The notes under the pieces: generated by a model | What the model was told of the DNA's origin: nothing | What the model saw: only the letters and a program-made list of their open reading frames with translations | The model's database searches: none | Assembly: GCA_000091205.1 (NCBI GenBank) | Contig: AP006497.2 | Reading direction: 5' to 3' (one strand) | Length of the DNA stretch: 64,000 nt | Source: Cyanidioschyzon merolae | Taxonomy: Eukaryota | Translations under genes and position numbers: made by a program | Shown: piece after piece, positions 1 through 64,000 of the stretch | How positions within the stretch are numbered: position 1 is the first letter of the stretch | Layout: each line of letters opens with the position of its first letter

Positions 1-384
1 ATCTAGTGGTCCTCTGGTTCCACTCCGCACGCCCAATCCGAAATACCATTGAATACGTCGTAGAATGAGAAGTTTCCATGCCTTGGATACGAATGGTGAT
101 ATATGGACGCGCATCGACCGAGATAAGAAGCACTTTTTGCGATAGACCTTTCGAGCGTTGAACAACTCATAATCGATTTTTTAGTGGCATATGAACGCTG
201 ATTACCGGAGCAATCAGAGATTCGTCTCTTTCGATGAGACGTTATGAGGTAGCAATGCTAGACCTGCATATGCATCATCCTGGAGAGCGCAACCCTTTTG
301 CTCCCAGAGATGGGCCTGAGCGGCGACTCAGTCGTACGCTCGCCCACAAATCGCTAAATGAACAGAGACCTTCAACATCTTCTC

Positions 385-450
385 CTTCGTCGAAGCACTC
401 TTCGTGCCTTCTCCTTCCAATATTTTTGCGTCCTGCTCTTGGACAACGTC
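385..450. repeat. Short (~65 bp) dispersed repeat; its second copy is at 16515..16580
   Basis: cttcgtcgaagcactcttcgtgccttctccttccaatatttttgcgtcctgctcttggacaa versus cttcgtcgaagcagtcttcgcggatcctccttcccatattcttgcgtcgtgctctcagacaa. Both encode ...LLPIFLR.AL.Q in the ORF track. Confidence 0.6.
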
Positions 451-3247
451 CCTAAACATGCTTGGACAGCTGGCGAGGCGGACACGGCTGAGAATTGCTT
501 TGAGCTGCGCTTCGTGCTTGCTGATTCTCCTTCGTTTAATGCAGTCGATGGCGTCTTCACTGTTGCCCAGTGACAGTTTTTCAGTAACGGACCAATAGGG
601 GAATCGTTCGCGTCCAAAACATCGATGGATGCAGGGCGCTATTAGGAATCGTGTAGCTTCTGACTTGAGGCAGACTGGCCGAGATTTCCTCGTATGAAGC
701 ATCCAGTTAAGCCACTGATCGTACGAGTTCGGGACCTAGGGATGCCAATTCTCCACAATTCTCTGGTTTGCTTCCAGCAAACCTTCAATACGGCAACACA
801 GCTAATGCTCGGGACTGAAGAGGCTGCACAGATTGTACATAGGATCCGGGATGTACACATCCGCGTCCCAGAATACCATGACACGTTGCCGCAGCACGTC
901 GGCGATGCGAGCATCCAAAGCGCGGGTACCGAACCTTGTCTGACGAACATCGAAAAAGAACATCTCCATATGCAGATCATTGTCGTGAAGTTCATGCAGC
1001 GCAGCAGCTGAGCGTTGTGCCCACAAATTCGTGGTCCGGTAAAATGCGAAGTGATGCACATGATTCTTGGGATGTTGATAGAGGCAAGTGATCGGCTGGT
1101 GCCACAAGACATCGAGGTGATTGCGAGCTCAGACGAGATGCCGCAACGAGATCCAGAGACGCTTCAGGTCGTTCATGCTTATGATGGTGCTCTGTTTCTC
1201 GGACTGTTGGATGTCGCATGCAGATATCGTTGGAAATGTGATGTGTTCGTGCATTCCTTGCTACCTGCACTCCCGTGTTTTCCTGAAGCGAACGCTCCAG
1301 AGCAAGGAATGCTCCATGTCACTGCAACCCGGGCGCTCTCGCCTCCTCAAAGCTTGAGGACGATATGGTCCCCATGAGTCACATCTACGCCAAAGATATT
1401 ACCATGGACAATTGGATAGCGTACTTTACGGCCTGTTCAGGGAGCGACGGCTTGTCTCTGGCAGCAAACGTAGAGGAGTATTCCGACAACATCGCCTGGA
1501 GCGTTGGCGGAGCCTTTGCAAGGTGTCTCGTTTACAGGGAAGAAACGGAAAGAAGCCGATCAGACAATCGAGATCAACGGAATATCCATTTGTATGCAAT
1601 TCTTGGAACCTTTGCCTGAAGCGAGCGGCTACAATCGATTGCAACCTTTCGTGTAGATGAAGCTCAGGACTTTGTGGTACACGTGGATGCCGGGTCGAAA
1701 GCCGTCATCGTCATCGCCACGCGTCTCGATCAGGAGCGCGGATCCAAACGCCTGATCGGGAGCATGGACGACGCTGCAAAACTATTCGAAGGCTCTTTAC
1801 GATAGCGAGAAGGCCACGCTGGAGGCCAGGATGCGTACCAGCAGGTCGAAGGACGGGATCAGGACCCGTTCGACGCGCTGAGCACCGCATCGAGCCGATG
1901 AGGATGCTATTTACGCAGTACTCAGAGCGTCCGTGAGCATCCAGATGCTTTATGAAGACGAGTTTTGACAGGCGTGTATGTCAGATCGCGCTGGAGTCGC
2001 CAATTGTTCTGATTGGATGGAGACAAGAACATGCTTTAGCCAATTGCATGAATGAGTTGGAAAAGTGACTCGCCGACAAATCGCGTCTATCACTGGTAAC
2101 CTATGGTGCTAGACGTGCCGTAGCGCGCAAAGGCTGCCCGTTTCCCATGATGAACCGAGCGTACAACGAGTGCAGGTATTGATCCTGAGCGATTCCCATC
2201 GATGCGCTCGAGGCGGCATATGCGCACCACGACCATGAACGCATGTGGAATCTGGTAGAAGGAACCAGTGTGAAGCAGATTCGGATGCACTATCTGGTGT
2301 CCGGGAAGCGGACCGGACGCCAGATACCGAAGTGATCGAAGATGAGAGGCTTGCTGTGCTGCGATTCCACGAGCAACAACGCACTTTCTGAACCCAGACC
2401 TGAATGCCTCCATCACCAATACGAAACGTGTCGTGCTTGCAGGGCGTCCGCCGGCCTTGTATCGATCGATGCTTCGAGGTGATCGCTTCGTACTCAATGT
2501 TAGCGTTGTGCTAAAAAGGCTGAAGGCTTCTGATGGGTAAAAATCAATAGCCAGGAGGCCGAGCATTGGAATCTCGAAAGGAGTACGGCATTGGCAGGGC
2601 ACGGTTCAGCAATTCAAAAACGCCAAAAGCGTGGTATATATGCGACAGGAACACTTTCAGCCTGGGCAATCAATGACCAATTGATGAGCTTCATGAATTG
2701 ATGTTGCTGAGTACACGAAACTCGCCATCGACGAAGGTTGATGGCGTTACGTCTCGATCGCAGTGATGAAGGCGTAGCAAACAATGGGGAACAACGAGTA
2801 TTCCCATGCATTTACGGGAAGTAGTCTCCGAGCACGCGGTAGCAGCTTGGGGCGGAAAGATGCCCCGCTTGGTGACCAGCCAGTCACTCGGTCTGTCAGC
2901 CAGACAGCCGGTGCCATGAGGTATCTTGCCGACAGGTGTCTAGCCCGCCATCCATGCTCGTATCCCTTTCAACTACAACGTTCTAGAATTCGCCAGTACC
3001 GTCCACGCTTTGTCACGAACGGCTGTCGCGGACGCCGCCTATGGTGTGTCCAGTTCCTGCCTAACGTTTTCGAATCAATCGGATGCTCGCTAATTTCGTG
3101 CGGCGAAAGAGTCACGCCCCTTGTCGTTGCAGCACAGGCACGCCATCCCCAGCCGCTGATGACCGAATGCAGGGTCAAACGAGCCTTCGCGTGCCTGCAT
3201 ACAGCGCCTGGAAGAGCGGGACGCCGGCACGCGGATGTGCTGACGCA

Positions 3248-5374
3248 TCATCGCAACTGCGGCTGGGGAGAGTCGGTGGCATTCGATGACTCGGTGTGCG
3301 TCGATGACGGCAGACTCTGGCTGGTACGTCGCGAAACGAGCCATGCTGAACGGGGCCATGGCCAACGGCGATACGTCGTTGCACCGGTGCTTGCTTCATG
3401 AGCTTGCGTTGCTGGCGCTACCGGCGCATTCATCATGGTGCCGCTCGGCGGGAGCGCTTCACCAATACCCCGCTCGACGTCTCCAGGTTGTGCAACTGGA
3501 TCCGGTAAACGAGGTTCATTTGGTAGAGCATGGTTCCGCAACAACGGCGAAAAGTCTTCGCGACATACCGGGCACGCCGGATGCTTGCGCAACCACGGGT
3601 CAATGCAGTCTGTATGAAAAAGGTGGTGGCAACCGACCCGACGCACGCGATCCCCATCTGCAAAATCCTCCAGACACACTGGACACGTGATGCTGCTGTA
3701 GGCGATCGACCTCTCTGGGTCGAACATGGCGGATTCGGGGGGTAGTCGCGGCACAGCCGCTAGATCCGTCGTTGATTTCGCCAACTCTCGCGCTTGAACA
3801 AGCAGCGACGGTGAAGTCAACGATTCCGCGGAATTCGGCATCATCATATACGGTGTCGTGTTATCATTGATCGCATCAGGGGTGCGCTCGCCCCCTAGAG
3901 GTACCCCTGGAGTTGCTGCAGCGTTTTCCCCAGCGGCAGCGTCGTCACTCGTATCCGAGCGCTTGCAGGATTGATGCTCTCCGCTGCAATACAAAGACGC
4001 TGGGAATACAGCTTCAATTTTTTCAGGTGGTATCGGAGGAAGACGGTTGCGGGCACCGCGCTGCCCTCGCAACGGCACGATTCGAATGCCGCTGTTCGCG
4101 AGCCTCTGAGCTTCGGCCTCGCTGACGTAAGGACCCATCGCATAAAGAACGCCTGGATCCGTCGGGTATTCCCGCCGCGGGAACAACCAGGCGAGAAGCA
4201 GCCCTATACCCAAGACGCCGGCGATGCCTCCGAAAAGTATCGGGAGTAGGAAAAACCAGCTGTTGTAGAAAGGCGGCCCGGTGCACGCCGGCGACGCCGG
4301 TGGACACGAACCACTGCTACCGCCACAAATTTTCACTTGCAGGGTCACGTTTGCCTTGGAGAACGGATCCATATTCGTTGGACAATACCGGTTTGCAACC
4401 GAAACCCAGTACGTGCTTGCATTTGGTGACAGCAACACGTTTTGCGTCGAATAGCCGCAGATGAAACTGTTCGTATCCGATTCGTTCGCTGGGAAGTTAT
4501 CATTCGGAGAGAATGTTGCGAACACAGGCATCGACCGGTAAGATCCATTGTCCGGGGTAACCAAAAGCTCTGGGCAGCCGTTTTGCCCTTGAATCGCTAA
4601 CGTAACAGCATAGTTGGTAGCTCCCGAGCTCGTATTCAATGTTTGTGCGGAGAAGCGATAATACGACAAGGTGCTGAAATTCACCAAAGTCGTCGTGGAT
4701 TCTCCAACAGTAATATTGGGTGCCTCCACTGAGCAGTACGGTCCGACAAGGCTGCCGCTGCAGTCACATACCCCCCTGGTACTACAGGTCCCATTTCCCC
4801 AGCACGGACTTTCGGAGAACGGTCCTAAGGCGCAGGTTTGCTTCAGCGAGTCCGCGAAGCGCAAACGAATCGGCCCCTGTATCGTGATTGATTGCGGCTC
4901 GCTCGTTAGTACAGAAGAATAGTTCCCCTGGACTGCTACATTCAACGTCCTATTCCCAAACTGCGTCTTATTCAAGACAACATAAACGTATGGGAGTCCA
5001 GCGAGATAGCCCCAGTTGTCCGTAGCCAGCGTCAGATTTCGTGCAACATCCTGAACAGTGAGCTCGACGCGCCCAGCCAAGCGAAAAGCATCAACCGTCA
5101 CGTTTTCTCGTGACATTTCAATTATAAGATACGAGCTATCCATGGAAGATGTATTGACGCGAAACGACAGCGCGGGGCTCGCTACCGGCAAACTAGCGAA
5201 ACAAGCCGAGCTATCCTGTGTCAAAACGGTGTCGTTCGAGCACGTTTCATTTATCGCGCTCCATGGTACTGGAGTCGGCACAGAAGCGTTGACATGCCCA
5301 GTGAAGCGTAGCAGTAACAGGGATAAAACCCCAAGCAAGAAACCGAGCTGCGCTCGGTGCTCATGGCTCGCCAT
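3248..5374 (-). CDS. Single-pass transmembrane RING-H2 E3 ubiquitin ligase with a large N-glycosylated, EGF-like Cys-rich ectodomain
   Basis: The ORF spans 3248..5509. The likely start is the signal peptide MASHEHRAQLGFLLGVLSLLLLRF at 5374. There are many NxS/T sites and a Cys-rich block, CWGNGTCSTRGVCDCSGSLVGPYC. A TM helix FFLLPILFGGIAGVLGIGLLLAWLF follows. The C-terminal RING-H2 is CPVCLEDFADGDRVRRVGCHHLFHTDCIDPWLRKHPACPVCRE. Confidence 0.7.
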   Translation of the reverse strand: MASHEHRAQLGFLLGVLSLLLLRFTGHVNASVPTPVPWSAINETCSNDTVLTQDSSACFASLPVASPALSFRVNTSSMDSSYLIIEMSRENVTVDAFRLAGRVELTVQDVARNLTLATDNWGYLAGLPYVYVVLNKTQFGNRTLNVAVQGNYSSVLTSEPQSITIQGPIRLRFADSLKQTCALGPFSESPCWGNGTCSTRGVCDCSGSLVGPYCSVEAPNITVGESTTTLVNFSTLSYYRFSAQTLNTSSGATNYAVTLAIQGQNGCPELLVTPDNGSYRSMPVFATFSPNDNFPANESDTNSFICGYSTQNVLLSPNASTYWVSVANRYCPTNMDPFSKANVTLQVKICGGSSGSCPPASPACTGPPFYNSWFFLLPILFGGIAGVLGIGLLLAWLFPRREYPTDPGVLYAMGPYVSEAEAQRLANSGIRIVPLRGQRGARNRLPPIPPEKIEAVFPASLYCSGEHQSCKRSDTSDDAAAGENAAATPGVPLGGERTPDAINDNTTPYMMMPNSAESLTSPSLLVQARELAKSTTDLAAVPRLPPESAMFDPERSIAYSSITCPVCLEDFADGDRVRRVGCHHLFHTDCIDPWLRKHPACPVCREDFSPLLRNHALPNEPRLPDPVAQPGDVERGIGEALPPSGTMMNAPVAPATQAHEASTGATTYRRWPWPRSAWLVSRRTSQSLPSSTHTESSNATDSPQPQLR

Positions 5375-7197
5375 GGGCGCTGCTATCTGCCGTGGAGCGC
5401 GCGCCTCGTGCTCACGTTGGCGTTCACGTACCGCCCCAGGCGTGAAACTTGTGCCACTGGTCAAAGCTTTGAAAGTGGAAACTATCACTGCTAGGTTGTA
5501 CGCACACACCGCAACTCAAGAAGCAGGTATCCGAGCGTTCGTTCAGAGTCCGGATTCCGGGTGCGGAAATCGACGTTGGCGTTGTGAACACGATCGCGCT
5601 GCATGCGGCAACGCAAAGGGCGCATCCTCACAGAGGAGCCAGAATACGCTGAAACGTGCAGTTTTTTGGCCATTCTATATGCTTTTGAGAGAGCCACAAC
5701 ATAGCGCACAACTCCTCGCACGCTACCCCTGTACCAGGTGAAAAGAAGGACACGAAGCTGGTTGCTCTGGTTCTTTTTATTCGATTTCTTGTACAATATT
5801 AGCTGTAAATGGACAGTCTCTACATTTGGCGTACAGCGAAAGAGCGCTTTACGTACATGGACGTGATTTAAGGACTTTCGGTCATCGTTTTGAGGTGTGT
5901 ACTTGGACGCTTTGACGAAGGCATATGCTACGTAACGTTAATGAAGATGGGTCGTGACACACTCGAATGAGAGCTCGTAAAATAACCGATAGCAGTATTC
6001 CATGCGAATGCACGAGCCTCAACTCTCGTTCCTTCGCTATGCGACGCATGCTCCATATGATGCATGCGTCAGGTTTTCGATATCTCTGTTTCAAGACACA
6101 TTGTGGGGGCAGCGATTCACACACTCGGATTGACGAGGATAAACAGTCGACGTCGTACTTTGACGACATCTTCACAGCAGAGGCATCCGCGAAGGGGCTG
6201 AATTCTCATCGCTTTTAGCGACGCTATGTTATCGCGTATCTGCCAGTATCCCGCCCGATTCATCCACTGTACACCTTTCAAAAAGTATTGAATCGGATGC
6301 CGGGCTTCAAGTAGGCACACCCGCCGCAGCAGAACGAAGACGCCACGACTCCTGTAGACGATACCACGGAACTCAAGGCTATTTGGGTAGCTAGATCTAT
6401 GAAGTCTCTGGTGCTTCGTTGAGAGTCGGTGGAAATCTCTAAACATCCTTGGAGGAGCTGAGATCTCCTCTCTGGATACCTGTAGCGATTGTGTACGCAC
6501 CGTATTTTGGTTCGATTCACGTATCTCGCAGCGTAGAAAAGTTCCGCTCCGACCGGTAAAGTCGCGTTTCCTCAGCTTCGAATGTCATGAGTCCAGCCAG
6601 CCGGTACTTGCACACATATCTACCCATACATGTCCATGCACATGTACATAGAATGCGGAGCTGTCGTCGAACGCATGGGCGAGGCACGATCCCACTTCTT
6701 AGCCGCCACGAGCCCCGTGAGAATACACCAAACGACCCATAATCATCATTTGCAACGGAAATATCCATCCGCTCCAGTTACCGTGCCCTAGCGATGAAGG
6801 ATGGTACGCACCACTTGGAAGCAAGCGCAGCGAAGAGCTGAATCACTGAGCGAGACCCGCTTATGTCGCTGGGATTCCCTCGAAGCCTGTTAGGACAAAG
6901 CGCTTGGAAACCTGCCCTATTGTTTCCACATTACCCTCGAGTAAAAATCGATCTCAAATGCACTTGAATACAATACCAAAAGCGTCTAGTGACGACGCAG
7001 ATCCCTCAAAGCTCTATGGTATAGAGCGCGGCTCGCTTCACCGATCATCGAGGTGGCGCTTGTTCGGAACTCGGAAGACGTCCGCACTTGAGCGGTTTGT
7101 CGACCTGCACGCTGCTCGGGACGTGAGGCATACGTTGACCTTTAAATCTTCGAATAGCCACAGTTTTCGGTCTTCTTAACTGATTCAGCATTCGATC

Positions 7198-9369
7198 TTG
7201 AACGCGTCTTCGACGAAGCTGGACACCGGTCTGGCCCGTGCGCCTACAGAGGCGCAGCAGCCGCCAGAGGACCCTGGCCTGACTACTGTCGTAGAAAAGT
7301 TCCGAGCGACGTTCGATGCTAACTTGGACTGGCAACCGCTGCAGTATGGCTTGGTAGATGCTGTAACGCCGGGCGCACAGCGGAAAGGTTCTGTTTCTCA
7401 GGTCCTTCGCGCAGAACGCAAAGCTCAGCGACAGAGAGCGAACAGACTCGCCTCTATCGCCGTGGACGCGGCAGCCGTCCAAGCACTCTACGAACAAGGC
7501 AGCTGGGTACTTGCGCCTGAACTCGCTGGAAACGCTGCTCTTGGGACGTCCCCAGAGCAGAACTGGCTTCGTTGCTGGCCGCTGCTGGGGAACAAACGTT
7601 GCGGACGCTGGTACGTGCCGCCGCCGAACACTTTCGCTCAGCTGGGCGAACTTTCATTCGAACCAGTGGTGCACTTCAAGTCCGTTGATGGGCATCATGG
7701 CAAACAGCGCTTTTCAATGCGGTTCATGAACTTGCCAGCCTTGTTACAATGCATTCGCTGCGGAGGCCTGGCGATTGTGGATGCGACCCGCTCCGGGAAA
7801 CTCTGGCCGGATGCGTTACGCTGCACCTTGCCATTGTGGTGTGCAGTAATGAACGCTTTGTGGTGGTGGCCCGTTTTCCACAGCTCGGTCGACGATGTCC
7901 CGGATCCTGCACAGCTCTCGTGTGTTGCAGCATTCTGGCTACGCCTTTGTTGCAACTGGGGCATCGACAAGGACGAAATGACACAGTTGGGGCAAGCGGC
8001 CGCCGCTGCACTGGGCGCATTGATATCCTGCAAACCTTTTATGGACTGGTTTGAAGAAATGATCCGCCAGCGCAGTGACTGGGGTGTACTTTGGCCAATG
8101 GTCGCATTTCGAGGCGACCAAAAACTCGCTGAAAGGTTTCAGGGAACGTCCGCATGTCGCGTTTGTTCGGGACAGTCGTCGAGCGATACCGGGGACTGGC
8201 TCTCGCTCAGCTGCTCAGTACGCGAGGCCTTGGCGGTGCTGCAGCAGGTCGGAATGCGTCTGCAGTACACCGGGGGCAAGCAGTCGTCTCTGCATGTGAT
8301 ACCTGTGGTTGGGATTTCCGCATCTGATGCTCGCCAGGAGGGCAACCCGATCCTCAGTTGTCGTTACCGCTATGTCGCTGGTGCCGGAGACGACGAGGAG
8401 TCCTGGAGCGAGGGCCTCGAGCCGACGCTCTGGTGGCAATACCAGTCGCGTATTCGGGATGTGCTCGCACAGGGTGAAGCACTTTCGTCCGTCCTGCCTG
8501 ATCAGTCGGCTGAAAACAGGCACATTTGTGGGATAGATCACGGAAGCTGCAGAGTAGAGATCCTTGCAAGCATTTGGAAGCAGGAGCGTGTACATGTTTT
8601 TCTGGGACGTTGCGCCTGTTCCAGGGCTAACCCAACATCTGGAGACCACTGTGGACTCCAGTCGGAGAATTCCTTGCACGCTCGCCGGGTTTTCTGGCTG
8701 GATGCGCTCCCTTGCAAGCGCTCTTCGCGTGCAGCAGCAATGCTAGAGTCCAGTTTACGGAGTGCAAGCGTCGCAATACAGCAGACGCGCTCAAACGAAG
8801 ACCTAAGCCCGACGCGTAGCCCGTCTACGCAACCTTTGCATTGCACGCCGCACGAACTCGAGAGAGAGCAATCGACAAAAGCTTGGAAGCAGCCGGAAGC
8901 CGCGGGAGCGCGCTCCGCGCCTCGCGCCTATGCACACCATGGGGATAACTCCGCCCAACAGTGTGCTCGCTCGGCATCGTATGCTCCATGCAAACATTTG
9001 CTGAATTCAGGACAGCCTGCAGCGAGTAACGGTCAGCAGCGATGCGAGGATTGCCTAGCGGTAAGCAACGGCAAGCTGTCTCGTGCAGAGGCGAGCGCTG
9101 CCGCCCTTCTCGATACGCTGTTGCCCCAGATACGCCAGTGTATACAGGAAGAGGATCGATCGGTGGTGCTAGCCTCCACAGCGGGGGACGGCCTGGCGCT
9201 CGCAGCCGCCCTTGTCTGGCTGGCCACCAGTGGTCTGCAGCAGCCAGAGACGGGGCTGTGTCGTCTTCAAGAGACTCTCCTGCTCCTACAGTGTCGATAT
9301 CCTTCAGCGGAAGTGTCTCAAGCGGTCATGAAGCTGGTTCGCGCACACCTGCGACGTTATGCGAGGTAG
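7198..9369 (+). CDS. Rit1-like protein (initiator tRNA A64 2'-O-ribosylphosphate transferase family), tentative
   Basis: This is a 723-aa ORF. The motif LLGNKRCGRWYVPP resembles the ANxRCGxWY signature of Rit1. HFKSVDGHHGKQRFSMRFMNL resembles the Rit1 KS(T)DGH..W.FS.RRLNL block. This assignment rests on remembered motifs only. Confidence 0.4.
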   Translation: MNASSTKLDTGLARAPTEAQQPPEDPGLTTVVEKFRATFDANLDWQPLQYGLVDAVTPGAQRKGSVSQVLRAERKAQRQRANRLASIAVDAAAVQALYEQGSWVLAPELAGNAALGTSPEQNWLRCWPLLGNKRCGRWYVPPPNTFAQLGELSFEPVVHFKSVDGHHGKQRFSMRFMNLPALLQCIRCGGLAIVDATRSGKLWPDALRCTLPLWCAVMNALWWWPVFHSSVDDVPDPAQLSCVAAFWLRLCCNWGIDKDEMTQLGQAAAAALGALISCKPFMDWFEEMIRQRSDWGVLWPMVAFRGDQKLAERFQGTSACRVCSGQSSSDTGDWLSLSCSVREALAVLQQVGMRLQYTGGKQSSLHVIPVVGISASDARQEGNPILSCRYRYVAGAGDDEESWSEGLEPTLWWQYQSRIRDVLAQGEALSSVLPDQSAENRHICGIDHGSCRVEILASIWKQERVHVFLGRCACSRANPTSGDHCGLQSENSLHARRVFWLDALPCKRSSRAAAMLESSLRSASVAIQQTRSNEDLSPTRSPSTQPLHCTPHELEREQSTKAWKQPEAAGARSAPRAYAHHGDNSAQQCARSASYAPCKHLLNSGQPAASNGQQRCEDCLAVSNGKLSRAEASAAALLDTLLPQIRQCIQEEDRSVVLASTAGDGLALAAALVWLATSGLQQPETGLCRLQETLLLLQCRYPSAEVSQAVMKLVRAHLRRYAR

Positions 9370-9778
9370 ACATCTGGACATAATGCCAATTTCCATCGAT
9401 ACACTATCAAGATTAGAGAGGTCGAGGAAGTTTCGCAGGGCACCGCTGTAGATGGCGGCATGCAAACAGGCTCTCGCTTACGCCCAAGAAACCCAGATGC
9501 GTGAGCGGGTCCTCACGAACGCCCACAGAAGAGATAGCGACGCGGCTGACGTGGCAACGGTACGAGAGCGGGTGCCTGCTGGCTCACCACACGCCTGCTC
9601 CTAGTGCACCTACGAACGCACCATACCAAAGCAGCTGGCAGTGCAGCAACACAAGAACAGGTGCCTCGAGGTTTATCACACGCTTGCTCACAACTGGTCT
9701 CTGGACACGGAAGCGAACTTCATTCTTTCCAGCGCAAGAACTGGTGGCCGTTGCGAGCCCGCGGGTATCCCTTTCGCC

Positions 9779-10087
9779 CTAGCGGACGACGCGAAAGGGG
9801 TTCCACTGCCTCCACTCGTCAGGGTGCTGCGGCGGAGGCAACCACTCGATGTCAACGCGATCCACCCGCGCAAGCTCTGGACCACGACGACACCAAGCCA
9901 GGAGCTCCTCAACTTTTGTAGTGGTTCCAAACGCCTCGAGCTCCACGGAGCCGTCGGCACAGTTTCGCACCCAGCCAGCTACGCCGAGCTGTGTGGCTTT
10001 CTCCTGCGTGGAAGCTCGATAAAAGACGCCCTGTACAAGACCGTAAACTCGAGCTCTACAGTGACAGAGGCTTGGACTCGCTTCCAT
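9779..10087 (-). CDS. Acylphosphatase
   Basis: The ORF 9779..10225 contains VYGLVQGVFYRASTQEKATQLGVAGWVRNCADGSVELEAFG. This matches the acylphosphatase signatures V.G.VQGV.FR and G.V.N...G.V. The likely start is MEASPSL at 10087. Confidence 0.8.
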   Translation of the reverse strand: MEASPSLCHCRARVYGLVQGVFYRASTQEKATQLGVAGWVRNCADGSVELEAFGTTTKVEELLAWCRRGPELARVDRVDIEWLPPPQHPDEWRQWNPFRVVR

Positions 10088-11001
10088 TTGACCCAGTAGG
10101 TCACGTGTCCTATGTGTTTGCTGTGAACGGGATTGCAGCACTCGCGAGCAGTTCATCGCGGTTTCCTCGTTCCGTTCGCTTCCAGGCGATACCAACACGC
10201 TGTCTGTTTCAACGACCATTTGCATGGGTTTGTGTGTTGACTACCAGCTGTTATTCGGATTCGAAGTAGCTCAGATATGCAGTGCTCTGATACATACGCT
10301 TGAGAGCACCTTAGCGCTCCTGGGGCATTCTGTGCGCTTGCAGCGATGTTCTTCTTGACCCTGGATGAGGAGCGACTTGGATTGCCTCGTAGCGTATCGT
10401 ACTATTTTCGCGGTAAACGAGTCGTTTAGTTCCCGAAATCGCTTTGTAAACGCAGTGTCTCTACGCCTTGAGGCAGTGCGGAGATATCGGGCTTGTGTTG
10501 CTTTTCAAGGCGAACATGGTCAGAGCCCCGGAGTTCCGCCATGTGTGCGTCCGCCTTGAGAATGCCCGGCGATAGCTTGAGTGCATCTCTTCCGAGCACA
10601 TATCAAGCAGAGTCTCAAGAATCCCCATGTTGGTATTGATTCAGTACGGAGCATCGGTGCAGCACGCCTGCGACCTCAGAACTGATGCCGGAAAACAGCG
10701 CTCCAGAAAGATCCCATCCCCGGTTTCCTGATCCAGCGTAACGCTTACCTCGACCAGCGTACCCTCATCGTCTCTAGGTGATTTCTCGGGACCTTTCGCT
10801 GCGTGGCTATCGTGGATTGGAAGCCGCCGTCTCTGTCGGGGCATCCGCAACCACCAGGCACCTGTCGTCCATGCGCATTCCAGGTCATCGCTCGCCGAGA
10901 CTTTGCTCGCAACGAGTCGTTCGCTGCTTCGTTGTGAGTCATCTTCGAGGGATTTGCCTCTGGCTCTGCGTCAAGCACTTGACGCCCTCTCTGGGGCTGC
11001 C

Positions 11002-11823
11002 TCATCGACGACGCGATCGACGGGATGCTGGTTCCGCTCTGGCGGCATCTGCAGCGGCTGTGGGCGCACTGCTCGGTTCCCCGGTGCGCTCTGGATCCGC
11101 CTCCGGCGAATTCGTCACCATGGCTTCCTCATGCTCTGACGATTCATCAACAGAAGGCGATGCTCTCGCAAATGCCTCCTCCGCTAGAGGTTCCGATTCA
11201 ATCATCCGCGTTTGCGGACTGTCGCCCAAGTTACCAGCGGTATCGCTGTGCGCATGCGTCACGATGGCGACTCGCTGGTTGACTGCGTCGGACACTGCGA
11301 GCACGGTTGAGTAGCCGCCTCCGTCTGTGGCTACTGGCAATGCTCGTTTATTGAGTTCCCGTTTCCTCTTCTGAGCCGTCACCCGGAAAACCGGAGCGGT
11401 GAGTTGGAGTTCCTCGGGCGGGAGCTCCACTGTATCGCGATCGCCTCTGAATACAGGCAGGGGAACCGCATTCAGTTCACGAGCGTGAAGCATCTGCACT
11501 TCTCGCGGTGGAGGCTGCACGAACTCTCGTTGTAGCTTGAGTTCAATAGCTAGCTTCACGTCGTTCACGTCGATCTCAGCCATGTCACCAGCTGCAGCAG
11601 CTGCGCTAACTCCAGAACCAGTGCGACTAACTTTGCCCTGGCCACGATGAGCGTGTTCTGACAAGTCCCGCGCGTCTGTCAAGACCTCTGCAACATAGCG
11701 ATAGAGAAGCTCCAGTAGTTGGTGGATGACGCGATCATCATACTCTTCGATGCCCATCGATGACAGGATGCTCGCGAGTATGCGCGCGTCCAGCGGCGCT
11801 CCAGCGACCTCCACTTTACTCAT
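11002..11823 (-). CDS. TFIID subunit TAF9-like (histone-fold) protein
   Basis: The N-terminus reads DARILASILSSMGIEEYDDRVIHQLLELLYRYVAEVLTDARDLSEHA....VNDVKLAIELK. It is colinear with the TAF9 histone-fold, including ...ILKSMG..EYEPRV..QLLEF.YRY...VL.DA..YS.HA...DVRLAI. The C-terminal tail is S/A/E-rich. Confidence 0.7.
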   Translation of the reverse strand: MSKVEVAGAPLDARILASILSSMGIEEYDDRVIHQLLELLYRYVAEVLTDARDLSEHAHRGQGKVSRTGSGVSAAAAAGDMAEIDVNDVKLAIELKLQREFVQPPPREVQMLHARELNAVPLPVFRGDRDTVELPPEELQLTAPVFRVTAQKRKRELNKRALPVATDGGGYSTVLAVSDAVNQRVAIVTHAHSDTAGNLGDSPQTRMIESEPLAEEAFARASPSVDESSEHEEAMVTNSPEADPERTGEPSSAPTAAADAARAEPASRRSRRR

Positions 11824-13154
11824 GTTGCTGCGTGTGCAAAAACTATTTCCTTAAGTGAGGTCCAAAGCGACACAAGAGTCCAGCTGAAAGTTCGAATCGG
11901 TCAGCCTCGGTGCACCGACGCCTCAGCGAAGCGAGCGTTGGTTGTGGGCAGCGGCCACGTCCGAGCGAAACCACAAGTTTGTGTTCGTTCGGGAGCTACT
12001 AGTCACCTTCGAGGCAAGCCAACCTGCCCACGGAATGAATCGACTCCTGAACCCGTACACGCTCTGAATAAACGTCACTGGTGACCGATGCGAGTGTCTC
12101 AGCGCAGCACGCGAACAGGTATAGAAATGCGAGGATGTGTGCTGGGCGTGTTGGTGCGTGCGCCAGACGCTGCGTCGGCATGAGCACGTTCCAAAGCGAG
12201 TTGTCTGCATGGACTCAGCCTTGCGCGCTTTGGAAGGTTCCTGTATGGGAACAAGGGTACTATGTGGTGTCGGTCACTGTAGGAACTGAGTAGAACAGGT
12301 TCGGTTTGGGAACTGCTTGGGTTTTCGAGCAGTCGAAGACGACTGAGCTAGCTCTCGTGGGTTGTTTGAACAAACGCTGCGTTCTTGGATAATAGTGCAG
12401 TACGTTGCTTTGGATTGACTGATAAATTTTCATCGCACTGGGTCACCGACAGAGTTACGTGCTACAAAACTGCAGGCAAAGCGCTGTGTCCGTGCACGAC
12501 AGAGCACTCGGTTGCTGCGGAGACAGCATCCGGCAGCGTGGTGCCTCCACAGCGAGCCGGATCGTTTCTTTCTCGTGCGTATTTCCCGAGGACATAGAGG
12601 ATGAGCGCCATTGCTGGGCACTAGATTATAAGGTATCGAGGCATTTTGAGCCAGACGAGGCTTAGGGCGCACGACTAGACTCAGCCTTTATCTCGTTAGT
12701 TACCAGTACGCGTTTGGGCGCATCCACGGGTTCCGTCCGAGTCATTGGACCGCTCGAGATATGGTATGCGGTATCTGGCCTGTTCGCTATGTCGACGCGG
12801 AGCCATGTGCCGCTAGACCTGATGCCAAACCAGTGTTTGTTTCGTTTGTTGAAAATGCAAGGAGCGAAGCCTGGTCAGGTTCGGTAAGCCGGCGGTGTCT
12901 CTGCTGGAGCCCATTTGAAACCTCGCTCAGTGATGCAATGATCGTATTGAGGGTCATATCTAGTTTTACATGGATATGGGGGAAACAACATGGGGTCATG
13001 CATCCGCCCGAACAGGCGGTATGAAAATGATAAGCAGGAGCGCAGACCAAGAGCCGCGTACAACTTGGTAAGCGGTAGTATGTACATTAGACGGCAGCCC
13101 CGGGGCAGCCAATGTGGTGATTGCTGCTGGCCCGAAATCGCGCTTGCCGAGTTG

Positions 13155-14177
13155 TCAGTTTAATCTGTGAATCAGCATCGCGCGGTACTCATCGTATCGC
13201 AGTTCCGCCTTGGTGCTTCGGTATGTGGTCAGGAAGACGCATTCCGACCACCAGGAGTCGGTTTCCGTCGCCGGAACGTCACCTAAGTAACCAGATTTTC
13301 TGATAAGAGAACAAATGGTCTCGTATTTGCTCCATTTCAGTTCTAGCGGAACCTCGGGTAGATACGTTGCGCTGTACCGCGAGGTCCGTGGCCTTGTGAA
13401 CCTTCTCCACGCAAATCGCCGCTGCTGAGACTGCGGTTCCACTTCAACAATCAATCCATGGACGCCAGGTTCCCAGTCCCAAACCGAGTCGCGCTCCGTA
13501 AAGTCGCTCAGAAGACTAACAACGCATAGCAGCCGGGGAAGTTCCTCGATACGGATCGGGGCGAAGCGACGATCATGCAAGGCCGCGGTGACTGCGTATG
13601 AACGCAATGCATCGTGGAGGCCGGTCGGTGTCAGTGTACCGATGCAACCGCGAAGTTGCCACACCGAGTCGGTGGTCGTCCGCAGATGCCCTCTGTCCGC
13701 GAGTATCTTCCATGTGATGAAGAGTCCGTAAGCGTCGCTGTCTGGTGGCAGCGCTTCACGGAACGGGTCGTCATCGGTTGATAGACGACCTCGAGCGCGC
13801 AGTTCCCGTTCTAGCACCGAGAACGCGTATGCACACATGACAGACGTCGCGACCACACCAGTAACCCCACCGGGGTGCTGCGCAGCCCCGCCGGCACCGC
13901 TGACCGTTGCGTTCGAAGCGTCCACCTGGGCGGTTACCGAATTGTTGAGCGGCAATCCCGGTGATTCTCTGGCTTTCGTTGCATCACTCAAGTTCCGTGC
14001 CGTTGGTTCGGTGGTAACGCTGCTCTCGTCCGACGTTGCCGCTGGGCTCCGTGTCAAGCGCTCGCCTGCACTTGCGGCCGGCTCAGTTGCTGCTGAGGAA
14101 GCTTTGTCACCAAAGTCAGTGTCTGAACGCTCTGACTGAACAGCGTCTCTTCGAATTAACTTATTCCACATAGGCAA
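13155..14177 (-). CDS. AMMECR1-domain protein
   Basis: The ORF reads MCAYAFSVLEREL...YGLFITWKI....LRGCIGTLTP..L....YAVTAALHDRRFAPI...ELP.L...VSLLS.FTE......W.PGVHGLIVE....ATYLPEV. These are the canonical AMMECR1 blocks. The N-terminal extension is S/T/A-rich. Confidence 0.8.
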   Translation of the reverse strand: MPMWNKLIRRDAVQSERSDTDFGDKASSAATEPAASAGERLTRSPAATSDESSVTTEPTARNLSDATKARESPGLPLNNSVTAQVDASNATVSGAGGAAQHPGGVTGVVATSVMCAYAFSVLERELRARGRLSTDDDPFREALPPDSDAYGLFITWKILADRGHLRTTTDSVWQLRGCIGTLTPTGLHDALRSYAVTAALHDRRFAPIRIEELPRLLCVVSLLSDFTERDSVWDWEPGVHGLIVEVEPQSQQRRFAWRRFTRPRTSRYSATYLPEVPLELKWSKYETICSLIRKSGYLGDVPATETDSWWSECVFLTTYRSTKAELRYDEYRAMLIHRLN

Positions 14178-15344
14178 GCAAACGTTTTCAGGTGAACGTG
14201 CGTGCGCACGTCCATGGACGCACGCATCCGCTTCCTAGACACGCACGCGTGCACGCACGCATGTCAAGTCTTTCAACTCAATTCTGTTTCACCCCTGCTG
14301 CAGCGTATAGCAGGTGATCGATATTACGATGCAAAGTACCGTTTGAATCGTTGGCGAATTGAATGTAGGATACATATTCTTTACTGAACATTGGGAAGAG
14401 CACTGCACTCCTCTTTCGGGTCAGTAGGACCATAGGAGAGGTACGGTTGGGGAACACTGACAGGAACCCATGTATGCTGCCTTTACCAAGACCCGATATT
14501 CTAAAAGTCTGCTTATGGTCAATGGTAGAAAAGGACCCGTTGATCACTTTAGGAGAAGCAAAAGCGACGACAATGGTCGCCACGAGCGTCTCTGTTTCTC
14601 AATACGTTGTCTGTTTGGCCCTGAAACCCTGAGCGTTCCGTCACCAAAAAGTCCGATTTCGATCACGGACATCGCGCACCGAAATCGCAATGGCGGCGTT
14701 CCTGGAACGTCACAATCGGTACGAAGCACATGGACGTAGGTTTGTTTCTTAAGTCGATAAGACTCGCTTCGGAAAAACGGTCGGTGCTCATATGGGTATT
14801 CGCCGAGCAGGGCGCCCGTTTTATGAACGATCGAACTCGAAGAGAACGACGACATCGGCGTATGTTCTAGCTGAAGTGGGTTTATTCGGCAGCCTCAGTT
14901 CCGCTCGTAGAGAAGGCTCATGTAACAGCACCACCGACTTTGCCGAATCATTGAAATCTTTTCCCTGATTTCTGGTGACGTCCTTCTAGTAGATAACGTG
15001 GCATTTACCTGTTCCCGTTGCGTTCGAGCTTTTGCCGATTCTGCCGAGGCGTAGAGCTGCTTCTCATTCCTTCGTATGCTCTGTGGTTGAATCTCATGGA
15101 TGGAATGTTTTCCGTCGTGAAACGGAATGATCGATCGATCGTTCGAATTGATGAAGCCTTCAGCACAGTGACACACCGGGGCACATTTCGTATGCCTTCG
15201 GGAAACCGTTTTCCTTCAGGCAAGGTCCTCTCCCGATGGCATAAAGGAGGGGATTCAGTTTCAGAAATAAAAAACCCCAAAGAAAAGTTATGCACATCGA
15301 ATTCGAGTACTCTGGAGGGTCGTCACCCCCGGGTCCGACAAAAC

Positions 15345-15700
15345 CAGAGCGAAAAGTTCTCTTCTAGCCTACCATCGAGCGAAGAAGAACAAATGACGAA
15401 GGAGACGAGGGAGAGTGGGACCTTGGCCAGAAAAAATGTGTATCTGACAGGACGGTGACGAGACGTAGTGTCACAGAGGGCACGAGTTCGAGGACTACTT
15501 GCATTCGTGAGTTCAACCAGAGGACACGAACGCAGGGACTCTGTGAACCAAGACTTGAACGCCGCCATGAATATCCGGAGACCTGCGGCGCTGAAGACAA
15601 GACCCGAAGCGCTGATGCCATTCAACTCTGTGGGGCACCCTCTCACACTCGAATATTGCACGGAGATGCTGAAGCCGATGGCGGGCGGCCGGTCGGAAAC
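15345..15700 (+). pseudogene. Copy A: a truncated 'X + RuvC-III tail' fragment of the TnpB/Fanzor-like family
   Basis: The plus strand reads VNQDLNAAMNIRRPAALKTRPEALMPFNSVGHPLTLEY at ~15543..15660. It is preceded by segment X (~15345..15540), which is shared at the nucleotide level with 19083..19280 and 36584..36780. The GGCGGCCGGTCGGAAACGG motif lies at ~15690. Upstream frameshifts are present. Confidence 0.55.
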
Positions 15701-17462
15701 GGCTTGGAGGCGTCTGTCTGGAGGTATATACGGATAACCTCGATGGTTATAGAGCTGCTCAGTTTCACTGATAGGTACGTTGACACGCACACCTCTGAAC
15801 ACGCCGCGGTTGCCCAGCGCCCCGTTGTATGCGAAGCACAGCATTCTGAGTTATCGGACCCAGCACGTCCTTTTCTGTTTCTGTCTATTTTTTCCTTGCA
15901 GCTATTCAACGAACACAATGTATTTAATGAATGGGAGGAACGTCACGAAAAGACTTGACACGCTCACCGCTAGCGAGCGAGGAATGGTTATATGTGTTCA
16001 AGCCAATCACTGCACCGTCCTGAGGTTGACGAACGGACCCTCTCATGGCTCGTATCCTGAACGCTGTCGTCCCAAAATCCAAGTTTCCAGACTCTTTCTA
16101 CAAGAATGTCTCCTGGTCACTCAATTCTCGTCACATATAGTCTATTAGGAAAACGATTAAAGAAGGCACCAGACGAGCAGTTTCCATTCCGTGCATACGA
16201 ACGGTGATGATGGGAAACGGATGCGAGGGAGAAGCGCGCCTCTATACAAGACGGTCGCGCGTCCAGCTCCACACAATCGATTTCGTACTGACACGCGAAT
16301 CCTCATTCCAGGACAGAAAGGTATTCGTCTCACTCGATAGGATTCCGTTCGCGAACAACGGCGGACCTGTGTACGGGTACTCAAACCGGGGCCGAACCGC
16401 TGTTTACAATGAAGAAACTAAAACGAGCATGACGACGGCATCAGTCCTAGTGGAGGAGCTGTCGTGTGGTCTCGTATTTATCGCAGATGGCTCGGGATCG
16501 TTCTCCACCTTATACTTCGTCGAAGCAGTCTTCGCGGATCCTCCTTCCCATATTCTTGCGTCGTGCTCTCAGACAAGGGCGCTTTCTATCACATATCTGG
16601 GTCAAGGGCATCGGCGGAATGTGTGGTGCTTCAAGCTTTATTCTGAAGAGCAGCTGCGCTGTAAATGCAGAACGCTTCGGTACTTGGGCAACGCAAAACT
16701 GGGCCTGTCGAGAACGGGTGCAGCATGTTCCCGCTGCAAACTCGACTCGTCGATGTTGTTATTGTGGGTTCTGCCCTGCACCCGAAACTCACGAGCGGCG
16801 TCGCAGCTAGGCCCTCATCTCTGGACCCATGCATCGTTGCTCTTGACACGTGCGGGAAACCTTGCAGATGCTGAGCATTTTGGGCTCGATCTCCAGAATG
16901 AGCTGAGAAAGCAGTCGGCGCTCAAATCCAATCTGTTCCGTTGCCGTATCGCCAGTCGCACGGCTCCCGGGACGCAACCCGTCTCTGCATCGCTTCCAGG
17001 CTCGCTTGACGCACTCTGGGCCAGCTACTGGGCTAATGCTCCAAACACCCGGTGCATGACCCGCAGACAAGATATTGCACAGCGAGCGTGGACGCGTCAT
17101 TCTGGCGGCCCGCAGGTGACCTTGGATCTGGAAGCGCCTTTCTCCATCTCACGATGGATCATGCCTGATGTAAATGAGAACATTTACGATGTTGGCGCCT
17201 GGGTTCACCATCGAAATCACAATCTCTAGGAATTCTCTGACGACATGCGCGCAGAGGTGTCCGCAAAACGGAAACAGCTGTTGGAATGGATCTGAGCGTG
17301 ATCTCATCCGTGCCCGCACAAGGAGATGCGATCCGCTTCTACCAAATCAAGGTTTGATACATGGCGGACAAGTGCCTTACTGATCTCAGCCCGAAAGACC
17401 GTTCCGAACGCGGTTTCCGTTCCTTGGTTCATGCGGCAAGCAAGGGTTCGACGTCGTATCGG

Positions 17463-18479
17463 TTAAGTCCGACGATGACGTTTGGACACTGGAACTTCGT
17501 CCTCGTCTTCGTCCTCGTCAACGGCATCCTCGTCGTCGTCGTCGTCGTCGGCTTCCTCTTCCTCTTCGTCTTCATCAAAGTCTCCGCCCCCGTCCTCATC
17601 GTCATCGAACTCATTATCCTCATCATCCTCTTCTTCACTAAACTCATCGTCCTCGTCTTCTTCGTCGTAGACATAGTCGCCCCCGTCATCATCTTCATCG
17701 TCCTCGTCATCAACGTCGCCGGCGAGGTAGTGCCCGCCCGAAGGGCCTGACGCCTCATCTTCCGAATCCGCCCCATTATTGTCATCTTCCTCCTCTTCGT
17801 CCTCGTCATAGTCACCCTCTTCGTCCTCTTCTCCATCCTCCGCGTCACCACGGTCGTCTTCCTCGTCTTCCTCGTCCAGATCCGCCGGCCTTGTTTTACC
17901 ATACGCCTGTCGAAGCACTGCGTCCTCCTGTTGAATCTCTTCCTCGTCCTCTTCGTATTCCTCATCGTTCTCGTCTTCCTCTGCCCCCTCACCTTCAGCC
18001 TCTTCGTCGTCCTCAACGTCCTCGCCATTTTCATCCTTACCATCTAGCACCATAAGTCCGCGAATCTCGCGGAACATAAACGCGCGATAGTCTTTCAGGT
18101 TGCTCACCGGGCATCCGTAGCAGTCGACGACCCTAAGGTGCAAACAACCGCGCAACGGCTTCAGCGAATCGAGCGTGCGAATAGCGTTTCCAGAAAGATT
18201 CAATACCTCCAAGCGAGGAGCGTGTGTAGGCAAAAGCTCCAGCCCGGCACCAGTTAGGCGGTTGTCGCTGAGCTCCAGCCTCCGCAGCGCCGGAAGCATC
18301 GGAAACCCCGGGGTCAACGAAGTCAATCCGCATCCGTTCATGGACAGAACCTCCAGCGAATCGAAGTTCTCGAGCCCACTTGGATGCGATTGTTTGCAAC
18401 GGTTGTCCAGCACTAACTCCTTGACCTGTCGAGGGAGTTGCTCCCCGATGGCCTTCTTGATTGCCGCCTCCATCTCCAA
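17463..18479 (-). CDS. ANP32 (acidic leucine-rich nuclear phosphoprotein 32) family protein, with an N-terminal LRR cap and a ~190-aa D/E tail
   Basis: The sequence VKELVLDNRCKQ...LSMNGCGLTSL...LPALRRLELSDNRLTGAGLELL...LEVLNLSGNAIRTLDSLKPL...CPVSNLKDYRAFMFREIRGLMVLDG is colinear with ANP32A/B. It is followed by an extreme acidic low-complexity tail ending KRHRRT, which is NLS-like. Confidence 0.8.
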   Translation of the reverse strand: MEMEAAIKKAIGEQLPRQVKELVLDNRCKQSHPSGLENFDSLEVLSMNGCGLTSLTPGFPMLPALRRLELSDNRLTGAGLELLPTHAPRLEVLNLSGNAIRTLDSLKPLRGCLHLRVVDCYGCPVSNLKDYRAFMFREIRGLMVLDGKDENGEDVEDDEEAEGEGAEEDENDEEYEEDEEEIQQEDAVLRQAYGKTRPADLDEEDEEDDRGDAEDGEEDEEGDYDEDEEEEDDNNGADSEDEASGPSGGHYLAGDVDDEDDEDDDGGDYVYDEEDEDDEFSEEEDDEDNEFDDDEDGGGDFDEDEEEEEADDDDDDEDAVDEDEDEDEVPVSKRHRRT

Positions 18480-18599
18480 AAGGTGGCGTCTTTCGACGAT
18501 CTAGCTTCTTCCTGTCTCCGAAAATGATTCAAATCGATGATCCTCTGTGTAGCGTAACGCGGTCAGACTGCTATCCCGTTCCTTACGACGGCCAGCAGA

Positions 18600-18900
18600 G
18601 ACTAGTCGGAGACTCTGCTGCTCGCCTCAGCTCGCTACAGATGAAGAGCGTCCTCTGCAGGCTGAATGCGCGTGTGCGCGGGCAGCGCACGCACCCGCGT
18701 CCACGTCGCCGAGCGATTCGCCACGGCACGCCGCCCAGCGCAGGCGACGCAGTCCAGCGGCGCGACGGAGGTTCGCGCGCGTGTGCGCTGCCCACATGCG
18801 CATCCACGTGACTGTCCCCGCCGCCGCTGCTGTTGTGCCGCGCGGAGATTCCACAGACAGCGATCGCCTTCGGGCGCGCATGCGCTTCAGGTGGCCGATC
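18600..18900. promoter_or_regulatory. CpG/GC-rich tract immediately upstream of the ANP32 start; a putative promoter/5' region
   Basis: This is a very GC-rich, CpG-dense stretch (gcgcgcgtgtgcgctg..., ccgccgccgctgctg) just 5' of the minus-strand start at 18479. It is inferred only from composition and position. Confidence 0.3.
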
Positions 18901-19059
18901 GCGTGACACCGAGGTGTCCGCTATGGTGTTTCACTTCAATTGTGTTCCAATCGCCGCTGCGTGCTATGGAATGCTTTTTCGTGGTTTATGGCGGATGCGT
19001 TCAAAGTGAGTTTCTTTGAAGAAATGAAAAATTCACGGGGAAGTGCGTGGACATGGAAA

Positions 19060-19331
19060 TCGGGGGTTCTGGCGGGCCGTCATCACTGAGTTCTACGAAA
19101 ACGATAAGAATCCTCTTCTCGCCGACCATCGAACGAAGAAGCGCAAGTGACGACGAAGAAGAGGCGAGGTAGGCAAGAAAAGGTGTTTGCCCGACGGGAC
19201 GATGACGAGTGTGTCGTGGTACGGGGCCACGAGTTCGATGAATCCTTACATTGGAGTGTGTGTGTGTGTGTGCAGTCAACGGCAATGCACGAAAGGAGTT
19301 CGTGAACCGAGCCCTCAATATCATGCGCTGC
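19060..19331 (+). pseudogene. Copy B: segment X plus a 60-bp RuvC-III piece that abuts repeat R1 in inverted orientation (chimeric or nested)
   Basis: The plus strand reads VNGNARKEFVNRALNIMRCAV at ~19283..19331 and runs directly into R1. A (TG)9 microsatellite lies at 19256..19272. Segment X is homologous to 15349.. and 36584.. Confidence 0.5.
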
Positions 19332-20950
19332 GCTGTCAAGACTCCGCACTTTTTTATATCGTCAGGACTGATCTGGCACTTTTCCATCTCGAGCGTCTGA
19401 AGTGTACACCCCAGCTCGTGGTCTATGCAGGACGTCCGGAACTCGTCTATCGGGAATGTGACAAAACGCCTTGCGCACTCCTTGTAAGCGCGTGTCGGTG
19501 AGGCTGGAGTGCACCCTGTTTTCGACGCCCAGCGCCCTGCTCCCTATGCTGCTACGAGGCTTTGACGCTTGTCCTCCTTGAGGGTGCTCAGCGCATGAAA
19601 AAAGTTCCCAAATGCACGCCATTCCGCACAGTACAAGTTCATATGCGGACGATGGCATGGACATTGGCTTTTGAACGCTCTCTCCGCCGCTGCTTCCATT
19701 GCCGCTCTCTTAGCCCCGAGTGAACATGTGCCGGTCTCTCTTGTCCTTGCAGTTCCCGAGTCAGCAGTCGAGGGATGTCGGTGGCAGCGTTCAAGTTCCG
19801 ATTTCGCCACTTCCCGCCCGTGGTAACGCGTCCCGCGCGTAGGGCCAAGTTGCGGTCCGCACGTCGTTCCCCACGTTCATCTTCTGTGCACATACAGCTT
19901 CGGTGTGTCTTTCGCTGCGCTGACACCGGACTGTGATCAGACGTTCGCATATTCGTCTGCCGCATCTCTCACGCGACCGAGCGCCGCCCTGTGGCATGCG
20001 AAGGCTTGCTTCAGCGCTCGATGCATGTCCGGGACTGGCGTAGAAGGCGCTCGTCGAATCCATTCTTTGTCTGCATACCCGATGCCGTGACGAACGATGA
20101 CGGGCTGGTTCCGGGCGATTCCCTTTGCGAGTGCGCTGTATGGTGCAAAAGCAAGCATACGCAGTCCCGTTTGAGAAGGGATTCGTGGAATGCGATATTG
20201 GCCTTGGTGAGGCAGGCACCGGAATGATAACACTCATAGGAGAACCAGTCGAGTGATTTCGATCCGTCCACGCTGTTCTACAGCGAAGCGGCGATCCAGT
20301 CTGCACCAGAGGCGATCGCTGCGACGACTATAGTCAAGGACTTCATTCCATGCAACCAGAAGAGGCGAGTGCATCTGGGCGCGAATCCCCGTGTAACGTA
20401 CGATGCAGCTGTCGAATTCCCTGTCTCGCGGATGACCACAGGGACACAAGGATTTGTCTTTCGAAAGGATTCGATCATTTGATACGAGAAGCACGATGAG
20501 GCTTGGGCGTGAGCGTGTGAACACGTCGTCAAGGAGCGACGTCGGGCTCCGTGCCGCGCCAGTCCAGTGGCGAGCATTGCTGTGCCCACGGGTTGCCTTG
20601 AAACAGAAAGATCGAAAACATGAAGCATGCATGATTTGCGCATGCTATACACAAGGAACGCGATAGCGGTAGAGGCTTGTGCCTACAAATTGGTTCATAA
20701 AATCGGCTATTTTACAAACCTTTGTTTGGCGGCGTCGAGAAGCATCTCGATCCCGGTGACGTATCGAGTTACAGGGGCAACGCGTCGAAAGTGGCACGCA
20801 GTAACGCCGACCGGGAATCCGGAAACTGCGCATGAATTTCCAAGCCCTGATTGTTGCACTTTGAGTGTCTAGACCATATATCTAGGACAATGCCGGGAAA
20901 AAAAATCGAAAGGCAGGGCCAGCGCGTGCAGTGCAGTATCCCGTATTCAT
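19332..20950 (-). mobile_element. R1: a ~1.6 kb repeat carrying a decayed TnpB/Fanzor-like coding region; it is copy 1 of a direct-repeat pair
   Basis: It is about 97-98% identical to 39027..40645, with a constant offset of 19,695 bp. The minus strand encodes fragments in three frames, including WRAFGNFFHALSTLKEDKRQ and the zinc finger ...FRTSC..HELGC...CQISPDDIKKCG at its low-coordinate end. Multiple frameshifts leave no intact ORF. Confidence 0.7.
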
Positions 20951-22673
20951 CCAACGGTGGCACAGCGCTGCGGGAATCGGGCACCATTGAGGCGGGGCGT
21001 GTGTTGCGATGAATTCTATAATCAAAAGAACGTTCTGTTCTGAGCACGGGACCGAACGCTCGATGGATATCATCACCCTGGAAAGCGTCCATTATGCCTC
21101 GCCTTACGTTCAGGTACCAGCCGCCACTAGGCATACTTTTCCTCAGAGATACTAGTCGTCATATGTGTTCAACACTGTTCCGAATCTTCCGAAAATGCCG
21201 GGCAAATTGCGCTGGCTGTGGAGCGCGCTTCGAATGTAGTGCACCAGTGCCGAGAGCGCTTCGACGGCTCGTGCCATCGCGTCTCTGGTACGCCAGGCGA
21301 AGACGAGCCAACGTTGTTGCTGGTGTAAAACTTCTGAAAGGTGCCATGGATTTGGCATTCGCAGGCAGGAGTTGCACAGGCGACACCGACAGCGTACTAT
21401 CAAAAAAATAGGCGCATGGCATGTCGTAGCATAGGGAGCCTTCGTCTCATGAGTGTGTACTGGAAACACGAGTGGCTGCCGCACAGAAGCTGCGGATCGC
21501 GCCGAGAAGCAGCTGGGCATGCGCACAACCCGAGTAATGGGGCACACGCGAGCGTCTCGACGCGACTCCAGTGCTCCAGAATGCCTGGAAGCGTGTGCCG
21601 CGGCCTAGGCTGCCAGGCAAGCCTCGTTCGAGCGGCACCGTCCGGCGCGAGTCGAGTGCGACCTCCCCTCCCACGAGTCAGGCATCCGGGTGCCGGACGC
21701 AAATGATCCTCAGTCGGTATAGCGCGTGCGCATATTGTAGCGACGTGCTCCGATATGGCCGCAACACGTAGGCCACTGGCGCAACTTTTTCGCAGCCCGA
21801 CATACTCTAAACTGCCCAGAGGCTTCTCACTGCGCTTCATGCCGCAAAGCGTTTCCAGTCAGTACTTAGGGCGGTGTCGAGCGCCCTGCTCGACGCAGCG
21901 TTCTCGCGCGCCGCATCAAGTCGTTCTGCAATTCATCATCATTGTTCCGCCTCCGTGACTCGATTCAGTCGCATGCCCTCTAGACTTGCCATCCCGAGTC
22001 GCTGCCCGCGCATTGCGTCCACGAAAGCTCGTCTGTGTAGACAACAAGCGAATCGTTCCAGTCACAACGCTCGTCCCCGTGGACGCGATACAGGATACCC
22101 GCGTCGCCACACGCAGCGGTTACTCGAAGCGTCCCGCTCCTGCCGCTGATACGAGTGCTGCGGCCTCAGCGTCGATATGCCTGCGCAGCGCATGTTTCCG
22201 GCCTGCTTTTTTTTCATTGACAAAACGTTTACTTAGGCCAGCGTTCTCCGATTACGCGCATTTTTCTTTTCTTACTTTTTTCTGTGAGTGTTTTTTTCCC
22301 CGCCCTGCTGCGGAGGCGCGGCGCCCGCGCGATCGATGAACGCATCCCCGCGGATCGTTGCAAAAGCGCGACACGTCACAGCGCCGCATGCGTGCGTGCG
22401 TGCCGGCGGCGGCGGCGGCGGGAACAGCACTGTGGCATGCGTGCGTGCCGCGAACGCTCATTCAACAGTAGGCTCTCAGCGCAGCGTTCTGTTTTTGGGC
22501 GAATACAGGGAGCACCGGCAGTGTTCATCGAGAAGGAGTGTACTACGCGCCTGTGCGAGCGGTGACCGGGCGAAGGACCATTCGGTAGGTATCACTTGGT
22601 ACTCGTTCGAGAACGCCAGAGTTTTCTGCAGAAGCTTTTCGGATTTCGGTAAGAGGAGCCAGCGCGCCGAGGA

Positions 22674-25031
22674 ATGCTTGGTGATAGCACACGTCCCGTG
22701 TTCCTCTCGCCGGGCTTTTGGTGGATAGCCACAGCGCTCCTTTCAACGTATGCCGTTGTCGACGCGCACCTTGGTCACCTCACCAGTGTTTTCGAACGCG
22801 TTGCCGTGGCAGTGCCTTTGGGCTGGGCGGTGTCCTCGTGGCTCGCGTATTTGTTTGCGTCGCTGCGCTACCAAACGCTTGATGTACGATCCGTTCGAGC
22901 TGCTTGGCTAGTGCAAGCTGCAATCGGCTTGTTTCATGTGTGGCTGGTTCAGCGACGGAGAAAGGCGGGTCATGAACCAGCTGGCACCGTGAGGGACTCG
23001 CCGGCCCGCAGTGCGAAGGTAGCACCGCACAGGCCTGGGATGGGCGTCACAGCATTGACGGCTTTGATTGTCTGGCCCATGGTCTCGAGTCGTTTCCTGC
23101 GGAACGAACCAGATGGTAGCGTGAGCTCAGGTGGCGCAACCTGGGCCGATTTGCCGTTCCACATGAATATAGCGGCATCGTTCCTCTATGGAACGAACCG
23201 GGAATTCGACTATCGTCGCACAGAGGCAGCATTTTATGCAGGTTCGCGCCTTGTTTATCCGCTACTTCCAGACTTTCATGCAGCGTGTCTGCGGGTATCG
23301 GGCATGAGCTGGCGCATGAGTTTTCTGCTACCGGCACTGTTTCTGGCTGTATCAGCATCGGCGCTGCTGTATGCGGTGAACTGGCGTTTAACCGGCAGTC
23401 GCGCCGCTGCCGTGCTCTCCGTTCTCCTCGTCATGTGTGCAGGTGGTACCGGGTCCTTTGAGCACTGGATCGAGCGAGGCTGGAGTCACGCGACGCGCGT
23501 AGCCTGGGATGTGGATCCGGTCCAAGCTGACCGTGAGGGCGGCAGACAAGAGATCCTGTGGTTTGCCTACTTTGGGCATGTGTTCTTGCCACAGCGACCG
23601 GCCACGTATGCAATTCCCCTGATCCTCATTGTTATCCTGCTGCTTGTTCTTGCCATGACCGAAGGTGTTCCGCTTCAACAGAGCGCTATTGTGTTGAGGC
23701 TGGCGGCCTTTGTCGCCGGTATCTTGCCCTTATTCCAGGCGCACGCATTTGTTGGTGCAGTGATTCTCTGCTCTGTGCTCTTCATTATGGATTTCGACCG
23801 ATGGTACACACATATGGATCTTCTCTGGCGAGGGTGGCTCACAGCCGCTTTCATCGGTTTGGCGTTGTCGGCGCCCCAGCTTCCGGTATACATCGGGAGG
23901 GTGGCATCGTCGAGGGAGCAAAGAGGCTTTCTTCGCTTCTCTTGGACGGCAATGTCATCCTTCAACAGAGGGTTTTGGAGAACCTGGTTCCGCGCCCTGA
24001 CTCTACACGTTCCAGTCTATACACTTGTGTTTGGCATTGTGTCCGTGGTGCTGTTGGCACAGGCGCTTGCAGATCTGGAGAGACTTTTCGGAGTACGCGG
24101 ATACTTTCCGATCGTGGAACGCATCCAAAACCGCGTTGTGCACTTGCTGCGGGGCCTTGCTCCGGCTTTTAGCGGGCCTTCACATTACTGGCGTTTGAAG
24201 TTCTTCCCCGCATTCGCTGCAGTTTTCGTTTTCTGTAATCTTTTCCTCATTCAGCCATGGGTCAAGGATAACGTCAAGCTCGTGTATATTTGGCTCTTTC
24301 AGGCTGCAGGTGTCGTTGGGTATCTGCTGGTGCGTTTATGGCGGCGCGGTGGGCCTCTGGGCAAGCTCCTGACCCCGCTGATCCTGTTTTTCATGCTCTT
24401 TAGCGGCTTTCTGGGGATGCGCCGAGAATGGGGTGGCGTTACGGCTGAGCTCTTCACACCCGCCGATCAAGAGCTAGGTGAATGGATCAAAATGAACACG
24501 CATTGGCGATCGGTGTTTCTGACTGGCGAAGAGCACGTCAATCCCGCTTGTGCCCTCGGCGGAAGATCGCTGTATCTTGGCTACCTGGGCTGGGTGTGGT
24601 CCCATGGTCTGCCGAATATTCACGAGCGAGTGCAGCTTCGGGACAAAGTGCTTCGAGGTGATGATCGGAATGGGACAGAGCTCTTGAATCTGCTCCGATT
24701 CCGGCGAGTGAGTCATATTTTGCTGGAGCCAAGAATACCGGATCCAGGCTTTGAGAGCATTTTTAACCCGTCCGACGTATGGCTCGGGTACGAGAACCAA
24801 GGATGGCGTCTGTACTTCATCAAGGATGTCGTTCTCGGTGATCGGCCCATCGAGTCTATCTCGAGAGAGCAGCTCTTCTTCTCGACTGGAGTCTCGCTCG
24901 TTGCACTCTGGATGGCCGCTATCTGCTTGTGGTATTTGCCGTGCGTGTTTACGCGGCAGAAGACCGAAGAAGACGGGAACTACGTGCTGCCGCATGGCAC
25001 GATCGGCGGTCGACGCATGAAAGCGCTGTAG
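22674..25031 (+). CDS. Polytopic membrane protein of unknown function (GT-C-like topology: ~12+ TM helices followed by a ~200-aa soluble C-terminal domain)
   Basis: This is a 785-aa ORF with many hydrophobic segments over the first ~560 aa. A W/Y-rich soluble C-terminal domain follows. No family was recognised with confidence. A (GGC)n/CpG-rich tract lies upstream at ~22290..22480. Confidence 0.45.
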   Translation: MLGDSTRPVFLSPGFWWIATALLSTYAVVDAHLGHLTSVFERVAVAVPLGWAVSSWLAYLFASLRYQTLDVRSVRAAWLVQAAIGLFHVWLVQRRRKAGHEPAGTVRDSPARSAKVAPHRPGMGVTALTALIVWPMVSSRFLRNEPDGSVSSGGATWADLPFHMNIAASFLYGTNREFDYRRTEAAFYAGSRLVYPLLPDFHAACLRVSGMSWRMSFLLPALFLAVSASALLYAVNWRLTGSRAAAVLSVLLVMCAGGTGSFEHWIERGWSHATRVAWDVDPVQADREGGRQEILWFAYFGHVFLPQRPATYAIPLILIVILLLVLAMTEGVPLQQSAIVLRLAAFVAGILPLFQAHAFVGAVILCSVLFIMDFDRWYTHMDLLWRGWLTAAFIGLALSAPQLPVYIGRVASSREQRGFLRFSWTAMSSFNRGFWRTWFRALTLHVPVYTLVFGIVSVVLLAQALADLERLFGVRGYFPIVERIQNRVVHLLRGLAPAFSGPSHYWRLKFFPAFAAVFVFCNLFLIQPWVKDNVKLVYIWLFQAAGVVGYLLVRLWRRGGPLGKLLTPLILFFMLFSGFLGMRREWGGVTAELFTPADQELGEWIKMNTHWRSVFLTGEEHVNPACALGGRSLYLGYLGWVWSHGLPNIHERVQLRDKVLRGDDRNGTELLNLLRFRRVSHILLEPRIPDPGFESIFNPSDVWLGYENQGWRLYFIKDVVLGDRPIESISREQLFFSTGVSLVALWMAAICLWYLPCVFTRQKTEEDGNYVLPHGTIGGRRMKAL

Positions 25032-26485
25032 CCAATGGCTTCATGAAGAGGGGTTAACGCTCGAGGCTCGACGATATCTTGCTTCTGTCCGCTACATTGC
25101 GAAGCGATTCTTTGGCCGACGCGAGTTGTGCGTACGTATCCGGAATTCGGTGTTGCAGCATCTCAGCGGAGAGGCCATGAATGCTGCACTCGTCAGGCTT
25201 GCTCTCTGACTATCGCCAACGACGTGTCTCTTCATATCTAGTGGGGTCTAGTGACCATTTCGTGCCTGCTACAGCGATGCCAAACGACAAGCATGCAGGT
25301 AGGCAGCCATGTATACCCATACACATACGCAGGCGCTGTTCGTGTTGGAGAAGGCACGGCGCCCTGGTCGCATGCTCGTTCAGGGCACAGGCCAACGCGG
25401 TGACAACGAGCAGCATCCCCGTCCTCGCGGATCGCAAACCGGAGAGCGTCGATTCACTACCAGGACTGCGTGCTCGGGTTGTGTTGTGGCGACGCATAGC
25501 GTCGGGGCACTCATCTTGATGACTAAGCGGGTGCAGCTTTTGAACCGACCGGCTTGAGCCGGAGATCAGCCGCCTGAGCAGCCACGGGAACGATGACGAA
25601 GCGTGCTGGGGTGCGCAAATGCCGCGCACTATTCTAAACGAGACATCAGCGATTCTCTCGTAGTCCCTGGGTACGAGTATTCCCGCATTGCGACGACATG
25701 GCGGGCCATTGATCCATGCGCCTGGTTCACGTTCAGCACAAACCCTGTGGTGTTTTGCAAGTTGTCCCAGTAGTGTCGCCTTTTTGAACGCGAGCAAGCC
25801 TGAGGCTTCGATATCAACCGACTGCGGGCAGGAATTTACGGTGCCAGCGTTGCCGGATGCCTCTGCATGATATGGCAACCTAGACACCGTCGTCGCCAGA
25901 GGCGGGTATGTTGAATCAGCGTATGTGACAGGTCATCGATACATGGGATGTATTGGGTACTCCATGAGCGAGTGCAGCCTATCAGCACATCACATTTGCC
26001 CGCCACTCTCGGAATAACAACCAAACACCTCCAGTCCTCTGGGCGTCGTTTCGTCCTAGAGTGCCACTCCATAATCAGCTAGAACGGGAGAATCAGCAAA
26101 TTCGAGCGCTGAAATCTCCGCTTGTCGGTAAAGGCGTCAACGCAGGGGTGATCTGAGCCAAAGCGACACGTTTCCGTGCGCTGCATATACCCGGGTCCAT
26201 GCCATCGAAGCATTTGTGCAGCGCGGTTTCTCAGTTGCGCGTTGACGTCCGTGTTGCGCAGTAGCACCCCGTGGGGTATTTCAACGCGACCCGTTTGGAT
26301 GCGTCATAAGCGCACACGATTCATGGAGCGGGCACGGCGGACTCGGGACACGCTCAGATGCGTGCCTGAGCGCTCCTTCGATATGCAGCACCATCGAAAG
26401 AGACCAACATGAGGAACGAGCTGTACCTCTGTTGAATGGATACAGATGAACGTATATGCTGCGTTGAGGATGCGGGCACGCGGGG

Positions 26486-29400
26486 ATGACGCCCGAAACA
26501 ATCGCATCGCCTCCAAGCGCTGCAAGGAGAGATGAAATTTTTGTTCGTCAACGGCACCTTTACACACACACACACACAGAGCGATACTTCGGGAATCTGC
26601 TATGTCACGACTGGTATCGGCTTTCGGGAAAGCATCCATCGTTTCGCGTCCTTGTCCCGGGGATTCCACCTCCCCCCAGACTTTCACTCTGGGACACGCG
26701 TTCTGTCTCACGCTCTAACGTGCGTCCAGAGTGCCACCTAGAGCGCCGGTGCGGTCGCAGTACGCAGTCAGAACGGCTTTGCGATACCCCAGCGGGCACC
26801 GGCTCGTCATGGAACAGACGAATGGACGTGCGATGCCCGCTTGCCTGTCGCCAGGTCCGCTGGTGGTCGTGCAGGCGCTGGGGATGCCATCAAGCCAGCG
26901 CCTCTGGCCAATCGATACGCAGCAGCGAAGGGACGCGGAAAATACGCTCACTGCAGCGGGTACGAACTGGCTCTGCACTCCTGGACTGGGTCTACGTTGC
27001 TATGAACCTTGTTCGGAGCCAGCTTGCCTTACAGCGACTACAAGACGGAATTGAGTCCGTTCGATGGAGATATACTGTATTGGATGCGTTGCGAGTAGAG
27101 CCGCGGTTCGTTTCTGCGCTCGTGGCTCGTGAACGGAGCTCCGGAGAGCGTCCTGCGACAACGTCCAGCTCGCGTGACTGCCTCGTGGCGGAGCGTCTTG
27201 ACGGTATCGACGTCGGTGCGGCGGTGACCGAGGCAGAGCTGTGGACTCGGGCGGCAGAACGGGCACCAAAACTTGTTGTACGCCTTGTGGAGTTTATCAA
27301 GGTGGGTGCACGGAGCTGCGTGTTTGTGTACGAAACCTACACGCCAGTCGACCGCGACGCCACGCCGACAGACGCTCAGGTAGTTCGGGTTGCTGCCCAG
27401 GCTTTTTGCCTAGTACGCCTGTGCGAAACGCTGGGCACAAGTGTCAACGGTAGACTGGACAGGTCCGAACTTAGCTTTCAAGGCAAAGCGCGTGGTTTCG
27501 GACCTGGAGTTCTTCTCAGGAGGGAGGCACCGGCAGGCGTCCTCGAAAGCGAATCGGCTGCATCCGAAAGCATAGCCCAGCAGGATGAAAAACAAGTCGT
27601 CTTTCAGCTGGGATGCCTTATGGGCGATCTTTTAGCCGAGGACACGCAGTACTATTCTCGGCGGTTACTACGCCTGCAAGCTAGTTGTGTTCGAGAAGCA
27701 CCTGAAGCGCGTCCAACGCTGAATATCGTGGAGCGGAAGCTTCGACGTCAGATTCAGCGCCTGGTGCGAGCACGCTCCGACAGCGGCTCCACCGAGGCAC
27801 GCGATGAACCACCGTCTACCCCGGAAATCAGCGATGTGACTGCACCGGTGCCGAGCCACGAAGACCTAGAAGAAATGTTGCACCAATGGGAGAGCGGCAT
27901 GTCTGGTAGCCAGACACCGGGACGGGCGTCGAAGAGCTCGCGGGACTCGGAGTCGACGGTGCCAGCCTCTTGTGCCGCTTACCCCGCTGGACCCAGCGTC
28001 GACTCAAATCCCCTTGGCGGTCATGTCGAGGCACCCTGGGCCATGGAGTCGTGCAGTGACCCGACACCGAACGCTGATCGAGTCGAGCAGCTCATTCAGC
28101 TGGCTTTGGGACGTTCCGAGCAAAGCTTCGGGTTTCCGCACTGCATTCGAGCGTTGCTGCTCGAGGCGTTCGCTCGACCCGATCGAGCCGTCATCGACAC
28201 CGTGCTCAAAGCGCTTCGTCGGCGAGTCTTGCAGGACGCTCTGAGCGTATTTTCTCGTTTGCAAGCGCTGTATATTATTCACTTTCTGTTGCTCCGCGGG
28301 CCGCGGAGCGTTTACGATAGCGCCATAACTTACACGGATTTTATTTCTCTTCTTAGGTCCGCTGGTCAGCGTTCCACAAAGACTGCCTTGAAGCAGGTGT
28401 CTCCCAGACCAAAAGGGGCAGGCTTTTGGGTCCAGGGTTGCACTGGCGGCTCCCGGGATGCAACAGGGATCGTGCACCGATACCGTGAAAGAGACCCTTA
28501 TGGCTGGGTGGTCGGCAGCGCGGTGCACGCAAAAGGCGACCAGCAGGCCGAGCGCTCGGCGAACCGCCGACAGGAGATGCTTCTCGAGCAAGCCAATGAG
28601 CTATCGAGGCACTACGGTGCACTTATCCTGAGCAAACTCGACGCGGTGCGGACCTGGCGAGACCAACGGGGCGCAAACAACGACGATGCGCGCCACCAGT
28701 CGAGACGTTTGGGGATGGCGTCCTCGTTGTTGCAAATTTCGAAATCCGCAGGCAAATTGGCTGAAGAGCTCCTTACAAACCCCGCTCCATTACCATTTCG
28801 AGAGCCAGTGATTGATGAGCTACTCTTGGATGTGTTGTGCGGCTTTGCTACCGTGACCTCTATTTTGGCGCCCCGTTTGAGTGGCGTCGAGCGCGTTCGA
28901 CTGGATCACGAGTTCGTCGTGATTTTTCGAGGACTTGCGCGCCTTTTTGGGCTCGCAATTCCCTATTACATCGAACGGAGCCACGAGGCCTTCCTGCGGA
29001 TCGGTCGGAGTCTGTGGGGCCTCTCGCAGAATTGCTCCCTCGACGAACGAACGATTTTCATACAGGCTGCGCGGCGACTTCCGGCGGAGCTGGCTATCGG
29101 CTGTGGCCTTCGCGCTCCAGACACTTATTCGGCGCTACCAGCGTTGGCGCTGTACGCGTTCCGCGCATGCTCATCGTCGAAGTCGGGTAACGTTCGGTCG
29201 ATGCAAGTGGATGCAACGCTGGCTTCCGCCGTGGCAACGACTGCAGATATAACAGCCGATGATTACCGTGCCGCACATTGCCGGGCGCGGAGTAAGAGCA
29301 TCTGCACTGTGCCAAGTTTCGAGACCAGGCTCGGGAATCTGCCCCTGAACCCTGAAGCAACACCTGCGAGACTTGGGCGAAATCTGGATATCGACTGGTT

Positions 29401-30214
29401 GAATATCGAGCTCATTGAGGAACTCGGCCGCGGCAGTTTTGGTACCGTCCATAAGGCAAGATACCTGAATCGCTTGGTGGCAGTGAAAATCTTCGAAATG
29501 GGGCGCAAGTATGCACAAGGCGATCAATATCGTAATTTCTATGCTGAAGTGCGCACGTTGTGTAGTCTCGATCACGAGAACATCCTTCCGTTTATTGGAG
29601 CGGGTAGAGCGCCCGATCCACCGCGTCTTTTCATCGTGACGGAGTTCATGCCCCGCGGAACGCTCTTCGATCTTTTGCATCGTCGACGGGAGGCGCTATC
29701 GCCGCTGCGGAAAAAGTGCATCGCGCTGGACATTTGCCGGGGGATGGCGTACCTGCATGAGCATGGTCTTTTGCATCGCGATCTCAAGTCTTCGAATTTA
29801 CTAATCGATGGTTCTTATCGGGTGAAAATTGGGGATTTTGGCCTGTCCAAGTCCATTCGTTATCTGGCGCTGGACCAGCCAATGACGGGGAACTGCGGCA
29901 CTCCCCAGTACATGGCACCGGAGGTGCTGGCGTCTGCACCCTACGGCACTGCTGCAGACGTGTTCTCATTCGGAATTCTGCTCTGGGAGCTACTAGCGGA
30001 ACAATTACCGTACCAGGGCTTGGAGCCGATGCAGGTCATCACCGCTGTGCTGCAACGCGATGAACGACCGCCGTTAAATCCGCGATGGGATGTCGAGCTC
30101 GTGCGATTGCTCTGCGAGTGCTGGGATCGGGATCCAGCGAAGCGGCCACCATTTCGAGCATTGGTTGCGCGACTGCCGCCAGTTCCATTCCCGGTACCTG
30201 CGCTTGCCGACTAG
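26486..30214 (+). CDS. Large TKL-family Ser/Thr(/Tyr) protein kinase with a long non-catalytic N-terminal region
   Basis: The C-terminal catalytic domain lies at ~29400..30190. It carries GRGSFGTVHKA, VAVK, HRDLKSSNLL, KIGDFGLSK, GTPQYMAPE and DVFSFGILLWEL. The 5' end is uncertain. The ORF opens at 26486, but the first ~170 aa overlap a (CA)n tract and are low complexity. Alternative starts are MDVRC at 26822 and MNLVRSQ at 27002. Confidence 0.8.
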   Translation: MTPETIASPPSAARRDEIFVRQRHLYTHTHTERYFGNLLCHDWYRLSGKHPSFRVLVPGIPPPPRLSLWDTRSVSRSNVRPECHLERRCGRSTQSERLCDTPAGTGSSWNRRMDVRCPLACRQVRWWSCRRWGCHQASASGQSIRSSEGTRKIRSLQRVRTGSALLDWVYVAMNLVRSQLALQRLQDGIESVRWRYTVLDALRVEPRFVSALVARERSSGERPATTSSSRDCLVAERLDGIDVGAAVTEAELWTRAAERAPKLVVRLVEFIKVGARSCVFVYETYTPVDRDATPTDAQVVRVAAQAFCLVRLCETLGTSVNGRLDRSELSFQGKARGFGPGVLLRREAPAGVLESESAASESIAQQDEKQVVFQLGCLMGDLLAEDTQYYSRRLLRLQASCVREAPEARPTLNIVERKLRRQIQRLVRARSDSGSTEARDEPPSTPEISDVTAPVPSHEDLEEMLHQWESGMSGSQTPGRASKSSRDSESTVPASCAAYPAGPSVDSNPLGGHVEAPWAMESCSDPTPNADRVEQLIQLALGRSEQSFGFPHCIRALLLEAFARPDRAVIDTVLKALRRRVLQDALSVFSRLQALYIIHFLLLRGPRSVYDSAITYTDFISLLRSAGQRSTKTALKQVSPRPKGAGFWVQGCTGGSRDATGIVHRYRERDPYGWVVGSAVHAKGDQQAERSANRRQEMLLEQANELSRHYGALILSKLDAVRTWRDQRGANNDDARHQSRRLGMASSLLQISKSAGKLAEELLTNPAPLPFREPVIDELLLDVLCGFATVTSILAPRLSGVERVRLDHEFVVIFRGLARLFGLAIPYYIERSHEAFLRIGRSLWGLSQNCSLDERTIFIQAARRLPAELAIGCGLRAPDTYSALPALALYAFRACSSSKSGNVRSMQVDATLASAVATTADITADDYRAAHCRARSKSICTVPSFETRLGNLPLNPEATPARLGRNLDIDWLNIELIEELGRGSFGTVHKARYLNRLVAVKIFEMGRKYAQGDQYRNFYAEVRTLCSLDHENILPFIGAGRAPDPPRLFIVTEFMPRGTLFDLLHRRREALSPLRKKCIALDICRGMAYLHEHGLLHRDLKSSNLLIDGSYRVKIGDFGLSKSIRYLALDQPMTGNCGTPQYMAPEVLASAPYGTAADVFSFGILLWELLAEQLPYQGLEPMQVITAVLQRDERPPLNPRWDVELVRLLCECWDRDPAKRPPFRALVARLPPVPFPVPALAD
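26562..26578. repeat. (CA)n microsatellite
   Basis: acacacacacacacaca lies within the 5' region of the kinase ORF. Confidence 0.9.
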
Positions 30215-31127
30215 AATAGAGGCGTGCGGCTGTCTGGGGCGCTTCTTCGAGTCTGGGCGGCGTCGGATGCGCACCACTGGGGTGCGCGTCTACTCCTGCT
30301 CATACGCGAATGTATCGCACAATCGGTATCGTTTTCCGGTTCCGTTTGGCGATCTCGCGACAGTTACGATGGTATGATAAAGTCGGGGAAATAGATGGCC
30401 CCGTTTTGCAACGCGTGAAACTGCATCGGTGGCAGGAACATACCCGCGTAAACATCATCGTGCAGAGCGAATGTTGCTTCCGATCCACCAGGACAAGCAT
30501 GCGCCTCGGAAGAAATTACGGGATACCGCTTCATGGACACGCTGTCGTTGTCGCAGACAAAACACAGCTTCCGTCATCGGCATGCCAACAAACGATGCCT
30601 CGATCATGGCCAGGTCAGGGGTCCGGGGGTGCAGCGCCGCGCTCCAGGTGTGCACACCGAACACTCCCGAGGCGTGTGCGATGCGCGAACGCCGATGCGC
30701 GCACGGGCACATTCACGCACACGTATGCGATGCGGGAACGGAATGCGTGCGAAGCGACACGTGGCACCACCAAAATGCGCCGCGGAGATTGTCGCGCGAT
30801 TACGCACGAGCTGCCCAGGTGGGCACGGATGCGGTTTCCGCACGTCAAGTCACTTCATTTTACATTGGTGTTGATCATTAAGGTTGTACGTTGCGTCAAC
30901 AGCCGACAGAGTTTTTCTAGGTACTTCGTAAACGAGTTCTATGGCGCCGCAAGGAGACAAAGGTAAGGGAAAGGAGGCAGAGCAGTCCAAACCGATGGGT
31001 GGTCCAGCGATGGCCAAGCCTGCTGCGGATAAGCCTGGGGATAAGCCCGGACAAGGCAGGGCAGGTGGAAAGCCCAAGGGCAAGTGAGCACGTCCTCTGA
31101 AGGTTGTGGGTGTTCTACCGGAATCGT

Positions 31128-31185
31128 ATGGTTGGTTAGTTGGTTGGTTAATTGGTTAGTTGGTTGGTTGGTTGGCTATCGTATT
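31128..31185. repeat. GGTT/GGTTAGTT-type simple repeat
   Basis: ggttggttagttggttggttaattggttagttggttggttggttggct lies in the kinase/Pelota convergent intergenic region. Confidence 0.85.
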
Positions 31186-32041
31186 GACAAGTGGGTGCTA
31201 ACTTTAGCCGCCGGCGTGACACACGTTGTTTGGTAAGGTGTCGCAGTTCGCGAGCGAGGTCGCAGCGTCTGGACCGTCGACACGGCTGAGGGCGCGTCCT
31301 TGTCAGGTAATCGTCCGCACTGGCGTGGTTGTCAGAGCACGGGTGCGCTGGAACGGATGCTCGTGGTCGTCGTCGATGCTCAGTAGAACAGCGGCGGCGC
31401 CGACTGCATTCCGATGAATGGCAGGGTTTTCCGGCGAGGTCTTGGGGCATCATGAGCATTGCCACCATCGTCGTCGTCATGTTGGTGCCGATGTCGTCAT
31501 GGATTCCATGGTGGCCACGGGTGTGGAGCGATGACATTCAGTGTAAACGTTTTTTCTTGGAGAAAATTAAAGACTTCCATCGGTGTACCAGGCGCACAAC
31601 ACGCGCTGTCCATACGCCCGTGGCGCCGAAAAGACTCAGTGGTAACAAAATCGTGGATGCCGCTGACCTCCTCGACAGCGGGTGTATTTGACGCAACACG
31701 GTACGGGCGCGGCGGCATGGATCGAACGGAGTATGCGGTCTCTGCTTCCTTGTATTTCGTATCAGGGCGCGTGTGCCGCAGCCGTGAAACGGAGCGCGCG
31801 CGCGAACCCCAACACACCCATGGACAGCGGTGATATCGCCGCAGCGATTGCATCGCTGGTATCGCTCCTCCGGAATGACCTATTCCGTGCAGCACGAACT
31901 GCCTCGACAACGGCTCGATGACGCCCCGCATCATTCAGAGCCGGGAGCATGCTCCATAGAGACCAGACGGGCGTCGACTCGAGCGTCGCCTCCGGTTCGA
32001 ACTGTTGCCGCTGTCCCAGACGCTTGCACTCGATTCCAGCG

Positions 32042-33262
32042 TCACCACGATGTTGCTGTGGACTCGGCATTGCACCGAGTCTCGATATCGCTGGTGTCAG
32101 TGTCCTGTGCATCATCATCGGTATCGATCCAGGGAAAGCGCAAAAGCGCGGCAATGCCGCCGATATCCGCCAACTGCTGGCCAGTCGCGTGTGCGCTACT
32201 GAAGAGATGCACCTGGCCTCGGGCCGACTCCACCTGATCGACCAGGGCAACGAAGCGCTTCCTTTCTGACACCTCTCGATGGCGGAACAAGGCGTCCGTG
32301 ATTAGGAGGTGCTCGACTGCACCCATTTGTGCGGCTCTCTCTACCTGGTCCGGGCCATAAAGCGCACGATCTGAATCCTGATGTATCTGCTCGTAAAAGG
32401 TCTGTAGCAAACGCTGGTTCACAGCAGCCTTGGTGTCATTGATCAGGGTCATGGTCTCGGGCGAGGCGAGCACTTCATGAACGGCCTGCATGCGACCACT
32501 GCCTGCCGCCACAGCGATGAACTGTCGCTTGTGTTCCAGAATAGACCGCAGGTCCCGTCGAGCGGCCTCGGCAAACAGGTACTGCAGGAACTGCTCCCGC
32601 ACGTAACCCGGTGAAGCGATGACGACGCAACGCACTTGTTCTAAGTTTACCTGCTGGAGCAGTGCTCGCATTACTGCCTCGAAAAAGCGTTCCAGCGCTT
32701 TATCTCGCACGCCGAAAGCGGTTGCGGCGCGCTGCAACTTGCTGGGAACGTGCTGCTGGATCCGCGCTCGAAGCAGCGTTGCAGTGCCGCTTACGAGACA
32801 GAGGTGCGCGAGTCCTTCCTCCATGACGCAGATCGCGATGTCCGCGGACTTGCTGGGATCACAGGCGGTTTCCAAGGTTCGTAGGTGGACGCGGTCGAAC
32901 TGCGACTTGATGAGATCGAACCGAAGCCCGGTCGTTATCTCGAGCGTGTGGTGCTGCTCTCGCTTCACATACTCGTTTTCGGACACGTTCTTGCCCTGGA
33001 TCCGGAGGGAAGGTGCCTCCGTGTCATAGTCAATTCGTTGTACCCGGATCGTCAGCACGAGTCGTACGCGTTCCGTGTGCCGAGCACTGGCGCGTTGCTC
33101 AGTCGCCCCCGCGAGAGCGACTTTTCGCCAGGTGGTTGTTCGCACCAAGTCGCCTTTGTCGATGAGGTTATAGGCGTGCCAGAGGTCCTCGCTGTTTTCT
33201 GGTAAGAGCGCAACTTCAAAGCGCTGATCTTTCAGGCTCACACTGCGTCGGAGGAGCTTCAT
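32042..33262 (-). CDS. Pelota/Dom34 (eRF1-like ribosome rescue factor)
   Basis: The ORF is colinear with Pelota. Matching blocks are MKLL...LLPENSEDLWHAYNLIDKGDLVRTTTWRKV, RIQGKNVSENEYVK, ACDPSKSADIA.VMEEGLAHLCLV, VIASPGYVREQF, ALERFFE, YGPDQVERAAQMGAVEHLLITDALFR and IAALLRFP. The likely start is MKLLRR at 33262. Confidence 0.85.
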   Translation of the reverse strand: MKLLRRSVSLKDQRFEVALLPENSEDLWHAYNLIDKGDLVRTTTWRKVALAGATEQRASARHTERVRLVLTIRVQRIDYDTEAPSLRIQGKNVSENEYVKREQHHTLEITTGLRFDLIKSQFDRVHLRTLETACDPSKSADIAICVMEEGLAHLCLVSGTATLLRARIQQHVPSKLQRAATAFGVRDKALERFFEAVMRALLQQVNLEQVRCVVIASPGYVREQFLQYLFAEAARRDLRSILEHKRQFIAVAAGSGRMQAVHEVLASPETMTLINDTKAAVNQRLLQTFYEQIHQDSDRALYGPDQVERAAQMGAVEHLLITDALFRHREVSERKRFVALVDQVESARGQVHLFSSAHATGQQLADIGGIAALLRFPWIDTDDDAQDTDTSDIETRCNAESTATSW

Positions 33263-34593
33263 ACGACGCTGCAACGGGTGTCAACAACGCCAGCGTCAAC
33301 CGCTTGATGGATACCTCGGGCTGTGCTTAAGTTCGCTGTAAACGCGGAACGAGAATGCTTCGTCAAGCGGAAATATCTGCAGGACGTTCGAACCCGATTC
33401 TATAGATCGGGTGGGTGACGCTCTTGATAAAGAGACACCAAGAGCCGGCTTCGTATGTGTAGGTAGACTGGTTACCTGGTTGCATGGAAGCACGGATTTG
33501 GTAAACACGCTTACTCGTAGCAGCGATGGCTCGGTTTTGTGTGGTATGTTCAGCTGCGCGCCTCATATGGAACACTTGTGAACAACAACTGGGGCAATAG
33601 AAACGCTGCGGAGACGCAAACCTTAGAGCGGACACGGTTGGTGGACTTCCCGCACAGCTGCACGCACGACTTGACGTTTGTGTCGAGCTTGCTATCCGCG
33701 AACGAGCTTGTTTACACGGTCAAAGGACTCATCGGGGTCGACAAACGTCCGACTACCCGGTTACTCTATCGAGTTTGCGAATATGCGTTCCAGAGCGCTA
33801 CGTTATGCTGCGAAAAGCCGCGTGTCACAGCACGAAGCGCTGCTCAGGGCACAGGTAGCTCGCTGCCGCGAGCGTATCGGTTCACGACTCGCTGGAAATC
33901 CCGTTCTAATGCAAGTGGTTAGCTTCTTGGCGAGTCGCGGAGCTGCAGCGGTAACGCTGTTTGCTCCGTACGCAGACTCCGTGGCGTCCGCGCAGGCTCT
34001 CCGACCCGAACGCTGAAACCAGTACCCGTCAGGAAGCCTGCTGCATAGATGGATATGAATCGGCATGGTTACCTCGAGGGCAAGGCTACATGCTGATTGA
34101 TACAATACGTTTGCTCGACGGACTCGAGCTTGCCATTGAATTCGTTATGACACTAGGCTCGTAACAGCTGCAACGAAATCACGAGTTTGCCCCAAGGTGC
34201 AGCAGCAGCAGCAGCGCTCACCCGGGTGCAGACGCGGGCTTGTTTCCGCGCGGCACCCGCGGTACGCTCGACGTCCATATGTTCCCTGAATCGATCAAGC
34301 CTAGCTTTCAGAGGACAAGGAATGGACAGGAGCAGGTAGACCGTGAAAGCATCCACAGAAGAATCGAAATCGCTTCGCTGGAAATCGGTTCTATTTGCAT
34401 GCATGCGAGTGTTTGTTTCGATGATTCATCGAGCGTAGATTGTAAGAAACAGCGAGCGAGTCGCATTTCGCGCGAGCAACTGTCCTGAGCTGGCGATACG
34501 CACGATCCTTGCCTTCATCAGTCAACATGGAAGCGGACTTTTAGGATGATCGCACAAGCACGGTATCGGTGGCGAGCGAATGATCGTGATGCC

Positions 34594-36306
34594 TCACGAA
34601 TCGCATAATCCGCACGCTTCAAGGAACTGTTCAGGGTGCTCCAGAAACGGTACATGGCCACATGCCGGAATCACCCGGAAACTGACCTGATGCTCCCGAG
34701 GCGCTGCCTTGTCCATCACTTGATATGCTCGCTCAAGTTCATGCACGCTGATCAGCGAGTCCGTGGCTCCAGCAACGATGCGGATTCGGCCATTCACACA
34801 ACATGGGAGTTGCTCGAGAATAGACCCGCCAGTAGTCTCACCATCTGAGGCCAGCGGGTGCACGCAACGCGCTGTGCGTTTCTTATGCGATACGGTTACG
34901 AGCGCTGCGAACGCCAGATCAGCACTTTGTCCGCCACGACGTGTTGCCAAAGCGTACGTGTAGCGGCGGAGGTACCGCGAGCGAAATCCCAAATCGCGTC
35001 CGGGCCATCGCAGCCGGAATGCTAGATAGCCAAGCACTCCGGCGTTTCGCATGATCATTTGCGGCGTGAGCTGGAAGTACACCGCTCGTTTGTAGCTTTG
35101 CTTGGACCAGATGCCTGCGGGCGTCACGAGCACGAGGTTCTGGACCAGCCCATTCGATGCTTCGACGGTGTAGCGGCTGGCAACGTAGGCGCCGAGCGAA
35201 TGGGCAACAATGTCGATACGTTTCCCGTTTTTGCGACACCAGCTTTCGATGCCGGAACTGTACAGAAATTCAGAGATGCCACGAATCATAAAATGGACAG
35301 CTACTTGGGCCCTCGCTGCGGTGTCCCTCGGGGCACGTCCTGTCGTGTATGGCGGTCGAGACGAGCGCCCCCATCCGAGCATATCGATGGCGTAAACGAC
35401 ATAGCGCCCGGTAGCGGCGAAATCCGCGAGAACGTGTCGGAAGTAAGCAGAAGACATGGAGTGTCCATGAATGAGCAGCAGAGGCCTCAATTGAGGATTT
35501 GTCCCCGAAAACATGTCCTGCTCGTTGCCGGCCACCAGCACGTGCACAAAGGGCAAGGCCGCAGCTGGCGACCGGTTACCGCTTTCGGGGACTTGGGAGG
35601 ATGTGTCGCTTGAAACGCTCGACATGGGTGTCCGCTCGAATGACTCACTATCGGCTACATCCGTTAAAGGAGACAAGTAATCATCTACGCTGAGTGGCGC
35701 CTTCAGTCTCGAAACGCTCATCTCAGAAGACCATTCAGGGAGCGCTTCAGAGCTGACAGAGCTCAGCGAAGGACAACGCCGAAGTATGGGATCTATCGCT
35801 TGAAGTGCTCCACTTTCCGCCTGTTCGACGGGAATATCATCGAAATTGAGTTTTCGCTCGAGCCGTTCCGTACTGGTGCTCGCAACAGCTGCGCACCGGG
35901 TCGCTGCCGTCGGGCCGGACTGCTCCCAGCGCGCGAGCGTGACGCGCCGTGCAGTGACCACCTCGGTATTGGCCTGTTGGGGGCTCGTTCCTCGTCGCCA
36001 TGAATTTCGGAGGGAGCGAATGCGCTCGTATGACAGCTCATCGCTCCCAGCAGGCGGTGCATGGGAGCTTGAGCACGCGCCCTGGTATTCACGACGCAAG
36101 CAGAGCCCCACTTCTGCGAGCACTTTTTCCTCCAGAGCGTCAAGATCCCGCTCAACCACCGGTGGTCGCGTACCCAGTAGGCGAGATAAACACTTTTGCG
36201 CCTCCAGGCTTATGAAAAAAAAGGTTATAACTCGTAACATGGCAGTGCACGTGGAAGCAGCACCAACTCGCGCACTGCACATGCATGGAGCCGCAGCTGC
36301 CGCCAT
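34594..36306 (-). CDS. Alpha/beta-hydrolase fold protein (ABHD4/ABHD5-like); the 5' end is uncertain
   Basis: Motifs are LLLIHGHSMSSAYF, a nucleophile elbow AHSLGAY, and C-terminal ACGHVPFLEHPEQF. The N-terminal ~200 aa of the ORF are Ser-rich low complexity and may not all be coding. Confidence 0.6.
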   Translation of the reverse strand: MAAAAAPCMCSARVGAASTCTAMLRVITFFFISLEAQKCLSRLLGTRPPVVERDLDALEEKVLAEVGLCLRREYQGACSSSHAPPAGSDELSYERIRSLRNSWRRGTSPQQANTEVVTARRVTLARWEQSGPTAATRCAAVASTSTERLERKLNFDDIPVEQAESGALQAIDPILRRCPSLSSVSSEALPEWSSEMSVSRLKAPLSVDDYLSPLTDVADSESFERTPMSSVSSDTSSQVPESGNRSPAAALPFVHVLVAGNEQDMFSGTNPQLRPLLLIHGHSMSSAYFRHVLADFAATGRYVVYAIDMLGWGRSSRPPYTTGRAPRDTAARAQVAVHFMIRGISEFLYSSGIESWCRKNGKRIDIVAHSLGAYVASRYTVEASNGLVQNLVLVTPAGIWSKQSYKRAVYFQLTPQMIMRNAGVLGYLAFRLRWPGRDLGFRSRYLRRYTYALATRRGGQSADLAFAALVTVSHKKRTARCVHPLASDGETTGGSILEQLPCCVNGRIRIVAGATDSLISVHELERAYQVMDKAAPREHQVSFRVIPACGHVPFLEHPEQFLEACGLCDS

Positions 36307-36569
36307 GTCGCTACCCGCCCGGATCCGGTACCGATGCGGTGCGATGCGTTGCCGCGCGCGCGCGGGCGCTGCGGCGCGCCATCCGTTTGCGCTTACGATT
36401 ATAGAGTTTCACCTGAACTGTGTTCCACGTTCAGATCCGTGTCAACGAATGCCTGTTCGCGGTTTATTGCAGGTGCTTTCTACGTGCGTTGATTTTCAAA
36501 AATGCAATATTCAAAGGAAAAGTATGGACATGCAAGTCGGGATCATGGAGGTGAGATGTTGCCTGATTC

Positions 36570-36910
36570 GACAAAAAGAAACACGATAAGATTCCTCTTA
36601 TTGCCGAGTATCGGACGAAGAAACGCGAGTGACGAAGGCGAAGTGGAAGAAGCGTGTTGATAGGCGAGGAGAGCTGTTTGCCCGACGAGGCTGTGACGTG
36701 ACCTTGGTGGCACAGAGGGCACGAGTCCTTATGCACCCTTGCGTTGATGACTTGTACCAGAGACAATACACGCTGGGAGTTCATGAATCGAGACTTCAAC
36801 GCTGCGCCATTAAAAACAGACGATGTGCGGTGCTGAAGAGGCGACCCGCGTACCCGACGCGAGCCAACTTTGTGGGCCAGCCTCTCACACTCGATGTGTG
36901 CAACGATAAA
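36570..36910 (+). pseudogene. Copy C: a truncated 'X + RuvC-III tail' fragment, frameshifted
   Basis: The plus strand reads EFMNRDFNAAPLKTDDVRC, then shifts frame to IKNRRCAVLKRRPAYPTRANFVGQPLTLDVCNDKL. Segment X lies at 36584..36780. The copy sits in the promoter region of the minus-strand hydrolase gene, which starts at 36306. Confidence 0.55.
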
Positions 36911-37591
36911 CTGAACTCACTAGTCCTGAAGCTTTACGTATATCGGCGTTATACAGCAGTTCGCTACATGTCGGAAGCGTCGGATGCCACGTGGTTCCTA
37001 AATTCGCATGAAAGTTCACTACAGCAACGCCGTACCACACACCATGAGTGATGCTCGTCGTCTTTGCAAAGACGCTTCCGTGCATTGTCGCTGGTATAGG
37101 GGCAGTCAGCTTGTCAAATAGCGTCGTGCGGGTACCCTGAATCAACTGGAAACCAAGCATCCAATCGATTCAAGGTGTTTCTCAGTCACAGTTGGGCGTC
37201 AAGTTGTCCTGATCATGCAGCGACAGAGGCGGCAGCCGCTCAGCACCCCCTGAGTCGGAGTTCCACGTCTGCAATCCGCCATTGTGCTCGGCTGAAGAAG
37301 CGTATCGACAAACGTGCAACAGGCATGAGCCACAGATCGGCCGCTGAGCTACATGTATCCGGACGCTCGTTTCCGCCTGCAGAGCCATCACGTATGCGCA
37401 TGAGAAAGTTCGCACCCGATGCATACATCTCGAAGCAAACCGCATGCTGCCGGCTGTGGATAAAGTGCTCTATTCAACGGACAAGTCGAACGCGAACGCC
37501 CTCCAAGTGGCGGCACCACTGAATCGGACAATGTTTACAACCTGCCATGCCTTGCGGTATGCTGCTAACGCTCATTCCAGGCGCTCGAGGT

Positions 37592-38668
37592 CTAGTTCAA
37601 GGGTTTCGTCGCAAGCCACACCCGATGCCGCGGCGTATTGTTTTCGGTCTGCACGTCAGTGAATCCACTGATTGTCAGTAAACTGACCATATCGACGCGT
37701 TCATACTCAGAAAAATACGGTTCAGTGCTGCGGAATATGGCTGCTCCGACCGGGGGTATCGAACGGAACGCTTCGCTGTGCGGATCAGAATCCATCATCG
37801 CCAACATGCCTCCGGGGCGAAGCACTCGATACGCCTCTACCACGAGACGCTCGGTCGCTGCCATGGGCAGCTCATGTGTCACCAGGGAACATAACACGAG
37901 GTCCACCGAATCCGCTTTCTGAGGGAGGTTCTCGACCGCGGCGTGCTTAAAACGCACCTGAATCGATGACGGGTAGCTGCGCTCCTCTGCACGTAACTCG
38001 GCAACCGCAAGCATGAACGTCGATAAATCGATTCCTGTTATGTCGAGCGGGCGTTCCGGATACCGTGCTAGCCATGCATCGATGAAGCGCATCGTGCTGA
38101 GTCCAGTCGACGCACCCAGGTCGAGTGCTACCAGTGGACGTCCCATGGGCACGAGCAGCTGTTCCAGACGAGGCCAGACTCGGTCCAGGAAGGTGTCGCG
38201 TAGCAGGCGGTCACCTTGCGTGGGCGGTGCTTCCGGGAAAAGGCGTGCATGGACCGCCAGAGCCGACGACTCGACTTCCATGGCAGGAATCCAGCCAAGG
38301 TTCCCTTCCGGATACGTATGGAACGGTGCACGTACGTAGTAGTCTGGATATACGAGGTCGCGTTCGACAAGTCGCGCTCGTTTCTGTTCGAGGGTGTCCC
38401 ACTTGAGCCGCAGCTCACGAACGTTCTCTCGCCAGGGCACGCCGATCTCCTCCGCTCTCTTGACGACACCTGCACGGCCAATTCGCTTCAGTAACCAAGC
38501 AGTGGGCGGGAAAGCTAAAATCCCTTGTACTATCAGAGCCGGCAGTTTGCCCTCGGGGTTTCGCGTCACTGGAGTCGTCGCCGAAGCGTGAATCCATCGA
38601 CAAGCTCGGTATCGAGTGCACTTCTGAGACGGCAGTCTCACGCATGGAACAAAGTTTAACTGCGTCAT
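37592..38668 (-). CDS. Class I SAM-dependent methyltransferase (Methyltransf_11-like)
   Basis: Motif I is VALDLGASTGLSTMRF. Downstream blocks are DLVLCSLVTHELP and LRPGGMLAMMD. The likely start is MTQLNF at 38668. The longer ORF, 37592..39505, reads through in frame from a Fanzor/TnpB-like remnant upstream and is judged chimeric. Confidence 0.55.
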   Translation of the reverse strand: MTQLNFVPCVRLPSQKCTRYRACRWIHASATTPVTRNPEGKLPALIVQGILAFPPTAWLLKRIGRAGVVKRAEEIGVPWRENVRELRLKWDTLEQKRARLVERDLVYPDYYVRAPFHTYPEGNLGWIPAMEVESSALAVHARLFPEAPPTQGDRLLRDTFLDRVWPRLEQLLVPMGRPLVALDLGASTGLSTMRFIDAWLARYPERPLDITGIDLSTFMLAVAELRAEERSYPSSIQVRFKHAAVENLPQKADSVDLVLCSLVTHELPMAATERLVVEAYRVLRPGGMLAMMDSDPHSEAFRSIPPVGAAIFRSTEPYFSEYERVDMVSLLTISGFTDVQTENNTPRHRVWLATKPLN

Positions 38669-38744
38669 GAGGCTCGCTATCAAACGCCGTTCTAAAGTCG
38701 AACGACGTCGGACGTGTATCGTAGTGGCGGTGAACGTGCCTTCG

Positions 38745-39026
38745 ACCAGAGGTCTTCGACTGTCGTGCAGACGCCTTCCGGTCTTTTCGGACCGGCCACC
38801 TACTCCTGATTCCAACTTTTTCTCATATAATTCCACTTTGAGCGATTGTCCAACAAAGTTCTCTCTTGTCCACTCTGGAGGTCTTTTCTCCAGCACCGCA
38901 CATCTCCTGACATTGACAGCAGCGTTGAAGTCTCGGTTGACGAATTCCATACGTTTCTTGCCGCCGTTGGTTGTGCTCACCAGCGCATGTAGTGCTCGAA
39001 CTTTCGTCCTGCTTCCCATTTGCTCT
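38745..39026 (-). pseudogene. TnpB/Fanzor-like C-terminal segment (RuvC-III motif DFNAAVNV) plus a conserved 3' tail
   Basis: GGKKRMEFVNRDFNAAVNVRRCAVL matches the TnpB/Cas12 RuvC-III consensus (AD.NAA.NI) with the catalytic Asp present. It is preceded by a CxxC...CxxCG zinc finger and the FVTFPIDEFRTSC block (compare TnpB VxVdPxYTSqxCsxCG). A 3' motif CAGGAGTAGGTGGCCGGTCCGAAAAG at ~38745..38770 is shared with copies at ~55440 and ~15690. Confidence 0.65.
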
Positions 39027-40645
39027 TCTGTCAAGACTCCGCACTTTTTTATATCGTCAGGACTGATCTGGCAATTTTCCATCTCGAGCGTCTGAAGTGT
39101 ACACCCCAGCTCGTGGTCTATGCAGGACGTCCGGAACTCGTCTATCGGGAATGTGACAAAACGCCTTGCGCACTCCTTGTACGCGCGTGTCGGTGAGGCT
39201 GGAGTGCACCCTGTTTTCGACGCCCAGCGCCCTGCTCCGTATGCTGGTACGAGCCTTTGACGCTTGTCCTCCTTGAGGGTGCTCAGCGCATGAAAAAAGT
39301 TCCCAAATGCACGCCATTCCGCACAGTACAAGTTCATACGCGGACGATGGCATGGACCTTGGCTTTTGCACGCTCTCTCCGCCACTGCTTCCATTGCCGC
39401 TCTCTTAGCCCCGAGTGAACATGTGCCGGTCTCTCTTGTCCTTGCAGTTCCCGAGTCAGCAGTCGAGGGATGTCGATGGCAGCGTTCAAGTTCCGATTTC
39501 GCCACTTCCCGCCCTTGGTAACGCGTCCCGCGCGTAGGGCCAAGTTGCGGTCCGCACGTCGTTCCCCACGTTCATCTTCTGTGCACATACAGCTTCGGTG
39601 TGTCTTTCGCTGCGCTGACACCGGACTATGATCAGACGTTCGCATATTCGTCTGCCGCATCTCTCACGCGACCGAGCGCCGCCCTGTGGCATGCGAAGGC
39701 TTGCTTCAGCGCTCGATGCATGTCCGGGACTGGCGTAGAAGGCGCTCGTCGAATCCATTCTTTGTCTGCATACCGGATGCCGTGACGAACGATGACGGGC
39801 TGCTTCCGGGCGATTCCCTTTGCGAGTGCGCTGTATGGTGCAAAAGCAAGCATACGCTGTCCCGTTTGAGAAGGGATTCGTGGAATGCGATATTGGCCGT
39901 GGTGAAGCAGGCACCGGAACGATAACACTCATAGGAGAACCAGTCAAGTGATTTCGATCCGTCCACGCTGTTCTACAGCGAAGCGGCGATCCAGTCTGCA
40001 CCAGAGGCGATCGCTGCGACGACTATAGTCAGGGACTTCATTCCATGCAACCAGAAGAGGCGAGTGCATCTGGGCGCGAATCCCCGTGTAACGTACGATG
40101 CAGCTGTCGAATTCCCTGTCTCGCGGATGACCACAGGGACACAAGGATTTGTCTTTCGAAAGGATTCGATCATTTGATACGAGAAGCACGATGAGGCTTG
40201 GGCGTGAGCGTGTGAACACGTCGTCAAGGAGCGACGTCGGGCTCCGTGCCGCGCCAGTCCAGTGGCGAGCATTGCTGTGCCCACGGGTTGCCTTGAAACA
40301 GAAAGATCGAAAACATGAAGCATGCATGATTTGCGCATGCTGTACACAAGGAATGCGATAGCGGTAGAGGCTTGTGCCTACAAATTGGTTCATAAAATCG
40401 GCTATTTTACAAACCTTTGTTTGGCGGCGTCGAGAAGCATCTCGATCCCGGCGACGTATCGAGTTACAGGGGCAACGCGTCGAAAGTGGCACGCAGTAAC
40501 GCCGACCGGGAATCCGGAAACCGCGCATGAATTCCCAAGCCCTGATTGTTGCACTTTGAGTGTCTAGACCATATATCTAGGAAAATGCCGGGGAATAAAA
40601 TCGAAAGGCAGGGCCAGCGTGTGCAGTGCAGTATCCCATTCCAAT
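39027..40645 (-). mobile_element. R2: copy 2 of the 1.6 kb direct repeat; it is continuous with a RuvC-III-encoding tail at 38745..39026
   Basis: The ORFs at 39057..39371, 39486..40001 and 39973..40347 are near-identical to those at 19362..19664, 19791..20306 and 20278..20652. The minus strand across the boundary reads ...EFRTSCIDHELGCTLQTLEMENCQISPDDIKKCGVLTEEQMGSRTKVRALHALVSTTNGGKKRMEFVNRDFNAAVNVRRCAVLEKRPPEWTRENFVGQSL. Confidence 0.7.
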
Positions 40646-41945
40646 CTAACGCTCGGCTAGCATAAACCGCTGTTCACGAAACGGCATCCATGCAATAAGA
40701 GGAGTCAGCGTACGCTCCGCAAGTCGAAATTGGACTGGGTATTCGGCAGCCTCGCAGGCGCGTTCATCGCTCTGGGCGACGAGTTCCAGAACTGGAGAAG
40801 TCTCTCTGCTCCTTCGGTGCCTCCGCGTGCAACCGAGACTTGGCCAAACAAGTGACAGGTAGCAGGCGCCCGTCACGCAATCCCCAGCATCTTCGACCGT
40901 ATCATCCGTACCGGGAATTCGGATGCTCAACACGGCCAGGCGACGATGCGCGTCCGTTTCGGAGCAGGCGAAGCGGTGCGCTCCAACGCCGGCACCCGTG
41001 GCGCCTCGCATCTCTTCGGCGAAGCGACTCGAACGCGTCAACCCCAAGATATTTCTCTAAGACTTGGCAAAGCTATTGAATTGCCGTGACGCACACAACG
41101 AAGCGCTACCCCGATTGCACCCTGCTTTTATGGTACACGGTCGATGCACCGAGCCAGATTGCCATCGGTAACCGGAAATGAAATCGATGCGCTCATCCAG
41201 ACGTTTTTGCGTATCTGAACCCTGGACCCGTATTCCCCGTAACACTGCACGCTTGATCGATCCCGCAACGCTCAGAGTGCAACGCCCATGGTACACGTCA
41301 AGCAGAGACAACACGATTTTCATCGATCCTTGGAGGCATTCGTTCAAGGCAGTTGCGTCATTTTGCATGCCGAGCGCTCGCTTGGCCGAGATCCGCGCAC
41401 CTCTGTGCGCGGCGTCCATGCGCCGGTACCCGTGTCCGTGCGCGGCTGAATGGCGCAGCGATCGCCGTCGCGCCGCCGCCACGCATCGCTGTCCGGTGTC
41501 GCATCCGTGATCGCGGCATCGCATCGGATGCGTGCAGCGCATGCACCCCGCGCGCCCAGCACGGATCGCGCAACCAAAGCATCGACGTCACGCGCCCTGA
41601 GCGCAGCGCCCGCGGACGCTTGAGGGCGTCGCGTGCATTCACGACGCTCGCGGGATCGGAATCTACTTCCGTGCATTTCGCAGCTTTGAGTAAACTTCAA
41701 GACACAGAAGCGCAGCTTATTTCGATCTCAAGTTTCATCTAGCGTTCGCTTACGTGTCGCAAAAGTGGAGAAAGCAATATGCTGGTTCTGCCTGCGCTCT
41801 GCAGCGTACCAGGCACCGCGTCACTCTGATCCGCAGTTGTTGACCTGCGCGCCCTCATCGACACACAGACGTGGTATCCAGGACGAAGCGCGTCCGCTGG
41901 TCTCGTTGTGATCCGGCAAATGCGCCCACGCCCGTGGCGCAAACA

Positions 41946-43106
41946 CTACATGGAACTTTTCTCTGGGTTGCTGCTGGCGTTCGTCTCGATTTTCTGAACG
42001 CGATCGCGGGCGTATTCGAGCATTCTGCGAGTGTACCTGGAAGCAAACACCTCAAAGTAATAGTTACTTCCGTTCCACACGACGATGAGACCGACAAATG
42101 CCAACACGATTTCGTGCATCCATTTGTAACGCCAGAACAGCGCCGTAGGCAAACAAGTCACCCCAGTGAAAATCAGCTGCCAAAAAGCGAGTGCCAAATT
42201 CTGGTATCGCTCGCCGAAGATATTCAGCATCCGGGAGACTGCCGAGCCCGAGTGACGTGTGAGCCATCGCAGGCTTGTGATCAATTCAGGGTTTCGATCG
42301 AGCTTTCGACGAGAGATAACCAGAATCTTTGCAAGATACAAGGTTTGCCAGATTAGAAAGATCACCAGCGGCACTGCCACCGTAAACGCGCGACGTCCTA
42401 ACGCGATACAGTCTGCTTCGTGGCTGCAGATACCGATCCGTCGCGAGATGATCAAGTCTGAATGCCAACGAGCATTGTACGTCACTAGTGGGGGAAATAT
42501 ATGGATAAATACGGACGTCATCTTATCGAGCGAATGAAAAACCAGCGCATTGCGCCACGCCACCATCGCCCAGAGCACCGGTCCGTTCGCCGAGGCAAAC
42601 AGGGCCACGAACATGACCTGTCGCCAGGCTTGCGTCCGCGGCCAGCCAAAATAGAAAGCTACCAGTAGTGCTTGCACAAAGTAACAATAGTCGTACATGA
42701 AATAATGCTGAGCAGACTTGCGGTATGAATAATAGCGGAGAATAAGCAGAGGCGTCAGCTGGTACAGATACCACTGCCATAGACGCGCCGGCTGGCGTAG
42801 AATAACGTATTCCGTGAAGAGCACGTTGAGCAGACCCAAGACAAACGAAAGTTTGTCTCGCAAACGAATGACCTCTGGAGTGCGAACGCGCCTTTCGATG
42901 GCTCGCCGCCGCTCCACGAGCCGATGTTTGGTGTTACGGATCTTGTCATCTAGATTAGCAAGGCTACCAAGTGTAAAAATATCGGACAAAGAAAGGCTGA
43001 GCAGGTCAGGCTCGTAGTACGCTTCCGAGTCGGGAAAAGCGGAGGAGTCCGTCTCGTCGAAGTGGTCAACGCTCGCACTGCCCAACGCACGCCCACCGTC
43101 GTCCAT
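41946..43106 (-). CDS. DUF2838/GPC1-like multipass membrane protein (glycerophosphocholine acyltransferase family), tentative
   Basis: This is a 386-aa ORF with ~8 hydrophobic segments. The blocks YYSYRKSAQHYFMYDYCYFVQ and FHSLDKMTSVFIHIFPPLVTYNARW resemble the conserved core of the GPC1/DUF2838 family. Confidence 0.45.
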   Translation of the reverse strand: MDDGGRALGSASVDHFDETDSSAFPDSEAYYEPDLLSLSLSDIFTLGSLANLDDKIRNTKHRLVERRRAIERRVRTPEVIRLRDKLSFVLGLLNVLFTEYVILRQPARLWQWYLYQLTPLLILRYYSYRKSAQHYFMYDYCYFVQALLVAFYFGWPRTQAWRQVMFVALFASANGPVLWAMVAWRNALVFHSLDKMTSVFIHIFPPLVTYNARWHSDLIISRRIGICSHEADCIALGRRAFTVAVPLVIFLIWQTLYLAKILVISRRKLDRNPELITSLRWLTRHSGSAVSRMLNIFGERYQNLALAFWQLIFTGVTCLPTALFWRYKWMHEIVLAFVGLIVVWNGSNYYFEVFASRYTRRMLEYARDRVQKIETNASSNPEKSSM

Positions 43107-43454
43107 CTTTGTTCAATAGTTTTCGTGCCACTCGGTTCAGAACGGTTTCCTCGAACCGTTTCGAGAAACGCTTGACGCTGACACCACGACGAGAACGCTC
43201 TGAGCTGGTAACCCGCCCGCCGACCGAACGTTCGTCCTGACGCTGCGGCGCGCAGGCTGCGGGTGCCCGGTCGAGCAGTGGTGGTGGCGTCTGAAAATGC
43301 GCACGCGCGCGCGCTAACGCAATCTCCGGCATCGGCACCGACCGCACTAGATAGAACAAAGGACAGAGGCTATCCAGTAACTAGCAACGATATAAGGATT
43401 TATTTTCTCTTCTATGATTAATGTTAACATGACGGAAGGATTTCCGTATTGTCA

Positions 43455-44130
43455 AAAGTTTAGCTTCTAGGCGGAAGGTCCCGCGATCTGGACAAGTCTG
43501 TTAGGCTGATGCTTCATGCGCTCCCGCAATAGCTGTTGCTCTAGCGAGACCTGAGCAACTCGTCCGCAAACGCAGTTCATTCTGGGACTCAGAGCGGATA
43601 CACTGCGTTTCGATGTCGTCACGGTCGCAGTGGACTTCTTGTATATTGCTTCGCGCTGCAGCAGGCAATAGGTCCGTCTGCGCGATTGGCTCGTTCCCGG
43701 AATGCTCATGAATCCTGATTCCGTAGCAGGTGAATGTAGGCAAAAGGTCCGTCTGCGCGATTGGCTCGTTCCCGGAATGCTCATGAATCCTGATTCCGTA
43801 GCAAGTGAATGCAGGCAAAAGGTCCGTCTGCGCGATTGGCTCGTTCCCGGAATGCTCATGAATCCTGATTCCGTAGCAGGTGAACCACGCCTCGGGCCGG
43901 CACCCTTTGCAGTATGGCAAAAACGTCCTACCTCCGCGATGTATCGTCATCAGCGGTATGAGCGATAAAGCGGACGCTCACGACAGGTACTCGGCGCACG
44001 ATAGAACATACGAAACGACCAGCATATCCGTGAGGAAATATGGGTAAAGGAACTTGGAGCTAGGGTGCAGCACCATGACCAACGCTCTTCTGATTACCAT
44101 TATCCATCCGGCAACCTGTCATCCATGCTC
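43455..44130. repeat. Dispersed ~650 bp non-coding repeat (copy 1) with an internal 75-bp unit triplicated in tandem at 43671..43895
   Basis: It is homologous to 57975..58510. Shared strings include AGGCGGAAGGTCCCGCGA, ACGCAGTT(C/T)ATTCTGGGAC, GTCCGTCTGCGCG...GGCACC(C/T)TT(T/C)G(C/T)AGTATGGCAAAAACGTCCT, GCACACGATAGAAC.TAC.AA.CGACCAGC.TATCCG and ATTACCATTA(T/C)CCATC. Three 75-bp tandem units differ at 2-3 positions. Confidence 0.75.
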
Positions 44131-44334
44131 CATGTCCACCGGTTTGTCATCGAGAGAGACGGAGAGAGACCGGATAGCGCCATCGATGCGCTATCGTCGA
44201 TCGCCGCCGCTGCCATCATCTGTTGAGGGTGCCTCCAGCCGCCAGCGCGCGCCCGGATCGCGGCGACCGCTCTGCGCATCCGTCGTCCAGAGGCACGGAG
44301 TTGTGAACCTGCCCCCAGACACGTACGCTGCACC

Positions 44335-44916
44335 GTGTACTGCCTTTGCAGGAGAGGCGCTCTCAAGTCTCCGCTATTCAGGTTCACTTCTGGCGCATCT
44401 TCTATCGGAATGTTTGTTAGCGGAGCTTTTCAGGTTCCTCGGGAGAGACGCTGGGGTGCGGCTCGGGTTGCACGTCCTAGGCGTGCGCTCCGGCTACGGG
44501 ACGCGCAACGTCGTCACAGTGGCGTCTCGATTCTGGAGGCCAACGGCGAGAGCAAGGATGGCAAAGCAGGAGGCAAAGGTGGCGGCCTATTTGGAGGCCT
44601 TGGTAACCTCATGGATGCAATGAAAAAAGCACAAGAGTTCTCCAAATCGGCACAGGCGCTACAGGAAGAGCTGAAGAACACGGAAGTTGAAGCAACCTCG
44701 AGCGACGGTCGGGTTCGTGCAGTCGTTTCCGGACAGCAGGTGCCAATCCGAGTTGAGGTTTCTGATGAGCTCATCGCCGAGGGGAACCCAGCGGTCAGTG
44801 ACGCTGTCACGGAGGCAGTGCGCAACGCTCATGTGAAAAGCGCGGAGCTGATGCGACAACAGCTCGCGGACCTAACCCAGTCCTACGGGCTGCCGCAACC
44901 ACCGAAACAACCCTAG
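44335..44916 (+). CDS. YbaB/EbfC-family nucleoid-associated protein with an N-terminal extension, probably organelle (plastid) targeted
   Basis: GGLGNLMDAMKKAQEFSKSAQALQEELKNTEVEATSSDGRVRAVVSGQQVPIRVEVSDELIAEGNPAVSDAVTEAVRNAHVKSAELMRQQLADLT matches the YbaB core across its full length. The ~80-aa N-terminal R/S/A-rich extension is consistent with a transit peptide. Confidence 0.8.
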   Translation: MYCLCRRGALKSPLFRFTSGASSIGMFVSGAFQVPRERRWGAARVARPRRALRLRDAQRRHSGVSILEANGESKDGKAGGKGGGLFGGLGNLMDAMKKAQEFSKSAQALQEELKNTEVEATSSDGRVRAVVSGQQVPIRVEVSDELIAEGNPAVSDAVTEAVRNAHVKSAELMRQQLADLTQSYGLPQPPKQP

Positions 44917-44968
44917 CGGAAAACTAGTGTCTTTAGTAGGGATAAAAACTGTCCAACGGAAAAACCAT

Positions 44969-46495
44969 TCAGATTTTCAGAAGGAGTCTGCGCCATGTAA
45001 TAAGGAACTGTGCATAGCTATGAAGGCCATTCGAGGCCGGCTGCTGTTGCTGCTGCTTCTGGGTGCTGTGACGCAGGCGATACCAGAGGCGCAAGGGCGC
45101 AAAGGCCCAGTGTGCAGCACCATGCGACGCAGTGTCCCCATAACTCGACACGAGATAGCCGTCCACGAGGAGCGTGCCTTCAAAAGTGAGCGGCGCGTAC
45201 GCGTTGGTGTCCACGTGCTCGGTAACTCGTACAATGGTGTCGGTGGATCCATCTTCATGGAGCAAGGCCATACCCGGAAACAGGTTGCGGGCTCGCGTGA
45301 ATCGTGGGCGTTCGTGCGCATCTCCCGGTTGGACGTACACTAAATGATCGGGTGTCATGTGCAAAACGCCACCGCTGCTGGTGTGCAGCGCGATATACTG
45401 GAACGGGCCTGCCGCAGTTTGTTTGTCCGCAAACGCGTACGCGGTCGTGAAGCGCTTCGTCCAGCCACCGCGATTGTTCGGGACTAATGTGGCAATACGC
45501 GTCCCGGGTTCGAGTGCGGATAGCGGCACCAGCGTGCCGTCTGCGCGCTCTACGGTGCTCTCAGCCGGAAAGCAGCCGATGAAGCTCTGCCCACCAGCCA
45601 AGGTCGAGGGACAACCAGAGAAGGACTCTAGTGCGACAAACTTTGCGCTTTCGTTGTATATCGGGGGTCCGAGCGTGATGGTGCTCCCCTGCTGCGGCCA
45701 GAAATCAAACGTCGCAGACGTCTCCACAGGTTCATACATGGGAATATTGGTTTCCATCGGGTTTGCCGGGCAATAAAAAGGTGCACTCATCCCCGTCTCT
45801 CGATAAAAATCCAAACACTCCTCACACACAGAATAGCTGAGCTCCATACCAACATTTTCAACGAAACGAACGTCAACGACAGACGCGCACGTTGGCTCCA
45901 TCCCGTTCACGAACCCGCCTTCGGGAACGATTACGACGCTTCCGGAGGGAACGACAAACACATACGCCACCCCGGCTTGCTGGCCCTTGATAAGCCCCAG
46001 CGGTATCGTGAGCGAGTCGGTCAGTGGCGGGTATGGTCCGCCACTGATGGAAGCGAGCTGCGTGCCATCCGTTTCACCAGTCAAGTATGCGGGGAAGAAG
46101 GCACCACCAAACGGATACGCAGCGACATCGGTTGCTCCTCGGTTTAGAACCACAGCCAGGCTCTCATTTTTCGGGTTCAGAAACTGCCAGTATACGATGC
46201 CCTCAGAACGCGAAATCCACGACCAACTCACCTCAACGCCCAGCGGGCTCGAGCAACTCTGTTGACTACGGACTCGCTCCAAGATACGTCCAACGGTTAG
46301 GGTACCCGCCGGTTTGGTACCTTTTGGGTAGTACAAGTGCCGCAACCTCGCCTGTTTCGAACGAGATATGTCGCTGAGCCCTAGCGTTTTCACAGGCAAA
46401 GCGTACGCCACGTAGCAGCATAATCCCACACTGCAAAAGAGCGCTAGCAACAAAATCCAGGAAAAGAGCACGCGACATCGTAGACTGTGGCCCAT
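44969..46495 (-). CDS. Secreted Hog-type protein: signal peptide, a novel N-terminal domain, then a Hedgehog/intein-type Hint domain
   Basis: The signal peptide is MGHSLRCRVLFSWILLLALFCSVGLC. The Hint hallmarks are CFPAESTVERADGTLVPLSALEPGTRIATL ... LHMTPDHLVYV ... FEGTLLVDGYLVSSYGDTASHGAAHWAFAPLR. A poly-Q run lies near the C-terminus. Confidence 0.75.
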   Translation of the reverse strand: MGHSLRCRVLFSWILLLALFCSVGLCCYVAYALPVKTLGLSDISRSKQARLRHLYYPKGTKPAGTLTVGRILERVRSQQSCSSPLGVEVSWSWISRSEGIVYWQFLNPKNESLAVVLNRGATDVAAYPFGGAFFPAYLTGETDGTQLASISGGPYPPLTDSLTIPLGLIKGQQAGVAYVFVVPSGSVVIVPEGGFVNGMEPTCASVVDVRFVENVGMELSYSVCEECLDFYRETGMSAPFYCPANPMETNIPMYEPVETSATFDFWPQQGSTITLGPPIYNESAKFVALESFSGCPSTLAGGQSFIGCFPAESTVERADGTLVPLSALEPGTRIATLVPNNRGGWTKRFTTAYAFADKQTAAGPFQYIALHTSSGGVLHMTPDHLVYVQPGDAHERPRFTRARNLFPGMALLHEDGSTDTIVRVTEHVDTNAYAPLTFEGTLLVDGYLVSSYGDTASHGAAHWAFAPLRLWYRLRHSTQKQQQQQPASNGLHSYAQFLITWRRLLLKI

Positions 46496-46834
46496 GGCGG
46501 GCCACTGCTGCTCCCCGAGTGTGCAGGTCTAGCTCAAACCTCGCCACCTAGAACGTCGGGCATGAATACCCGCAACGGATGCGGCCATGTGCACTCAAGC
46601 ATCGATGCGATGCACCACGTGGCGATGTCCAAGTTCTGGAGTTCCCTGCAAGCGGCCACTCAACGGCCGCATCGCCGGTGCGTCGGAACTCGCAGCGCGT
46701 TCGATGCTTGCACGGCCAGCACCGTGGAGATTAAAATTCGTGGTACCTGCGAGTGCTGCCAGCACGTGGCATCTGGAGGTTCCCTGGTGTGACGTGCAGA
46801 TACAACATTCTCGGAATTGTTCCTGTAGGAAATC

Positions 46835-46968
46835 ATGCGACTCGCCATGAAATCCCTTACGACGCTGGTATTCGTCGTAGAGATCGTTGTTTGCCTCAGT
46901 GTATGGTCTGGGTTAGCCCTTCCGGTTTATCGTAGTGACCGCCCCCAGCTGGTGTTCGCAAAGCCGCC

Positions 46969-47000
<32 letters not shown>

Positions 47001-48427
47001 TCGCCGCCGGGGTGCGTCTCGAACGGGCACCGCTGCACCCTCTCGACCAGAGGGTTGTTCAAGAGGTTTCCGGTGCGCCGCTGGGACAGCCTTCACTGCG
47101 TACAAGCGGCACGAGTTGTACGAGCGGTGCAGGTGTGGAGGTTTCCTGGACATGGTTCAACCAGACCAGCGGTATCGTTGTATGGCAGTTCTACAATCCG
47201 ACTTCGAGTGAACGGGCAGTTGTTCTGAACCGCGGGGCGAAAGGCAACAATAGTATCATTGAATCGTACACCTTCGGCGGCGCCTATACATTCGCGTACC
47301 TCGGGAACGGGCTCGCCACGCTGGCCCCGGGGCCGTATCCGACGCTGGAAGCATCACCGAGCGTGTTGCCGGTCGCCATTATAGATAAGAGCGATCCGGA
47401 TATTGGCTTTCTCTTCACTATTCGTGCGGGTGGCACGGTAAGCGTCGAAGAGGGTGGCTTCGTGAACTTGGAACCGTTCTGTGACAGTGTACCTGACGTC
47501 TCGTTCGCGGAGAACGCCGACGTCAACATCACTTATGCAAAGAGTGTTATGTGTGAAGAATACTATTTTCAGGAAGGTAGTTCGAATGTTACGTGTTCTT
47601 CGAATCCTTTGGTGACGACTTGGCCTATTTATCAAGTGGCAAACGGTTCCGTGACGGGACAGAATTACATTATCATGGACTCTAATACACAGATCGAGTT
47701 TTTGAACGTATCAAACTCACAGGGTGGTTCATCGTCGGGATTCTCCTGCTTCCCGGGCGATGCAACCGTCACACTGTCCGATGGACAAGTCAAGCCCATT
47801 CACCAACTCAAGAAAGGCGATTGGATCTATACGCTTTCGTACGACGCCAAGGATCGCAAGTGGTCCCGTGTTTCGACGAGATTTCTCGGATTCCTCGATC
47901 ACAAACCTGCAGAGCGGACTGAATTCCTTCGGATTACGCTGCACGGGACGGATAGCGTTCTAGAGATTACACCGGATCACTTGTTGCCGGTAGTCGCAGC
48001 CGGTCCGTCCCCTGGTGAGCAACGTGAGCGCTATATGCCCGCTCGGCTGGTTGTGCCTGGCGCATTCCTCTTTCTGGAGACCGGTGAGCTTGCCCACGTA
48101 CGCAGCATGACATGGGTGCAACGGACGGGTGCCTTTGGACCGCTCACCGAGGCGGGAACCCTCCTAGTCGACGGGGTCCTCGTCTCGTGCTATGCGCACA
48201 CAGGGAGTCATGAAGCTGCGCATATGAGTATGTGGCCGTTGCGCGTTGGATCCCGTCTATCTCGCTGGCTGAACCCGGTGCATGCCCGTGTCCCAGGGAG
48301 CGCTTGCGCAAGTACTGGTATGCATCCGTATGCGCGTGTGCTGCTCGCTCTTCAGTACATGCTACGCATGTTCGAGCATCCGAGAAGCAAACAATACCTC
48401 CATAAGCATCAGCATATTTGGCTGTGA
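46835..48427 (+). CDS. Secreted Hog-type protein, paralogous to 44969..46495: signal peptide, a shared N-terminal domain, then a Hint domain
   Basis: A signal peptide and TM-like leader are present. (Q)12 is encoded by (CAG)n at ~46970..46999. The Hint hallmarks are CFPGDATVTLSDGQVKPIHQLKKGDWIYTL ... LEITPDHLLPV ... EAGTLLVDGVLVSCYAHTGSHEAAHMSMWPLRV. Shared N-domain motifs with the partner are SWTWFNQTSGIVVWQFYNP, VVLNRGA, TFGGAY and GPYPTLEAS. Confidence 0.75.
46970..46999 (+). repeat. (CAG)n microsatellite encoding poly-Q inside Hog gene 2
   Basis: cagcagcagcagcagcagcagcagcagcaa. Confidence 0.9.
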
Positions 48428-49229
48428 AATTCTGCGCATAAGCGCTGCGGCGGGTCTGTGAATTCCGATACGAACAACCCCCTATACCTGTGTCAGCTTA
48501 AGAATGAACCATTGGAATGCTCGCCCTGTTCCTAGCGTGCGAATTTCTCCCGACCTTGTTTGTAGATGTACAGCCTCGCCGTTCGAAATGCGACAATGAG
48601 CGATGACGGATTCAAACGTAGTTGTAGGGTTCTCGATCGTCTTGTCAGTGTGGCTCGTTTCTCGCTTTGCCGCTAGAATTCGGTACGTTACCGGAATCTA
48701 GGTGATTCGCGATGCCATGGAACCAGGGCTCGTAAAATAATCGATATCGTTACGAAGTGCATATGTAGAATTTTTCACGCGTCCCTTTTCGGTACCTGCT
48801 ACATGTTAAAATCGCAAATTCTTCAAGTCCTCCATGTTTCTGTTTCGTGGCAATTCGTAGACGCAGCCATTCGCGTCGCTGGATCGAGGAAAAAAAACTG
48901 GACGCCGTCCACTGACGAATTCATCACAGGTTCATGGCTGGCGTTTACTGACTTTGTCACGTGAAAAATTCAAAGCAGCTCGAAGGACAACACTCTTGCT
49001 TGATTGTGGCTATCGAGAAAACGACATTCGACAGCAGCATGATACGTCAGCCAGGACACGCTTCTACTAGAGGCTCCCGTCTATTCTGTTACCACGGAAA
49101 AGGATTGTGGACTCGGGCTTGAGCCAGCGCAGTGATCGCTTCTAGGGAAGCGCCCGTCACCGCCTGGTCCGAACTGAGCATAGACGGATCGAAATTTCTC
49201 GACTTGATCTTGAGGATCGATTTTTTTCT

Positions 49230-49350
49230 GGGATTCGCTTCATCATGGACAAGTTCGCAGTGCACAAATCCTCTATCGAATGGGACGGCGTACGCTTGGA
49301 CATGCATCGGGCAGTGTACTCGCTGTGCGTATCGGCCAGAAGAAGGCCGG
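49230..49350 (+). repeat. Fragment F: a short R-like fragment in inverted orientation
   Basis: The plus-strand peptide QCTNPLSNGTAYAWTCIGQCTRCAYRPEEGRN resembles the R1/R2 minus-strand peptide HSTNPFSNGTAYACFCTIQRTRKGNRPEPARH. Confidence 0.35.
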
Positions 49351-52176
49351 AATTATAGGGTACGGTCTCGGGCATGGAAACGAGCCACGGAAACGACGGG
49401 TGCGCTCTCTGAACCTGTAAAGGGTATGAAGTGAACGCTGAATGAGGCGTTCATGGTCAACAGGACAGCTCTCGGAGGATACGGTACCGTAGACATATGG
49501 GAATACCCGACCGCAGTGAGGTCGCACCGGTGCAAAGCGCACATCGCGACTGTATGCGAAGAAAATGCGACCGGCAAGCGAAGCATATGAACTGCATCTA
49601 CCGCCTATGCACGAAATGCGTCGCTAGCAGCCCGGAGCAGCAATATCGGCATTTGACTGCAGCAATCGACATGCTTCGACTGCTGAAAATGGAACTGGAG
49701 GGAAACGGGAGCAATGCATTCTTGAATCCGGAGATGCTTGTAAGGCAAAAGAAGCAACCACAGAAAAATCCGCAAAATCCAGTTTTCATGACAATCAGAT
49801 GTAATCCGAACGTCCTTATGTACGCCAGAGTTTGGTACTTGGTTCCTGTCCATCTCAGCCTGACATGAACGCCCATAAAGCATCCATAGAGTCGACATGA
49901 GCCAGGAAAAGAGCACATAGCGCGAACGCGCTGGCCTCGGGATGCGTCCGCCCAGGAGACTGCACGCGCTGTGTGGGCGGCCCCAGTTCGAACGCTTTGG
50001 TTCCCGGCTTGAAGCAGGTCGTGCATACGAGTTGCTCCATCTTTGAGGATACCATTCAAGTCACCCGCGGCTGTGATTCTTTATGATACCGTGGATCGCG
50101 TCTTCGGAATACCAGACAGGTTGCGCTGGTCCCATGTCCACAGGAAATATGGCTAGCTGTAGCATCCCTAGCGGGACGGCCGCCAGCATTGGAGCTGCAC
50201 CCAACAAATAGATGTACACGACGTGCATTTAGCTCCTAGTGCCAGGCACGTGAACGCATCCGCCAAGTATTCGCTCAAGGTGCCTTGCAGGTGCACGCGA
50301 TTACGGTGGAAAATCCGCGTACCTAAAAGCAAGCAAATGCCCCCAGAATGCAGCGTCTCTCGGAGCGTCTCTCTGCCGTTCAGGGATGTACCGGTACGCT
50401 GTCGCTCATTTCCTTGAATTTGACGATTCCGATATCGAGGAGAGCGCTCCTGTATTAGACGCTCGCAGCCCTATCCGATTTCGGAGCGAAACGGAACAGG
50501 AAAAGTCGAAGTTCCATCGGTAGGCAGCCACTCATCAAGATCATCCAATTACCCGTGAACGTCGACCTGGTCTCTGCACCAAGCGTACCCATGGTATTGC
50601 ACGACGTGACGAGCCTTGCGATCTATGCGTCCAGGTGGGCGACTCCGGGAACCCGGAACCAGCGTCCTGCGAACACTTCGTAGACGCGACGCCTCGACGG
50701 TGCCCAGTACTGGCGCGTTTTCGGAGGTGCGCAACTGCACAGTTGCATTGCACTGACTCTGGCTTCGCGTCGCATACGCGTTGTACGATTACTGAGCAGC
50801 GACACTCTCTATGCACGCGCTGGTGTTGCTCCCGATGTACGCACAACGTCCAACTTGGAACGGAACCGTCGCCGCAACACACGCCTAGATCCTGGTTCAG
50901 GAGGAGTAACCAATGGTGCTGCTTCGAGTTTTAGGACGGCATGAAAGAGAGCTCCGGCGTATCTTGAATTCAAGATTATCGCCAAGATCAGATTGCCGAG
51001 TTGTACGCCATTGCCCCGAGCCCTGTTTGGGTCTCGCTCACAACGGCCAGCATGTGCGCAAATAGAGTTGTTGCGTTCCCGATATTCGCTTCCGATAAGC
51101 TACGCACGATCTGTTGTTTCACGTCGAGCGTGGGCTGCAAGCACTTGAGCCAATCCCCTGCATGTATTTCGCTTGCCAGCGGCTGCAGGTTGTACGCTGC
51201 TCCGCACTGAGCGGTCGCAGCCTGCACTTGAGCCAATCTCCTGACACCATTCGAGGGAAGCAGCCGCAGCCGCAGCCGCAGCCACAGGCTCTTTGCGTGC
51301 TCGCTCTCCATTGCATTTTCGTACGTACGCTAGACAGACACAGACTCGATCATTGCGGGAAATGGATTTCCGCATGCACTCTGAAGCGCCATAGGCATCA
51401 AAAACATGTTCGACAAAAGCGACGTACGACTGAGAACCTTGTACATGTTCGCTTTCGTGCGACGAGCGTGCACAACACCTCGAGTCGGCGAGCGTCACGA
51501 CGACAGAGACCAGTCGGCAGCGGGTCAGTTGGCGTCAGACACTGCACGTTTGGACGCGTTTCCGAGGAGTTCAATTCTCGATCGAAACTGACTCTGGTAG
51601 GTGCTTTCGAGTTGCCGGCAAATTCACCGCTTCCGGGTAGAGTAAAGCTCGAGAACGCCTTCAGCGCAGTGCCAGTTCTGCCACACGCCACCTTCCCGGC
51701 TCCAGTGAGGTCTAGTTACAAACCGACGCTCCCCGATGCTCGACAGTAGTCTTCGACTCGACCAAGAGGAAACACGGAGAGGCGTCTACGTCACGGGAAT
51801 CAAGCGGCGATCCGGGAAAATGCAGCTCGTCAGGGGCTTTGCCACGCCCTCATCGCGCGAAAACGTCGTATGCTCCAGACGCAAGCGTTGTAACCGCGAG
51901 TGCATGCTGTCTTCGGAAGCGCCGATTGCTCTCCGAACCAAAACACCATCATGAGCAAGGATTCGAGCCCTCGCACCGGTCTCACGATCGCACGCGCTCG
52001 AGTCGAAGCATCGCTCGCCGTCATCGATACAGTTTCTCAAGCCGCAGCCGACAAAACTTCCTGTCCATCACCCGCATGATCCGGCTGCATGCTCGTCACA
52101 GGTTCATTGTCTACTCGTGGAAGAGCGCGCCCCCCGATACAACCGGTACGCGAATGGACAATGCTTCAGAGAGCGC

Positions 52177-52311
52177 ATCCCTCATGACCGTCACACTCGG
52201 GCAGGTACCAAGAAGTGCTGCAGCGTAGAGCTGCTTAGCAACGCATCCCTCATGACCATCACACTCGGAAAGGTACCGAGAAGTGCTGCAACGTCGAGCT
52301 GCTTAGCAACG
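52177..52311. repeat. 67-bp tandem duplication (2 units)
   Basis: GCATCCCTCATGACC(G/A)TCACACTCGG(GC/AA)AGGTACC(A/G)AGAAGTGCTGCA(G/A)CGT(A/C)GAGCTGCTTAGCAAC is repeated head to tail. Confidence 0.8.
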
Positions 52312-52516
52312 AGCGCGTCGACCTAGATGCCACCGTGGCACCCCCAGTGCCGTCCAGTCTCCGTTGGCCAAGTGCAACGGCGGATGCGACGTCGCCACGA
52401 GTGCCCACGGCAGACCCGGTTTCCCAGAAGATCGCCCGAAGCTATCGGAGCAACCATGAGCTCCTCAGCGGGAACCCTCTTGCGGCGAGTGTTCCAACGC
52501 GGCCTTCACTGCGATC

Positions 52517-53218
52517 CTATGACTGGTCGTCTTCCGGAAAGTTTGTCTGGAGCGTTCTACCAGATTCAGTCGGTACGCGACGGCGACGTAACATGCCCCG
52601 GATGTTCGCCTCGCCAGTGCCCAAACAAACCGGACACACAAGGTTCCCCTTTCCGTCACACTGAGGACAGACCGTGCCTTTATACTGCGCTCGCTTGTCT
52701 TCAGCGAAGCCACCAGCCCGCCAGAAGCCCGTTCCACCACACATGTCACAGACGACACGCCCCTTGCCGCGACAGTTCGGACACGGACCCGTCGGTGGTG
52801 GCTCACGAGCGCGAGCGTCGGACACAGCCCCCAGCAGCCACTGTGTCATAAAAGCGGCTATGCCCACACCAACTTGTTTAATGAACGTTCGTCTCTTGGG
52901 ATCGTTTGGCTCCAGGGAAGCTCGTACCTCTTCCCGGTGTCGCGAGCGAAACACTGCGTTCACTCTGGGGACACTGCATCGGCACACGGGTCGCCGCTCG
53001 ACCCAGTGCCCGAACCAGCCGTCCGGTGCGAAAGCCAAAGGTTCCATGACCCTGTCGAATCTGCGTTCCTGACGAACGCCAAGCAGTCCAAGAGTGGAAC
53101 GCTCGTTCCAGACTCGGTCTCGAAGGGTCACGGGTATAGCGCGCCAGTCAGCAGTCGTTGGCCTTGCAGCGTTCACCATCATCATCATCATCATCATGTC
53201 GATGCCGTGAGATGGCAC
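52517..53218 (-). CDS. DnaJ-type zinc-finger (CxxCxGxG) protein with a twin-arginine (Tat-like) signal; candidate thylakoid/plastid protein
   Basis: [27 protein letters not shown] is an RR motif followed by a hydrophobic stretch, resembling Tat/lumen targeting. There are two CxxCxGxG pairs: [20 protein letters not shown] and [20 protein letters not shown]. The N-terminus contains (M)7 from a (CAT)n microsatellite. Confidence 0.5.
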
Positions 53219-53625
53219 CGGGCGCTGGGCCGCAGCACATGGTGCTACGTTCCTCCAATGTTCTTGGTTGCGTTCCAGCGGGGGCCAGGGTCGGGGTTAT
53301 TGTTCGCTTTCCATGATCACTTGGATGGTTTTCAGAAAACCAAAGCGTTTACTTGGAACACCGTGCGCAGGCGGGAGGCTTTTTACGGGGGCGGTGGTGC
53401 AGGATCCTCTCCATGAGTCGGGGCTCGCCAACTGCGCGATGCTAGGCGCTATCCGGGAGAGCGTGCATCGTTCGCTACGCTCTCGCCATGCTTCCTGATG
53501 CTATCTGCGCGAGTCCTTGCACAAGCTACTCCATCAAGTGCTGTCTTCAGCACCGGCAGTCGCTGTCACGTCGACGGCAATGCGTAGCGCCAGCATAGGG
53601 GAAAAAAGTACGCTCGAGTAGCGCT

Positions 53626-55047
53626 TTACGTTGTTTCTGATGAGCCGGTTGGTCCCTGCAGGAGAACATCTTCACCGAGGATGCGCAGACCTGGTACGCT
53701 CGGGGTGACTTCCGGTGCACTGCGACCCGGGCGCGTTTGCTGCTGGTCGAGAAACGCGTGCAGGGTGGAGAATCCAGCTCGTTCCTCTTGATACATTTGT
53801 TGCATTCGCTGTTGGAGCGCGTCTAGCTCCTGATCGATGATGCCGCTCTGCTGAACGGAGCTGTACGCGTCTGCAACTGTGGTTTGCGGGGTCTCCCGGC
53901 CGAACGAGTCGCTGGTGGTATTACTAACAGAGGCATTTTCCAATTGAGATGAATCGGGTTGTAAAAGCTCCAGCGGGTCCGTGTCGTGGATGTGCTGGCC
54001 AGAGATCGCACCCACCTGGCGCAGGTCAGGCACTGGCCGGTTCGAGAGATCTCCCTGATCGCTTAGATACGTCAGTGCTTGCGTCCATTCAGGACTGAGG
54101 GCTAAAAAGTCCAAACCAGCAGATGCTAGCTGGCTGTTCATTATCTCCACGGAAGAAAAGAGCCGGAGCATGAACCCTTGTAGGTTGTGGAGCTGTTCCT
54201 CCCGTTCAGATTCTCGCTGCTCACTTTCGACGAGTCGCTGTTCAAGGCGAGCATAAAGACGACGCAGTTCGCTAAGCTCTCGCAATAACAGGCTGTTGTC
54301 GCGGCGAAGACGAGCAGCCTCGTCCTCGAGCGAACCATACTTACCAATCTCGATTGTTCTGTTGCCCCGTCCGAAGATGCGACTCAACCATGGCGGTTTT
54401 CGCTGATTCCCTGAATCCGAAGTGTTGAAGGTTGCCAGATCCTCCTCGCCCAGCAGCTCAGATGCAGCCAACGGGACATTGATGTGCTGCTGAAGGTAGG
54501 CAGCGTTCGCGTCTAGCCGCGGTTTGGAGGCAACCCCTCCGGGCAGCATGCGCACACCCTGCACTGGCTTGAAGGCGCTGCCATGGTTCACCGAGCCCGA
54601 GGAGCCGCTCGTACCAGATGCTCCCAGTACCCTCTTCCGTCGCTCGGGCCGGTTCCGCTTGATCTGACTCAAAAGGTCCGGCCGGTCTCGTCGGAAGAAC
54701 TCGTGCTGGAACTCCCAGCGCTCGTGACTGATCTTGTGAAACCCGTACTGATTCAACTGTCTCACAAAAGACGACATGTTGCTGTGTTTGAAATAGGCAG
54801 GAAGCACTTTTTCGGTGAAGTCTCCGACCCGCCAGATAACGAAAGACTCCCCAGACTCTTCCCAACTGACAGTGTCCGCCGTCTCAGCATCCTGGACGAG
54901 ATCGTACACTTTTTGGATGAACACCGTGGTCTGAGGCTTATCCGTATCCATTTTTGAGTCAAAGCTTGGGTCCTGTGTGATGTCTGCAGCGCCCATGGCG
55001 AATACCAGCGCCGTGCACTCGGAAAAGCGAGCGCGAATACCAAGCAC
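53626..55047 (-). CDS. Heat shock transcription factor (HSF-type DNA-binding domain plus coiled-coil HR-A/B)
   Basis: The DBD reads FIQKVYDLVQD..TADTVSWEESGESFVIWRVGDFTEKVLPAYFKHSNMSSFVRQLNQYGFHKI..ERWEFQHEFFRRDRPDLL.QIKR. Heptad repeats follow at LRRDNSLLLRELSELRRLYARLEQRLVESEQ. Alternative starts are M18 and M33 (54951). Confidence 0.8.
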   Translation of the reverse strand: MLGIRARFSECTALVFAMGAADITQDPSFDSKMDTDKPQTTVFIQKVYDLVQDAETADTVSWEESGESFVIWRVGDFTEKVLPAYFKHSNMSSFVRQLNQYGFHKISHERWEFQHEFFRRDRPDLLSQIKRNRPERRKRVLGASGTSGSSGSVNHGSAFKPVQGVRMLPGGVASKPRLDANAAYLQQHINVPLAASELLGEEDLATFNTSDSGNQRKPPWLSRIFGRGNRTIEIGKYGSLEDEAARLRRDNSLLLRELSELRRLYARLEQRLVESEQRESEREEQLHNLQGFMLRLFSSVEIMNSQLASAGLDFLALSPEWTQALTYLSDQGDLSNRPVPDLRQVGAISGQHIHDTDPLELLQPDSSQLENASVSNTTSDSFGRETPQTTVADAYSSVQQSGIIDQELDALQQRMQQMYQEERAGFSTLHAFLDQQQTRPGRSAPEVTPSVPGLRILGEDVLLQGPTGSSETT

Positions 55048-55439
55048 GCCACAAGGAGCGTTCTCAACAAAAGCGAGAGCCGCCTACCTCGACAACTACT
55101 TTCAGATAGATAGACAGACAGCCAAACACAGACAAACCTCCAAGTCGAGTCTTTCCCCGTACCGATATCGTGGCACCCGAGCAGAAAGCGCACCCTCGGG
55201 TAACTTGTCGTCTTCGTGCAAGCGAAGCAACACACTGTTCGTTCGGGCTGTTGCCCGCTGCATCAGGGAGCGCGTCGATCGATGCGCGATCACCGGCCGC
55301 ACCGGCACGCCAGTCAATCATCGATGAAAAGCTGCGTAACCCGTGCCCGCTGTGGTGGTGGTGGTGGTACCGAGCGACGCACCGCCGCCTCCGCCGCCAC
55401 ACTCTGTAGAATACGTATCCACCGAGCCGATCGGCGGAC

Positions 55440-57400
55440 GCTTCGCCGGCTTTTCGGACCGGCAACCAACTACTCCTGCGTGCAACTTCAGGTCGTACTA
55501 TTCGACCTGGAGAGGTTGTCCCAGAAAGTGGGGTCGTGTCAGCTTCGGAGGTCTCGTCTCCTTCAGTGCACGTCTCCTAATATTGATTGCAGCGTTAAAG
55601 TTTCGGTTCACGAATTCCATACGTTTCTTGGCATTGGTTGGTATCACCGACGCAAGTAGACCTCGAACTCGCAACCTCCACGCCATCAGGTGCTCTGGCA
55701 GCGCTCCGTACTTTGCTATATCCTCAGGGCTCCGCTGGCACTTTTCCATCTCGGCACTCTGAAGTGTACACCTCAGCTCGTGGTGTAGATAGGAGTTTCG
55801 GTTCCCATCTATTGGCAACGTGACAAGACGGTGTGCGCACTCCTTGTACGTTCTTGTCGTTGGAGCGGGTGTACACACTTTTTTAGACGCCCGGCGCCCT
55901 GCGACGTATGATGTTACGAGCCTTTGGCTCCTGTCCTCATTGAGGGCGCTCAACTGGTTGAAAAAGTTGGCGAATGCACGCTTTTTTCCCACTGTACAAG
56001 CTCATACGCAAGCGATTCATCCGGGGCTTTGTATATTCTTTGCACAGCGCTTCCCAATGAGCAACGCGAACTTTTATGAACTCCCGAATGACCTGAAAGT
56101 CCGCTCCATGGCTCGTCACCTCGCTCATAGCTTCCAGATGCTCGTTCACTCCTTCATTTTACGTCTCAATTTTCTTCCTTGCATTCATTATTCCCGATTC
56201 TCGGTAATATCTAGCTTCTGAGAGCTTCAACAGAGGCATGTTTTCCTGGCGCAAGCCGCCGTCAATACCATCTTCCCCACGCTCGGATACCGCAATAGGT
56301 ATAATATTCATGTTCCCGGGGCCCGCGCCAACGACATAGTCCTTACCCTGCACCGCATGCGTCGCAGGATCCGCCTCCTTTTTTTTCATGCCTCGCCGAC
56401 GGCGAAGCATGAAGATGCAATGGGACGATCCACTTTCAAGCGCCGATCGTGTACACACACGGCTGCTCCATCGGCTTCGATCATCTCAGTAAATAACTTT
56501 TGTTTGCTCGTTTTCAGACGTTTGAAATCGAACATATTCACCCAATTACGTCTCCCGGTTTTCGCCCGTAAACTCCTTGCTGCTTAGATCGAACTCCGGA
56601 TAGATCTCCTTCATTTTGCTGTAAAGTACGTAGGGGCCAACTGTCACAAAATGTGACTTGATGTTGCATAGCGGAACGACATTGAAGCGCTTACCCATTC
56701 GGGCAGCGTTCCGTTTCTCTGACTCTTCATTTTTCCCCTCACACGCTGCTCCATCTCCGCCTTGCGTTCGAGTTCTCGATTCAGGAATACGAAATAGTGC
56801 AGGATGAGCGGATAAAAACTTTTTTTCATCTCTGATACCTTTTCTGCTGGATTTGACAAGCCCCAAGACTACACAGTGCTCGTGAACAGCCATACGAATG
56901 ACAGAAGCTTCATTCTTGCCCCTGCGTGATGCCTTCTTGTCGACGAATTCGATCCCCTGTCCATTCTGGCGATCGTTCGTGATGCCACTGATGATGGCCC
57001 GTATCCCCTGGCGGGAGAGGCCCGGGCACAGTGTAAAAATAGCCCGTATGATGAAACGTTCGAGGTTCACGATCATATGGTTCTTCCGGTGCTTGAGGAA
57101 CTTGATTGCCCCGTAGGTGTAAATATCACCATCATCCCTGCATCGAGTACCGTCGAAGCGGAATTCGGCGTAATTCTCGTGGAGGGCGTGCACTCGCTCA
57201 TTTTTCGTCGACGTTTCCCCTGTGCCAACCATCAGGTGGCGAATAAACGTCTTGCTGAAAAATCCCCCCGGGACCTCGACCATTTTGATGCCCATCACGT
57301 CCCGAAACATCTTCTTCATCAAATACATAAGCCCTGACGGAGCCTTCATAATACTCATGGAGTACGACTCGACACGGTTTCTGAGTGCATCTCACAACTT
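55440..57400 (-). mobile_element. Copy E: a diverged, most complete (~1.95 kb) member of the TnpB/Fanzor-like element family, with lower GC in its 5' two-thirds
   Basis: Four consecutive minus-strand ORF segments are 56546..57358 (270 aa), 56159..56458, 55937..56149 and 55498..55992. Together they give ~620 aa when frameshifts or short gaps are allowed. The C-terminal segment aligns at ~50% identity with copy D: RAFANFFNQLSALNEDRSQRLV ... YKECAHRLVTLPIDGNRNSY ... CQRSPEDIAKYG ... KKRMEFVNRNFNAAINIRRRALKETRPPKLTRPHFLGQPLQVE. A candidate RuvC-I-like block is KDYVVGAGPGNMNIIPIAVSERGEDGIDGG at ~56250..56330. The 3' flank 55440..55497 carries the conserved CAGGAGTAGTTGGTTGCCGGTCCGAAAAG motif. Confidence 0.55.
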
Positions 57401-57974
57401 TCCCTTTTAGGGATCCTTGATATGCCGAAGAAGACGGGCTTTCACAACCATCTCGTCATAGTGCCGTCTCTCTTGCAGCCTCTGACGTCGGACTTCCCCC
57501 TTTTTGCTTTTCGTCCTCTCCTGTTCTTCTGTACTTGACACTGTTTCTTCTTGCAGCCGGCGACATGATGCCTCCATAATCCTCCATTTCCATTTCCATG
57601 ACTTGCACTTTTCATTTTTTTCAAAAAGAACACGCTTTGAAAGCCTCTGCTATAACTCACGAAAAATCACTGGAATACACTTACTTGAGGGTTGGAACAC
57701 AGTTGAGTTCAAAAACTCGACGTTGCTATGACTTCAACGTAAATCCATCCGGTAAGTTAGAGCAACACGCTGATGATCAGGATCGTGTTCCCCTTGAACG
57801 GCGGCGTACGCATGGTGTATCATACCTTCCAGATTTAGAGATGCGCCTATCGACAGCACTATGCGGAGCAAAGAACAAAGACTTACCACTAAATGGCGAC
57901 GATACATCGATGTCTTTCGCTCTCTACGATAAACGTGAAAAGGGGAAAATGTTTCTGACCTGTCGAAAGCGTAC

Positions 57975-58510
57975 CTTAAAGGCGGAAGGTCCCGCGAACC
58001 GCACGAATCTCCCAGGCTTGCGCCTCATGCGCCTCCCAGTGGCGGGTGCTAGAGTGAGATCAAAGCAAATCGTACGAAACGCAGTTTATTCTGGGACCAG
58101 GGGCGGGCGGCTTGCTTCTGGGCGTCGCCCTTGTCGTGGAGGACTCCCCGGAAATCGCTTCTCGTTGCCGCTGATAGGATGTCCGTCTGCGCAGTTTGCT
58201 AGTTCCCGACATGCTAGTGAATTCCGACTCCGTATCAGGTGGAGCATTCCTCGAGCCGGCACCTTTCGTAGTATGGCAAAAACGTCCTGTCTCCGTGATG
58301 CATCGGCATCAGCGGTTGAGGCGCTGTTGCGGATGCAGTAATGCAGGTAATCGGCACACGATAGAACGTACAAACCGACCAGCGTATCCGAAAGGAAGTA
58401 TAGGTCAAGGAACTTGAGGGTGAGGTGCAGCAGCATGATGGACGCTTTTCCAATTACCATTACCCATCGCGCAATAAGGGATCCATGGTCAATGCCAACG
58501 TTTTGTCATC
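57975..58510. repeat. Dispersed ~650 bp repeat (copy 2, single 75-bp unit)
   Basis: See 43455..44130. The offset is ~14.5 kb and the orientation is the same. This copy overlaps the plus-strand ORF 57598..58341, which is therefore probably spurious. Confidence 0.75.
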
Positions 58511-58959
58511 GAAAAAATCTCCCAACTCAGCTCTGCATCATGCCGCCGCTGGAGCGCGCGCTCGATCCGCCACCACGCGATCGTACCGATGGCAGAAATG
58601 TCAGGCCTGGAACGGTGCTGCTGCTGCTGCTGCGTGATGCATTGGGCGCTGGAACTGCAAGCCGCTCACTTGCTACTGCCGCGCCATCTGGCATTTGGTC
58701 AGCTTACCATCACATCATCTCATACATCCGTAACTGTTTCACGCGCTTCTTGTCTACCAGTTTCGAAGAGCAGTCGTGCCCGTGATTCGCTCATTTCATC
58801 CTGGACGCATCCGTGTGAATCGTGCAGAGTCGACTCCTGCAAGTATGGGGTGCTCACGTCGAGGGCGCGGAGGTGCAGCGAGCGCGCAGTCGCATGTCCA
58901 GCGCCATGGGTTGCCGCCGAGCGACGTGACGTATCGTTCAGTGGCAATCAACATCATTG

Positions 58960-59470
58960 AACAAGTTGGCGACTGCACGCCTCTTGCCTCCATGTAACTG
59001 TTGCCGTCGGTGTCGCTAGCGCGATATTATGTACTCCTGCCAGATAACGTTCGCATGAGCGACGTTGGCGCTCACGCACTCTGGGAATGAAGTGCGTAAC
59101 GCTCGCTACACTGCTCCGTGCTGTGGTCAGCGCTTCGGAATGGGCCCCCAAACCGCCATTCCACTTATTGGCATGCCCGTTGGCGTCCATCACGCTGACT
59201 CCCCGATCGTACCATTTCGTGGAAAACTCGAACGGATTCATGCGCTTCCTGTTCAGCCATTTGACTTGTTTGTCTTGATCTAGAGGGACGTCGATGGCCG
59301 CAAAACCCTTCGACGGGGGTTGCGTGCGCTTTTCCTCGCCCATACGCGTCGCTTCATCGCCGTTCGCATGAACGGCACGGAAACAACACATCATGTGATT
59401 TGTTGCATAGTTTTTCGTTGAGAACGTATGTATTCGGATGGTGTGATGAGAAAGTAGCCCTTCAAACACC
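58960..59470 (-). CDS. Hypothetical small protein (171-aa ORF); no confident family assignment
   Basis: This is an uninterrupted ORF sitting between the 650 bp repeat copy and COQ4. The KW/Y-rich segment PFEFSTKWYDRGVSVMDANGHANKWNGG is not recognised. Confidence 0.25.
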
Positions 59471-59742
59471 GTTTGAAAGCTCTATCTTTGCCGCAAAACC
59501 TTGCGGATATGGACGACGAGATGCATGGTCCATGCGCCTGCTGACCACAGCATCCAGGATATGTCTAATTAAGATCTAGCTTGTCGCAATCGAACAAGGA
59601 CATGTCGACATCTCATCGCGACTACGCTCCACGTATCTGAGCCGTCCTGTGCTCTTACGTATCTGCGAGAAAAACAAACAAAACCTAAAAGGGCTTGCCA
59701 GATCAGGTGTTCCTGAATTCACTGCTCTAATTATAACTATAC

Positions 59743-60510
59743 TTGTTCTGGGAACGCCAGCTCCCAGTTGCCTGCGAAGCGAGCCTTCAGCTTCCGCGCT
59801 CGTCGACGCCACTCGGACTGCGCAGCTGCTCCAGTGGTCGTATGCAACACGCCCTGAGCAAAGCCGGAAGACTTTTCCTCGCAGGTGCTGCGGGCGCTTT
59901 CGTACTGAGAAACCCAGTCCGCGCAGATTTGGTTGCCACTGTCGGGGAAATCTTGCCTGGCACCGAAAGCGTTCTCCGTGGTCACTTAAAGGAGCTTCAG
60001 AAAACCGAAGAGGGTCGCTCTATTTTAAAAGAGAGGCCACAGATCACCGCGGAGACTCTGGCAGCGGTTGCTCTGCTCCCGCCTGAGACCCTTGGAGGTG
60101 CGTACTATGCGTTCTTAAAAAAGCACAGTTTCAACTCAAGTGAGCGAGCAGAGGCTTCTTTCATCTCCGATCCCGATCTAGCTTACATAGTCCAGCGTTA
60201 CAGGGATATCCATGACATTTTCCACGTGGTAACGAACCTCACGCCCACGTTGACCGGAGAGGTGGCTCTAAAGTACTTTGAAGCGCTGCAAATGGGCTTG
60301 CCAATGGCCGTACTTGGAGCAACGTTCGGGACATTCCGTCTTACCGCGAGGCAGCGGGCGGCCCTGTTCCGGGACTATGTGCCTTGGGTCGAACGGAATG
60401 CTCGCTCATGTGAAAATCTCCTGGGAGTGTACTTCGAGCGGTACTGGCAAATGTCACTCACAGAGCTGAGGAAGAAACTCAGGCTCGAGCCTTTTCGGAA
60501 AGAGTTCTGA
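59743..60510 (+). CDS. COQ4: Ubiquinone biosynthesis protein COQ4 (mitochondrial)
   Basis: The ORF is colinear with COQ4. Matching blocks are LLAAGSA, GE.TG, GR.IL.ERP.I...TL, P.NT.G..Y..F, ELAYVMQRYRE.HD..H...G..T...GE...K.FE..Q..LPM and Y.PWA. The ORF reads LFLAGAAGAF ... VATVGEILPGT ... GRSILKERPQITAETL ... PPETLGGAYYAFL ... LAYIVQRYRDIHDIFHVVTNLTPTLTGEVALKYFEALQMGLPMAVL ... YVPWVERNARSCENLLGVYFE. The N-terminal presequence is R/S-rich, with an alternative start at M34 (59842). Confidence 0.7.
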   Translation: MFWERQLPVACEASLQLPRSSTPLGLRSCSSGRMQHALSKAGRLFLAGAAGAFVLRNPVRADLVATVGEILPGTESVLRGHLKELQKTEEGRSILKERPQITAETLAAVALLPPETLGGAYYAFLKKHSFNSSERAEASFISDPDLAYIVQRYRDIHDIFHVVTNLTPTLTGEVALKYFEALQMGLPMAVLGATFGTFRLTARQRAALFRDYVPWVERNARSCENLLGVYFERYWQMSLTELRKKLRLEPFRKEF

Positions 60511-61235
60511 TGGCTCGATTGCGTGATCCGGAGCGAAAAATACGGCTGGGCGAAACGCTCGAGGTATACAAGGCATTCCGGTATCTATGCTCAGTAATTT
60601 CGAATCATGCTTTACCATTGGTTTGCAGTAATTGCGCATGGAAATCGTTCTGGGATATAGATATAGACGACGCTCCGGCCTTTGTGGGATCGTCAAATGT
60701 ACCGTACCAGCAGCTTGCTCCAGGCCGGAATCAAAGGCGCTCTCACCTGGCCACCAGGTTCTCTCCATCGCAAGTCTTCAGCGTTTCAGCACAGCGCCCG
60801 CTCTGAGCAGTAAACGATTCACGCGAAACTTCGCTCGAAAAAAAATCGCCGGACGCTCCGGAAGCCCGACATTTTTCCGGACGTGGATCAAGGCGTTCAA
60901 GTTCCGATGGGGACCGTGTGCGGGCGCGCACGCTTGCTCGTGGAATCACTGCGTAGCAAGATGCTCTCCTTGGATTGTATCACCTGCCGACATTCGGTCA
61001 GCTTTCAGTATATCATCTCGTGCATTTGGCTCTGTTTCACGCGCTTCTTCGGCACCAGTACAGCGCGCTCCGGTACACGGGATGCATCATTGTAGTCCTG
61101 AACGCATCTATAGCAATCGCTCAGAGCCAATTGCTGCTTGCGTTGTGCGCCCTTGTCTCTATGTACGGCAGCGAGGACTCGTTTACCATGTACGGCGTTG
61201 GTGTAGCACGAGCGTACGCAGACGAGACACCGTAT

Positions 61236-63647
61236 CTACGATCTCTTCCGCGACTTGCGACCACGATTTCGTTTTTGCCGGAAGATTTTCGGACGCAACA
61301 TGGCCATGGGCTTCCGTTTCGCCTTCTCTGCATTTGAGAGACCGCCAACCTTCTTGTGATGTCGATGAGGATCTCCGGAGTAACGTGGTCGGTCAAGACG
61401 ACCACGCTGCACAGATGCGAGGCGCTCTTCCAGACTCCGACGCCGGCGCTTAAACGCGGATTCCAAGCGCTGGGGACTCGCCGGACAGAATGGCTCTTCA
61501 AAGCGCACAACAGCGCTCTGCATGAAGGCCGCATTGGCGAGCGCACGATCCTCTTTGGTGCTGCATGATCTCAGTGCTTCCCGATCCGTCATCGCAATAT
61601 TGCCACCATCTGCCTGGGGTATATCATCATCGTCATCATCGTCATCGTCTTCAGGCGAATGCGGCATACGAGCATGCGGCAGGGTTCCACAAGGATCCAT
61701 CAGCGCGGTGTTGCGCGCTTCTGCATCCGCTGGACTCCTGCCGTCCGCCGACTGAACACCTACTGCAGTTTCTAACGATGCTGGCGGCAGCGTATGCCCC
61801 ATCGGATACAAGCTGCAGCGATCAGTCACAGGCGAAGACGACGACAAGGACAACCCATTCGTCTGCTCGGAAGAAGCCTCATCCGAAAATGCGTCACTTG
61901 CCAACGAATCTGGTGACATCGAGTCGTACTCCTGATCGCTTGTCGAGTCGTACTCGAGGTCTCCAGGTACACTCACATCTGCACGATGCTCTGAGCGTGC
62001 AGCATCCTTCAATTCCGTCCAGGACAACTCTGTGGCAGCATCACTGTCGTCTTCCGTGGCAACCACAGATGCAGTGCGATGCCGGCTATCTGCACTAGAC
62101 GCTGCATTCGCCGCTGCCACGGGCCGGCCCCGTTCGCGTCGAGGCAGCAACGCTGGCAACACCCGCCGATAGAGCTGGAGAACGCCACGAGCAGCCATCA
62201 TGATGCCCCGATCACGTGATTTTCGGTACTGCACCAGATCCTGGAGCAGAATCGAGTCCATGGCGTCTGGTACACGAGCACACAACTCCCGGATCGTATT
62301 CAAACCGATCGCAACGACTTCATCTGTACGACGATCGCTCACAAAGTAATGCGCCAGATGTCGGAGCAGGGGCGTAACCAGCTCGGCAGGCACATCCGCA
62401 TGTACTGCATCCACCAGCATCGCTAAAACACGCGTCACATGCTGCTGAGATGGCATCAGGTAACGCTGGAGTGCCGTATACAACAGGGGTACGCACTGGC
62501 GGCACGCGCCACTGCAGCGACAGGCCAACTGCAAGATCAACATTCTAAACTCAAATTTTTCCTGACGTGCTCCCAGTCGATGCAACAGACGCTCGATGAA
62601 ACGCTGCGGGTCGTACAACAGGGTCAGAGCAGGTGCATCGGACCCGGGATTCCCTCGTCGGGTATTCATCGGTGGGAATGAGGAAGCCCCCGGTGACGCC
62701 CCGTCCTCCGCGGTGTTGCGGAGCGCTCGTCGCAGTTCACGCTGAAAGCGTTGTTTCCGTCGACTTGATTTCTTCTGCGTCCGCTTGAAGCGTGTATTCA
62801 ACATCCGGAGCATACCGTCATCGGCGCTTGCTACGGACTTGCACGCTCGACTCTGAACTGCCTGTTGTTTCTCCGAGGGTGCCTCGTCGTCCGCCGATGT
62901 CGATTCCGCAGCGCTGTCGCTGTCGTCAGCACTGGATCGACCGGCTGCATCCGTCTCCAAAAGAAAGCGACAAGCCTGTGCTGCTACGCTAGTGTTCGAA
63001 TGAAAGCACGTATCTGCGACAAGCTGAATGAGTCTTGCGTCGGACTGCCACAGCCCAAGGCCATACGCTCGATAAAAGAGACGCAAGAGCGATTTTGCCA
63101 TCGATGCATCTGCCTCCGGTAGCACCCGTTGACAGACCTGTAAAAGTCTAGTCTTGATTTTCTCATGCAATGGACGCTGGTTACGCTGCGACCGTCGCAG
63201 CTCCGCGAGAACTTGCCCAAGCACAAGTCGCCGAAGTGTCTTGTCTTGGAAGCGCAGTAAGGCCACGTAGAGGTCGACTGCCGCCGTAGCCGTCAGAAAT
63301 GTTTCACCTTTTCGGTTTCGAAACCGGGTGACTGCTTGCACCAGTTCATAGCGGAGCGCTGCATGAAGCGTCGCTGCCCGTTCCGTGAGGAACTGAACGA
63401 GAAACTCAGCAACCGCTCGACACGCGTTCGGGTACGCTCCCGCAACCGTGGCCAGGAAAGCGACCAACTTGGTGAAGCGATCATGGCGAGCGCCAGGCTC
63501 CAGGGCCACAAGTGCTGCAAGCGTTTCAAACTGTTGGCGTTGAGCTGTAAACACTTCCTGGTAGGCGGCCGGATCGGCTAGGCAGCGACTCGCCAACAGG
63601 CTGAGGTCGGTGGCGAGCACTCGCTCAGTTTGACGCTGTCGAGACAT
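61236..63647 (-). CDS. SDA1-family ribosome biogenesis/nuclear export protein
   Basis: The N-terminus reads LSLLASRCLADPAAYQEVFTAQRQQFETLAALVALEP, matching SDA1 (LQNLIKRDPESY.EEF.QQY.HFES...IF.L.P). The protein is helical-repeat-like. The C-terminal basic tail is GGLSNAEKAKRKPMAMLRPKIFRQKRNRGRKSRKRS. There are acidic inserts including (D)10. The likely start is MSRQRQ at 63647, whereas the ORF opens at 63725. Confidence 0.7.
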   Translation of the reverse strand: MSRQRQTERVLATDLSLLASRCLADPAAYQEVFTAQRQQFETLAALVALEPGARHDRFTKLVAFLATVAGAYPNACRAVAEFLVQFLTERAATLHAALRYELVQAVTRFRNRKGETFLTATAAVDLYVALLRFQDKTLRRLVLGQVLAELRRSQRNQRPLHEKIKTRLLQVCQRVLPEADASMAKSLLRLFYRAYGLGLWQSDARLIQLVADTCFHSNTSVAAQACRFLLETDAAGRSSADDSDSAAESTSADDEAPSEKQQAVQSRACKSVASADDGMLRMLNTRFKRTQKKSSRRKQRFQRELRRALRNTAEDGASPGASSFPPMNTRRGNPGSDAPALTLLYDPQRFIERLLHRLGARQEKFEFRMLILQLACRCSGACRQCVPLLYTALQRYLMPSQQHVTRVLAMLVDAVHADVPAELVTPLLRHLAHYFVSDRRTDEVVAIGLNTIRELCARVPDAMDSILLQDLVQYRKSRDRGIMMAARGVLQLYRRVLPALLPRRERGRPVAAANAASSADSRHRTASVVATEDDSDAATELSWTELKDAARSEHRADVSVPGDLEYDSTSDQEYDSMSPDSLASDAFSDEASSEQTNGLSLSSSSPVTDRCSLYPMGHTLPPASLETAVGVQSADGRSPADAEARNTALMDPCGTLPHARMPHSPEDDDDDDDDDIPQADGGNIAMTDREALRSCSTKEDRALANAAFMQSAVVRFEEPFCPASPQRLESAFKRRRRSLEERLASVQRGRLDRPRYSGDPHRHHKKVGGLSNAEKAKRKPMAMLRPKIFRQKRNRGRKSRKRS

Positions 63648-64000
63648 GCAGTGCAACCTAGCTGAGCAAGGAGCTATACTCCCTCGACACGATCGGGTGT
63701 TCCAGTAGAAGCGTACCTTGAACACCAGGCACGACTCGGCGAGCGCTTCCGCCTAGCGCGCTGCTCAGAGAACGACACACGAGAGGCGTCGTCTGCGACT
63801 CGCTGATAGAGGCCACCCGCGGGACCTCCTTCAACTTTGTGGTTGAGTGCCTGCACAGTTATGATTGAATGGTGATAAACGTTATTTCAGTGCTAAAGTG
63901 TTAGTGTTCCGAGTGCACCCGCAACGAGCGCTGCGAACGTTTTACGAAAGCCAATACCTTGTATATCAACGAACGCTGCAGCTCCATCGACGAGGCGTGC

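Follow-up and report, generated by a model that had tools for sequence, protein, structure and literature searches.

The window analysed here, a stretch of 64,000 nucleotides with a GC content of ~55%, carries long, intron-free open reading frames together with the dispersed features collected in Table 1. The neighbouring genes, namely HSF, pelota, two Hint-module genes and an ANP32-like LRR gene, are eukaryotic, and the pelota ORF shares 99% identity with a metagenome protein (JGI/Logan) and 73% with Cyanidiococcus yangmingshanensis; an exact-sequence look-up of pelota gave no match. The host is probably a nuclear genome of the Cyanidioschyzon clade, and these observations agree with C. merolae or a sister strain.

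Table 1. Transposon-derived and associated repeat features of the window, in order of position; consensus coordinates refer to CMe-1A
Feature	Position	Strand	Description
Old Fanzor1-like pseudogene, strongly diverged	769..2546	+	30-38% aa identity to CMe-1, several stops; outside the interval covered by the first-pass annotation
Copy A	15152..15730	+	~consensus 770-1010 joined to ~2840-3083; 3' end truncated
Copy B	18922..19311	+	consensus 786-1007, then 2849-2919
Segmental duplicate of the D neighbourhood (R1 of the first-pass annotation)	19311..20956	-	CMe-1A fragment and R1 repeat
Copy C	36400..36925	+	consensus 843-1008, then ~2840-3019; frameshift, 3' end truncated
Copy D, 3' CMe-1A fragment	38681..39347	-	from consensus 2504 as far as the true 3' end
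R1 proper, copy at D	39348..40651	-	dispersed non-CMe-1A repeat; meets D at consensus 2504
Solo TE-N2_CMe-like element	43339..44152	-	consensus 1-655 only
F, R1-like repeat fragment	49177..49349	-	matches only 20101-20274 and 39796-39969, 67%
Copy E, nearly full-length CMe-1A	55410..58511	-	consensus 1 to ~3104 of 3169
Weak Fanzor-like relic adjoining the 5' end of E	58743..59090	-	29% aa identity, 4 stops, tblastn E = 1.2e-7

The repeats are very probably relics of the CMe-1A and TE-N2_CMe transposable elements of Cyanidioschyzon merolae or a very close relative. Bao & Jurka (2013, Mobile DNA 4:12, Repbase; PMC3627910) provided a CMe-1A consensus of 3169 bp with a CMe-1 protein of 734 aa, reported ~150 copies in C. 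merolae at ~80% identity to the ~3 kb consensus, and described TE-N2_CMe as the 5' 635 bp of CMe-1A. The element, ~3.2 kb in length, has no terminal inverted repeats, and its sole ORF encodes the 734-aa protein, a Fanzor1 and thereby a eukaryotic homologue of TnpB from bacterial IS200/IS605. In blastn comparisons the consensus as published (PMC3627910, Additional file 2) matches copies A, B, C and D and the fragment at 19311-19652 in addition to copy E, and the published protein agrees with the translations of the window (tblastn E-values: D, 2e-92; E, 3e-72 and 0.0; A, 2e-16; C, 3e-11). Self-comparison of the window copies gave E-values of 1e-12 to 1e-100, which is far beyond chance. Taken together, the CMe-1A-derived DNA accounts for 10% of the window (~6.4 kb). 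The reported divergence and the description of TE-N2_CMe fit copy E and the solo 5' module, and the window copies belong to the same family. Because the consensus was published in 2013, the repeats represent an already known element and no new kind; the definition of the family and the recovery of an intact protein, which the first-pass annotation had regarded as still to be done, have been public since then. Its more general claim of decayed, multi-copy Fanzor/TnpB elements with a RuvC nuclease in a eukaryotic nuclear locus is borne out by sequence, profile and fold evidence, and the shared C-terminal motifs which it had singled out are found, at or near the places it gave, in A, C, D and E. 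Five of its six copies, A to E, match CMe-1A, while the sixth, F, is R1-like and gives no Fanzor signal.

Copy E aligns with consensus positions 1-3084 at 81.3% identity (window 58511-55434, minus strand; blastn), and local alignment carries its 3' side to ~consensus 3104, with the final ~70 nt missing. It had been correctly seen as a Fanzor copy, but alignment to the consensus shows that the extent assigned to it was too small. Its 5' 655 nt (57857-58511) form a TE-N2_CMe-like module, and the remnant of the Fanzor1 ORF lies at ~55438-57544. This remnant contains five in-frame stops in codons 22-551, another in codons 542-725 and one frame change near codon 545 (tblastn). None of the three catalytic residues survives: G, G and N replace them, with GAGPG, IDGNRNS and NRNFNAA standing in place of the consensus GADPG, VDEFRTS and NRDFNAA (peptides LPIDGNRNSY...KKRMEFVNRNFNAAINIRR); copy E is a pseudogene. 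The solo module matches 57851-58512, the 5' part of E (self-blastn), and consensus 1-335 and 262-655 at 76-80% (blastn), and contains a 75-bp tandem duplication at 43661-43884, whose tandem copies are 97-99% identical (self-blastn).

Copy D, which is 82% identical to consensus 2504-3137 (blastn), is the only window copy to retain the 3' end, with the terminus GACTTTAGAACGGCGTTTG at 38681-38699. Its last 201 codons are open, with no stops and 75% amino acid identity in the tblastn match given above, and its own stop codon is lost. The catalytic E and D are retained (peptides FVTFPIDEFRTSCIDHELGC...KKRMEFVNRDFNAAVNVRR), and RuvC-I is absent. An ORF of 637 aa (37592-39505) joins D in one frame with the downstream methyltransferase gene, a read-through that arises only because the TAG stop of the element has mutated; an ATG belonging to the methyltransferase itself lies 12 nt beyond the element end. 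The adjoining repeat, R1 proper, has no blastn match to the CMe-1A consensus. Inside it, at 39385-39570, is an older RuvC-III relic, WRNRNLNAAIDI, detected with the A3 profile described below (hmmsearch E = 0.0018), and relatives of R1 at 64-73% identity occur at 11 metagenome loci as well as at 5977-6176 and 49177-49349 of the window. The segment originally labelled R1 is a copy of this neighbourhood, with 19333-20956 being 97.9% identical to 39028-40651, upstream of D (self-blastn); part of D has been re-duplicated recently. Its assignment to the family stands for a 342-bp CMe-1A fragment at 19311-19652 on the minus strand (consensus 2504-2845, one stop; 65% aa identity, E = 8e-43, tblastn), but the remainder (19653-20956) is the unrelated R1 repeat, with its RuvC-III relic at 19696-19872 (E = 0.015, A3 profile).

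Copies A, B and C represent a single old, short, internally deleted CMe-1 derivative of ~0.5-0.6 kb. The deletion junction is common to all three in a three-way alignment, and the same junction is matched contiguously in several loci of relatives (L038, L081, L056/L071, L042 and L040/L041). The three are 67-74% alike, with indels, and all are without the 3' terminus. In A (peptides ...VRGLLAFVSS..VNQDLNAAMNIRR) and C (FMNRDFNAA) RuvC-III is the only catalytic motif left. Copy B is real as annotated, but only in its plus-strand part, which ends at 19311 tail to tail with the minus-strand CMe-1A fragment. Apart from E, the copies are pieces of the C-terminal portion of the ORF, and on sequence grounds all copies in the window are dead, with nothing functional among them.

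The solo 5' module, the two diverged Fanzor-like relics and the two RuvC-III relics inside R1 had not been recorded in the first-pass annotation. The relic on the plus strand is recovered by tblastn at E = 1e-7 and 1.7e-13 and by the A3 profile at E = 8.6e-9, 8.6e-4 and 9e-3, with these matches collinear with the profile; the one beside copy E gave no A3-profile match at E < 0.05. F was rejected as a Fanzor copy, given that neither the consensus nor tblastn nor the profile matches it and that its only similarity is to the non-Fanzor part of R1.

By themselves, the decayed translations of the window gave no match in Pfam, NCBIfam or PDB. A protein search with a repaired version of E retrieved 66 close relatives, related places in a few JGI metagenomes number 427, and an exhaustive search reached 2868 relatives at E < 1e-3. 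In public collections these relatives carry only the labels DUF8286 or "hypothetical protein". One of them, P0001, shares 47% identity with repaired E across 99% of its length and is among the 52 diverse relatives that make up the A3 profile. Against PDB this profile matched the Fanzor1 structures PpFz1 (9cf0, 8.9e-22), SpuFz1 (8gkh, 1.6e-14) and GtFz1 (9cer, 6.2e-12) and no other entry. An AF2 model of P0001 (pLDDT 81.2, pTM 0.78) retrieved SpuFz, PpFz and GtFz at ranks 1-7 of a Foldseek search of PDB (E = 1.5e-16 to 5e-14), with a TM-score of up to 0.72 (target-length normalised) and Cas12 proteins next. Sequence, profile and fold evidence thus back the Fanzor1 reading of the window copies. 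Three acidic residues, D484, E656 and D725 (P0001 numbering), are invariant or nearly so in the family, and the canonical RuvC-II position holds Gly, in VVAYG; this constellation corresponds to the rearranged RuvC site with a relocated RuvC-II glutamate described for Fanzors (PMC10530073). Across 49 distinct copies, conservation by codon position follows the order 2 > 1 > 3, and purifying selection acts on the relatives.

The best profile and fold matches, SpuFz1, PpFz1 and GtFz1, share with CMe-1 the RuvC D/E/D triad, the relocated glutamate in DE(F/Y)xTS and the long helical N-terminal region. However, identity to them is only 12-15% in structural alignments, CMe-1 has a low-confidence, repeat-expandable linker before RuvC-I, and the CMe-1 clade is without their CxxC...CxxC zinc ribbon. 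Within this clade only HHx3Cx9C is conserved, with no second Cys pair, and its positions are not conserved across the A3 set. The C...CxxxxxxxxxCG zinc finger that had been put forward as a family feature is accordingly withdrawn: the consensus has TSYTHHELGC...EKCQRSPEDIEKYG, and in copy D the Cys preceding G takes the place of Tyr. Since some Fanzor1 members tolerate degenerate zinc fingers, this weakens the motif claim rather than membership in Fanzor1. The Pfam domain PF07282 (Cas12f1-like_TNB) is matched by 10 of the 52 relatives, with no match in P0001 or the window translations. TnpB of IS200/IS605 (ISDra2 TnpB) and Cas12f likewise possess a single split RuvC and the D..NAA.NI form of RuvC-III, and by analogy with them a 3' guide RNA would be expected. 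CMe-1 differs from both in its eukaryotic host, a protein twice as long, the absence of a TnpA partner, the rearranged RuvC-II glutamate and a TNB domain that is detectable in some relatives only. Assignment to prokaryotic TnpB (IS200/IS605, IS607) was rejected, given that the consensus ORF is only Fanzor1 and the neighbouring genes are eukaryotic.

In the absence of an intact window copy, function can be argued from the relatives only. If CMe-1 behaves like the characterised Fanzors in its RNA-guided cleavage, in where its guide RNA lies and in its use of a target motif, the intact protein would associate with a guide RNA (omega/fRNA) transcribed from the element's 3' end and extending into the flanking DNA, would recognise a short motif beside the target, and would cut dsDNA with a single RuvC site composed of D (GADPG), the relocated E (VDEFRTS) and D (NRDFNAA). 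Such cutting might help the element to persist or spread. For at least one member of Fanzor1, CrFNuc-1, cleavage was not seen in vitro. The last 250 nt of the element show ~80% column identity, and drawable hairpins have 75-83% of their cells paired, versus 37-54% in slid controls. Over the same 250 nt RNAalifold gave -3 kcal/mol with no compensatory pairs, covariation was not above that of shuffles and no consensus structure emerged, and a search of Rfam gave no match; the guide RNA is therefore putative.

The question of how a Fanzor1 family without its own transposase moves was left open in 2013 (PMC3627910). Two minor new leads are offered by the T-rich tract flanking the 5' end and by the modular nature of the 5' ends. 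At positions -7 to -1 before the 5' end, T is found in 10-17 of 19 independent junctions, in a tract of ~6-9 nt that is fairly constant in length and often broken by C. The 5' module in relatives is TE-N2 in direct orientation, TE-N2 inverted, or another leader of at least 500 nt, and the true 3' end lies a few nucleotides past the published consensus. One possible but rather doubtful scenario is that CMe-1 moves by TnpB-like, guide-RNA-dependent homing, in which the T/C-rich 5' heptamer would be the TAM, the conserved 3' terminus ...GAAMGGCGTTTG would mark the start of the guide, and only the 3' part would be needed in cis, as the interchangeable 5' modules and the recurrent A/B/C derivative, composed of leader and 3' region, would then suggest. 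Retroposition of the TE-N2 module and the composite element, with the T-rich tract representing a poly(A) tail on the other strand, is considerably less probable. It would account for the T preference at the junctions, and solo TE-N2 would resemble 5'-truncated retrocopies on the opposite strand; yet the tract is short and varies little in length, with C frequently breaking it up, it comes with no reverse transcriptase, the Fanzor ORF would run antisense to the RNA being retroposed, copies A, C and D would be 3'-truncated retrocopies, which is atypical, and TE-N2 occurs in both orientations beside the Fanzor unit.

Alternatives to decay of the window copies were also considered. Domestication of fragments, either of D as N-terminus or promoter of the methyltransferase or of A, B and C as guide-RNA-only loci acting in trans, seems very improbable. 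The open codons of D, its nucleotide identity to the consensus and its proximity to the ATG of the SAM-methyltransferase could be read in this way, but openness is equally expected if the divergence arose while the lineage was under selection; similarly, the 5' leader is still present in A, B and C, as is the stretch that starts at consensus 2840, the expected place of a guide-RNA scaffold, and the same derivative recurs in relatives, but all three have lost the 3' terminus and have diverged with indels. The suggestion, named in the first-pass annotation as the alternative that would undo its reading, that the fragments are exons of a conserved multi-exon host gene family is almost certainly wrong and is excluded by the consensus match: apart from the frame that D shares with the methyltransferase, which is due only to the mutated TAG and leaves that gene its own ATG, the fragments lie on both strands, are collinear with a transposon consensus including its non-coding 5' and 3' parts, contain stops and a frameshift, and have hundreds of copies in unrelated contexts in relatives, and the rest of the region consists of long uninterrupted ORFs.

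The interpretation of the repeats as CMe-1A and TE-N2_CMe relics has direct consequences for annotation, in that the CMe-1A-derived tenth of the window should be masked and the 637-aa ORF treated as a read-through artefact from a transposon fragment into the methyltransferase gene. To the 2013 description the window adds the A/B/C derivative, a 3' end beyond the consensus and the T-rich 5' flank, and the relatives add alternative 5' modules in place of TE-N2. Hot-spring metagenome contigs contain many intact CMe-1-type Fanzor1 genes, apparently under selection, and given the hot, acidic habitat of the source organism, CMe-1 Fanzors could interest those seeking compact, heat-tolerant RNA-guided nucleases. 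Should homing prove true, CMe-1 would represent a eukaryotic family without a transposase that is maintained by an RNA-guided nuclease.

The peptides by which a first-pass annotation had recognized six decayed TnpB/Fanzor-like copies (A to F) are found in the window sequence, and self-comparison of the window by blastn links its segments far above chance: D matches E at 74% over 575 nt (E = 4e-100), and A, B and C match one another at 69% (E = 1e-15 to 1e-25). That observation thus stands in part, its peptides and repeat links holding, whereas its copy F, its reading of the neighboring segment R1 and its zinc-finger pattern do not; the Fanzor/TnpB interpretation itself is supported by a match to a published family, by a profile of diverse relatives and by the predicted fold of one relative. 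The family in question, CMe-1A of Cyanidioschyzon merolae, was described by Bao and Jurka in 2013 as comprising ~150 copies, each ~80% identical to a ~3 kb consensus, with no TIRs and with TSDs undetermined, alongside a second element of ~70 copies, TE-N2_CMe, which equals the 5' 635 bp of CMe-1A; the 3169-bp consensus and the 734-aa CMe-1 protein are given in the supplementary files of that study (PMC3627910). Both consensus and protein match the window, tblastn with the protein being concordant with the consensus matches, and A, B and C also align partially to the consensus. The window elements are therefore assigned, by sequence, to a family that is already known, and CMe-1A-derived DNA amounts to ~6.4 kb of the 64 kb window.

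Fanzor-related and associated features of the window (consensus positions and identities from the comparison of the CMe-1A consensus with the window, unless stated otherwise)
Feature	Position	Strand	Consensus	Similarity
E	58511-55434	-	1-3084	81.3% identity
D	39347-38714	-	2504-3137	82% identity
Fragment beside B	19652-19311	-	2504-2845	77% identity
Solo TE-N2-like module	44152-43339	-	1-655	76-80% identity
A	15152-15730	+		
B	18922-19311	+		
C	36400-36925	+		
Old diverged Fanzor1-like pseudogene	769-2546	+		30-38% aa identity to CMe-1; several stops; collinear with family profile
R1	39348-40651	-		
R1 duplicate	19653-20956	-		
RuvC-III relic in R1, just upstream of CMe-1A fragment	39385-39570	-		profile E = 0.0018
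RuvC-III relic in R1 duplicate, just upstream of CMe-1A fragment	19696-19872	-		profile E = 0.015
F (R1-like)	49177-49349	-		

The locus is nuclear and belongs to an alga of the Cyanidioschyzon clade, probably, in view of the family match, C. merolae itself: the GC content is ~55%, the ORFs, found on either strand, are long and lack introns, a pelota ORF is 99% identical to a metagenome/Logan protein and 73% identical to its best named match, from Cyanidiococcus yangmingshanensis, and the neighboring genes encode HSF, Hint (two genes), LRR and SAM-methyltransferase domains. The two Hint genes, at 44969-46495 (-) and 46835-48427 (+), are divergently oriented paralogues coding for secreted-looking proteins that end in C-terminal hedgehog/intein-type modules (Pfam E = 1.6e-32 and 7.8e-40).

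A protein search with the stop- and frameshift-repaired translation of E recovered 66 strong relatives, each of them from a JGI metagenome, the best of which (P0001, 752 aa) shows 47% identity at 99% coverage. These proteins are annotated at most as "hypothetical protein" or, weakly, as PF26935/DUF8286, and the Fanzor/TnpB link is not visible there. An exhaustive profile search yielded 2868 relatives at E < 1e-3, and a scan of metagenome contigs located 427 related sites, spread over only a few samples, with 80 loci being fetched. Intact ORFs are present among these loci, for instance at L003:773-3028 and L004:3261-5516. Since 75-nt tandem repeats break single long HSPs, the full-length alignment of the metagenome copies was built from chained HSPs. 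Purifying selection acts among the 49 distinct copies in it: conservation ranks codon position 2 above 1 above 3, with values of 0.93, 0.83 and 0.77, respectively, at consensus 2431-2520. In relatives, two to four tandem units of 75 nt (25 aa; KHEE.KEA.PATQ.VQDND..V), as at L001:7146-7450 and L002:6465-6694, lie in the linker before RuvC-I, and linker residues 378-470 have a pLDDT below 50 in the AF2 model of P0001. The solo TE-N2 copy of the window carries a separate 75-bp tandem duplication of its own (43661-43884).

Profile searches had been proposed as a check on the Fanzor assignment, and here a broad profile was needed. The decayed translations of D and E alone found no match in Pfam, in NCBIfam or, by phmmer, in PDB, on account of decay and divergence rather than of absent homology, and a profile of close relatives only (A1) had no PDB match. 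When the profile was widened to 52 diverse members (A3), the only PDB matches were three sets of chains, each from a Fanzor1: PpFz1 (E = 8.9e-22), SpuFz1 (1.6e-14) and GtFz1 (6.2e-12). The Pfam Cas12f1-like TNB domain was reached by 10 of these 52 members. The AF2 model of P0001 (pLDDT 81, pTM 0.78) retrieved the same Fanzor1 structures as best Foldseek matches (E = 1.5e-16 to 5e-14), followed by Cas12 proteins, with a TM-score, normalised by target length, of up to 0.72. Within A3, GADPG and VDEFRTS keep an invariant Asp and an invariant Glu, respectively, NRDFNAA has a nearly invariant Asp, and the canonical RuvC-II position is a Gly within VVAYG; this is the rearrangement that has been reported for Fanzors (PMC10530073). 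Homology, predicted fold and conservation of the active-site residues are thus shown here for the relatives. The zinc finger earlier taken as diagnostic does not bear scrutiny: the CMe-1 clade conserves only HHx3Cx9C, with no second Cys pair, making its zinc ribbon non-canonical, the A3 family as a whole does not keep these residues, and the proposed CxxxxxxxxxCG relies on a Tyr-to-Cys change confined to D and its duplicate.

No window copy is predicted to be capable of RNA-guided cleavage. Copy E, extending from consensus 1 to ~3104, has five in-frame stops in codons 22-551, one more in its C-terminal part and a single frame change near codon 545; its motifs read GAGPG, IDGNRNS and NRNFNAA, and all three catalytic residues have therefore been lost. 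Copy D retains the last 201 codons, which are open, and the true 3' terminus of the element at 38681. Its TAG stop is mutated, so that a 637-aa ORF (37592-39505, -) reads through the 3' end into an adjoining SAM-dependent methyltransferase gene (Methyltransf_11, E = 2.4e-16), whose own ATG is likely at 38668, 12 nt beyond the element; this open frame is an artefact.

Copies A, B and C share one architecture, ~consensus 770-1010 joined to ~2840 onward, and contiguous matches in several metagenome loci span the deletion junction. They are copies of one old, short, internally deleted derivative and did not arise by independent decay. Copy B stops at 19311, where the minus-strand fragment 19311-19652 abuts it tail to tail. 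The 1.6-kb segments 19333-20956 and 39028-40651 (97.9% identity by self-blastn) reflect a recent duplication, one end of which is inside Fanzor sequence; at 19311 it meets the inverted copy B at a near-equal consensus position (2845 versus 2919). A palindromic junction of this kind points to inverted copies having recombined or undergone template switching.

R1, earlier counted with the Fanzor family, is a distinct dispersed repeat with relatives at 64-73% identity in 11 metagenome loci and, in the window, at 5977-6176 and at segment F, which matches R1 only. A role for R1 as a Fanzor-linked module was rejected, as R1-like repeats also stand apart from Fanzor copies in relatives. It holds an older RuvC-III relic, WRNRNLNAAIDI (GKWRNRNLNAAIDIPRLL...RP), and may itself have descended from an older Fanzor element. 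The pseudogene at the start of the window, outside the interval first annotated, is much older than the CMe-1A copies and may stem from another, more ancient lineage of Fanzors in the genome. The long ORF at 26486-30214 begins with two small collinear TE-N2 matches (26615-26806, +; consensus 50-75 and 191-253), and its first part is probably non-coding.

By analogy with characterised Fanzors and TnpB, an RNA from the 3' end of the element would guide the Fanzor1 protein to DNA beside a short motif, where its single RuvC site would make a double-strand break. For the last 250 nt, RNAalifold returns a consensus with essentially no structure; within the final 130 nt hairpins can be drawn by hand, but in neither of two registers did covariation exceed that of shuffles. 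An Rfam scan gave no match and a tRNA scan found nothing. The last 20 nt occur in two variants, CGTTCGACTTTCGAACGGCG and CGTTTTTCTTTTGAAAGGCG, each able to form a terminal hairpin in a different register. Across 32 independent 3' junctions conservation runs 9-12 nt past ...GAA as MGGCGTTTG, and the family 3' end, ...GAA(A/C)GGCGTTTG (window instance 38681-38699), is thus a few nt longer than the published consensus.

The seven bases before position 1 of CMe-1A/TE-N2 are strongly T/C-rich (58512-58518 and 44153-44159 in the window), T occurring in 10-17 of 19 independent junctions at each of -7 to -1, versus ~22% further upstream. This heptamer, which is not described in the 2013 paper, could reflect a preference for certain targets, be a candidate TAM or belong to a terminal T-tract that has gone unrecognised; when the two flanks of individual copies were compared by eye, no consistent target-site duplication emerged. 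Only 12 of the 49 distinct copies carry the TE-N2 module in direct orientation. Most of the 49 start near consensus 640-690 behind other upstream modules; the interchangeable 5' modules are TE-N2, direct or inverted, and a shared leader, unrelated to it, that measures at least 500 nt (among L005-L082, for example L006:4612-4672, L007:4150-4672 and L068:4560-4620). The modules switch close to a small palindrome (GCGCTCGGTGAGCGC) at ~consensus 648. A defined 5' end there was rejected: the upstream sequences form several homologous groups, making this position a module boundary and not a terminus. The T-rich 5' flank, the 3' extension, the 5' modules and the RNA hairpins are leads, not results. 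On the whole, the finding retains some annotation value and provides a modest lead on which targets a Fanzor1 family without a transposase prefers and on its modular structure.

Follow-up and report, generated by a model that had tools for sequence, protein, structure and literature searches.

The DNA analysed here, called the window, is a stretch of 64,000 nucleotides of chromosome 15 of Cyanidioschyzon merolae 10D, including CMO170C and its neighbours. The site under study lies at positions 19332/19333, where two fragments of a Fanzor1 family abut in opposite orientations. The features at this site are the following:

18921-19335, plus strand: c19, a 3'-truncated member of the ~580-nt X+tail mini-Fanzor family, aligning colinearly with the profile of that family (E about 1e-85 and 1.9e-58).
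18921-19226, plus strand: segment X, recognised with the 5'-region profile and homologous to the 5' region of full-length elements (~110 nt of 5'UTR, ATG and ~55 codons).
19231-19335, plus strand: start of the Fanzor1 3' tail (equivalents of KVRGLL...EFVNR...RCAV), tail profile positions 107-188.
19256-19272, unstranded: microsatellite G(TG)8 within the tail, where it replaces the VSTT codons.
19325-19332, unstranded: left copy of the 8-bp direct repeat GCGCTGCG.
19333-19335, unstranded: breakpoint with CTG microhomology, common to the X+tail consensus (GTGCTG/AAGAC) and to copy D (TTCTG/TCAAGAC).
19333-20942, unstranded: T1 (= R1), a 1610-nt duplicate of 39028-40637 (T2) at the D locus, 98.2% identical and without indels.
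19333-~19655, minus strand: Fanzor1 pseudogene fragment in T1, profile positions 113-246 (six-frame HMM match, 3.6e-65).
19658-20965, plus strand: copy of Y, a ~1.3-kb repeat family with terminal inverted repeats (TIRs), without its left ~80 nt.
20965-20972, unstranded: right copy of GCGCTGCG.

The high-identity repeat shared by R1 and D (98%) ended sharply at 19332/19333. Self-BLAST of the window matched 19333-20956 to 39028-40651 in the same orientation with 97.9% identity. In a base-by-base alignment the high-identity tract was 19333-20942, with 29 mismatches and 0 indels, and identity outside it was 48% in the left flank and ~25% in the right flank. The minus strand of copy D was read without interruption as ...CQISPDDIKKCGVLTEEQMGSRTKVRALHALVSTTNGGKKRMEFVNRDFNAAVNV..., and that of R1 departed from this reading after ...CGVLT; the original prediction that the D minus strand is continuous and that of R1 diverges at 19332 was thus confirmed by both comparisons. 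To the left of R1, the plus-strand ORF 19251-19400 reads MECVCVCAVNGNARKEFVNRALNIMRCAV/KTPHFF (the plus strand here is also given as ...AVNGNARKEFVNRALNIMRCAV). At the breakpoint, the X+tail consensus is ...GTGCGGTGCTG/AAGACGAG, c19 is ...GCGCTGCGCTG and D is ...TTCTG/TCAAGACTCC, with AAGAC found again 2 nt after the shared CTG, and on this alignment the joint between c19 and T1 is classed as one formed at microhomology. In the ORF, the two Fanzor pieces that abut here occupy separate segments without overlap (profile positions 113-246 in R1 and ~249-280 in the c19 tail), so they are not inverted copies of each other and no inverted duplication is present.

The family to which both pieces belong was characterized from the fragment at D and from related metagenomic sequences. 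Its copies in the window outside the junction include:

38681-39350, minus strand: copy D, a Fanzor1 3' fragment from profile position 113 to the end, with the 3'UTR hairpins.
55410-58050, minus strand: copy E, the single Fanzor1 element of near full length in the window, frameshifted.

The D fragment has ~138 close relatives in metagenomes, the alignment of which displayed the motifs GADPG, DEFRTS and NRDFNAAINI and gave a consensus with all three RuvC catalytic motifs. A scan of metagenome contigs yielded 79 loci of the family, and their coverage indicated an element of ~2.85 kb with a sharp 3' end; the longest surviving ORF has 778 aa. Pfam and PDB searches with single sequences (the D fragment and the 778-aa ORF) gave nothing significant. 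A profile search of 1.8 billion proteins retrieved 1238 relatives, many of 600-700 aa, and a profile of 47 relatives matched the solved Fanzor1 proteins of Parasitella (9cf0, E 1.2e-18), Spizellomyces (8gkh, 2.1e-11) and Guillardia (9cer, 1.9e-5); it is only through this profile of remote relatives that the family is linked to Fanzor1. The RuvC triad (D in GxDPG, E in DEFRTS and D in NRDxNAAxNI) is not intact at the junction, where R1 retains only DEFRTS and the Asp of c19 is lost. Judged by these residues, both pieces at the junction count as pseudogene remnants of the Fanzor1 family and not as active members. Two predicted hairpins in the 3'UTR are conserved in the family, one of them with a CG<->GC compensatory change in 13-15 copies. 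An Rfam scan of the window gave no match and a tRNA scan of the window was empty.

The piece to the left of the breakpoint belongs to a dispersed family of short elements, of which three colinear copies were found in the window (c15, c19 and c36). The two copies away from the junction are:

15247-15759, plus strand: c15, an X+tail subfamily copy starting at X position ~103, within a larger 1.45-kb repeat (14268-15716).
36381-36960, plus strand: c36, a complete X+tail mini-element, detected with the family and 5'-region profiles.

Positions 335-558 of the 5'-region profile, built from 41 full-length copies, matched 18922-19161 of c19 (E 9.4e-18), and the X segment of c36 matched the same profile with E 7e-23; X of both copies falls within positions 334-562. 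By eye, the similarity of X to this profile can be followed to position ~625. The tail is equivalent to the final ~290 nt of the element, from the RAKVRGLL codons onwards. Since X represents the 5' region of the element and the tail its 3' region, X+tail is identified by these profile matches as an internal-deletion derivative of ~580 nt of the Fanzor1 element, spread as a dispersed family. Further copies with the same X/tail joint were present in related metagenome loci (L041, twice; L046/L021; L072; L029), and three other loci (L070, L062 and L044) carry members of a subfamily. Considering the window and the metagenome loci together, at least 8 copies share one deletion joint, and the flanks of 8 copies are unrelated. 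The parental 3' end region is kept, and the 5' boundary is at profile position 334, ~135 nt inside the conserved start; of the two parental termini, the 5' one is therefore missing from X+tail. Neither TIRs nor target-site duplications (TSDs) were seen on the X+tail copies.

Within this family, c19 is a degraded member. It reads EFVNRALNIM, so that the RuvC-III Asp is gone (NRA), has a 4-codon internal deletion, and lacks any sequence past its RCAV codons. Its plus-strand piece is ~30% diverged from D, against 2% for R1. A microsatellite described in the original prediction as (TG)9 between X and the tail is present, but as G(TG)8 and inside the tail piece.

To the right of the breakpoint, the fragment in T1 keeps RuvC-II (DEFRTS) and a degenerate zinc-finger region and lacks RuvC-I and RuvC-III. 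DNA homology to the Fanzor family stops at ~39350 in D, the equivalent of ~19655 in T1, and the remainder of the repeat is formed by Y, for which the window contains these additional copies:

39353-40661, plus strand: Y at the D locus, also without its left ~80 nt and joined to the Fanzor fragment at the same point as in T1; T2 is 39028-40637.
48489-49793: a full copy of Y.
5780-6176: a fragment of Y.

Y measures ~1.3 kb, is unrelated to Fanzor, has at least 35 full-length copies in related loci and carries TIRs of ~28 nt (left consensus CTACACCCATGTCAGAATAAAATGGAAC, right consensus GTTCCATTTTAATCTGACACGGGTGTAG). R1 had been taken for a single 'R-type element'; this does not hold, as Fanzor sequence is confined to 19333-~19655, Y makes up the other ~1.3 kb, and the joint between them is shared with D. 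Because R1 and D have in common this unique joint of a truncated Fanzor fragment (position 113) and a truncated Y (minus 80 nt), they are copies of one another and not independent insertions. R1 is accordingly described, from this shared structure, as a partial low-copy duplicate of the D composite (a doubly truncated Fanzor1 fragment plus Y) and not as a transposon copy. The colinearity of D with the family extends past the point where T1 stops, across RuvC-III and up to the element's 3' end (~38681), so that D keeps the parental arrangement. The stop codon of copy D is lost, and its ORF consequently continues into a methyltransferase gene. T1 and D are separated by 19.7 kb and are in direct orientation, and past Y their right flanks showed no homology to each other. 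The high-identity tract stops 23 nt short of the consensus terminus of Y; the terminal ~23 nt (20943-20965) are in register with the consensus at both loci, yet 11/24 positions differ (~54% identity). A contig considered as a candidate for a complete Y at the D locus (L087) was discarded: its left third is ~12% diverged, as estimated from pairwise difference counts, and it looks like a mosaic with a third copy of Y.

The arrangement was also found in independent assemblies. A metagenome contig of 24.7 kb from another sample (L095) is colinear with window positions 22872-9231 at 99.1% identity through the junction, and this collinearity takes in CMO170C, the right flank, T1, the junction, c19 and the LRR gene. 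Two metagenome proteins from other samples (P0018 and P0020) cross the junction as ...KKCGVLT/AQRMILRARFTNS..., and the arrangement of the D locus is present in contig L085. The microsatellite is 2 nt shorter in L095, and the reading frames of P0018 and P0020 part after it. Since the same junction occurs in independent assemblies, it is real, not an assembly error, and older than the ~1% divergence between strains.

Five copies of the block were compared. T2 of L085 and T1 of L095, contigs from different samples that are assumed to represent the same strain, differ at 9 sites; orthologous blocks compared between 10D and the environmental contigs show 20-21 differences and the 10D paralogues T1 and T2 show 29, and several derived states are common to T1 and T2. 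On the assumption just stated, this pattern suggests that the interior of T1 and T2 has probably been kept ~98% alike by ectopic gene conversion, which would account for the divergence being limited to the outermost bases of Y. One contig (L081), in which the left flank of D is followed by a T1-type block, the right flank of T1 and then the chromosome 13 paralogue CMM058C, was tried as the ancestral single-copy arrangement and rejected, as its block shows T1-type states from the first informative site onwards and the contig ends in the chromosome 13 paralogue. Contig L082 is its reciprocal mosaic, a chr13/chr15 hybrid (CMM058C/CMO170C). As L081 is either a recombinant or a chimeric assembly, it was excluded from the evidence, and L082 was likewise not relied on; if L081 is real, the history would be more complex, with for example a recombinant or tandem arrangement.

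Taken together, these data indicate, with a probability of about 0.75, that two unrelated generations of dead Fanzor1 DNA of the CMe-1A type meet at this site in a rearrangement breakpoint. The older generation would be represented by c19, on the plus strand, ~30% diverged and with its tail lost beyond the RCAV codons. The younger one would be T1, the second 1.61-kb copy of a composite that is intact at D and consists of a 5'-truncated minus-strand 3' fragment of Fanzor1 joined to a left-truncated Y. T1 begins in the middle of the Fanzor fragment, just past the zinc-finger-like region, and for this reason its zinc-finger end abuts a RuvC-III piece that runs in the opposite direction. The joining step, which we infer from the 3-nt CTG microhomology with AAGAC 2 nt further on, would have been non-homologous, either by templated repair or template switch from D, or by a staggered-cut insertion leaving GCGCTGCG. 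After the duplication, gene conversion probably acted on the interior of T1 and T2, with divergence accumulating in the outermost ~23 nt at the end of Y. The catalytic motifs at the junction are all split or mutated, and on this reading of them nothing there is a functional unit.

Both routes of joining encounter a difficulty. A template switch would require the 8-bp repeat to be a coincidence, and an insertion predicts, after the repeat, a c19 tail that is absent. The perfect repeat GCGCTGCG exactly bounds the block 19333-20964, with a chance probability of roughly 1e-3 calculated from the 8-mer frequency in the window, and the pair looks like a target-site duplication. It is possible, although rather doubtful, that this block of 1632 nt was inserted whole, by a transposase or into a staggered double-strand break, at the end of an already truncated c19, with duplication of GCGCTGCG. 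Apart from the position of the repeat at both block ends, such an event is favoured by the location of the right end within 1 nt of the consensus right terminus of Y and by the ~28-nt TIRs of Y, which are typical of cut-and-paste elements. The left end, however, lies inside the Fanzor fragment and has no Y TIR, the left ~80 nt of Y being missing. At 24 other Y copies no 8-bp TSD was found, with matches at 0-5/8 flanking positions, a weak test as these copies are old and their termini degenerate. Over the terminal 23 nt the difference from D amounts to 46%, against an interior identity of 98%. Finally, the c19 tail does not resume after the right repeat. The original prediction expected the remaining tail piece beyond R1, near 20950; searches of the sequence right of R1 by two DNA profiles (E up to 100), by Smith-Waterman alignment against 9 copies and in a reconstructed empty site detected no such piece. 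The empty site brought no gain in score against the X+tail profile (277.0 versus 276.8, with controls at 277.3-278.7), and a forced alignment gave 11/27 identical positions. Thus, from the proposal that two elements meet inside the RuvC-III coding tail, the presence of two repeat units, the left one a cut X+RuvC-III element, is retained, and a simple insertion is not.

A local inversion or fold-back of the RuvC-III tail of R1 itself, perhaps at the near-palindromic EFVNR codons, is very improbable. It would account for the adjacency of the pieces and for their nearly complementary positions in the ORF (246 is the last position of R1 and ~249 the first of the plus-strand piece), and the weak identity of 48% over 50 nt left of the boundary agrees with it. 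The plus-strand piece, on the other hand, follows X and aligns colinearly with a dispersed family whose X/tail joint is the same in the window and elsewhere; this colinearity refutes a local inversion. The piece is also ~30% diverged from D when R1 is only 2% diverged. The predicted reverse-complemented remainder of the tail to the left is absent. The codons GAGTTCGTGAACCGA occupy 19296-19310, 22 nt to the left of the breakpoint; no inverted repeat was found in a search across the junction, and the folding energy of the region was weaker than that of shuffled sequences (z = +1.5), without any hairpin signal. The idea that the EFVNR near-palindrome had served as an inverted-repeat hotspot was consequently abandoned.

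It was also considered, and found scarcely credible, that the inverted RuvC-III is an artefact, visible only in peptides owing to the near-palindromic codons (GTTCGTGAAC is an 8/10 palindrome), or a mis-assembly of the reference. A DNA tail profile was built from the coding strand only of 76 copies of the family 3' end from outside the window. It matched 19231-19321 on the plus strand (E 5.7e-8 locally and 3.8e-6 against the whole window) and had no match on the minus strand of the same interval at E up to 10. The sole effect of the near-palindrome was that the R1 alignment on the minus strand continued weakly for ~40 nt beyond the boundary. As the match is on the plus strand only, the two orientations do not score equally, as they could have if the palindrome had caused the inversion; together with the occurrence of the junction in independent assemblies, this refutes an artefact. 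The opposite-orientation RuvC-III piece to the left of R1, as first proposed, is thereby established by a strand-specific profile and by colinearity with the X+tail family.

Equally hard to sustain is a functional arrangement, in which convergent Fanzor fragments act as a source of dsRNA/siRNA or as a structured regulatory element: the junction is ~99% conserved in environmental relatives, but this is no higher than the surrounding intergenic DNA, convergent transcripts of non-overlapping ORF segments would not be complementary, and there is neither an inverted repeat nor folding stronger than in shuffles.

The site carries little weight for biology at large, being ordinary transposon debris and a scar between dead fragments. 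It is of use for annotation, as the 637-aa ORF 37592-39505 is an artefact of dead Fanzor fragments, and the junction-spanning ORFs called in metagenomes are likewise. For a genome usually called repeat-poor, a short deletion-derivative family and, from contigs of different samples, a probably ongoing exchange of sequence between dispersed repeats are now on record.

The guide RNAs of TnpB and Fanzor are encoded at the 3' end of the element. A speculative proposal, to which we give a low probability, is that the X+tail mini-elements (c19 being a broken one) are guide-RNA-only passengers of the Fanzor1 family, which could be transcribed into an fRNA that uses Fanzor1 protein supplied in trans; they keep the element promoter, the 5'UTR and the 3' terminal ~290 nt with the conserved hairpins. 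If true, X+tail would be a eukaryotic counterpart of the bacterial ωRNA-only IS200/605 derivatives, and mini-elements carrying guide RNA would have a bearing on how Fanzor systems propagate.

Compared with known systems, T1 and T2 resemble segmental duplicates homogenised by ectopic gene conversion, with breakpoints formed by MMEJ or template switch. They share with these the direct orientation, the sharp edges, the 3-nt microhomology at one edge and the mosaic of derived sites across paralogues in different strains; the exact 8-bp direct repeat flanking T1 is not expected in such duplicates.

The X+tail elements, in turn, are comparable to internally deleted non-autonomous derivatives of DNA transposons (MITE-like, or the ωRNA-only PATE type of IS200/IS605). 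Like them, they combine a 5' segment with the parental 3' end, have one constant deletion joint with microhomology and are dispersed with unrelated flanks, and they differ in starting ~135 nt inside the parental 5' region instead of at the terminus.

One Fanzor1 family, CMe-1A, has been described in C. merolae, with a length of ~3 kb, ~150 old copies that are ~80% identical to the consensus, no TIRs, and 5' 635 bp in common with the repeat TE-N2_CMe (Bao & Jurka 2013, Mob DNA 4:12, PMC3627910). The passages on this family in that article make no mention of a ~580-nt X+tail derivative. The family of the window comes from the same organism and is a single-ORF element of ~2.85-3.1 kb with old copies ~70-80% alike, no TIRs and TnpB/Fanzor RuvC motifs; the repeat 43339-44153/57851-58512 of the window plausibly corresponds to TE-N2_CMe, with the shared 5' part. 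The window family is therefore regarded as probably CMe-1A on its fit to the published description. The pieces at the junction differ from CMe-1A in being fragments rather than elements: the Fanzor1 family was already catalogued in C. merolae, and the junction is a scar between its fragments.

The R1 block, a Fanzor1 fragment with a truncated copy of the Y repeat, was bracketed exactly, together with the Y terminus, by a perfect 8-bp direct repeat, GCGCTGCG, at 19325-19332 and 20965-20972. This repeat looks like a target site duplication, but other tests give no support for it. In c19, the copy of the mini-Fanzor (X segment plus tail) adjoining R1, the TG microsatellite (19256-19272) varied in length between strains. 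The metagenome locus L095 carried TTTG(TG)7, 2 nt shorter than the window, so ORFs spanning the c19/R1 junction change frame.

Other features considered here include the following.

2024-2549 (+), decayed Fanzor1 fragment
5780-6176 (-), Y copy
22578-24400, 5' part of CMO170C (chromosome 15)
37592-39505 (-), 637-aa ORF
38681-38760 (-), example of the Fanzor1 3' UTR hairpins
43339-44153 and 57851-58512, copies of the repeat that makes up the 5' end of copy E, the near full-length Fanzor1
48489-49793 (-), Y copy
58746-59274 (-), decayed Fanzor1 fragment

The density of repeats in these 64 kb is high, given the repeat-poor reputation of the genome.

Two hairpins were present in the 3' UTR of the Fanzor1 family, downstream of the stop codon (alignments A6 and A8). 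One of them, GGCG(G/C)...(C/G)CGCC, showed a compensatory CG<->GC change across 13-15 copies, and the terminal stem-loop occurred in two variants, TCGTTCGA.CTT.TCGAACGG and AACGTTTTTC.TTT.GAAAGGCGTT, with pairing possible in both. The hairpins are candidates for a right-end or guide-RNA structure.

Read-through accounts for the 637-aa ORF, which is an artefact: the Fanzor1 3' fragment at copy D no longer has a stop codon, and its reading frame stays open through the region upstream of a class-I methyltransferase gene and on into the gene itself. The same fusion was made by metagenome gene callers (600 aa in L085).

The first ~580 aa of CMO170C and its chromosome 13 paralogue, CMM058C, were 95-100% identical, whereas identity dropped to about 65% over the last ~200 aa. 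Two metagenome contigs were reciprocal mosaics of the two types: L081 had a chromosome 13-type 3' end behind the chromosome 15 upstream region, and L082 a chromosome 15-type 3' end behind an NDUFB12 upstream region. These contigs either are chimeric assemblies or reflect a polymorphism, which would have arisen by translocation or gene conversion.

A segment of ~93 nt (22201-22297) recurred, at 87-97% identity, in six or more unrelated metagenome loci, a conservation far above that of the surrounding repeats; comparison with tRNA and Rfam gave no match. At 52174-52311, a 68-nt tandem duplication (91% identity) differed in copy number in L085 and L086.

Another mini-Fanzor copy, c15, was the 3' portion of a larger 1.45-kb repeat (14268-15716), constituted by about 1 kb of unknown sequence joined to X from position ~103 onward and also found in L070 (twice), L064/L077, L044 and L062. 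The repeat at the 5' end of copy E formed the extreme 5' part of this element and of some full-length elements, and was also found alone, sometimes inverted; its copy at 43.6 kb included three 75-nt tandem units (43661-43884). This repeat is plausibly TE-N2_CMe of Bao & Jurka.

Follow-up and report, generated by a model that had tools for sequence, protein, structure and literature searches.

Results

Two near-identical direct repeats bracket a block of host genes

The window, the whole 64,000-nucleotide stretch analyzed here, belongs to chromosome 15 of Cyanidioschyzon merolae 10D, whose sequence is a finished assembly; the 600-residue protein XP_005537574.1 of this strain matched a window ORF at 600 of 600 positions. 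Two copies of one sequence, R1 and R2, enclose host genes and an old transposon fragment, F36.

19333..20956, minus strand: R1, probably the secondary, truncated copy (core 19333-20942; more diverged tip 20943-20956); self-alignment and MAFFT
20957..39027, no strand: intervening block of host genes and F36; Pfam and synteny
22674-25031, plus strand: membrane-protein ORF, 785 aa
26486-30214, plus strand: TKL-type kinase; Pfam
32042-33274, minus strand: Pelota; Pfam
34594-36306, minus strand: alpha/beta hydrolase; Pfam
37592-~38680, minus strand: class I methyltransferase; Pfam
39028..40651, minus strand: R2, probably the copy in its original context (core 39028-40637); self-alignment and MAFFT

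Gapped self-alignment matched R1 to R2 without interruption over 1,624 bp each, at 97.9% identity (E = 0), in direct orientation and at a constant offset of 19,695 bp on the same chromosome. An earlier note on this DNA had described near-identical 1.6-kb repeats at this offset and raised a local duplication as one explanation; its coordinates were within 1–6 bp of ours, the pair is indeed a local, same-chromosome duplication, and the similarity is neither patchy nor shorter than 1.6 kb. The alignment spans 1,626 columns and contains 30 substitutions and two mutually compensating 1-bp indels. Identity is 98% across the core, from the left boundary to 20942/40637 (MAFFT alignment). On the left the boundary is sharp, with 46 identical bp adjoining it. 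To the right of the core, ~15–20 nt resemble each other, with one substitution and two 2-nt indels (anchored-extension p ~ 0.03). Self-alignment and a comparison of the flanks revealed no further shared sequence outside the repeat limits, so the two copies do not belong to a larger segmental duplication. A third partial match at 55434-56009 (74–76% identical), which the earlier note overlooked, is part of a near full-length copy of the transposable element CMe-1A at 55434-58511.

Pfam bears out the cellular nature of the intervening membrane protein, kinase, Pelota, hydrolase and methyltransferase genes, as first read from their translations, and the methyltransferase-hydrolase-Pelota-kinase order is the same in two sister taxa (Cyanidiococcus and a second relative). 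Taking low-copy repeats as direct repeats on one chromosome, of at least ~1 kb and at least 95% identity, R1 and R2 belong among them.

Each repeat joins a slice of CMe-1A to an unrelated relic

CMe-1A is a Fanzor1 element of C. merolae, an assignment that rests on Bao and Jurka (2013, PMC3627910); the 3,169-bp consensus in the supplement of that paper served as our reference. Family members are ~80% identical to this consensus, as reported there and as seen in our own consensus mapping. Very probably this family is also the one described as a 253-copy, 3.2-kb interspersed repeat in this genome (Nozaki et al., 2007, PMC1955436). The transposon-derived features of the repeats, and related sequences elsewhere in the window, are:

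19333..19652, minus strand: CMe-1A slice within R1, consensus 2504-~2823, ending abruptly at 19333
19430-19450, minus strand: RuvC-II motif IDEFRTS of R1; motif search
39028..39347, minus strand: CMe-1A slice within R2, consensus 2504-2823, codons ~534-640; blastn against the published consensus, 82% identity
39125-39145, minus strand: RuvC-II motif IDEFRTS of R2; motif search
38682..39027, minus strand: CMe-1A of R2 continuing beyond the repeat, consensus 2824 to about 3137/3169, reaching the methyltransferase gene start
38918-38938, minus strand: RuvC-III motif NRDFNAA in the R2 tail, outside the repeat
39346..40651, minus strand: U portion of R2 (R1 equivalent about 19651-20956), apparently the frameshifted remains of the C-terminal half of a TnpB/Fanzor-like gene
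39469-39498, minus strand: motif RNRNLNAAIDI in U of R2
48491-49810, plus strand: U3, a collinear U paralogue
5848-6176: U fragment

Fanzor-derived sequence had been proposed for the pair, and the CMe-1A slice bears this out, although it amounts to only 320 bp within the repeat (~107 of 734 Fanzor codons), or 634 bp at R2 when the tail is counted. Consensus positions 2504-3137 map to 39347-38714 at 82% identity, contiguously through the repeat boundary at 39028, and the protein of R2 plus its tail matches CMe-1 residues 534-734 at 75%. At R2, CMe-1A thus extends as far as its natural 3' end, which lies immediately upstream of the methyltransferase gene.

The other ~1.3 kb of each repeat is U, a dispersed repeat whose paralogues are collinear and 67–75% identical; they include a further collinear copy, U4, in environmental contig L006. 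Homology to the paralogues begins exactly where the repeat has its right end, and the pieces of U occupy identical shifted reading frames in R1 and R2. U seems to derive from a distant TnpB/Fanzor-like gene that has since been frameshifted; it keeps the motif order YG.G .. CEH .. C..C .. HRDLNAAI.IL. A three-copy consensus of U scored E = 0.0027 against PF07282 (18.3 bits, below the 26.3-bit cut-off), and the weak collinear match to CMe-1 (residues 561-686) was likewise below threshold by blastp (E = 0.002) and by hhalign (probability 25%, E = 7.7e-4). C. merolae appears to carry relics of more than one Fanzor-like lineage, of which one family has been described so far.

On sequence grounds, neither R1 nor R2 is able to encode a Fanzor nuclease. 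RuvC-I (GADPG, residue 429) is missing from R1 and R2 alike; RuvC-III is absent at R1 and, at R2, lies only outside the repeat. Pfam and PDB sequence searches gave no above-threshold match for the Fanzor family, and an AlphaFold model of one family member reached a pLDDT of 51.6, too low to judge a fold. A functional nuclease gene would have a guide (omega) RNA at the 3' end of its element; the CMe-1A 3' end sits outside the repeat, and Rfam returned no matches in the window. The pair is without coding function: it is an ordinary low-copy repeat made of transposon debris, not an active Fanzor element.

Two candidate identities were also considered and rejected: a functional Fanzor/TnpB nuclease gene at R1 or R2 (the D-E-D motif set is incomplete at both), and a complete ~3.2-kb element with both ends. 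We also noted that the 10D methyltransferase gene model includes about 240 transposon-derived residues.

The R1 junctions

The surroundings of R1 contain a second CMe-1A derivative and a short direct repeat.

18922..19332, plus strand: F19, a CMe-1A derivative in inverted orientation with an internal deletion (consensus ~786-940 joined to ~2790-2975), cut off at the R1 start
near 19270-19290: (TG)n run in F19
15291-15716: F15, a relative of F19; alignment
36400-36949: F36, a relative of F19; alignment
19325..19332, no strand: GCGCTGCG, first copy of an 8-bp direct repeat, directly left of R1; possible target-site duplication or microhomology
20965..20972, no strand: GCGCTGCG, second copy, 8 nt past the R1 end

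The R1 slice ends abruptly inside the Fanzor frame, against the oppositely oriented F19, whose plus-strand match (..NGNARKEFVNR..ALNIMRCAV) ends at 19337. The remainder of the F19 tail was sought to the right of R1 and not found, hence a clean insertion into F19 is not established. In answer to the earlier suggestion that target-site duplications be sought, the 8-bp repeat around R1 is a candidate; the empirical chance of such a flanking repeat is 0.1–0.3%, for a feature noticed post hoc that might instead be microhomology.

The repeat termini read CTGTC.../...TATCCC. Helitrons are marked by a 5'-TC and a 3'-CTRR end, insert between A and T and make no target duplication. Alignment of the R1, R2, U3 and U4 ends showed none of these signatures, and with a possible 8-bp duplication at R1, Helitron 3' transduction was rejected.

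Both loci occur in other strains

The loci syntenic with R2 in the two sister taxa (14 and 21 kb) contained no CMe-1A or U sequence. The R1 junctions, with both flanks, are reproduced in five environmental contigs (L001-L005) and the R2 junctions in three (L006-L008), at ~99% identity to the window; L008 runs collinearly through R2 and both of its flanks at 99.3%. Both loci are present in all environmental contigs that cover them, and an R1-free allele was not among the sequences. In the metagenome collection, an exact 22-mer from the repeat retrieved only these two loci. Just 2 of the 30 substitutions separate every R1-locus from every R2-locus sequence, and ~19 are private to the 10D lineage. 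Alleles are shared between R1 and R2 within environmental lineages, which could reflect contigs that mix the two copies.

Contig L006 joins the R2 left flank to an R1-type repeat and the R1 right flank. Its flank parts are both 0.77% from 10D; further on, the contig switches to sequence only 70–85% identical, so a chimera is possible, and L006 may have arisen by recombination or by chimeric assembly. Of the structural variants anticipated earlier, a deletion allele of the 18-kb block was not seen among the environmental contigs, and this one recombinant-type junction, or chimera, was. That the pair is a substrate for ectopic recombination is plausible given its orientation, length and identity: with 1.6 kb of homology in direct orientation, it could favor unequal recombination across the 18-kb gene block, the only effect the pair is likely to have.

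Discussion

We think it probable that R1 is a recent, single duplicative copy of already-degenerate DNA from the R2 site, most likely placed by non-homologous insertion. R2 would be the original context since CMe-1A continues to its natural 3' end there, whereas the R1 slice stops dead; and all stop codons and frameshifts are common to R1 and R2, which argues that the copy was made from dead DNA. Degenerate sequence would have been transferred in one duplicative event to a site 19.7 kb away, shortly before the sampled strains diverged. The likeliest route would be a staggered break into which the piece was inserted non-homologously, supplied either by repair synthesis or fragment capture from the nearby donor, or by trans mobilisation starting at the native 5' end of U. 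Both routes could produce the putative 8-bp duplication, and R1 and R2 have probably exchanged short patches by gene conversion afterwards.

Two observations at the right end sit less well with this reading. The right boundary coincides with U's native 5' end, which random break repair does not predict and which fits trans mobilisation or homology-limited conversion. In addition, the U tip (~15–20 nt) is far more diverged than the core, as would fit either conversion having overwritten an older U copy at R1 or error-prone synthesis at the junction.

Both observations are accommodated if the copies are instead old paralogues, a history we consider rather unlikely: both loci would have acquired the composite of U and CMe-1A long ago, one or more later conversions would have homogenised the shared stretch, and a deletion between convergent CMe-1A tails would have truncated R1 and F19. 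The right boundary, as the end of U, is then the limit of possible homology, and the tip would have diverged as sequence beyond the end of a conversion tract. The alleles at 19382, 19467, 19502 and 19518-9, common to R1 and R2 in environmental lineages and unlike both 10D copies, together with differences fixed between the loci at 19663 and 19689, form a mosaic typical of conversion. However, this history requires at least three events, and the first duplication of the composite still needs a mechanism of its own. Identity is perfect up to the abrupt left boundary, a flanking repeat intact at 8 of 8 positions is unlikely after long divergence, and neither self-alignment of the window nor the 22-mer in the metagenome collection turned up the composite junction elsewhere. 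Mobilisation in trans from the U 5' end, where a missing U 3' end at R2 would have let copying read through into CMe-1A to a cryptic stop, much as in 3' transduction or one-ended transposition, seems to us improbable. It would explain a 5' end precisely common to U3 and U4, the 320 bp of downstream flank and the 8-bp repeat, and elsewhere among organisms, Fanzor1 elements are carried by Helitrons and further DNA transposons (PMC3627910). Yet the U family is old, with stops in all frames and no other young copies; the termini lack inverted repeats and are not Helitron-like, Helitrons leave no target duplication, the tip is unlike between R1 and R2, and these elements have no known transposase. 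The bolder combined claim, that R1 records a recent mobilisation of Fanzor debris from a defined end with an 8-bp target duplication and that R1 and R2 recombine in the wild, giving a 19.7-kb tandem duplication or circle, is doubtful, if a shade less so.

The earlier note had favored two recent insertions of one Fanzor-bearing element, or a local duplication, over LTRs. Its first option has in its favor Fanzor-derived sequence in both copies at 98% identity, but the duplicated unit is a chimera of codons ~534-640 of 734 with a dead relic, one rearrangement junction and all frameshifts are common to both copies, one boundary falls inside an ORF that continues at R2 only, and CMe-1A copies are otherwise ~80% identical to the consensus (PMC3627910); two independent insertions of an active element are thus highly improbable. 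LTRs of a retrotransposon, or an assembly artefact, are the least credible reading of all. The repeats are direct and of LTR-like length, but they enclose 18 kb of conserved cellular genes, of which four are in synteny with relatives, LTR retrotransposons have not been reported in this genome (PMC1955436), and independent contigs reproduce four of four junctions of the finished assembly. As the note had thought likely, the pair is not LTRs: that identity is refuted by the cellular-gene interior together with the termini, which are not of LTR type.

A striking repeat pair in the finished genome of a model alga is thus best read as a one-off duplication of debris, not as an active RNA-guided nuclease element. 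Were the mobilisation reading true, it would give a first direct indication of the way in which the unclassified CMe-1/U elements insert in C. merolae. C. merolae is haploid and known for efficient gene targeting. The pair offers a defined site for testing homologous recombination (deletion, duplication or circle formation of the 18-kb block, including Pelota and the kinase).

Set against known systems, the slice and its R2 continuation share the DEFRTS and NRDFNAA motifs of the published CMe-1 protein and, as in the published description of CMe-1A, there are no terminal inverted repeats; the repeat nevertheless carries about 10% of the element, joined to the unrelated U. R1 and R2 are 98% alike whereas family members are ~80% identical to the consensus, hence the pair does not reflect family-wide transposition. 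Like the low-copy repeats and segmental duplications that mediate NAHR, the pair is direct, on one chromosome, 1.6 kb long and 98% identical, and brackets single-copy genes, and L006 has the junction expected of a duplication or circle, in a single recombinant-type contig that may be a chimera; it differs in being very small and built of debris. One-ended or read-through transposition (Helitron or IS91 3' transduction, L1 transduction) shares the fixed element end and the carried flank, but here poly(A) and Helitron termini are both absent, and Helitrons do not make duplications such as the putative 8-bp one. Templated or captured insertions at double-strand breaks (SDSA/MMBIR, filler DNA) are alike in the single event from a nearby donor, the arbitrary internal breakpoint, the short microhomology or duplication at the junction and the one messy end; the pair departs from them in that one end is a native element terminus.

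A direct repeat pair with unrelated flanks

Gapped self-comparison of the window resolved R1 (19333-20956) and R2 (39028-40651) as one long match of 1,626 columns at 97.9% identity, with 30 substitutions and two single-base indels, in direct orientation at an offset of 19,695 bp. This bore out the earlier note, which had described near-identical 1.6-kb direct repeats at that offset. The left boundary is abrupt, with 46 identical bases and unrelated sequence beyond them. On the right side, 98% identity is maintained as far as 20942/40637, and the following ~15-20 nt seem related but differ by one substitution and two 2-nt indels; support for homology past this end was weak (anchored-extension test, p~0.03). 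Comparison of the R1 and R2 flanks on both sides found no further shared sequence, hence R1 and R2 do not form the centre of a larger duplication. The similarity could have been patchy or short, or part of a wider segmental duplication, and we found a continuous match between unrelated flanks, which rules the latter out. Nor are R1 and R2 an LTR pair, an explanation already thought unlikely. As the genome is finished and nearly intron-less, the long ORFs are explained and an assembly artefact is unlikely. Taken by itself, the pair is a small low-copy repeat of transposon origin.

The left end of each repeat is a slice of CMe-1A

Protein-coding resemblance is limited to ~320 bp at the left of each repeat. 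In minus-strand sense this part reads '...MNLYCAEWRAFGNFF...VPAYGAGRW...IDEFRTS...', and its metagenomic relatives are numerous. We mapped the published consensus of CMe-1A, a known C. merolae Fanzor1 element (3,169 bp, protein of 734 aa; supplement of Bao & Jurka 2013, PMC3627910), onto the whole window.

CMe-1A matches in the window (consensus mapping)
39347-38714, minus: match at R2, consensus 2504-3137, 82% identity
19652-19333, minus: match at R1, consensus 2504-~2823 only
58511-55434, minus: near full-length copy, 81% to consensus
44152-43339, minus: copy of the CMe-1A 5' 655 bp (TE-N2_CMe-like)
15291-15716, plus: F15, internally deleted derivative
18922-19332, plus: F19, internally deleted derivative
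36400-36949, plus: F36, internally deleted derivative

The repeat carries CMe-1A codons ~534-640. RuvC-II (IDEFRTS) is kept in both R1 and R2, RuvC-I (GADPG, residue 429) is missing at both loci, and RuvC-III (NRDFNAA) lies at 38918-38938, outside the repeat at R2 and without a counterpart at R1. R1 and R2 cannot encode a nuclease, and the proposal that the same Fanzor-bearing element had inserted twice fails in that neither is an intact Fanzor element. Pfam and PDB sequence searches with the CMe-1 family gave no match at threshold, and AlphaFold modelling of one family member reached a pLDDT of 51.6.

We also noted several features of the other copies and repeats. The near full-length copy at 55434-58511 (minus) is a pseudogene, frameshifted and with mutated motifs (GAGPGN for GADPGN, IDGNRNS for VDEFRTS). 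F15, F19 and F36 have a common start (consensus ~786) and a common internal deletion (~940 to ~2790), which suggests a short non-autonomous subfamily retaining the start codon region and the 3' tail. Within the TE-N2_CMe-like copy (43339-44152, minus), 43661-43884 is made up of three 75-bp tandem units, whose number is apparently different in L008, an environmental metagenome contig. Just left of F19, a long acidic Asp/Glu-rich repeat ORF (17429-18479, minus) comprised 24 overlapping 80-nt copies in the repeat scan, and two tandem 68-bp units, 91% identical, occupy 52174-52309. Neither Rfam nor tRNA scanning gave a hit in the window.

U, a candidate relic of a second Fanzor-like lineage

The remaining 1.3 kb of the repeat, U (40651-39346 at R2), lies outside CMe-1A. 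Its paralogues are collinear and 67-75% identical: U3 (48491-49810, plus), U4 (a copy in the environmental contig L006), and a fragment at 5848-6176 of the window. In R1, R2, U3 and U4, homology starts at one common point, which coincides with the repeat's right end. Each frame of U contains about nine stop codons, and the pieces of U occupy identical shifted frames in R1 and R2, so the DNA was already dead when it was duplicated.

The majority consensus of three copies reads 'KKPVILSYGIGHG...VDICEHLTAVRYHRC...LCAKC...RHRDLNAAIDILRLL'. U matched PF07282 (Cas12f1-like TNB domain) below threshold (E=0.0027), showed a weak collinear match to CMe-1 residues 561-686 (E=0.002), and gave a weak profile-profile comparison with CMe-1 (probability 25%, E=7.7e-4). 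An exhaustive search of 1.84 billion representatives returned only three short relatives, one with 'NRDLIAAINIL', which are weak as Fanzor evidence. A multi-frame protein search with U in a 5.8-billion-protein index was empty, an uninformative negative; it also missed called ORFs of contig L001 identical to parts of the query, and because this word-indexed search missed known ORFs its negatives warrant caution. From these similarities we take U, with moderate confidence, to be a decayed C-terminal half belonging to a second and distant Fanzor-like lineage. Two more Fanzor-like relics, at 772-2546 (plus) and 58743-59090 (minus), encode protein ~30% identical to CMe-1; together with U, they suggest more Fanzor families than the one listed for the genome.

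Synteny at R2 and the junction at R1

At R2, the CMe-1A match is unbroken across the repeat boundary at 39028 (consensus ~2823) and runs on to its own 3' end, which, extrapolating from the remaining consensus positions, would abut the methyltransferase start. In Cyanidiococcus yangmingshanensis (L010) and a second relative (L009), the syntenic loci have the gene order Hint-Hint-YbaB-DUF2838-DAD1-methyltransferase-hydrolase(-Pelota-kinase). Since neither locus contains CMe-1A or U sequence, the transposon material at R2 was inserted into host DNA in the C. merolae lineage. Over the part of the intervening 18-kb block that the two loci reach (methyltransferase, hydrolase, Pelota and kinase), the genes are ordinary, conserved ones, in line with the earlier note. 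DAD1 (PF02109) lies between DUF2838 and the methyltransferase in both relatives (L009 9085-9447, L010 9351-9713), and tblastn found none anywhere in the window. The 1.3-kb interval right of R2 (40652-41975) had no match in the relatives.

A long minus-strand ORF (37592-39505) starts within R2 and extends beyond it. Its C-terminal part is a class I methyltransferase, and the 90% cluster of the ORF includes XP_005537574.1/BAM81538.1 from C. merolae 10D, a 600/600 match to the window. This model (600 aa, 37592-39394, minus) fuses about 240 transposon-derived residues to the methyltransferase, namely the last U codons and CMe-1A residues 534-734, via a lost stop codon. The same methyltransferase is 361 aa in Cyanidiococcus and in the second relative; the extra residues reflect a wrongly annotated start or else an N-terminal extension of transposon origin. 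The window ORFs for the kinase and the membrane protein and the 637-aa ORF were looked up by exact sequence, and none was on record.

Left of 19333, R1 adjoins F19, which reads '...NGNARKEFVNR..ALNIMRCAV'. As F19 is opposite in strand and stops at 19337, the junction is one of two truncated elements meeting head-on, with an overlap of at most 3 nt (CTG). The remainder of the F19 tail was not found on the far side of R1, which counts against a clean insertion into F19.

Both copies in environmental contigs

Searching with an exact 22-mer taken at the repeat's left end found five metagenome contigs, and three more came from protein look-ups. The R1/left-flank junction is present in L001-L005, with L001 spanning R1 into its right flank; the R2/left-flank junction is present in L007 and L008, the latter spanning R2 into its right flank. 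These contigs are 99.1-99.4% identical to the window. The presence of both junctions indicates that both copies already existed before these strains diverged. Of the 30 substitutions, only two (19663 and 19689) split all R1-locus from all R2-locus sequences, about 19 occur in the 10D lineage alone, and in the left 200 bp several alleles are common to environmental R1 and R2, unlike both 10D copies. Provided that the contigs do not mix copies, this pattern points to duplication or homogenisation shortly before the split, followed by short gene-conversion tracts.

L006 joins the R2 left flank, an R1-type repeat and the R1 right flank, the junction expected of unequal crossing-over (a 19.7-kb tandem duplication) or of a circular excision product. 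The two flank parts of L006 differ from 10D to the same extent (0.77-0.78%). From ~8640-9314 (window 24350-25031) onward, within the 785-aa membrane-protein ORF, identity falls from 99% to 70-85% with the ORF length unchanged, reflecting recombination with a diverged lineage or a chimera from co-assembly. Given this later switch, a chimeric assembly is at least as likely as a true recombination product.

Origin of R1

The 8-mer GCGCTGCG occurs at 19325-19332, ending exactly at the left boundary of R1, and again at 20965-20972, 8 nt past the right end; the empirical chance of such a pair within the window is 0.1-0.3%. The arrangement fits staggered-break fill-in around an inserted segment. The search for target-site duplications suggested in the earlier note thus yielded an 8-bp direct repeat at R1, but nothing matching around the older copies: U3, U4, CMe-1A copy 3 and F36 had none, and the sole match was an uncertain 9-mer near F15.

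On balance, we favor one duplicative insertion that copied R2 into the R1 site, with occasional conversion afterwards, an account we regard as reasonably probable. R1 may have been a non-homologous, repair-type insertion from a nearby donor, a tentative reading to which we give rather less than an even chance; it would suit a single event with a dead donor, one internal and arbitrary breakpoint, and a messy right junction. Trans-mobilisation of the composite would explain why the right end is the native end of U. Alternatively, gene conversion could have homogenised older copies, in line with a U tip more diverged than the core and with alleles arranged as a mosaic.

Two other routes were rejected. 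If F36, the methyltransferase and R2 had been duplicated together, F19 and F36 should be alike, and their identity of only 69% excludes this. Homology-primed repair between F19 and the R2 CMe-1A tail was discarded by reasoning, as the two are in opposite orientation and the copied segment would not invert. Nor is the pair a Helitron, whose ends are absent.

Relation to described elements

The family of the Fanzor-derived part was already described in 2007 and 2013 (PMC1955436, PMC3627910). What is new is confined to this duplication, the probable assignment of U to a second family of Fanzor-like relics, and the candidate recombinant junction in L006.

Follow-up and report, generated by a model that had tools for sequence, protein, structure and literature searches.

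A decayed Fanzor1 remnant in frame with a methyltransferase gene of Cyanidioschyzon merolae: very probably a chimeric gene model, not a fusion protein

An open frame and its annotation

Does Cyanidioschyzon merolae possess a protein in which a transposon-derived domain is joined to a methyltransferase, or has an ordinary gene been extended, on paper, through an adjacent transposon relic? The question is raised by the minus strand of a 64,000-nucleotide stretch of contig AP006497.2 (hereafter the window), where a chimeric frame of 637 codons runs without interruption from a GTG at 39505 to 37592. A preliminary description of this DNA had reported the frame and its start inside a repeat, R2, and had offered two alternatives: an annotation hazard, the real gene starting at MTQLNF (38668), or the capture of a transposon-derived N-terminal exon by the host gene. 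The frame proved real, and its start does lie within R2 (39028..40651, 1.6 kb), which is 97.9% identical to positions 19333-20956 (R1); the R1 copy carries a stop in the same frame (LVAA*GAG). Our data argue strongly for considering this frame as the fortuitous read-through of a decayed Fanzor1 remnant into an ordinary methyltransferase gene, rather than as a gene in its own right; that the fusion exists as a protein is very improbable.

In-frame ATGs are located at 39394 (600 aa), 39337 (581 aa) and 38668 (MTQLNF, 358 aa), in addition to several internal ones. A longest-ORF rule selects the ATG at 39394 (RefSeq) or at 39337 (JGI), and the single-protein call that had been predicted for automated annotation is already in the databases. 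The 600-aa reference protein of C. merolae 10D, which holds the fusion, is identical to the version starting at the first of these ATGs (BAM81538.1 / XP_005537574.1 / UniProt M1VJL8), and JGI pipelines call both the 581- and the 600-aa versions for this locus. The reference annotation and the other gene-finders wrongly join the Fanzor remnant to the methyltransferase. This corresponds exactly to the known class of chimeric gene models in which a real gene is prolonged as far as the most distal ATG, across a pseudogene or repeat lying upstream.

A C-terminal Fanzor1 remnant

The first ~230 residues of the frame had been described as TnpB-like. Real Fanzor homology was found there, including RuvC-III, but the Fanzor frame covers aa 57-254 and RuvC-I is missing. 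As delimited by tblastn and by a family profile, the remnant (38744..39337, minus strand) is the decayed C-terminal third of a Fanzor1 protein, still in its original frame, with RuvC-II (IDEFRTS, ORF aa 121-127, 39125-39145) and RuvC-III (NRDFNAAVNV, ORF aa 190-199, 38909-38938) on the same strand, and devoid of the WED/REC domains. Its relatives are 580-740 aa long and are matched at their C-terminal ends, the remnant corresponding to the last ~170-200 residues of relatives of 600-700 aa. In tblastn searches with full-length relatives, the remnant was aligned with aa 523-688 of P0257 and aa 161-332 of P0173 (E-values of 1.5e-33 and 8.5e-73 were obtained), and no similarity to the first ~520 residues of the relatives was found within 38600-42000.

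The link between the remnant and Fanzor1 is indirect and passes through a family profile (A4) built on 41 full-length sequences related to the C. merolae family, which matched solved Fanzor1 structures (9cf0, E=4e-18; 8gkh, E=2.9e-9; 9cer, E=3.5e-4). Searches of the PDB with the remnant alone or with a shallow family profile (A3) returned nothing relevant, and Pfam searches with the same two queries gave no match. Pfam and NCBIfam searches with the N-terminal 279 aa and with family members gave no significant match either, PF07282 (Cas12f1-like TNB) staying below threshold (E=0.19 to 0.002). Relative to the solved Fanzor1 proteins (Parasitella parasitica, Spizellomyces punctatus and Guillardia theta Fz1), the RuvC-I DPG, RuvC-II DEFRTS and RuvC-III NRDxNAAxNI motifs all align in the family profile, whereas the remnant keeps RuvC-II and RuvC-III alone and drifts neutrally. 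The invariant catalytic residues of A4 (D421, E592 and D658) form a full triad in the family and not in the remnant; in longer family members RuvC-I reads VGADPGNTNI. Having lost RuvC-I and all N-terminal domains, the remnant cannot fold as a RuvC nuclease. Judged from its sequence, it is a non-functional fragment of a Fanzor1 family member and cannot act as a nuclease. An AlphaFold2 model of P0173, based on a 30-sequence alignment, was unusable (mean pLDDT of 41).

A single Fanzor family, CMe-1A, is reported from C. merolae (Bao & Jurka 2013, PMC3627910); it is an old family of ~150 copies, ~80% identical to the consensus and without terminal inverted repeats. The assignment of the remnant to CMe-1A rests on this being the sole Fanzor family described in the organism. 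Organism and multi-copy character agree; the present copy differs in that it is truncated at the 5' side, the C-terminal third being left, and in that its stop codon is lost.

Other pieces of such elements are scattered over the window, which contains at least six Fanzor fragments with 60-75% mutual identity; 470 Fanzor-family proteins were counted in hot-spring metagenomes. A second and apparently older C-terminal scrap lies in another frame just upstream of the remnant (39334..39660, minus strand; GKWRNRNLNAAIDIPRLL), its match being weak (E=3e-5 against a set of seven sequences), and codons 1-56 of the open frame are an out-of-frame reading of it. On the plus strand, an inverted C-terminal fragment (WEFMNRDFNAA...NFVGQPLTLD; 36771..36925) is present in the methyltransferase 3' region, and on either side of the methyltransferase gene lies an element 3' end, the two facing each other.

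The element tail and the lost stop codon

In most copies of the element the Fanzor frame is closed by TAG (GTC TAG GGC). At 38741..38743 (minus strand) this codon is now GAA, codon 255 of the open frame, and because of this replacement the frame runs past the Fanzor end. Homology to other copies identified the following sequence as the non-coding 3' tail of the element (38685..38740, minus strand), read as codons 256-274 (GTFTATTIHVRRRSTLERR), codons 256-279 being assigned as a whole to the tail. The 'linker' between remnant and methyltransferase is the transposon's own 3' tail and not host sequence. The terminal hairpin of this CMe-1A-type element, CGTTCGACTTTAGAACGGCG (38685..38704, minus strand), ends the tail and has a unique match in the window; it is absent from the other window copies, which are truncated or diverged.

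The element 3' end and the TAG stop were defined from 20 independent copies, across which conservation ends after the hairpin and TT(N)GATGGTG. Homology to one independent copy (L012) extends to 38683, and at least six copies have the same tail, some of them in shifted frames. The exact hairpin 20-mer was recovered from 55 metagenome stretches representing ~20 distinct loci, with conserved element sequence in front of it in every case. The consulted parts of PMC3627910 do not describe the 3' terminus defined in this way, hairpin CGTTCGACTTT(A/C)GAACGGCG followed by a few bases. Only 7-15 nt (38669..38684) separate the element end from the methyltransferase ATG, the boundary being approximate to within a few bases. 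At the 3' end, where a Fanzor1 element would encode its guide (omega) RNA, 20 loci share conserved tail sequence containing hairpins; however, the predicted fold of 38669-38960 was no better than that of shuffled sequences (z=-0.35) and an Rfam scan of the tail matched no family.

Only ~84 of the 279 codons upstream of MTQLNF (56 out of frame and 28 of tail) are open without a coding history. Given a family of ~150 copies, the existence of such a frame is an unremarkable accident.

The methyltransferase gene, its orthologues and synteny

The true methyltransferase gene, as indicated by Pfam, orthologues and polymorphism, extends over 37592..38668 (minus strand; 358 aa plus stop codon) and starts with MTQLNF. 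The complete class I methyltransferase that had been recognised in the C-terminal part of the frame was recovered with its quoted motifs, VALDLGASTG (ORF aa 459-468, 38102-38131) and LRPGGMLAMMD (aa 562-572). Between ORF aa 441 and 620 (37646..38185, minus strand), Methyltransf_11/25/12/31 and Ubie_methyltran were above their Pfam gathering thresholds, with scores of 59.6 bits for PF08241 (cut-off 21.2), 59.3 for PF13649 (27) and 40.1 for PF01209 (20.1); SAM-binding motif I, LDLGASTG, is at aa 461-468. For specific enzymes (UbiE/MenG, MpqE, ArsM, BioC and others), all NCBIfam matches were far under their cut-offs, the best being CpaM (45.8 against 180). The product is an enzyme of the class I SAM-dependent methyltransferases, of cyanobacterial type, and its nearest homologues are entries from cyanobacteria that bear this class name and no enzyme name. 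An identical 358-aa product was called on four independent contigs.

Cyanobacterial homologues start ~40 aa further in than MTQLNF. The additional N-terminal stretch delimited by this alignment (38549..38668, minus strand) is basic and S/T-rich, with a single acidic residue and with a Phe that is conserved close to its N-terminus (MTQLNFVP / MPLALAFVP / MNSMLAFVA). Since these are established features of red-algal transit peptides, it may be regarded as a putative plastid transit peptide.

A comparison with orthologues free of the insertion, as proposed in the preliminary description, revealed no Fanzor-derived extension. The orthologues of Cyanidiococcus yangmingshanensis (74% identity) and of a second relative (80%) are both 361 aa long and begin at the MTQLNF position, and in Cyanidiococcus an in-frame stop is found six codons upstream of the methyltransferase start. 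The orthologous loci are syntenic, in the order DAD / methyltransferase / hydrolase / Pelota, and neither of them (Cyanidiococcus L014, and L015) contains Fanzor sequence. By synteny with these loci, a repeat- and element-derived stretch of ~3.3 kb (38683..41958) fills the place of the DAD gene and of the DAD/methyltransferase intergenic region in C. merolae. The possibility that the methyltransferase is a cargo carried between the inverted element ends (38.8 kb, minus strand, and 36.8 kb, plus strand) was rejected because the methyltransferase-hydrolase-Pelota synteny is ancestral in the Fanzor-free relatives.

Wild alleles and selection

The frame across the junction was conserved neither between species nor between alleles. 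Strain 10D has it open, as do at least three wild alleles: L002, L010 and, over the part that it covers, L006. It is broken in the L008 allele by a TGA at 38851-38849, with no ATG from there to MTQLNF, and in the L011 allele by a 1-bp insertion at 39298 that shifts the frame within the remnant. Upstream of 38885, the L009 allele bears another element copy. All three retain an intact 358-aa methyltransferase.

Polymorphism was also distributed unequally between both parts of the frame. The remnant showed 15 replacement, one nonsense and four silent changes, as compared with four replacement and 10 silent changes in the methyltransferase (16:4 versus 4:10, Fisher P=0.0046, for a small number of sites). 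Selection is relaxed on the remnant, where the ratio looks neutral and no purifying selection was detected, in contrast to purifying selection on the methyltransferase.

Transcript-like contigs and alternative explanations

In four contigs from four samples (L001, L003, L005 and L004), the match to the window begins at 38732, 38724, 38717 and 38707, respectively, and continues downward, each contig being joined at that point to unrelated sequence. This cluster (38707..38732, minus strand) lies 39-64 nt upstream of the methyltransferase ATG, inside the element tail, and the next AUG downstream is that at 38668. L005 ends in non-templated A's at 37520, 72 nt past the stop codon, and L001 has 24 non-templated A's at 36912, inside the antisense Fanzor fragment. 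These sites may be considered as proximal and distal poly(A) sites (minus strand). The scatter of the junctions, together with the non-templated poly(A), suggests that the four contigs derive from mRNA and that their junctions correspond to transcription starts. L001 runs beyond its poly(A) into foreign sequence, indicating end-to-end chimerism, and the foreign 5' pieces on all four were assumed to result from reverse-transcriptase template switching or assembler tip extension. The preliminary description had considered that an mRNA starting downstream of 38745 would support the non-fusion model, and 5' ends at 38707-38732, if read correctly, point in this direction. An initial view of L001 as an 'empty-site allele' was dropped, as three further contigs had differing junctions and partners, all within the element tail.

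Two improbable explanations have to be weighed against this picture. One is mixed expression, in which a main short mRNA would be accompanied by read-through transcripts over the remnant, yielding a minor long isoform or a uORF-like brake on translation. The short collinear contigs L008, L010 and L011, which span both remnant and gene, may be genomic or may be read-through transcripts. If they are RNA-derived, low-level long transcripts across the remnant could exist, and L003 and L009, which run past both poly(A) sites, would likewise represent read-through if they were RNA. However, the contigs in question have neither a poly(A) tail nor a defined 5' end and break inside repeats, like genomic assemblies; moreover, the L008 allele is unable to make the fusion and the frame bears no sign of selection.

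The other explanation, which we consider equally doubtful, is that the four short contigs are genomic variants with other upstream neighbours, either alleles devoid of the remnant or rearrangements, the junctions at 38707-38732 being recombination breakpoints. This would account for the foreign 5' sequence on four contigs out of four, that of L001 including the 3' end of another ORF, and for the extension of L003 to 36412, beyond both poly(A) sites. It is less easily reconciled with four partners and four junctions within 25 nt, all inside the tail rather than at the element boundary, with the non-templated A-runs at 36912 and 37520, which point to mRNA, or with the long genomic contigs from wild populations (L002 and L006), which show the arrangement of the window. 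If true, it would further oppose a conserved fusion.

The captured exon of the preliminary description, that is, a domesticated fusion with a functional Fanzor-derived N-terminal domain translated from the ATG at 39394 or 39337, is the least credible of all, even though 279 upstream codons are open in 10D and several wild alleles and the reference annotation models the gene in this way, since it is contradicted by orthologues without extension at Fanzor-free loci, by nonsense and frameshift alleles, by the neutral-looking ratio in the remnant, by transcript-like 5' ends downstream of it, by its inability to adopt a RuvC nuclease fold, by a first segment of 56 codons that is an out-of-frame scrap, and by a putative transit peptide that would end up ~280 residues inside the protein.

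SETMAR, the primate fusion of a SET methyltransferase and a mariner transposase, is spliced, is expressed from one mRNA and is under purifying selection. As in SETMAR, a transposon-derived ORF and a methyltransferase share one reading frame at the present locus. Here, by contrast, the transposon part is upstream, unconserved and broken in wild alleles, and appears to be outside the coding region of the mRNA.

Proposed history of the locus

Orthologues, synteny, wild alleles, selection and contig 5' ends support the first alternative, in which the fused model is an annotation hazard and the gene really begins at MTQLNF (38668). According to this reading, a 5'-truncated, decayed Fanzor1 copy of the CMe-1A family sits head-to-tail directly upstream of an ordinary nuclear methyltransferase gene of cyanobacterial type, whose product is probably plastid-targeted. 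Three accidents unite both frames: mutation of the Fanzor TAG to GAA (38743-38741), a non-coding element tail of ~60 nt that happens to contain no stop in the Fanzor frame, and the location of its end, in phase, 7-15 nt ahead of the methyltransferase ATG. Transcription would start at ~38707-38732 within the tail, translation at the first AUG (38668, MTQLNF...) to give a 358-aa precursor, and polyadenylation would occur at 37520 or 36912, while the Fanzor part would be left untranslated and drift as a pseudogene.

Consequences for annotation and for Fanzor1 tails

The locus represents ordinary transposon decay beside a gene, together with an annotation artefact. XP_005537574.1 / M1VJL8 begins with ~240 residues of transposon debris, which mislead targeting-peptide prediction by hiding a likely plastid transit peptide, domain-architecture surveys by creating a spurious 'TnpB/Fanzor-methyltransferase' fusion, and also orthology and structure prediction. 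The gene model should be cut back to start at 38668. To date, two such read-through chimeras are known, the methyltransferase and P0260, in which a Fanzor remnant reads through into Peptidase_S26 (signal peptidase).

The position of the 5' ends recalls transposon-derived promoters and 5' UTRs, such as LTR-driven ones, as they would lie inside the terminal ~50 nt of the element; in comparison with LTR-driven transcripts, promoter activity of the tail is putative here, all 5' ends having been read from metatranscriptome-like contigs. Element sequence now stands in place of the ancestral upstream region of the methyltransferase, its divergent DAD neighbour included. Of 19 independent copies whose tail is intact, nine have an ORF of 120 aa or more that starts within 100 nt on the same strand, as compared with 13% of random positions (P=2.8e-4). 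On the basis of the 5' ends mapping in the tail, of the loss of the ancestral promoter region and DAD, and of these nine tails abutting ORFs, it may tentatively be proposed that the CMe-1A Fanzor1 3' tail, the expected guide-RNA region, doubles as an outward promoter or transcription start, and that, in a genome as compact as this one, positions immediately 5' of host start codons are favoured for the insertion or the survival of such elements. The occurrence of Fanzor1 tails directly before host genes, to which they may supply transcription starts, is perhaps the sole part of this locus worth more work.

Reading frame and existing annotation

The minus strand is open for 637 codons, without a stop, from 39505 to 37592, beginning with GTG. 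In frame with it are ATGs at 39394 (600 aa), at 39337 (581 aa) and at 38668 (MTQLNF, 358 aa), as well as some at other internal sites. Its start falls within a 1.6-kb repeat, whose copies R2 (39028-40651) and R1 (19333-20956) share 97.9% identity; both the open frame and its beginning in R2 were as the preliminary description had them. Exact-sequence look-up identified the 600-aa version as BAM81538.1 / XP_005537574.1 / UniProt M1VJL8, on a 902,900-bp chromosome of C. merolae 10D, with the title 'similar to bacterial putative methyl transferase', and JGI pipelines had called versions of 581, 600, 507, 496, 414 and 358 aa on environmental contigs. Since a fused 600-aa entry stands in the databases, the predicted mis-annotation of both parts as a single protein is already a fact.

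The methyltransferase gene and its orthologues

The 637-codon ORF is very probably a read-through artefact and the real gene the 358-aa frame at 37592-38668 (minus strand), starting with MTQLNF. A class I SAM methyltransferase domain, far over the Pfam gathering thresholds, was located at ORF aa 441-620, in the downstream part where it had been recognized from the sequence alone. The orthologue of Cyanidiococcus yangmingshanensis (74% identity) and that of a second relative (80%) each have 361 aa; their start codons align with MTQLNF, one of the two starts considered initially, and an N-terminal ...(A/N)FV... motif is common to all three proteins. Cyanobacterial and green-algal homologues begin about 40 aa further in. 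The extension that they lack is basic and S/T-rich and, by what is established for transit peptides in red algae, probably serves as a plastid transit peptide.

The orthologous loci were syntenic (YbaB, DUF2838, DAD, methyltransferase, hydrolase, Pelota) and no Fanzor sequence was found in them; in Cyanidiococcus, a stop lies 6 codons upstream of the methyltransferase start. DAD (PF02109) is divergent and upstream of the methyltransferase in Cyanidiococcus (L014, 5351-5713) and in the second relative. In C. merolae, about 3.3 kb of repeat-derived DNA (38683-41958) replaces DAD and the intergenic region, and the DAD gene was found neither here nor anywhere else in the 64-kb window.

Wild alleles

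Environmental contigs 99% identical to the window allowed alleles to be compared. One (L008) carries a nonsense TGA at 38851-38849 in the remnant, with no ATG between it and MTQLNF, another (L011) a 1-bp insertion at 39298, and in a third (L009) another element copy takes the place of the sequence upstream of 38885; the methyltransferase was intact in every disrupted allele. In the remnant, the pooled polymorphic sites comprised 15 replacement changes, 1 nonsense and 4 silent; for the methyltransferase the counts were 4 replacement and 10 silent (Fisher P=0.0046).

Transcript-like contigs

Four JGI samples each yielded a short contig (L001, L003, L004, L005) that encodes exactly the 358-aa protein. 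Their match to the window starts only at 38732, 38724, 38717 or 38707 and runs downward, preceded in each by a different unrelated sequence (L001 1-514, L003 1-311, L004 1-109, L005 1-218) that meets the matching part precisely where the mRNA would begin. In L001 a run of 24 non-templated A's stands at 36912, with foreign sequence beyond it, and L005 terminates with non-templated A's at 37520. The pattern resembles systematic end-to-end chimerism of assemblies, L001 also running past its poly(A). On the simplest reading, these contigs would be mRNA-derived assemblies whose ends were extended via chimeric reads. Transcription would thus start 39-64 nt before the first AUG, probably within the element tail, and two poly(A) sites would be used. 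JGI poly-A metatranscriptomes exist from a C. merolae-dominated Yellowstone site (PMC11662350). An mRNA start downstream of 38745 had been proposed as the discriminating observation, and the putative 5' ends, at 38707-38732, lie downstream of that position. The alternative that the host gene captured a genuine transposon-derived exon is not supported; these putative ends, the 361-aa orthologues and the nonsense and frameshift alleles speak against it.

The methyltransferase 3' region contains an inverted Fanzor C-terminal fragment (36771-36925, plus strand), within which, in antisense, the putative distal poly(A) site at 36912 is located; the fragment is accompanied by a repeat at 36412-36894 similar to 15359-15652 and 18938-19253.

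The Fanzor remnant

The first 279 aa of the ORF had no match in Pfam. Within the window the C-terminal Fanzor module is present in six or more copies (60-75% identity), and it has 470 relatives in hot-spring metagenomes, none with a Pfam domain; the longer members displayed VGADPGNTNI (RuvC-I), DEFRTS (RuvC-II) and NRDFNAAINIRR (RuvC-III). Exhaustive profile search raised 1125 relatives, many of 600-740 aa and matching at their C-termini. All three catalytic residues were invariant in a profile of 41 full-length relatives, which matched the solved Fanzor1 proteins of Parasitella (E=4e-18), Spizellomyces (E=2.9e-9) and Guillardia (E=3.5e-4). Bao & Jurka (PMC3627910) give a single Fanzor1 family for C. 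merolae, CMe-1A, to which the remnant probably belongs. It numbers about 150 copies, with identity to the consensus of about 80%, is about 3 kb long and lacks terminal inverted repeats.

The TnpB-like character previously assigned to the first ~230 aa was real as Fanzor homology, but the Fanzor frame is limited to aa 57-254, aligned to aa 523-688 and 161-332 of the relatives P0257 and P0173, respectively. RuvC-I and every N-terminal domain are missing, and codons 1-56 run out of frame across another, weakly matching RuvC-III scrap (GKWRNRNLNAAIDIPRLL). In the R1 paralogue, a stop is present in the frame of the ORF. A 108-aa ORF in another frame (39334-39660, minus strand; twin at 19639-19965) carries a second RuvC-III-like motif, RNRNLNAAIDI; the R1/R2 repeat is therefore itself made up of two or more Fanzor 3' fragments, nested or in tandem.

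Elsewhere in the window, a fuller, broken Fanzor1 copy (55438-57358, minus strand) extends over three ORFs (56546..57358, 56159..56458, 55498..55992), with a mutated RuvC-I (GAGPGNMN versus GADPGNTN) and a stop after ...LQVE. Three tandem 75-bp repeats (43661-43884, 96-99% identical), with a single related copy plus flanks 14.4 kb off (58170-58336, 74-78% identity), are another repeat family. The 24-copy 'direct repeat' family at 17470-18050 is due to the very long acidic D/E-rich tail of an LRR protein gene (17463-18479, minus strand).

Element 3' end and origin of the frame

An independent element copy that lies in front of a helicase gene (L012) remains homologous to the window as far as 38683. 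The tail (38685-38740 in the window) is also translated in at least six family proteins, in some cases in a shifted frame, and they diverge immediately after it. A 20-mer hairpin (38685-38704, minus strand; CGTTCGACTTT(A/C)GAACGGCG), conserved across element copies, was found in 55 metagenome stretches representing about 20 distinct loci, in which conservation persists through the hairpin and TT(N)GATGGTG and then collapses. These comparisons place the element 3' end 7-15 nt before the ATG at 38668. Most copies read GTC TAG GGC where the window reads GTC GAA GGC (codon 255, 38743-38741), indicating that the Fanzor stop was lost. With the stop lost and the element end so mapped, the 'linker' (codons 256-279) consists of the element's non-coding tail followed by a few bases of host DNA. 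The read-through arose from loss of the Fanzor stop codon, a 60-nt element tail open in frame and, by chance, a tail in phase with the methyltransferase ATG.

Tails in front of host genes

A second read-through chimera was found in the metagenome protein P0260 (433 aa), in which a Fanzor C-terminal remnant (aa 55-207) continues into a signal-peptidase domain (Peptidase_S26, E=2.3e-18). Of 19 independent intact tails among loci L016-L070, 9 are followed within 100 nt by the start of an ORF of 120 aa or more on the same strand, versus 13% of random positions (P=2.8e-4); the arrangement permitting such artefacts is therefore common in this family. This adjacency, the only aspect of the locus that retains some interest, may reflect insertion preference, survivorship or outward promoter activity of the tail.

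Follow-up and report, generated by a model that had tools for sequence, protein, structure and literature searches.

A motif shared by Fanzor1-family remnants on Cyanidioschyzon merolae chromosome 15: a probable coding tail, with a candidate ωRNA block beyond the stop codon

Results

Fanzor1-family remnants and neighbouring host genes

The stretch of DNA analysed here (the window, 64,000 nucleotides) lies on chromosome 15 of Cyanidioschyzon merolae 10D, an alga whose genome is usually described as transposon-poor; of six reading frames compared with its proteins, five are exact matches. Searches by tblastn and blastn placed at least eight fragments of the Fanzor1 family in these 64 kb, alongside host genes for a methyltransferase and a heat-shock transcription factor (HSF) (Table 1). 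Copy D keeps RuvC-II (IDEFRTS) and RuvC-III (NRDFNAA) and lacks the RuvC-I region. Copy E is a dead pseudogene with stops and frameshifts that has lost each of the three RuvC catalytic residues (now GAGPG, IDGNR and NRNFN). Copies D, E and A are presumably all non-functional themselves. Since the last ~260 nt of copy C are missing, it has neither the tail motif nor the right-end block described below.

Table 1. Coordinates of the genes, element copies and right-end features in the window
Feature	Position	Strand	Basis or remark
Copy A, short C-terminal Fanzor1 fragment (...NQDLNAAMNIRR...MAGGRSETAWRRL)	15468..15725	+	tblastn; motif 15688..15699 in frame
Copy C	19307..20956	-	blastn, 97.9% identical to D 39028..40651
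Methyltransferase CDS	37592..38668	-	358 aa from ATG 38668; Pfam Methyltransf_11/25
Right-end block of D, 69 nt from the former stop	38675..38743	-	conservation drop, model R1
D hairpin 2 and basal stem, CACGTCCGACGTCGTTCGA-CTT-TAGAACGGCGTTTGATAGCG	38675..38716	-
D hairpin 1, GGCACGTTCACCGCC	38726..38740	-	followed by linker ACTACGATA
D former stop, now GAA	38741..38743	-	stop codon at this position in 35/56 related copies
Copy D, Fanzor1 remnant	38744..39418	-	tblastn, residues 460-682 of a reconstructed 682-residue query
D C-terminal coding tail, SGVGGRSEKTGRRLHDSRRPLV	38744..38809	-	pattern matches, in frame with the family tail; motif core 38785..38808
HSF gene	53626..54996	-	Pfam HSF_DNA-bind; exact match to BAM81544.1, 456 aa; co-oriented with and downstream of copy E
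Copy E, near full-length Fanzor1 pseudogene	55426..57451	-	tblastn; blastn to D 38767..39341
Degraded Fanzor1-like fragment	766..2546	+
Degraded Fanzor1-like fragment	36738..36925	+
Degraded Fanzor1-like fragment	48818..49780	+
Degraded Fanzor1-like fragment	58767..59256	-

Copy C (19333..20956(-)) and the segment 39028..40651(-) form a 1.6-kb duplication of which only the 3' ~390 nt are Fanzor-like. The remainder of the duplicated segment (~39419..40651) is not similar to the Fanzor protein; it may be a rearranged element or a separate repeat, with TE-N2_CMe as a possible relative.

Identity of the protein family

The adjoining open reading frames had been described in the first-pass annotation as TnpB-like, a description that held and can be narrowed: judged by profile comparison, the family is Fanzor1, the eukaryotic TnpB-like RuvC nucleases. 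A protein database search with the D tail returned 155 unannotated proteins, the closest family members being 67-75% identical to it (listed range 54-91%), and a metagenome scan confirmed at least 432 relatives among the 600 pattern matches listed, from which comes the set of related loci used here (n=80). The longest near-intact frame in these loci has 778 codons with one internal stop, and the family consensus carries the RuvC motifs in order: VVGADPGNTNI (I), VDEFRTS (II) and NRDFNAAINI (III). Neither the Pfam scan of the window's reading frames, for their Fanzor parts, nor phmmer and hmmsearch comparisons of the close family alone with PDB sequences gave a match. Since these close-family searches returned nothing, the link to Fanzor1 was found only through a profile of distant relatives. 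The family profile (A3; 1267 relatives, many of 580-705 aa) aligned in hhalign with a profile of 42 full-length relatives (A5) at a probability of 100% (E=1e-85), and A5 in turn matches the solved Fanzor1 structures 9cf0 (Parasitella, 1.4e-16), 8gkh (Spizellomyces, 5.6e-10) and 9cer (Guillardia, 3.6e-5). It is because of these two steps that the family is assigned to Fanzor1. Against the Pfam entry PF07282 (Cas12f1-like_TNB / OrfB_Zn_ribbon) the full-length family protein scored E=0.18, below the gathering score, and 3 of 10 distant relatives scored E=3e-5 to 2e-3, all likewise below it. An AlphaFold2 model on a shallow alignment of 18 sequences had a pLDDT of 34.

Directly before RuvC-I the family protein has a tandem repeat of ~25 aa (...KHEEKKEAGPATQEVEDNDLVVD...), with the number of units differing between element copies from ~2 to 6 (3580..3880 of locus L045; also L013, L028 and L076). 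The 5' sides of the related loci share a core, ATCGCGCTCGGTGAGCGCACC...GTTGAAGGGAAACGCGATC..., above which at least three different recurring, subfamily-specific blocks are found, and the block upstream of copy E (~57800..57960(-) of the window) is of the "TTTTCACGTTTATCGTAGA..." class. These differing upstream blocks suggest mosaic subfamilies.

A shared motif at the 3' ends of the reading frames

The first-pass annotation had noted a short motif common to copies D, E and A, and this observation was borne out. The string GCCGGTCSGAAA has exactly three zero-mismatch matches in the window against 0.78 expected, at 15688..15699(+), 38785..38796(-) and 55452..55463(-), and in the same pattern search CAGGAGTAGKTGG matches at 38796..38808(-) and 55466..55478(-) against 0.06 expected. 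The motif is thus real and more than chance. Its sites, 38785..38808(-) in D, 55452..55478(-) in E and 15688..15699(+) in A, all stand at the ends of TnpB-like reading frames, and in a multiple alignment the similarity of the three copies extends ~15 nt beyond the motif as first described, up to ...GGCGTC(T/C)G. Several positions needed correction. The motif of D had been set ~40 nt away, at 38745..38770, a stretch that encodes the last codons, HDSRRPLV; in D and E it is carried by the minus strand; and it lies ~117 nt, not 80 bp, upstream of the methyltransferase ATG. In E the motif does lie upstream of the HSF gene as described, at a distance of ~456 nt from the annotated ATG (54996) in place of ~400 bp.

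The motif is very probably the conserved C-terminal coding tail of the Fanzor1 protein of a multi-copy C. merolae element of the CMe-1A type, and its presence in D, E and A would be explained by their descent, in decayed form, from the same gene's 3' end. The in-frame translation of about 56 related copies is ...VVGGRSKKTGRRLHVSWRRFV*, where the stop follows the motif by 14 codons, and the motif itself follows the pattern (S)GV(V)GG/C-RSE-K/T...RR/KR. Among 56 unique DNA copies, 35 have TAG, TAA or TGA at the family stop codon and 43 keep the frame open over the last 25 codons. At the protein level, 15 of the 17 aligned homologues have the same C-terminal end, ...RRxV*, with the protein running through the motif (...LYEKKLEAVVGGRSKKTGRRLHVSWRRFV*). 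The corresponding tails of E and A translate as AGVVGCRSEKPAKRP and MAGGRSETAWRRL; E, like some related copies, has an in-frame insertion of 3 nt here. Over the motif codons (-20..-10) of 43 copies, column identity is.89,.88 and.77 at first, second and third codon positions, so that the third positions vary most. The conservation of the motif is therefore an ordinary coding pattern, with no excess at third positions.

The motif had instead been described as a non-coding element, a candidate ωRNA scaffold or transposon right end, situated just past the point where protein homology ends. What spoke for this was its presence in three copies and, in E, a stop codon ahead of it. That stop exists (55498..55500), but it is a nonsense mutation in a pseudogene, at the codon for Leu in the conserved VELYEKK. 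The tblastn alignments, moreover, pass through the motif, and the in-frame copies, the conserved stop further downstream and the coding signature of the conservation all stand against a non-coding reading. We regard it as vanishingly improbable and consider the motif as a non-coding element ruled out by its in-frame conservation and by the position of the family stop. The coding-tail alternative, which had been entered as a possible refutation with the in-frame reading SGVGGRSEK, is the correct one.

Many of the copies have a different end, ...RPPE* (proteins P0044, P0045, P0048, P0053, P0059, P0060, P0063, P0067 and others). In these, a stop has taken the place of the codon that follows (W or L in RPPEWTR / RPPELTR). 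That they share this nonsense mutation suggests amplification of a lineage that was already a pseudogene.

A hairpin block beyond the stop codon

The conserved non-coding sequence at the element's terminus lies after the stop, not at the motif, and in the window it is present in D only. Identity among the copies is.75-.88 over the first 40 nt past the stop and ~.7 up to 60 nt, then falls, at ~60-66 nt, to.38. The consensus reads TAG GGCG(N5-9)CGCC ACTACTGTA CACCGYYGGCGTCGTTCGA CTT TCGAACGGCGTT(T)GATGGTG, after which the copies diverge; structurally, it is a short GC hairpin, the ACTACTGTA linker and a long terminal hairpin of up to 19 bp (in L043). In D the 3' end of the block, ...GATAGCG, is a diverged ...GATGGTG. 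Some subfamilies carry a different hairpin sequence at the same place, namely ...AACGTTTTTC-TTTT-GAAAGGCGTT... in one form and CCGGCGAGCACGCGC/GCGCGTGCTCGCCGG in L024, with divergent sequences also in L006, L033 and L037. R1, a covariance model based on 25 copies, has 61 instances in the related loci and a single significant match in the window, 38671..38743(-), at E=1.4e-16. The same scan of the window did not detect the block in E or A, which leaves D as the only one of the window's Fanzor copies to carry it, and for this reason the earlier comparison of D, E and A missed it.

Structural support for the block is moderate and points to a structure of the sense strand, as RNA or as single-stranded DNA. 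In the main subfamily taken alone, covariation does not exceed that of shuffled alignments. Between subfamilies, 32 cells changed on both sides of a stem against 15.9±3.2 in shuffles, and on 4 of 5 measures none of 500 shuffles reached the observed value, in an alignment that was fitted to the model and of sequences that are related. One pair of hairpin 1 switches from G-C to C-G (13:10 copies). The sense strand is more stable than the antisense in 45 of 52 copies, by a mean of 4.9 kcal/mol, and in the stems G·U combinations outnumber A·C ones (160 against 24 cells), an excess that comes mostly from three inherited positions. With broad alignments of the 3' ends, RNAalifold recovers only the short hairpin (a 4-5-bp stem), because the long hairpin is heterogeneous and misaligned. 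Searched against Rfam, the window had no match reaching the gathering score, and the surroundings of D had none at E<=1.

Could the coding motif also serve as RNA? One alternative has it coding and, at the same time, providing the 5' portion of an ωRNA scaffold whose sequence reaches back into the end of the reading frame, as in GtFz1 or the TnpB of ISDra2. Such overlap of an ωRNA with a reading frame is documented (PMC10432273), and the motif precedes the end of the element by 110-134 nt, a distance in keeping with TnpB-type scaffolds. A hairpin CCGGTC-N6-GACNGG could pair in 82% of cells, where slid controls give 24-55%, with a weak covariation signal (.129 against.101; 9 of 500 shuffles score as high). 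Its third codon positions are nevertheless the least conserved, with no sign of an extra constraint; one of its stem pairs is missing from 20 of 42 copies; the hairpin is not among the structures called by RNAalifold; and the 69-nt block after the stop is by itself already about the size of the SpuFz1 scaffold. We consider such a double role distinctly unlikely. The covariance and folding analysis of the 3' ends proposed at the outset thus brought out the two-hairpin block beyond the stop, with moderate covariation between subfamilies, and left the motif hairpin weakly supported.

A second alternative concerns the block itself, whose hairpins might be a single-stranded DNA signal for transposition by an HUH/Rep-type or other transposase, and not, or not only, an ωRNA. 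The strand asymmetry would fit a top-strand signal as well, the hairpin stands at the very 3' end, and its fold is kept between subfamilies that differ in sequence. CMe-1A is also without TIRs, defined TSDs or an assigned class (PMC3627910), and terminal hairpins are general in Rep transposons, with Fanzor1 itself riding on Helitrons in Chlamydomonas (PMC10288648). The terminus, however, is ...GGTG with no CTRR, no Rep, Hel or Y1 gene was seen within the element, and the basal stem uses several G·U pairs that would be weak as G·T in DNA. The two roles are moreover compatible, since TnpB/Fanzor ωRNAs overlap transposon ends. On this evidence we find a DNA-level signal rather unlikely. As a classification of the whole element, a Helitron or HUH-type transposon was tried and rejected: the hairpin is present, but the end is not CTRR and no Rep/Hel reading frame was seen inside.

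Of the motif and the post-stop block, it is the block that we put forward as the better candidate for an ωRNA or right end, its 69 nt being a match in size and position to the anatomy of SpuFz1.

Junction with the methyltransferase gene and the context of gene starts

The D element ends 6 nt before the methyltransferase ATG (AGCCTC, 38669..38674). Because the stop codon of D is mutated to GAA, a single open reading frame, 37592..39505(-), joins the Fanzor remnant to the methyltransferase by way of the right-end block. The corresponding GenBank/RefSeq entry, BAM81538.1 / XP_005537574.1 (600 aa, "similar to bacterial putative methyl transferase", 37592..39394(-) of the window), is a chimera of three parts: 219 residues from the tail of a Fanzor1 pseudogene, 23 codons read through the former stop and the transposon's right end, and the methyltransferase of 358 aa. 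The predicted fusion includes the stretch ...RRPLVEGTFTATT.... The 358-aa product from ATG 38668 is also on record from metagenomes. Environmental relatives (P0331, P0333, P0337 and P0338) share this insertion and its open junction, ...RRPLVEGTFTATTIHVRRRSTLERRLIASLMTQL...; no methyltransferase allele free of the element was found, all of the relatives searched carrying the insertion. Since the element ends so close to the ATG, we infer that the 5' UTR of the methyltransferase must come from within D.

That these elements sit at the 5' ends of host genes, as the first-pass annotation proposed, is correct for D, at 6 nt from the methyltransferase ATG, and for E, upstream of HSF. A further reading is that the 3' end of the element gives the gene that follows its promoter or 5' UTR, and persists beside gene starts for that reason. 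The junction at D and the open fused frame shared by the environmental relatives are consistent with it. So is a survey of gene starts, which took the right ends from R1 matches in L001-L081 and the nearest downstream reading frame of at least 150 aa: among non-redundant related loci this frame is co-oriented with the element in 28 of 41 (13 opposite; binomial p=0.03), a modest bias, and from the end of the element to the first in-frame ATG the median is ~105 nt, compared with 341 nt at random positions, although start calls based on reading frames are crude and biased towards short distances. Against it, the end of E lies ~440 nt from the HSF ATG, and E is without the right-end block. For D, the donation of a 5' UTR or promoter is structurally plausible from the arrangement of the junction; as a general explanation for the position of the elements, we hold host use to be possible but short of likely.

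Discussion

The motif that started this analysis is not a new finding in itself: it is the tail of a Fanzor1 family already catalogued in C. merolae. Its interest lies in what it leads to. The right-end block offers a concrete, testable ωRNA candidate for a Fanzor1 of a thermo-acidophilic red alga. The reference gene model BAM81538.1 can be flagged as a chimera of transposon and host sequence. The apparent placement of the elements immediately before host genes, in so compact a genome, also bears on how transposons are tolerated there and on the possible donation of 5' UTRs.

By analogy with known systems, the block of an intact element would be transcribed as the scaffold of a compact ωRNA, and the guide would be the 14-20 nt of flanking sequence after ...GGTG, as in SpuFz1. 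The equivalent guide of D would be AGCCUCAUGACGCAG..., across the start codon of the methyltransferase. Taken as a whole, the picture would be that intact CMe-1A has one of the most compact Fanzor1 ωRNAs (~70 nt from the stop, with a guide from the host flank), that the elements lie preferentially, and co-oriented, no more than ~100 nt upstream of host starts where their right ends supply 5' UTR or promoter, and that in D this arrangement led to the fusion frame of Fanzor remnant and methyltransferase shared across environmental strains. In this full form the proposal is speculative and, we think, somewhat improbable.

The C. merolae Fanzor1 element CMe-1A was described by Bao & Jurka (2013, Mob DNA 4:12; PMC3627910) as a repeat of ~150 copies, ~80% identical to their consensus and ~3 kb long, without TIRs, with TSDs not determined and no class assigned. 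The family studied here agrees with it in species, Fanzor1 class, multiple copies, a length of ~3 kb and the lack of TIRs, none having been found between the 5' and 3' ends of the element on inspection by eye, and the window copies D, E and A and the other fragments fit the description. From species, protein class, length and copy number, we infer that the window elements are CMe-1A. A 3'-terminal hairpin block, an ωRNA and positions relative to host genes are not described in that paper.

Helitrons and IS200/IS605 elements resemble the C. merolae family in their one-strand terminal or subterminal hairpins, their lack of TIRs and their orientation-specific placement. They differ from it in that here no CTRR terminus and, within the element, no Rep, Hel or Y1 gene was seen, and the stem is rich in G·U. 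With GtFz1 and the TnpB of ISDra2 the likeness is that a coding tail can double as ωRNA scaffold, which is the only route by which the motif itself could take part in one; the ωRNA of GtFz1 overlaps 17 codons of its reading frame (PMC10432273). The motif here differs in having no excess conservation at synonymous sites and weak support for pairing.

The premise that TnpB/Fanzor systems encode the ωRNA at the 3' or right end, from which the first-pass annotation had argued, is well founded in both SpuFz1 and GtFz1 (PMC10432273), and it is SpuFz1 that offers the nearest parallel in layout. The ωRNA of SpuFz1, from Spizellomyces punctatus, combines a conserved 75-nt scaffold from the element's 3' end with a guide of 14-15 nt taken from the flank (Saito et al. 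2023, PMC10432273), the scaffold lying within a 30-nt inverted repeat of a TIR element (PMC10432273). No similarity in sequence between it and the C. merolae block was found, and no TIR was found here. What the two have in common is their anatomy: a non-coding block at the 3' end, ~75 nt in SpuFz1 and 69 nt in C. merolae, and then a variable flank.
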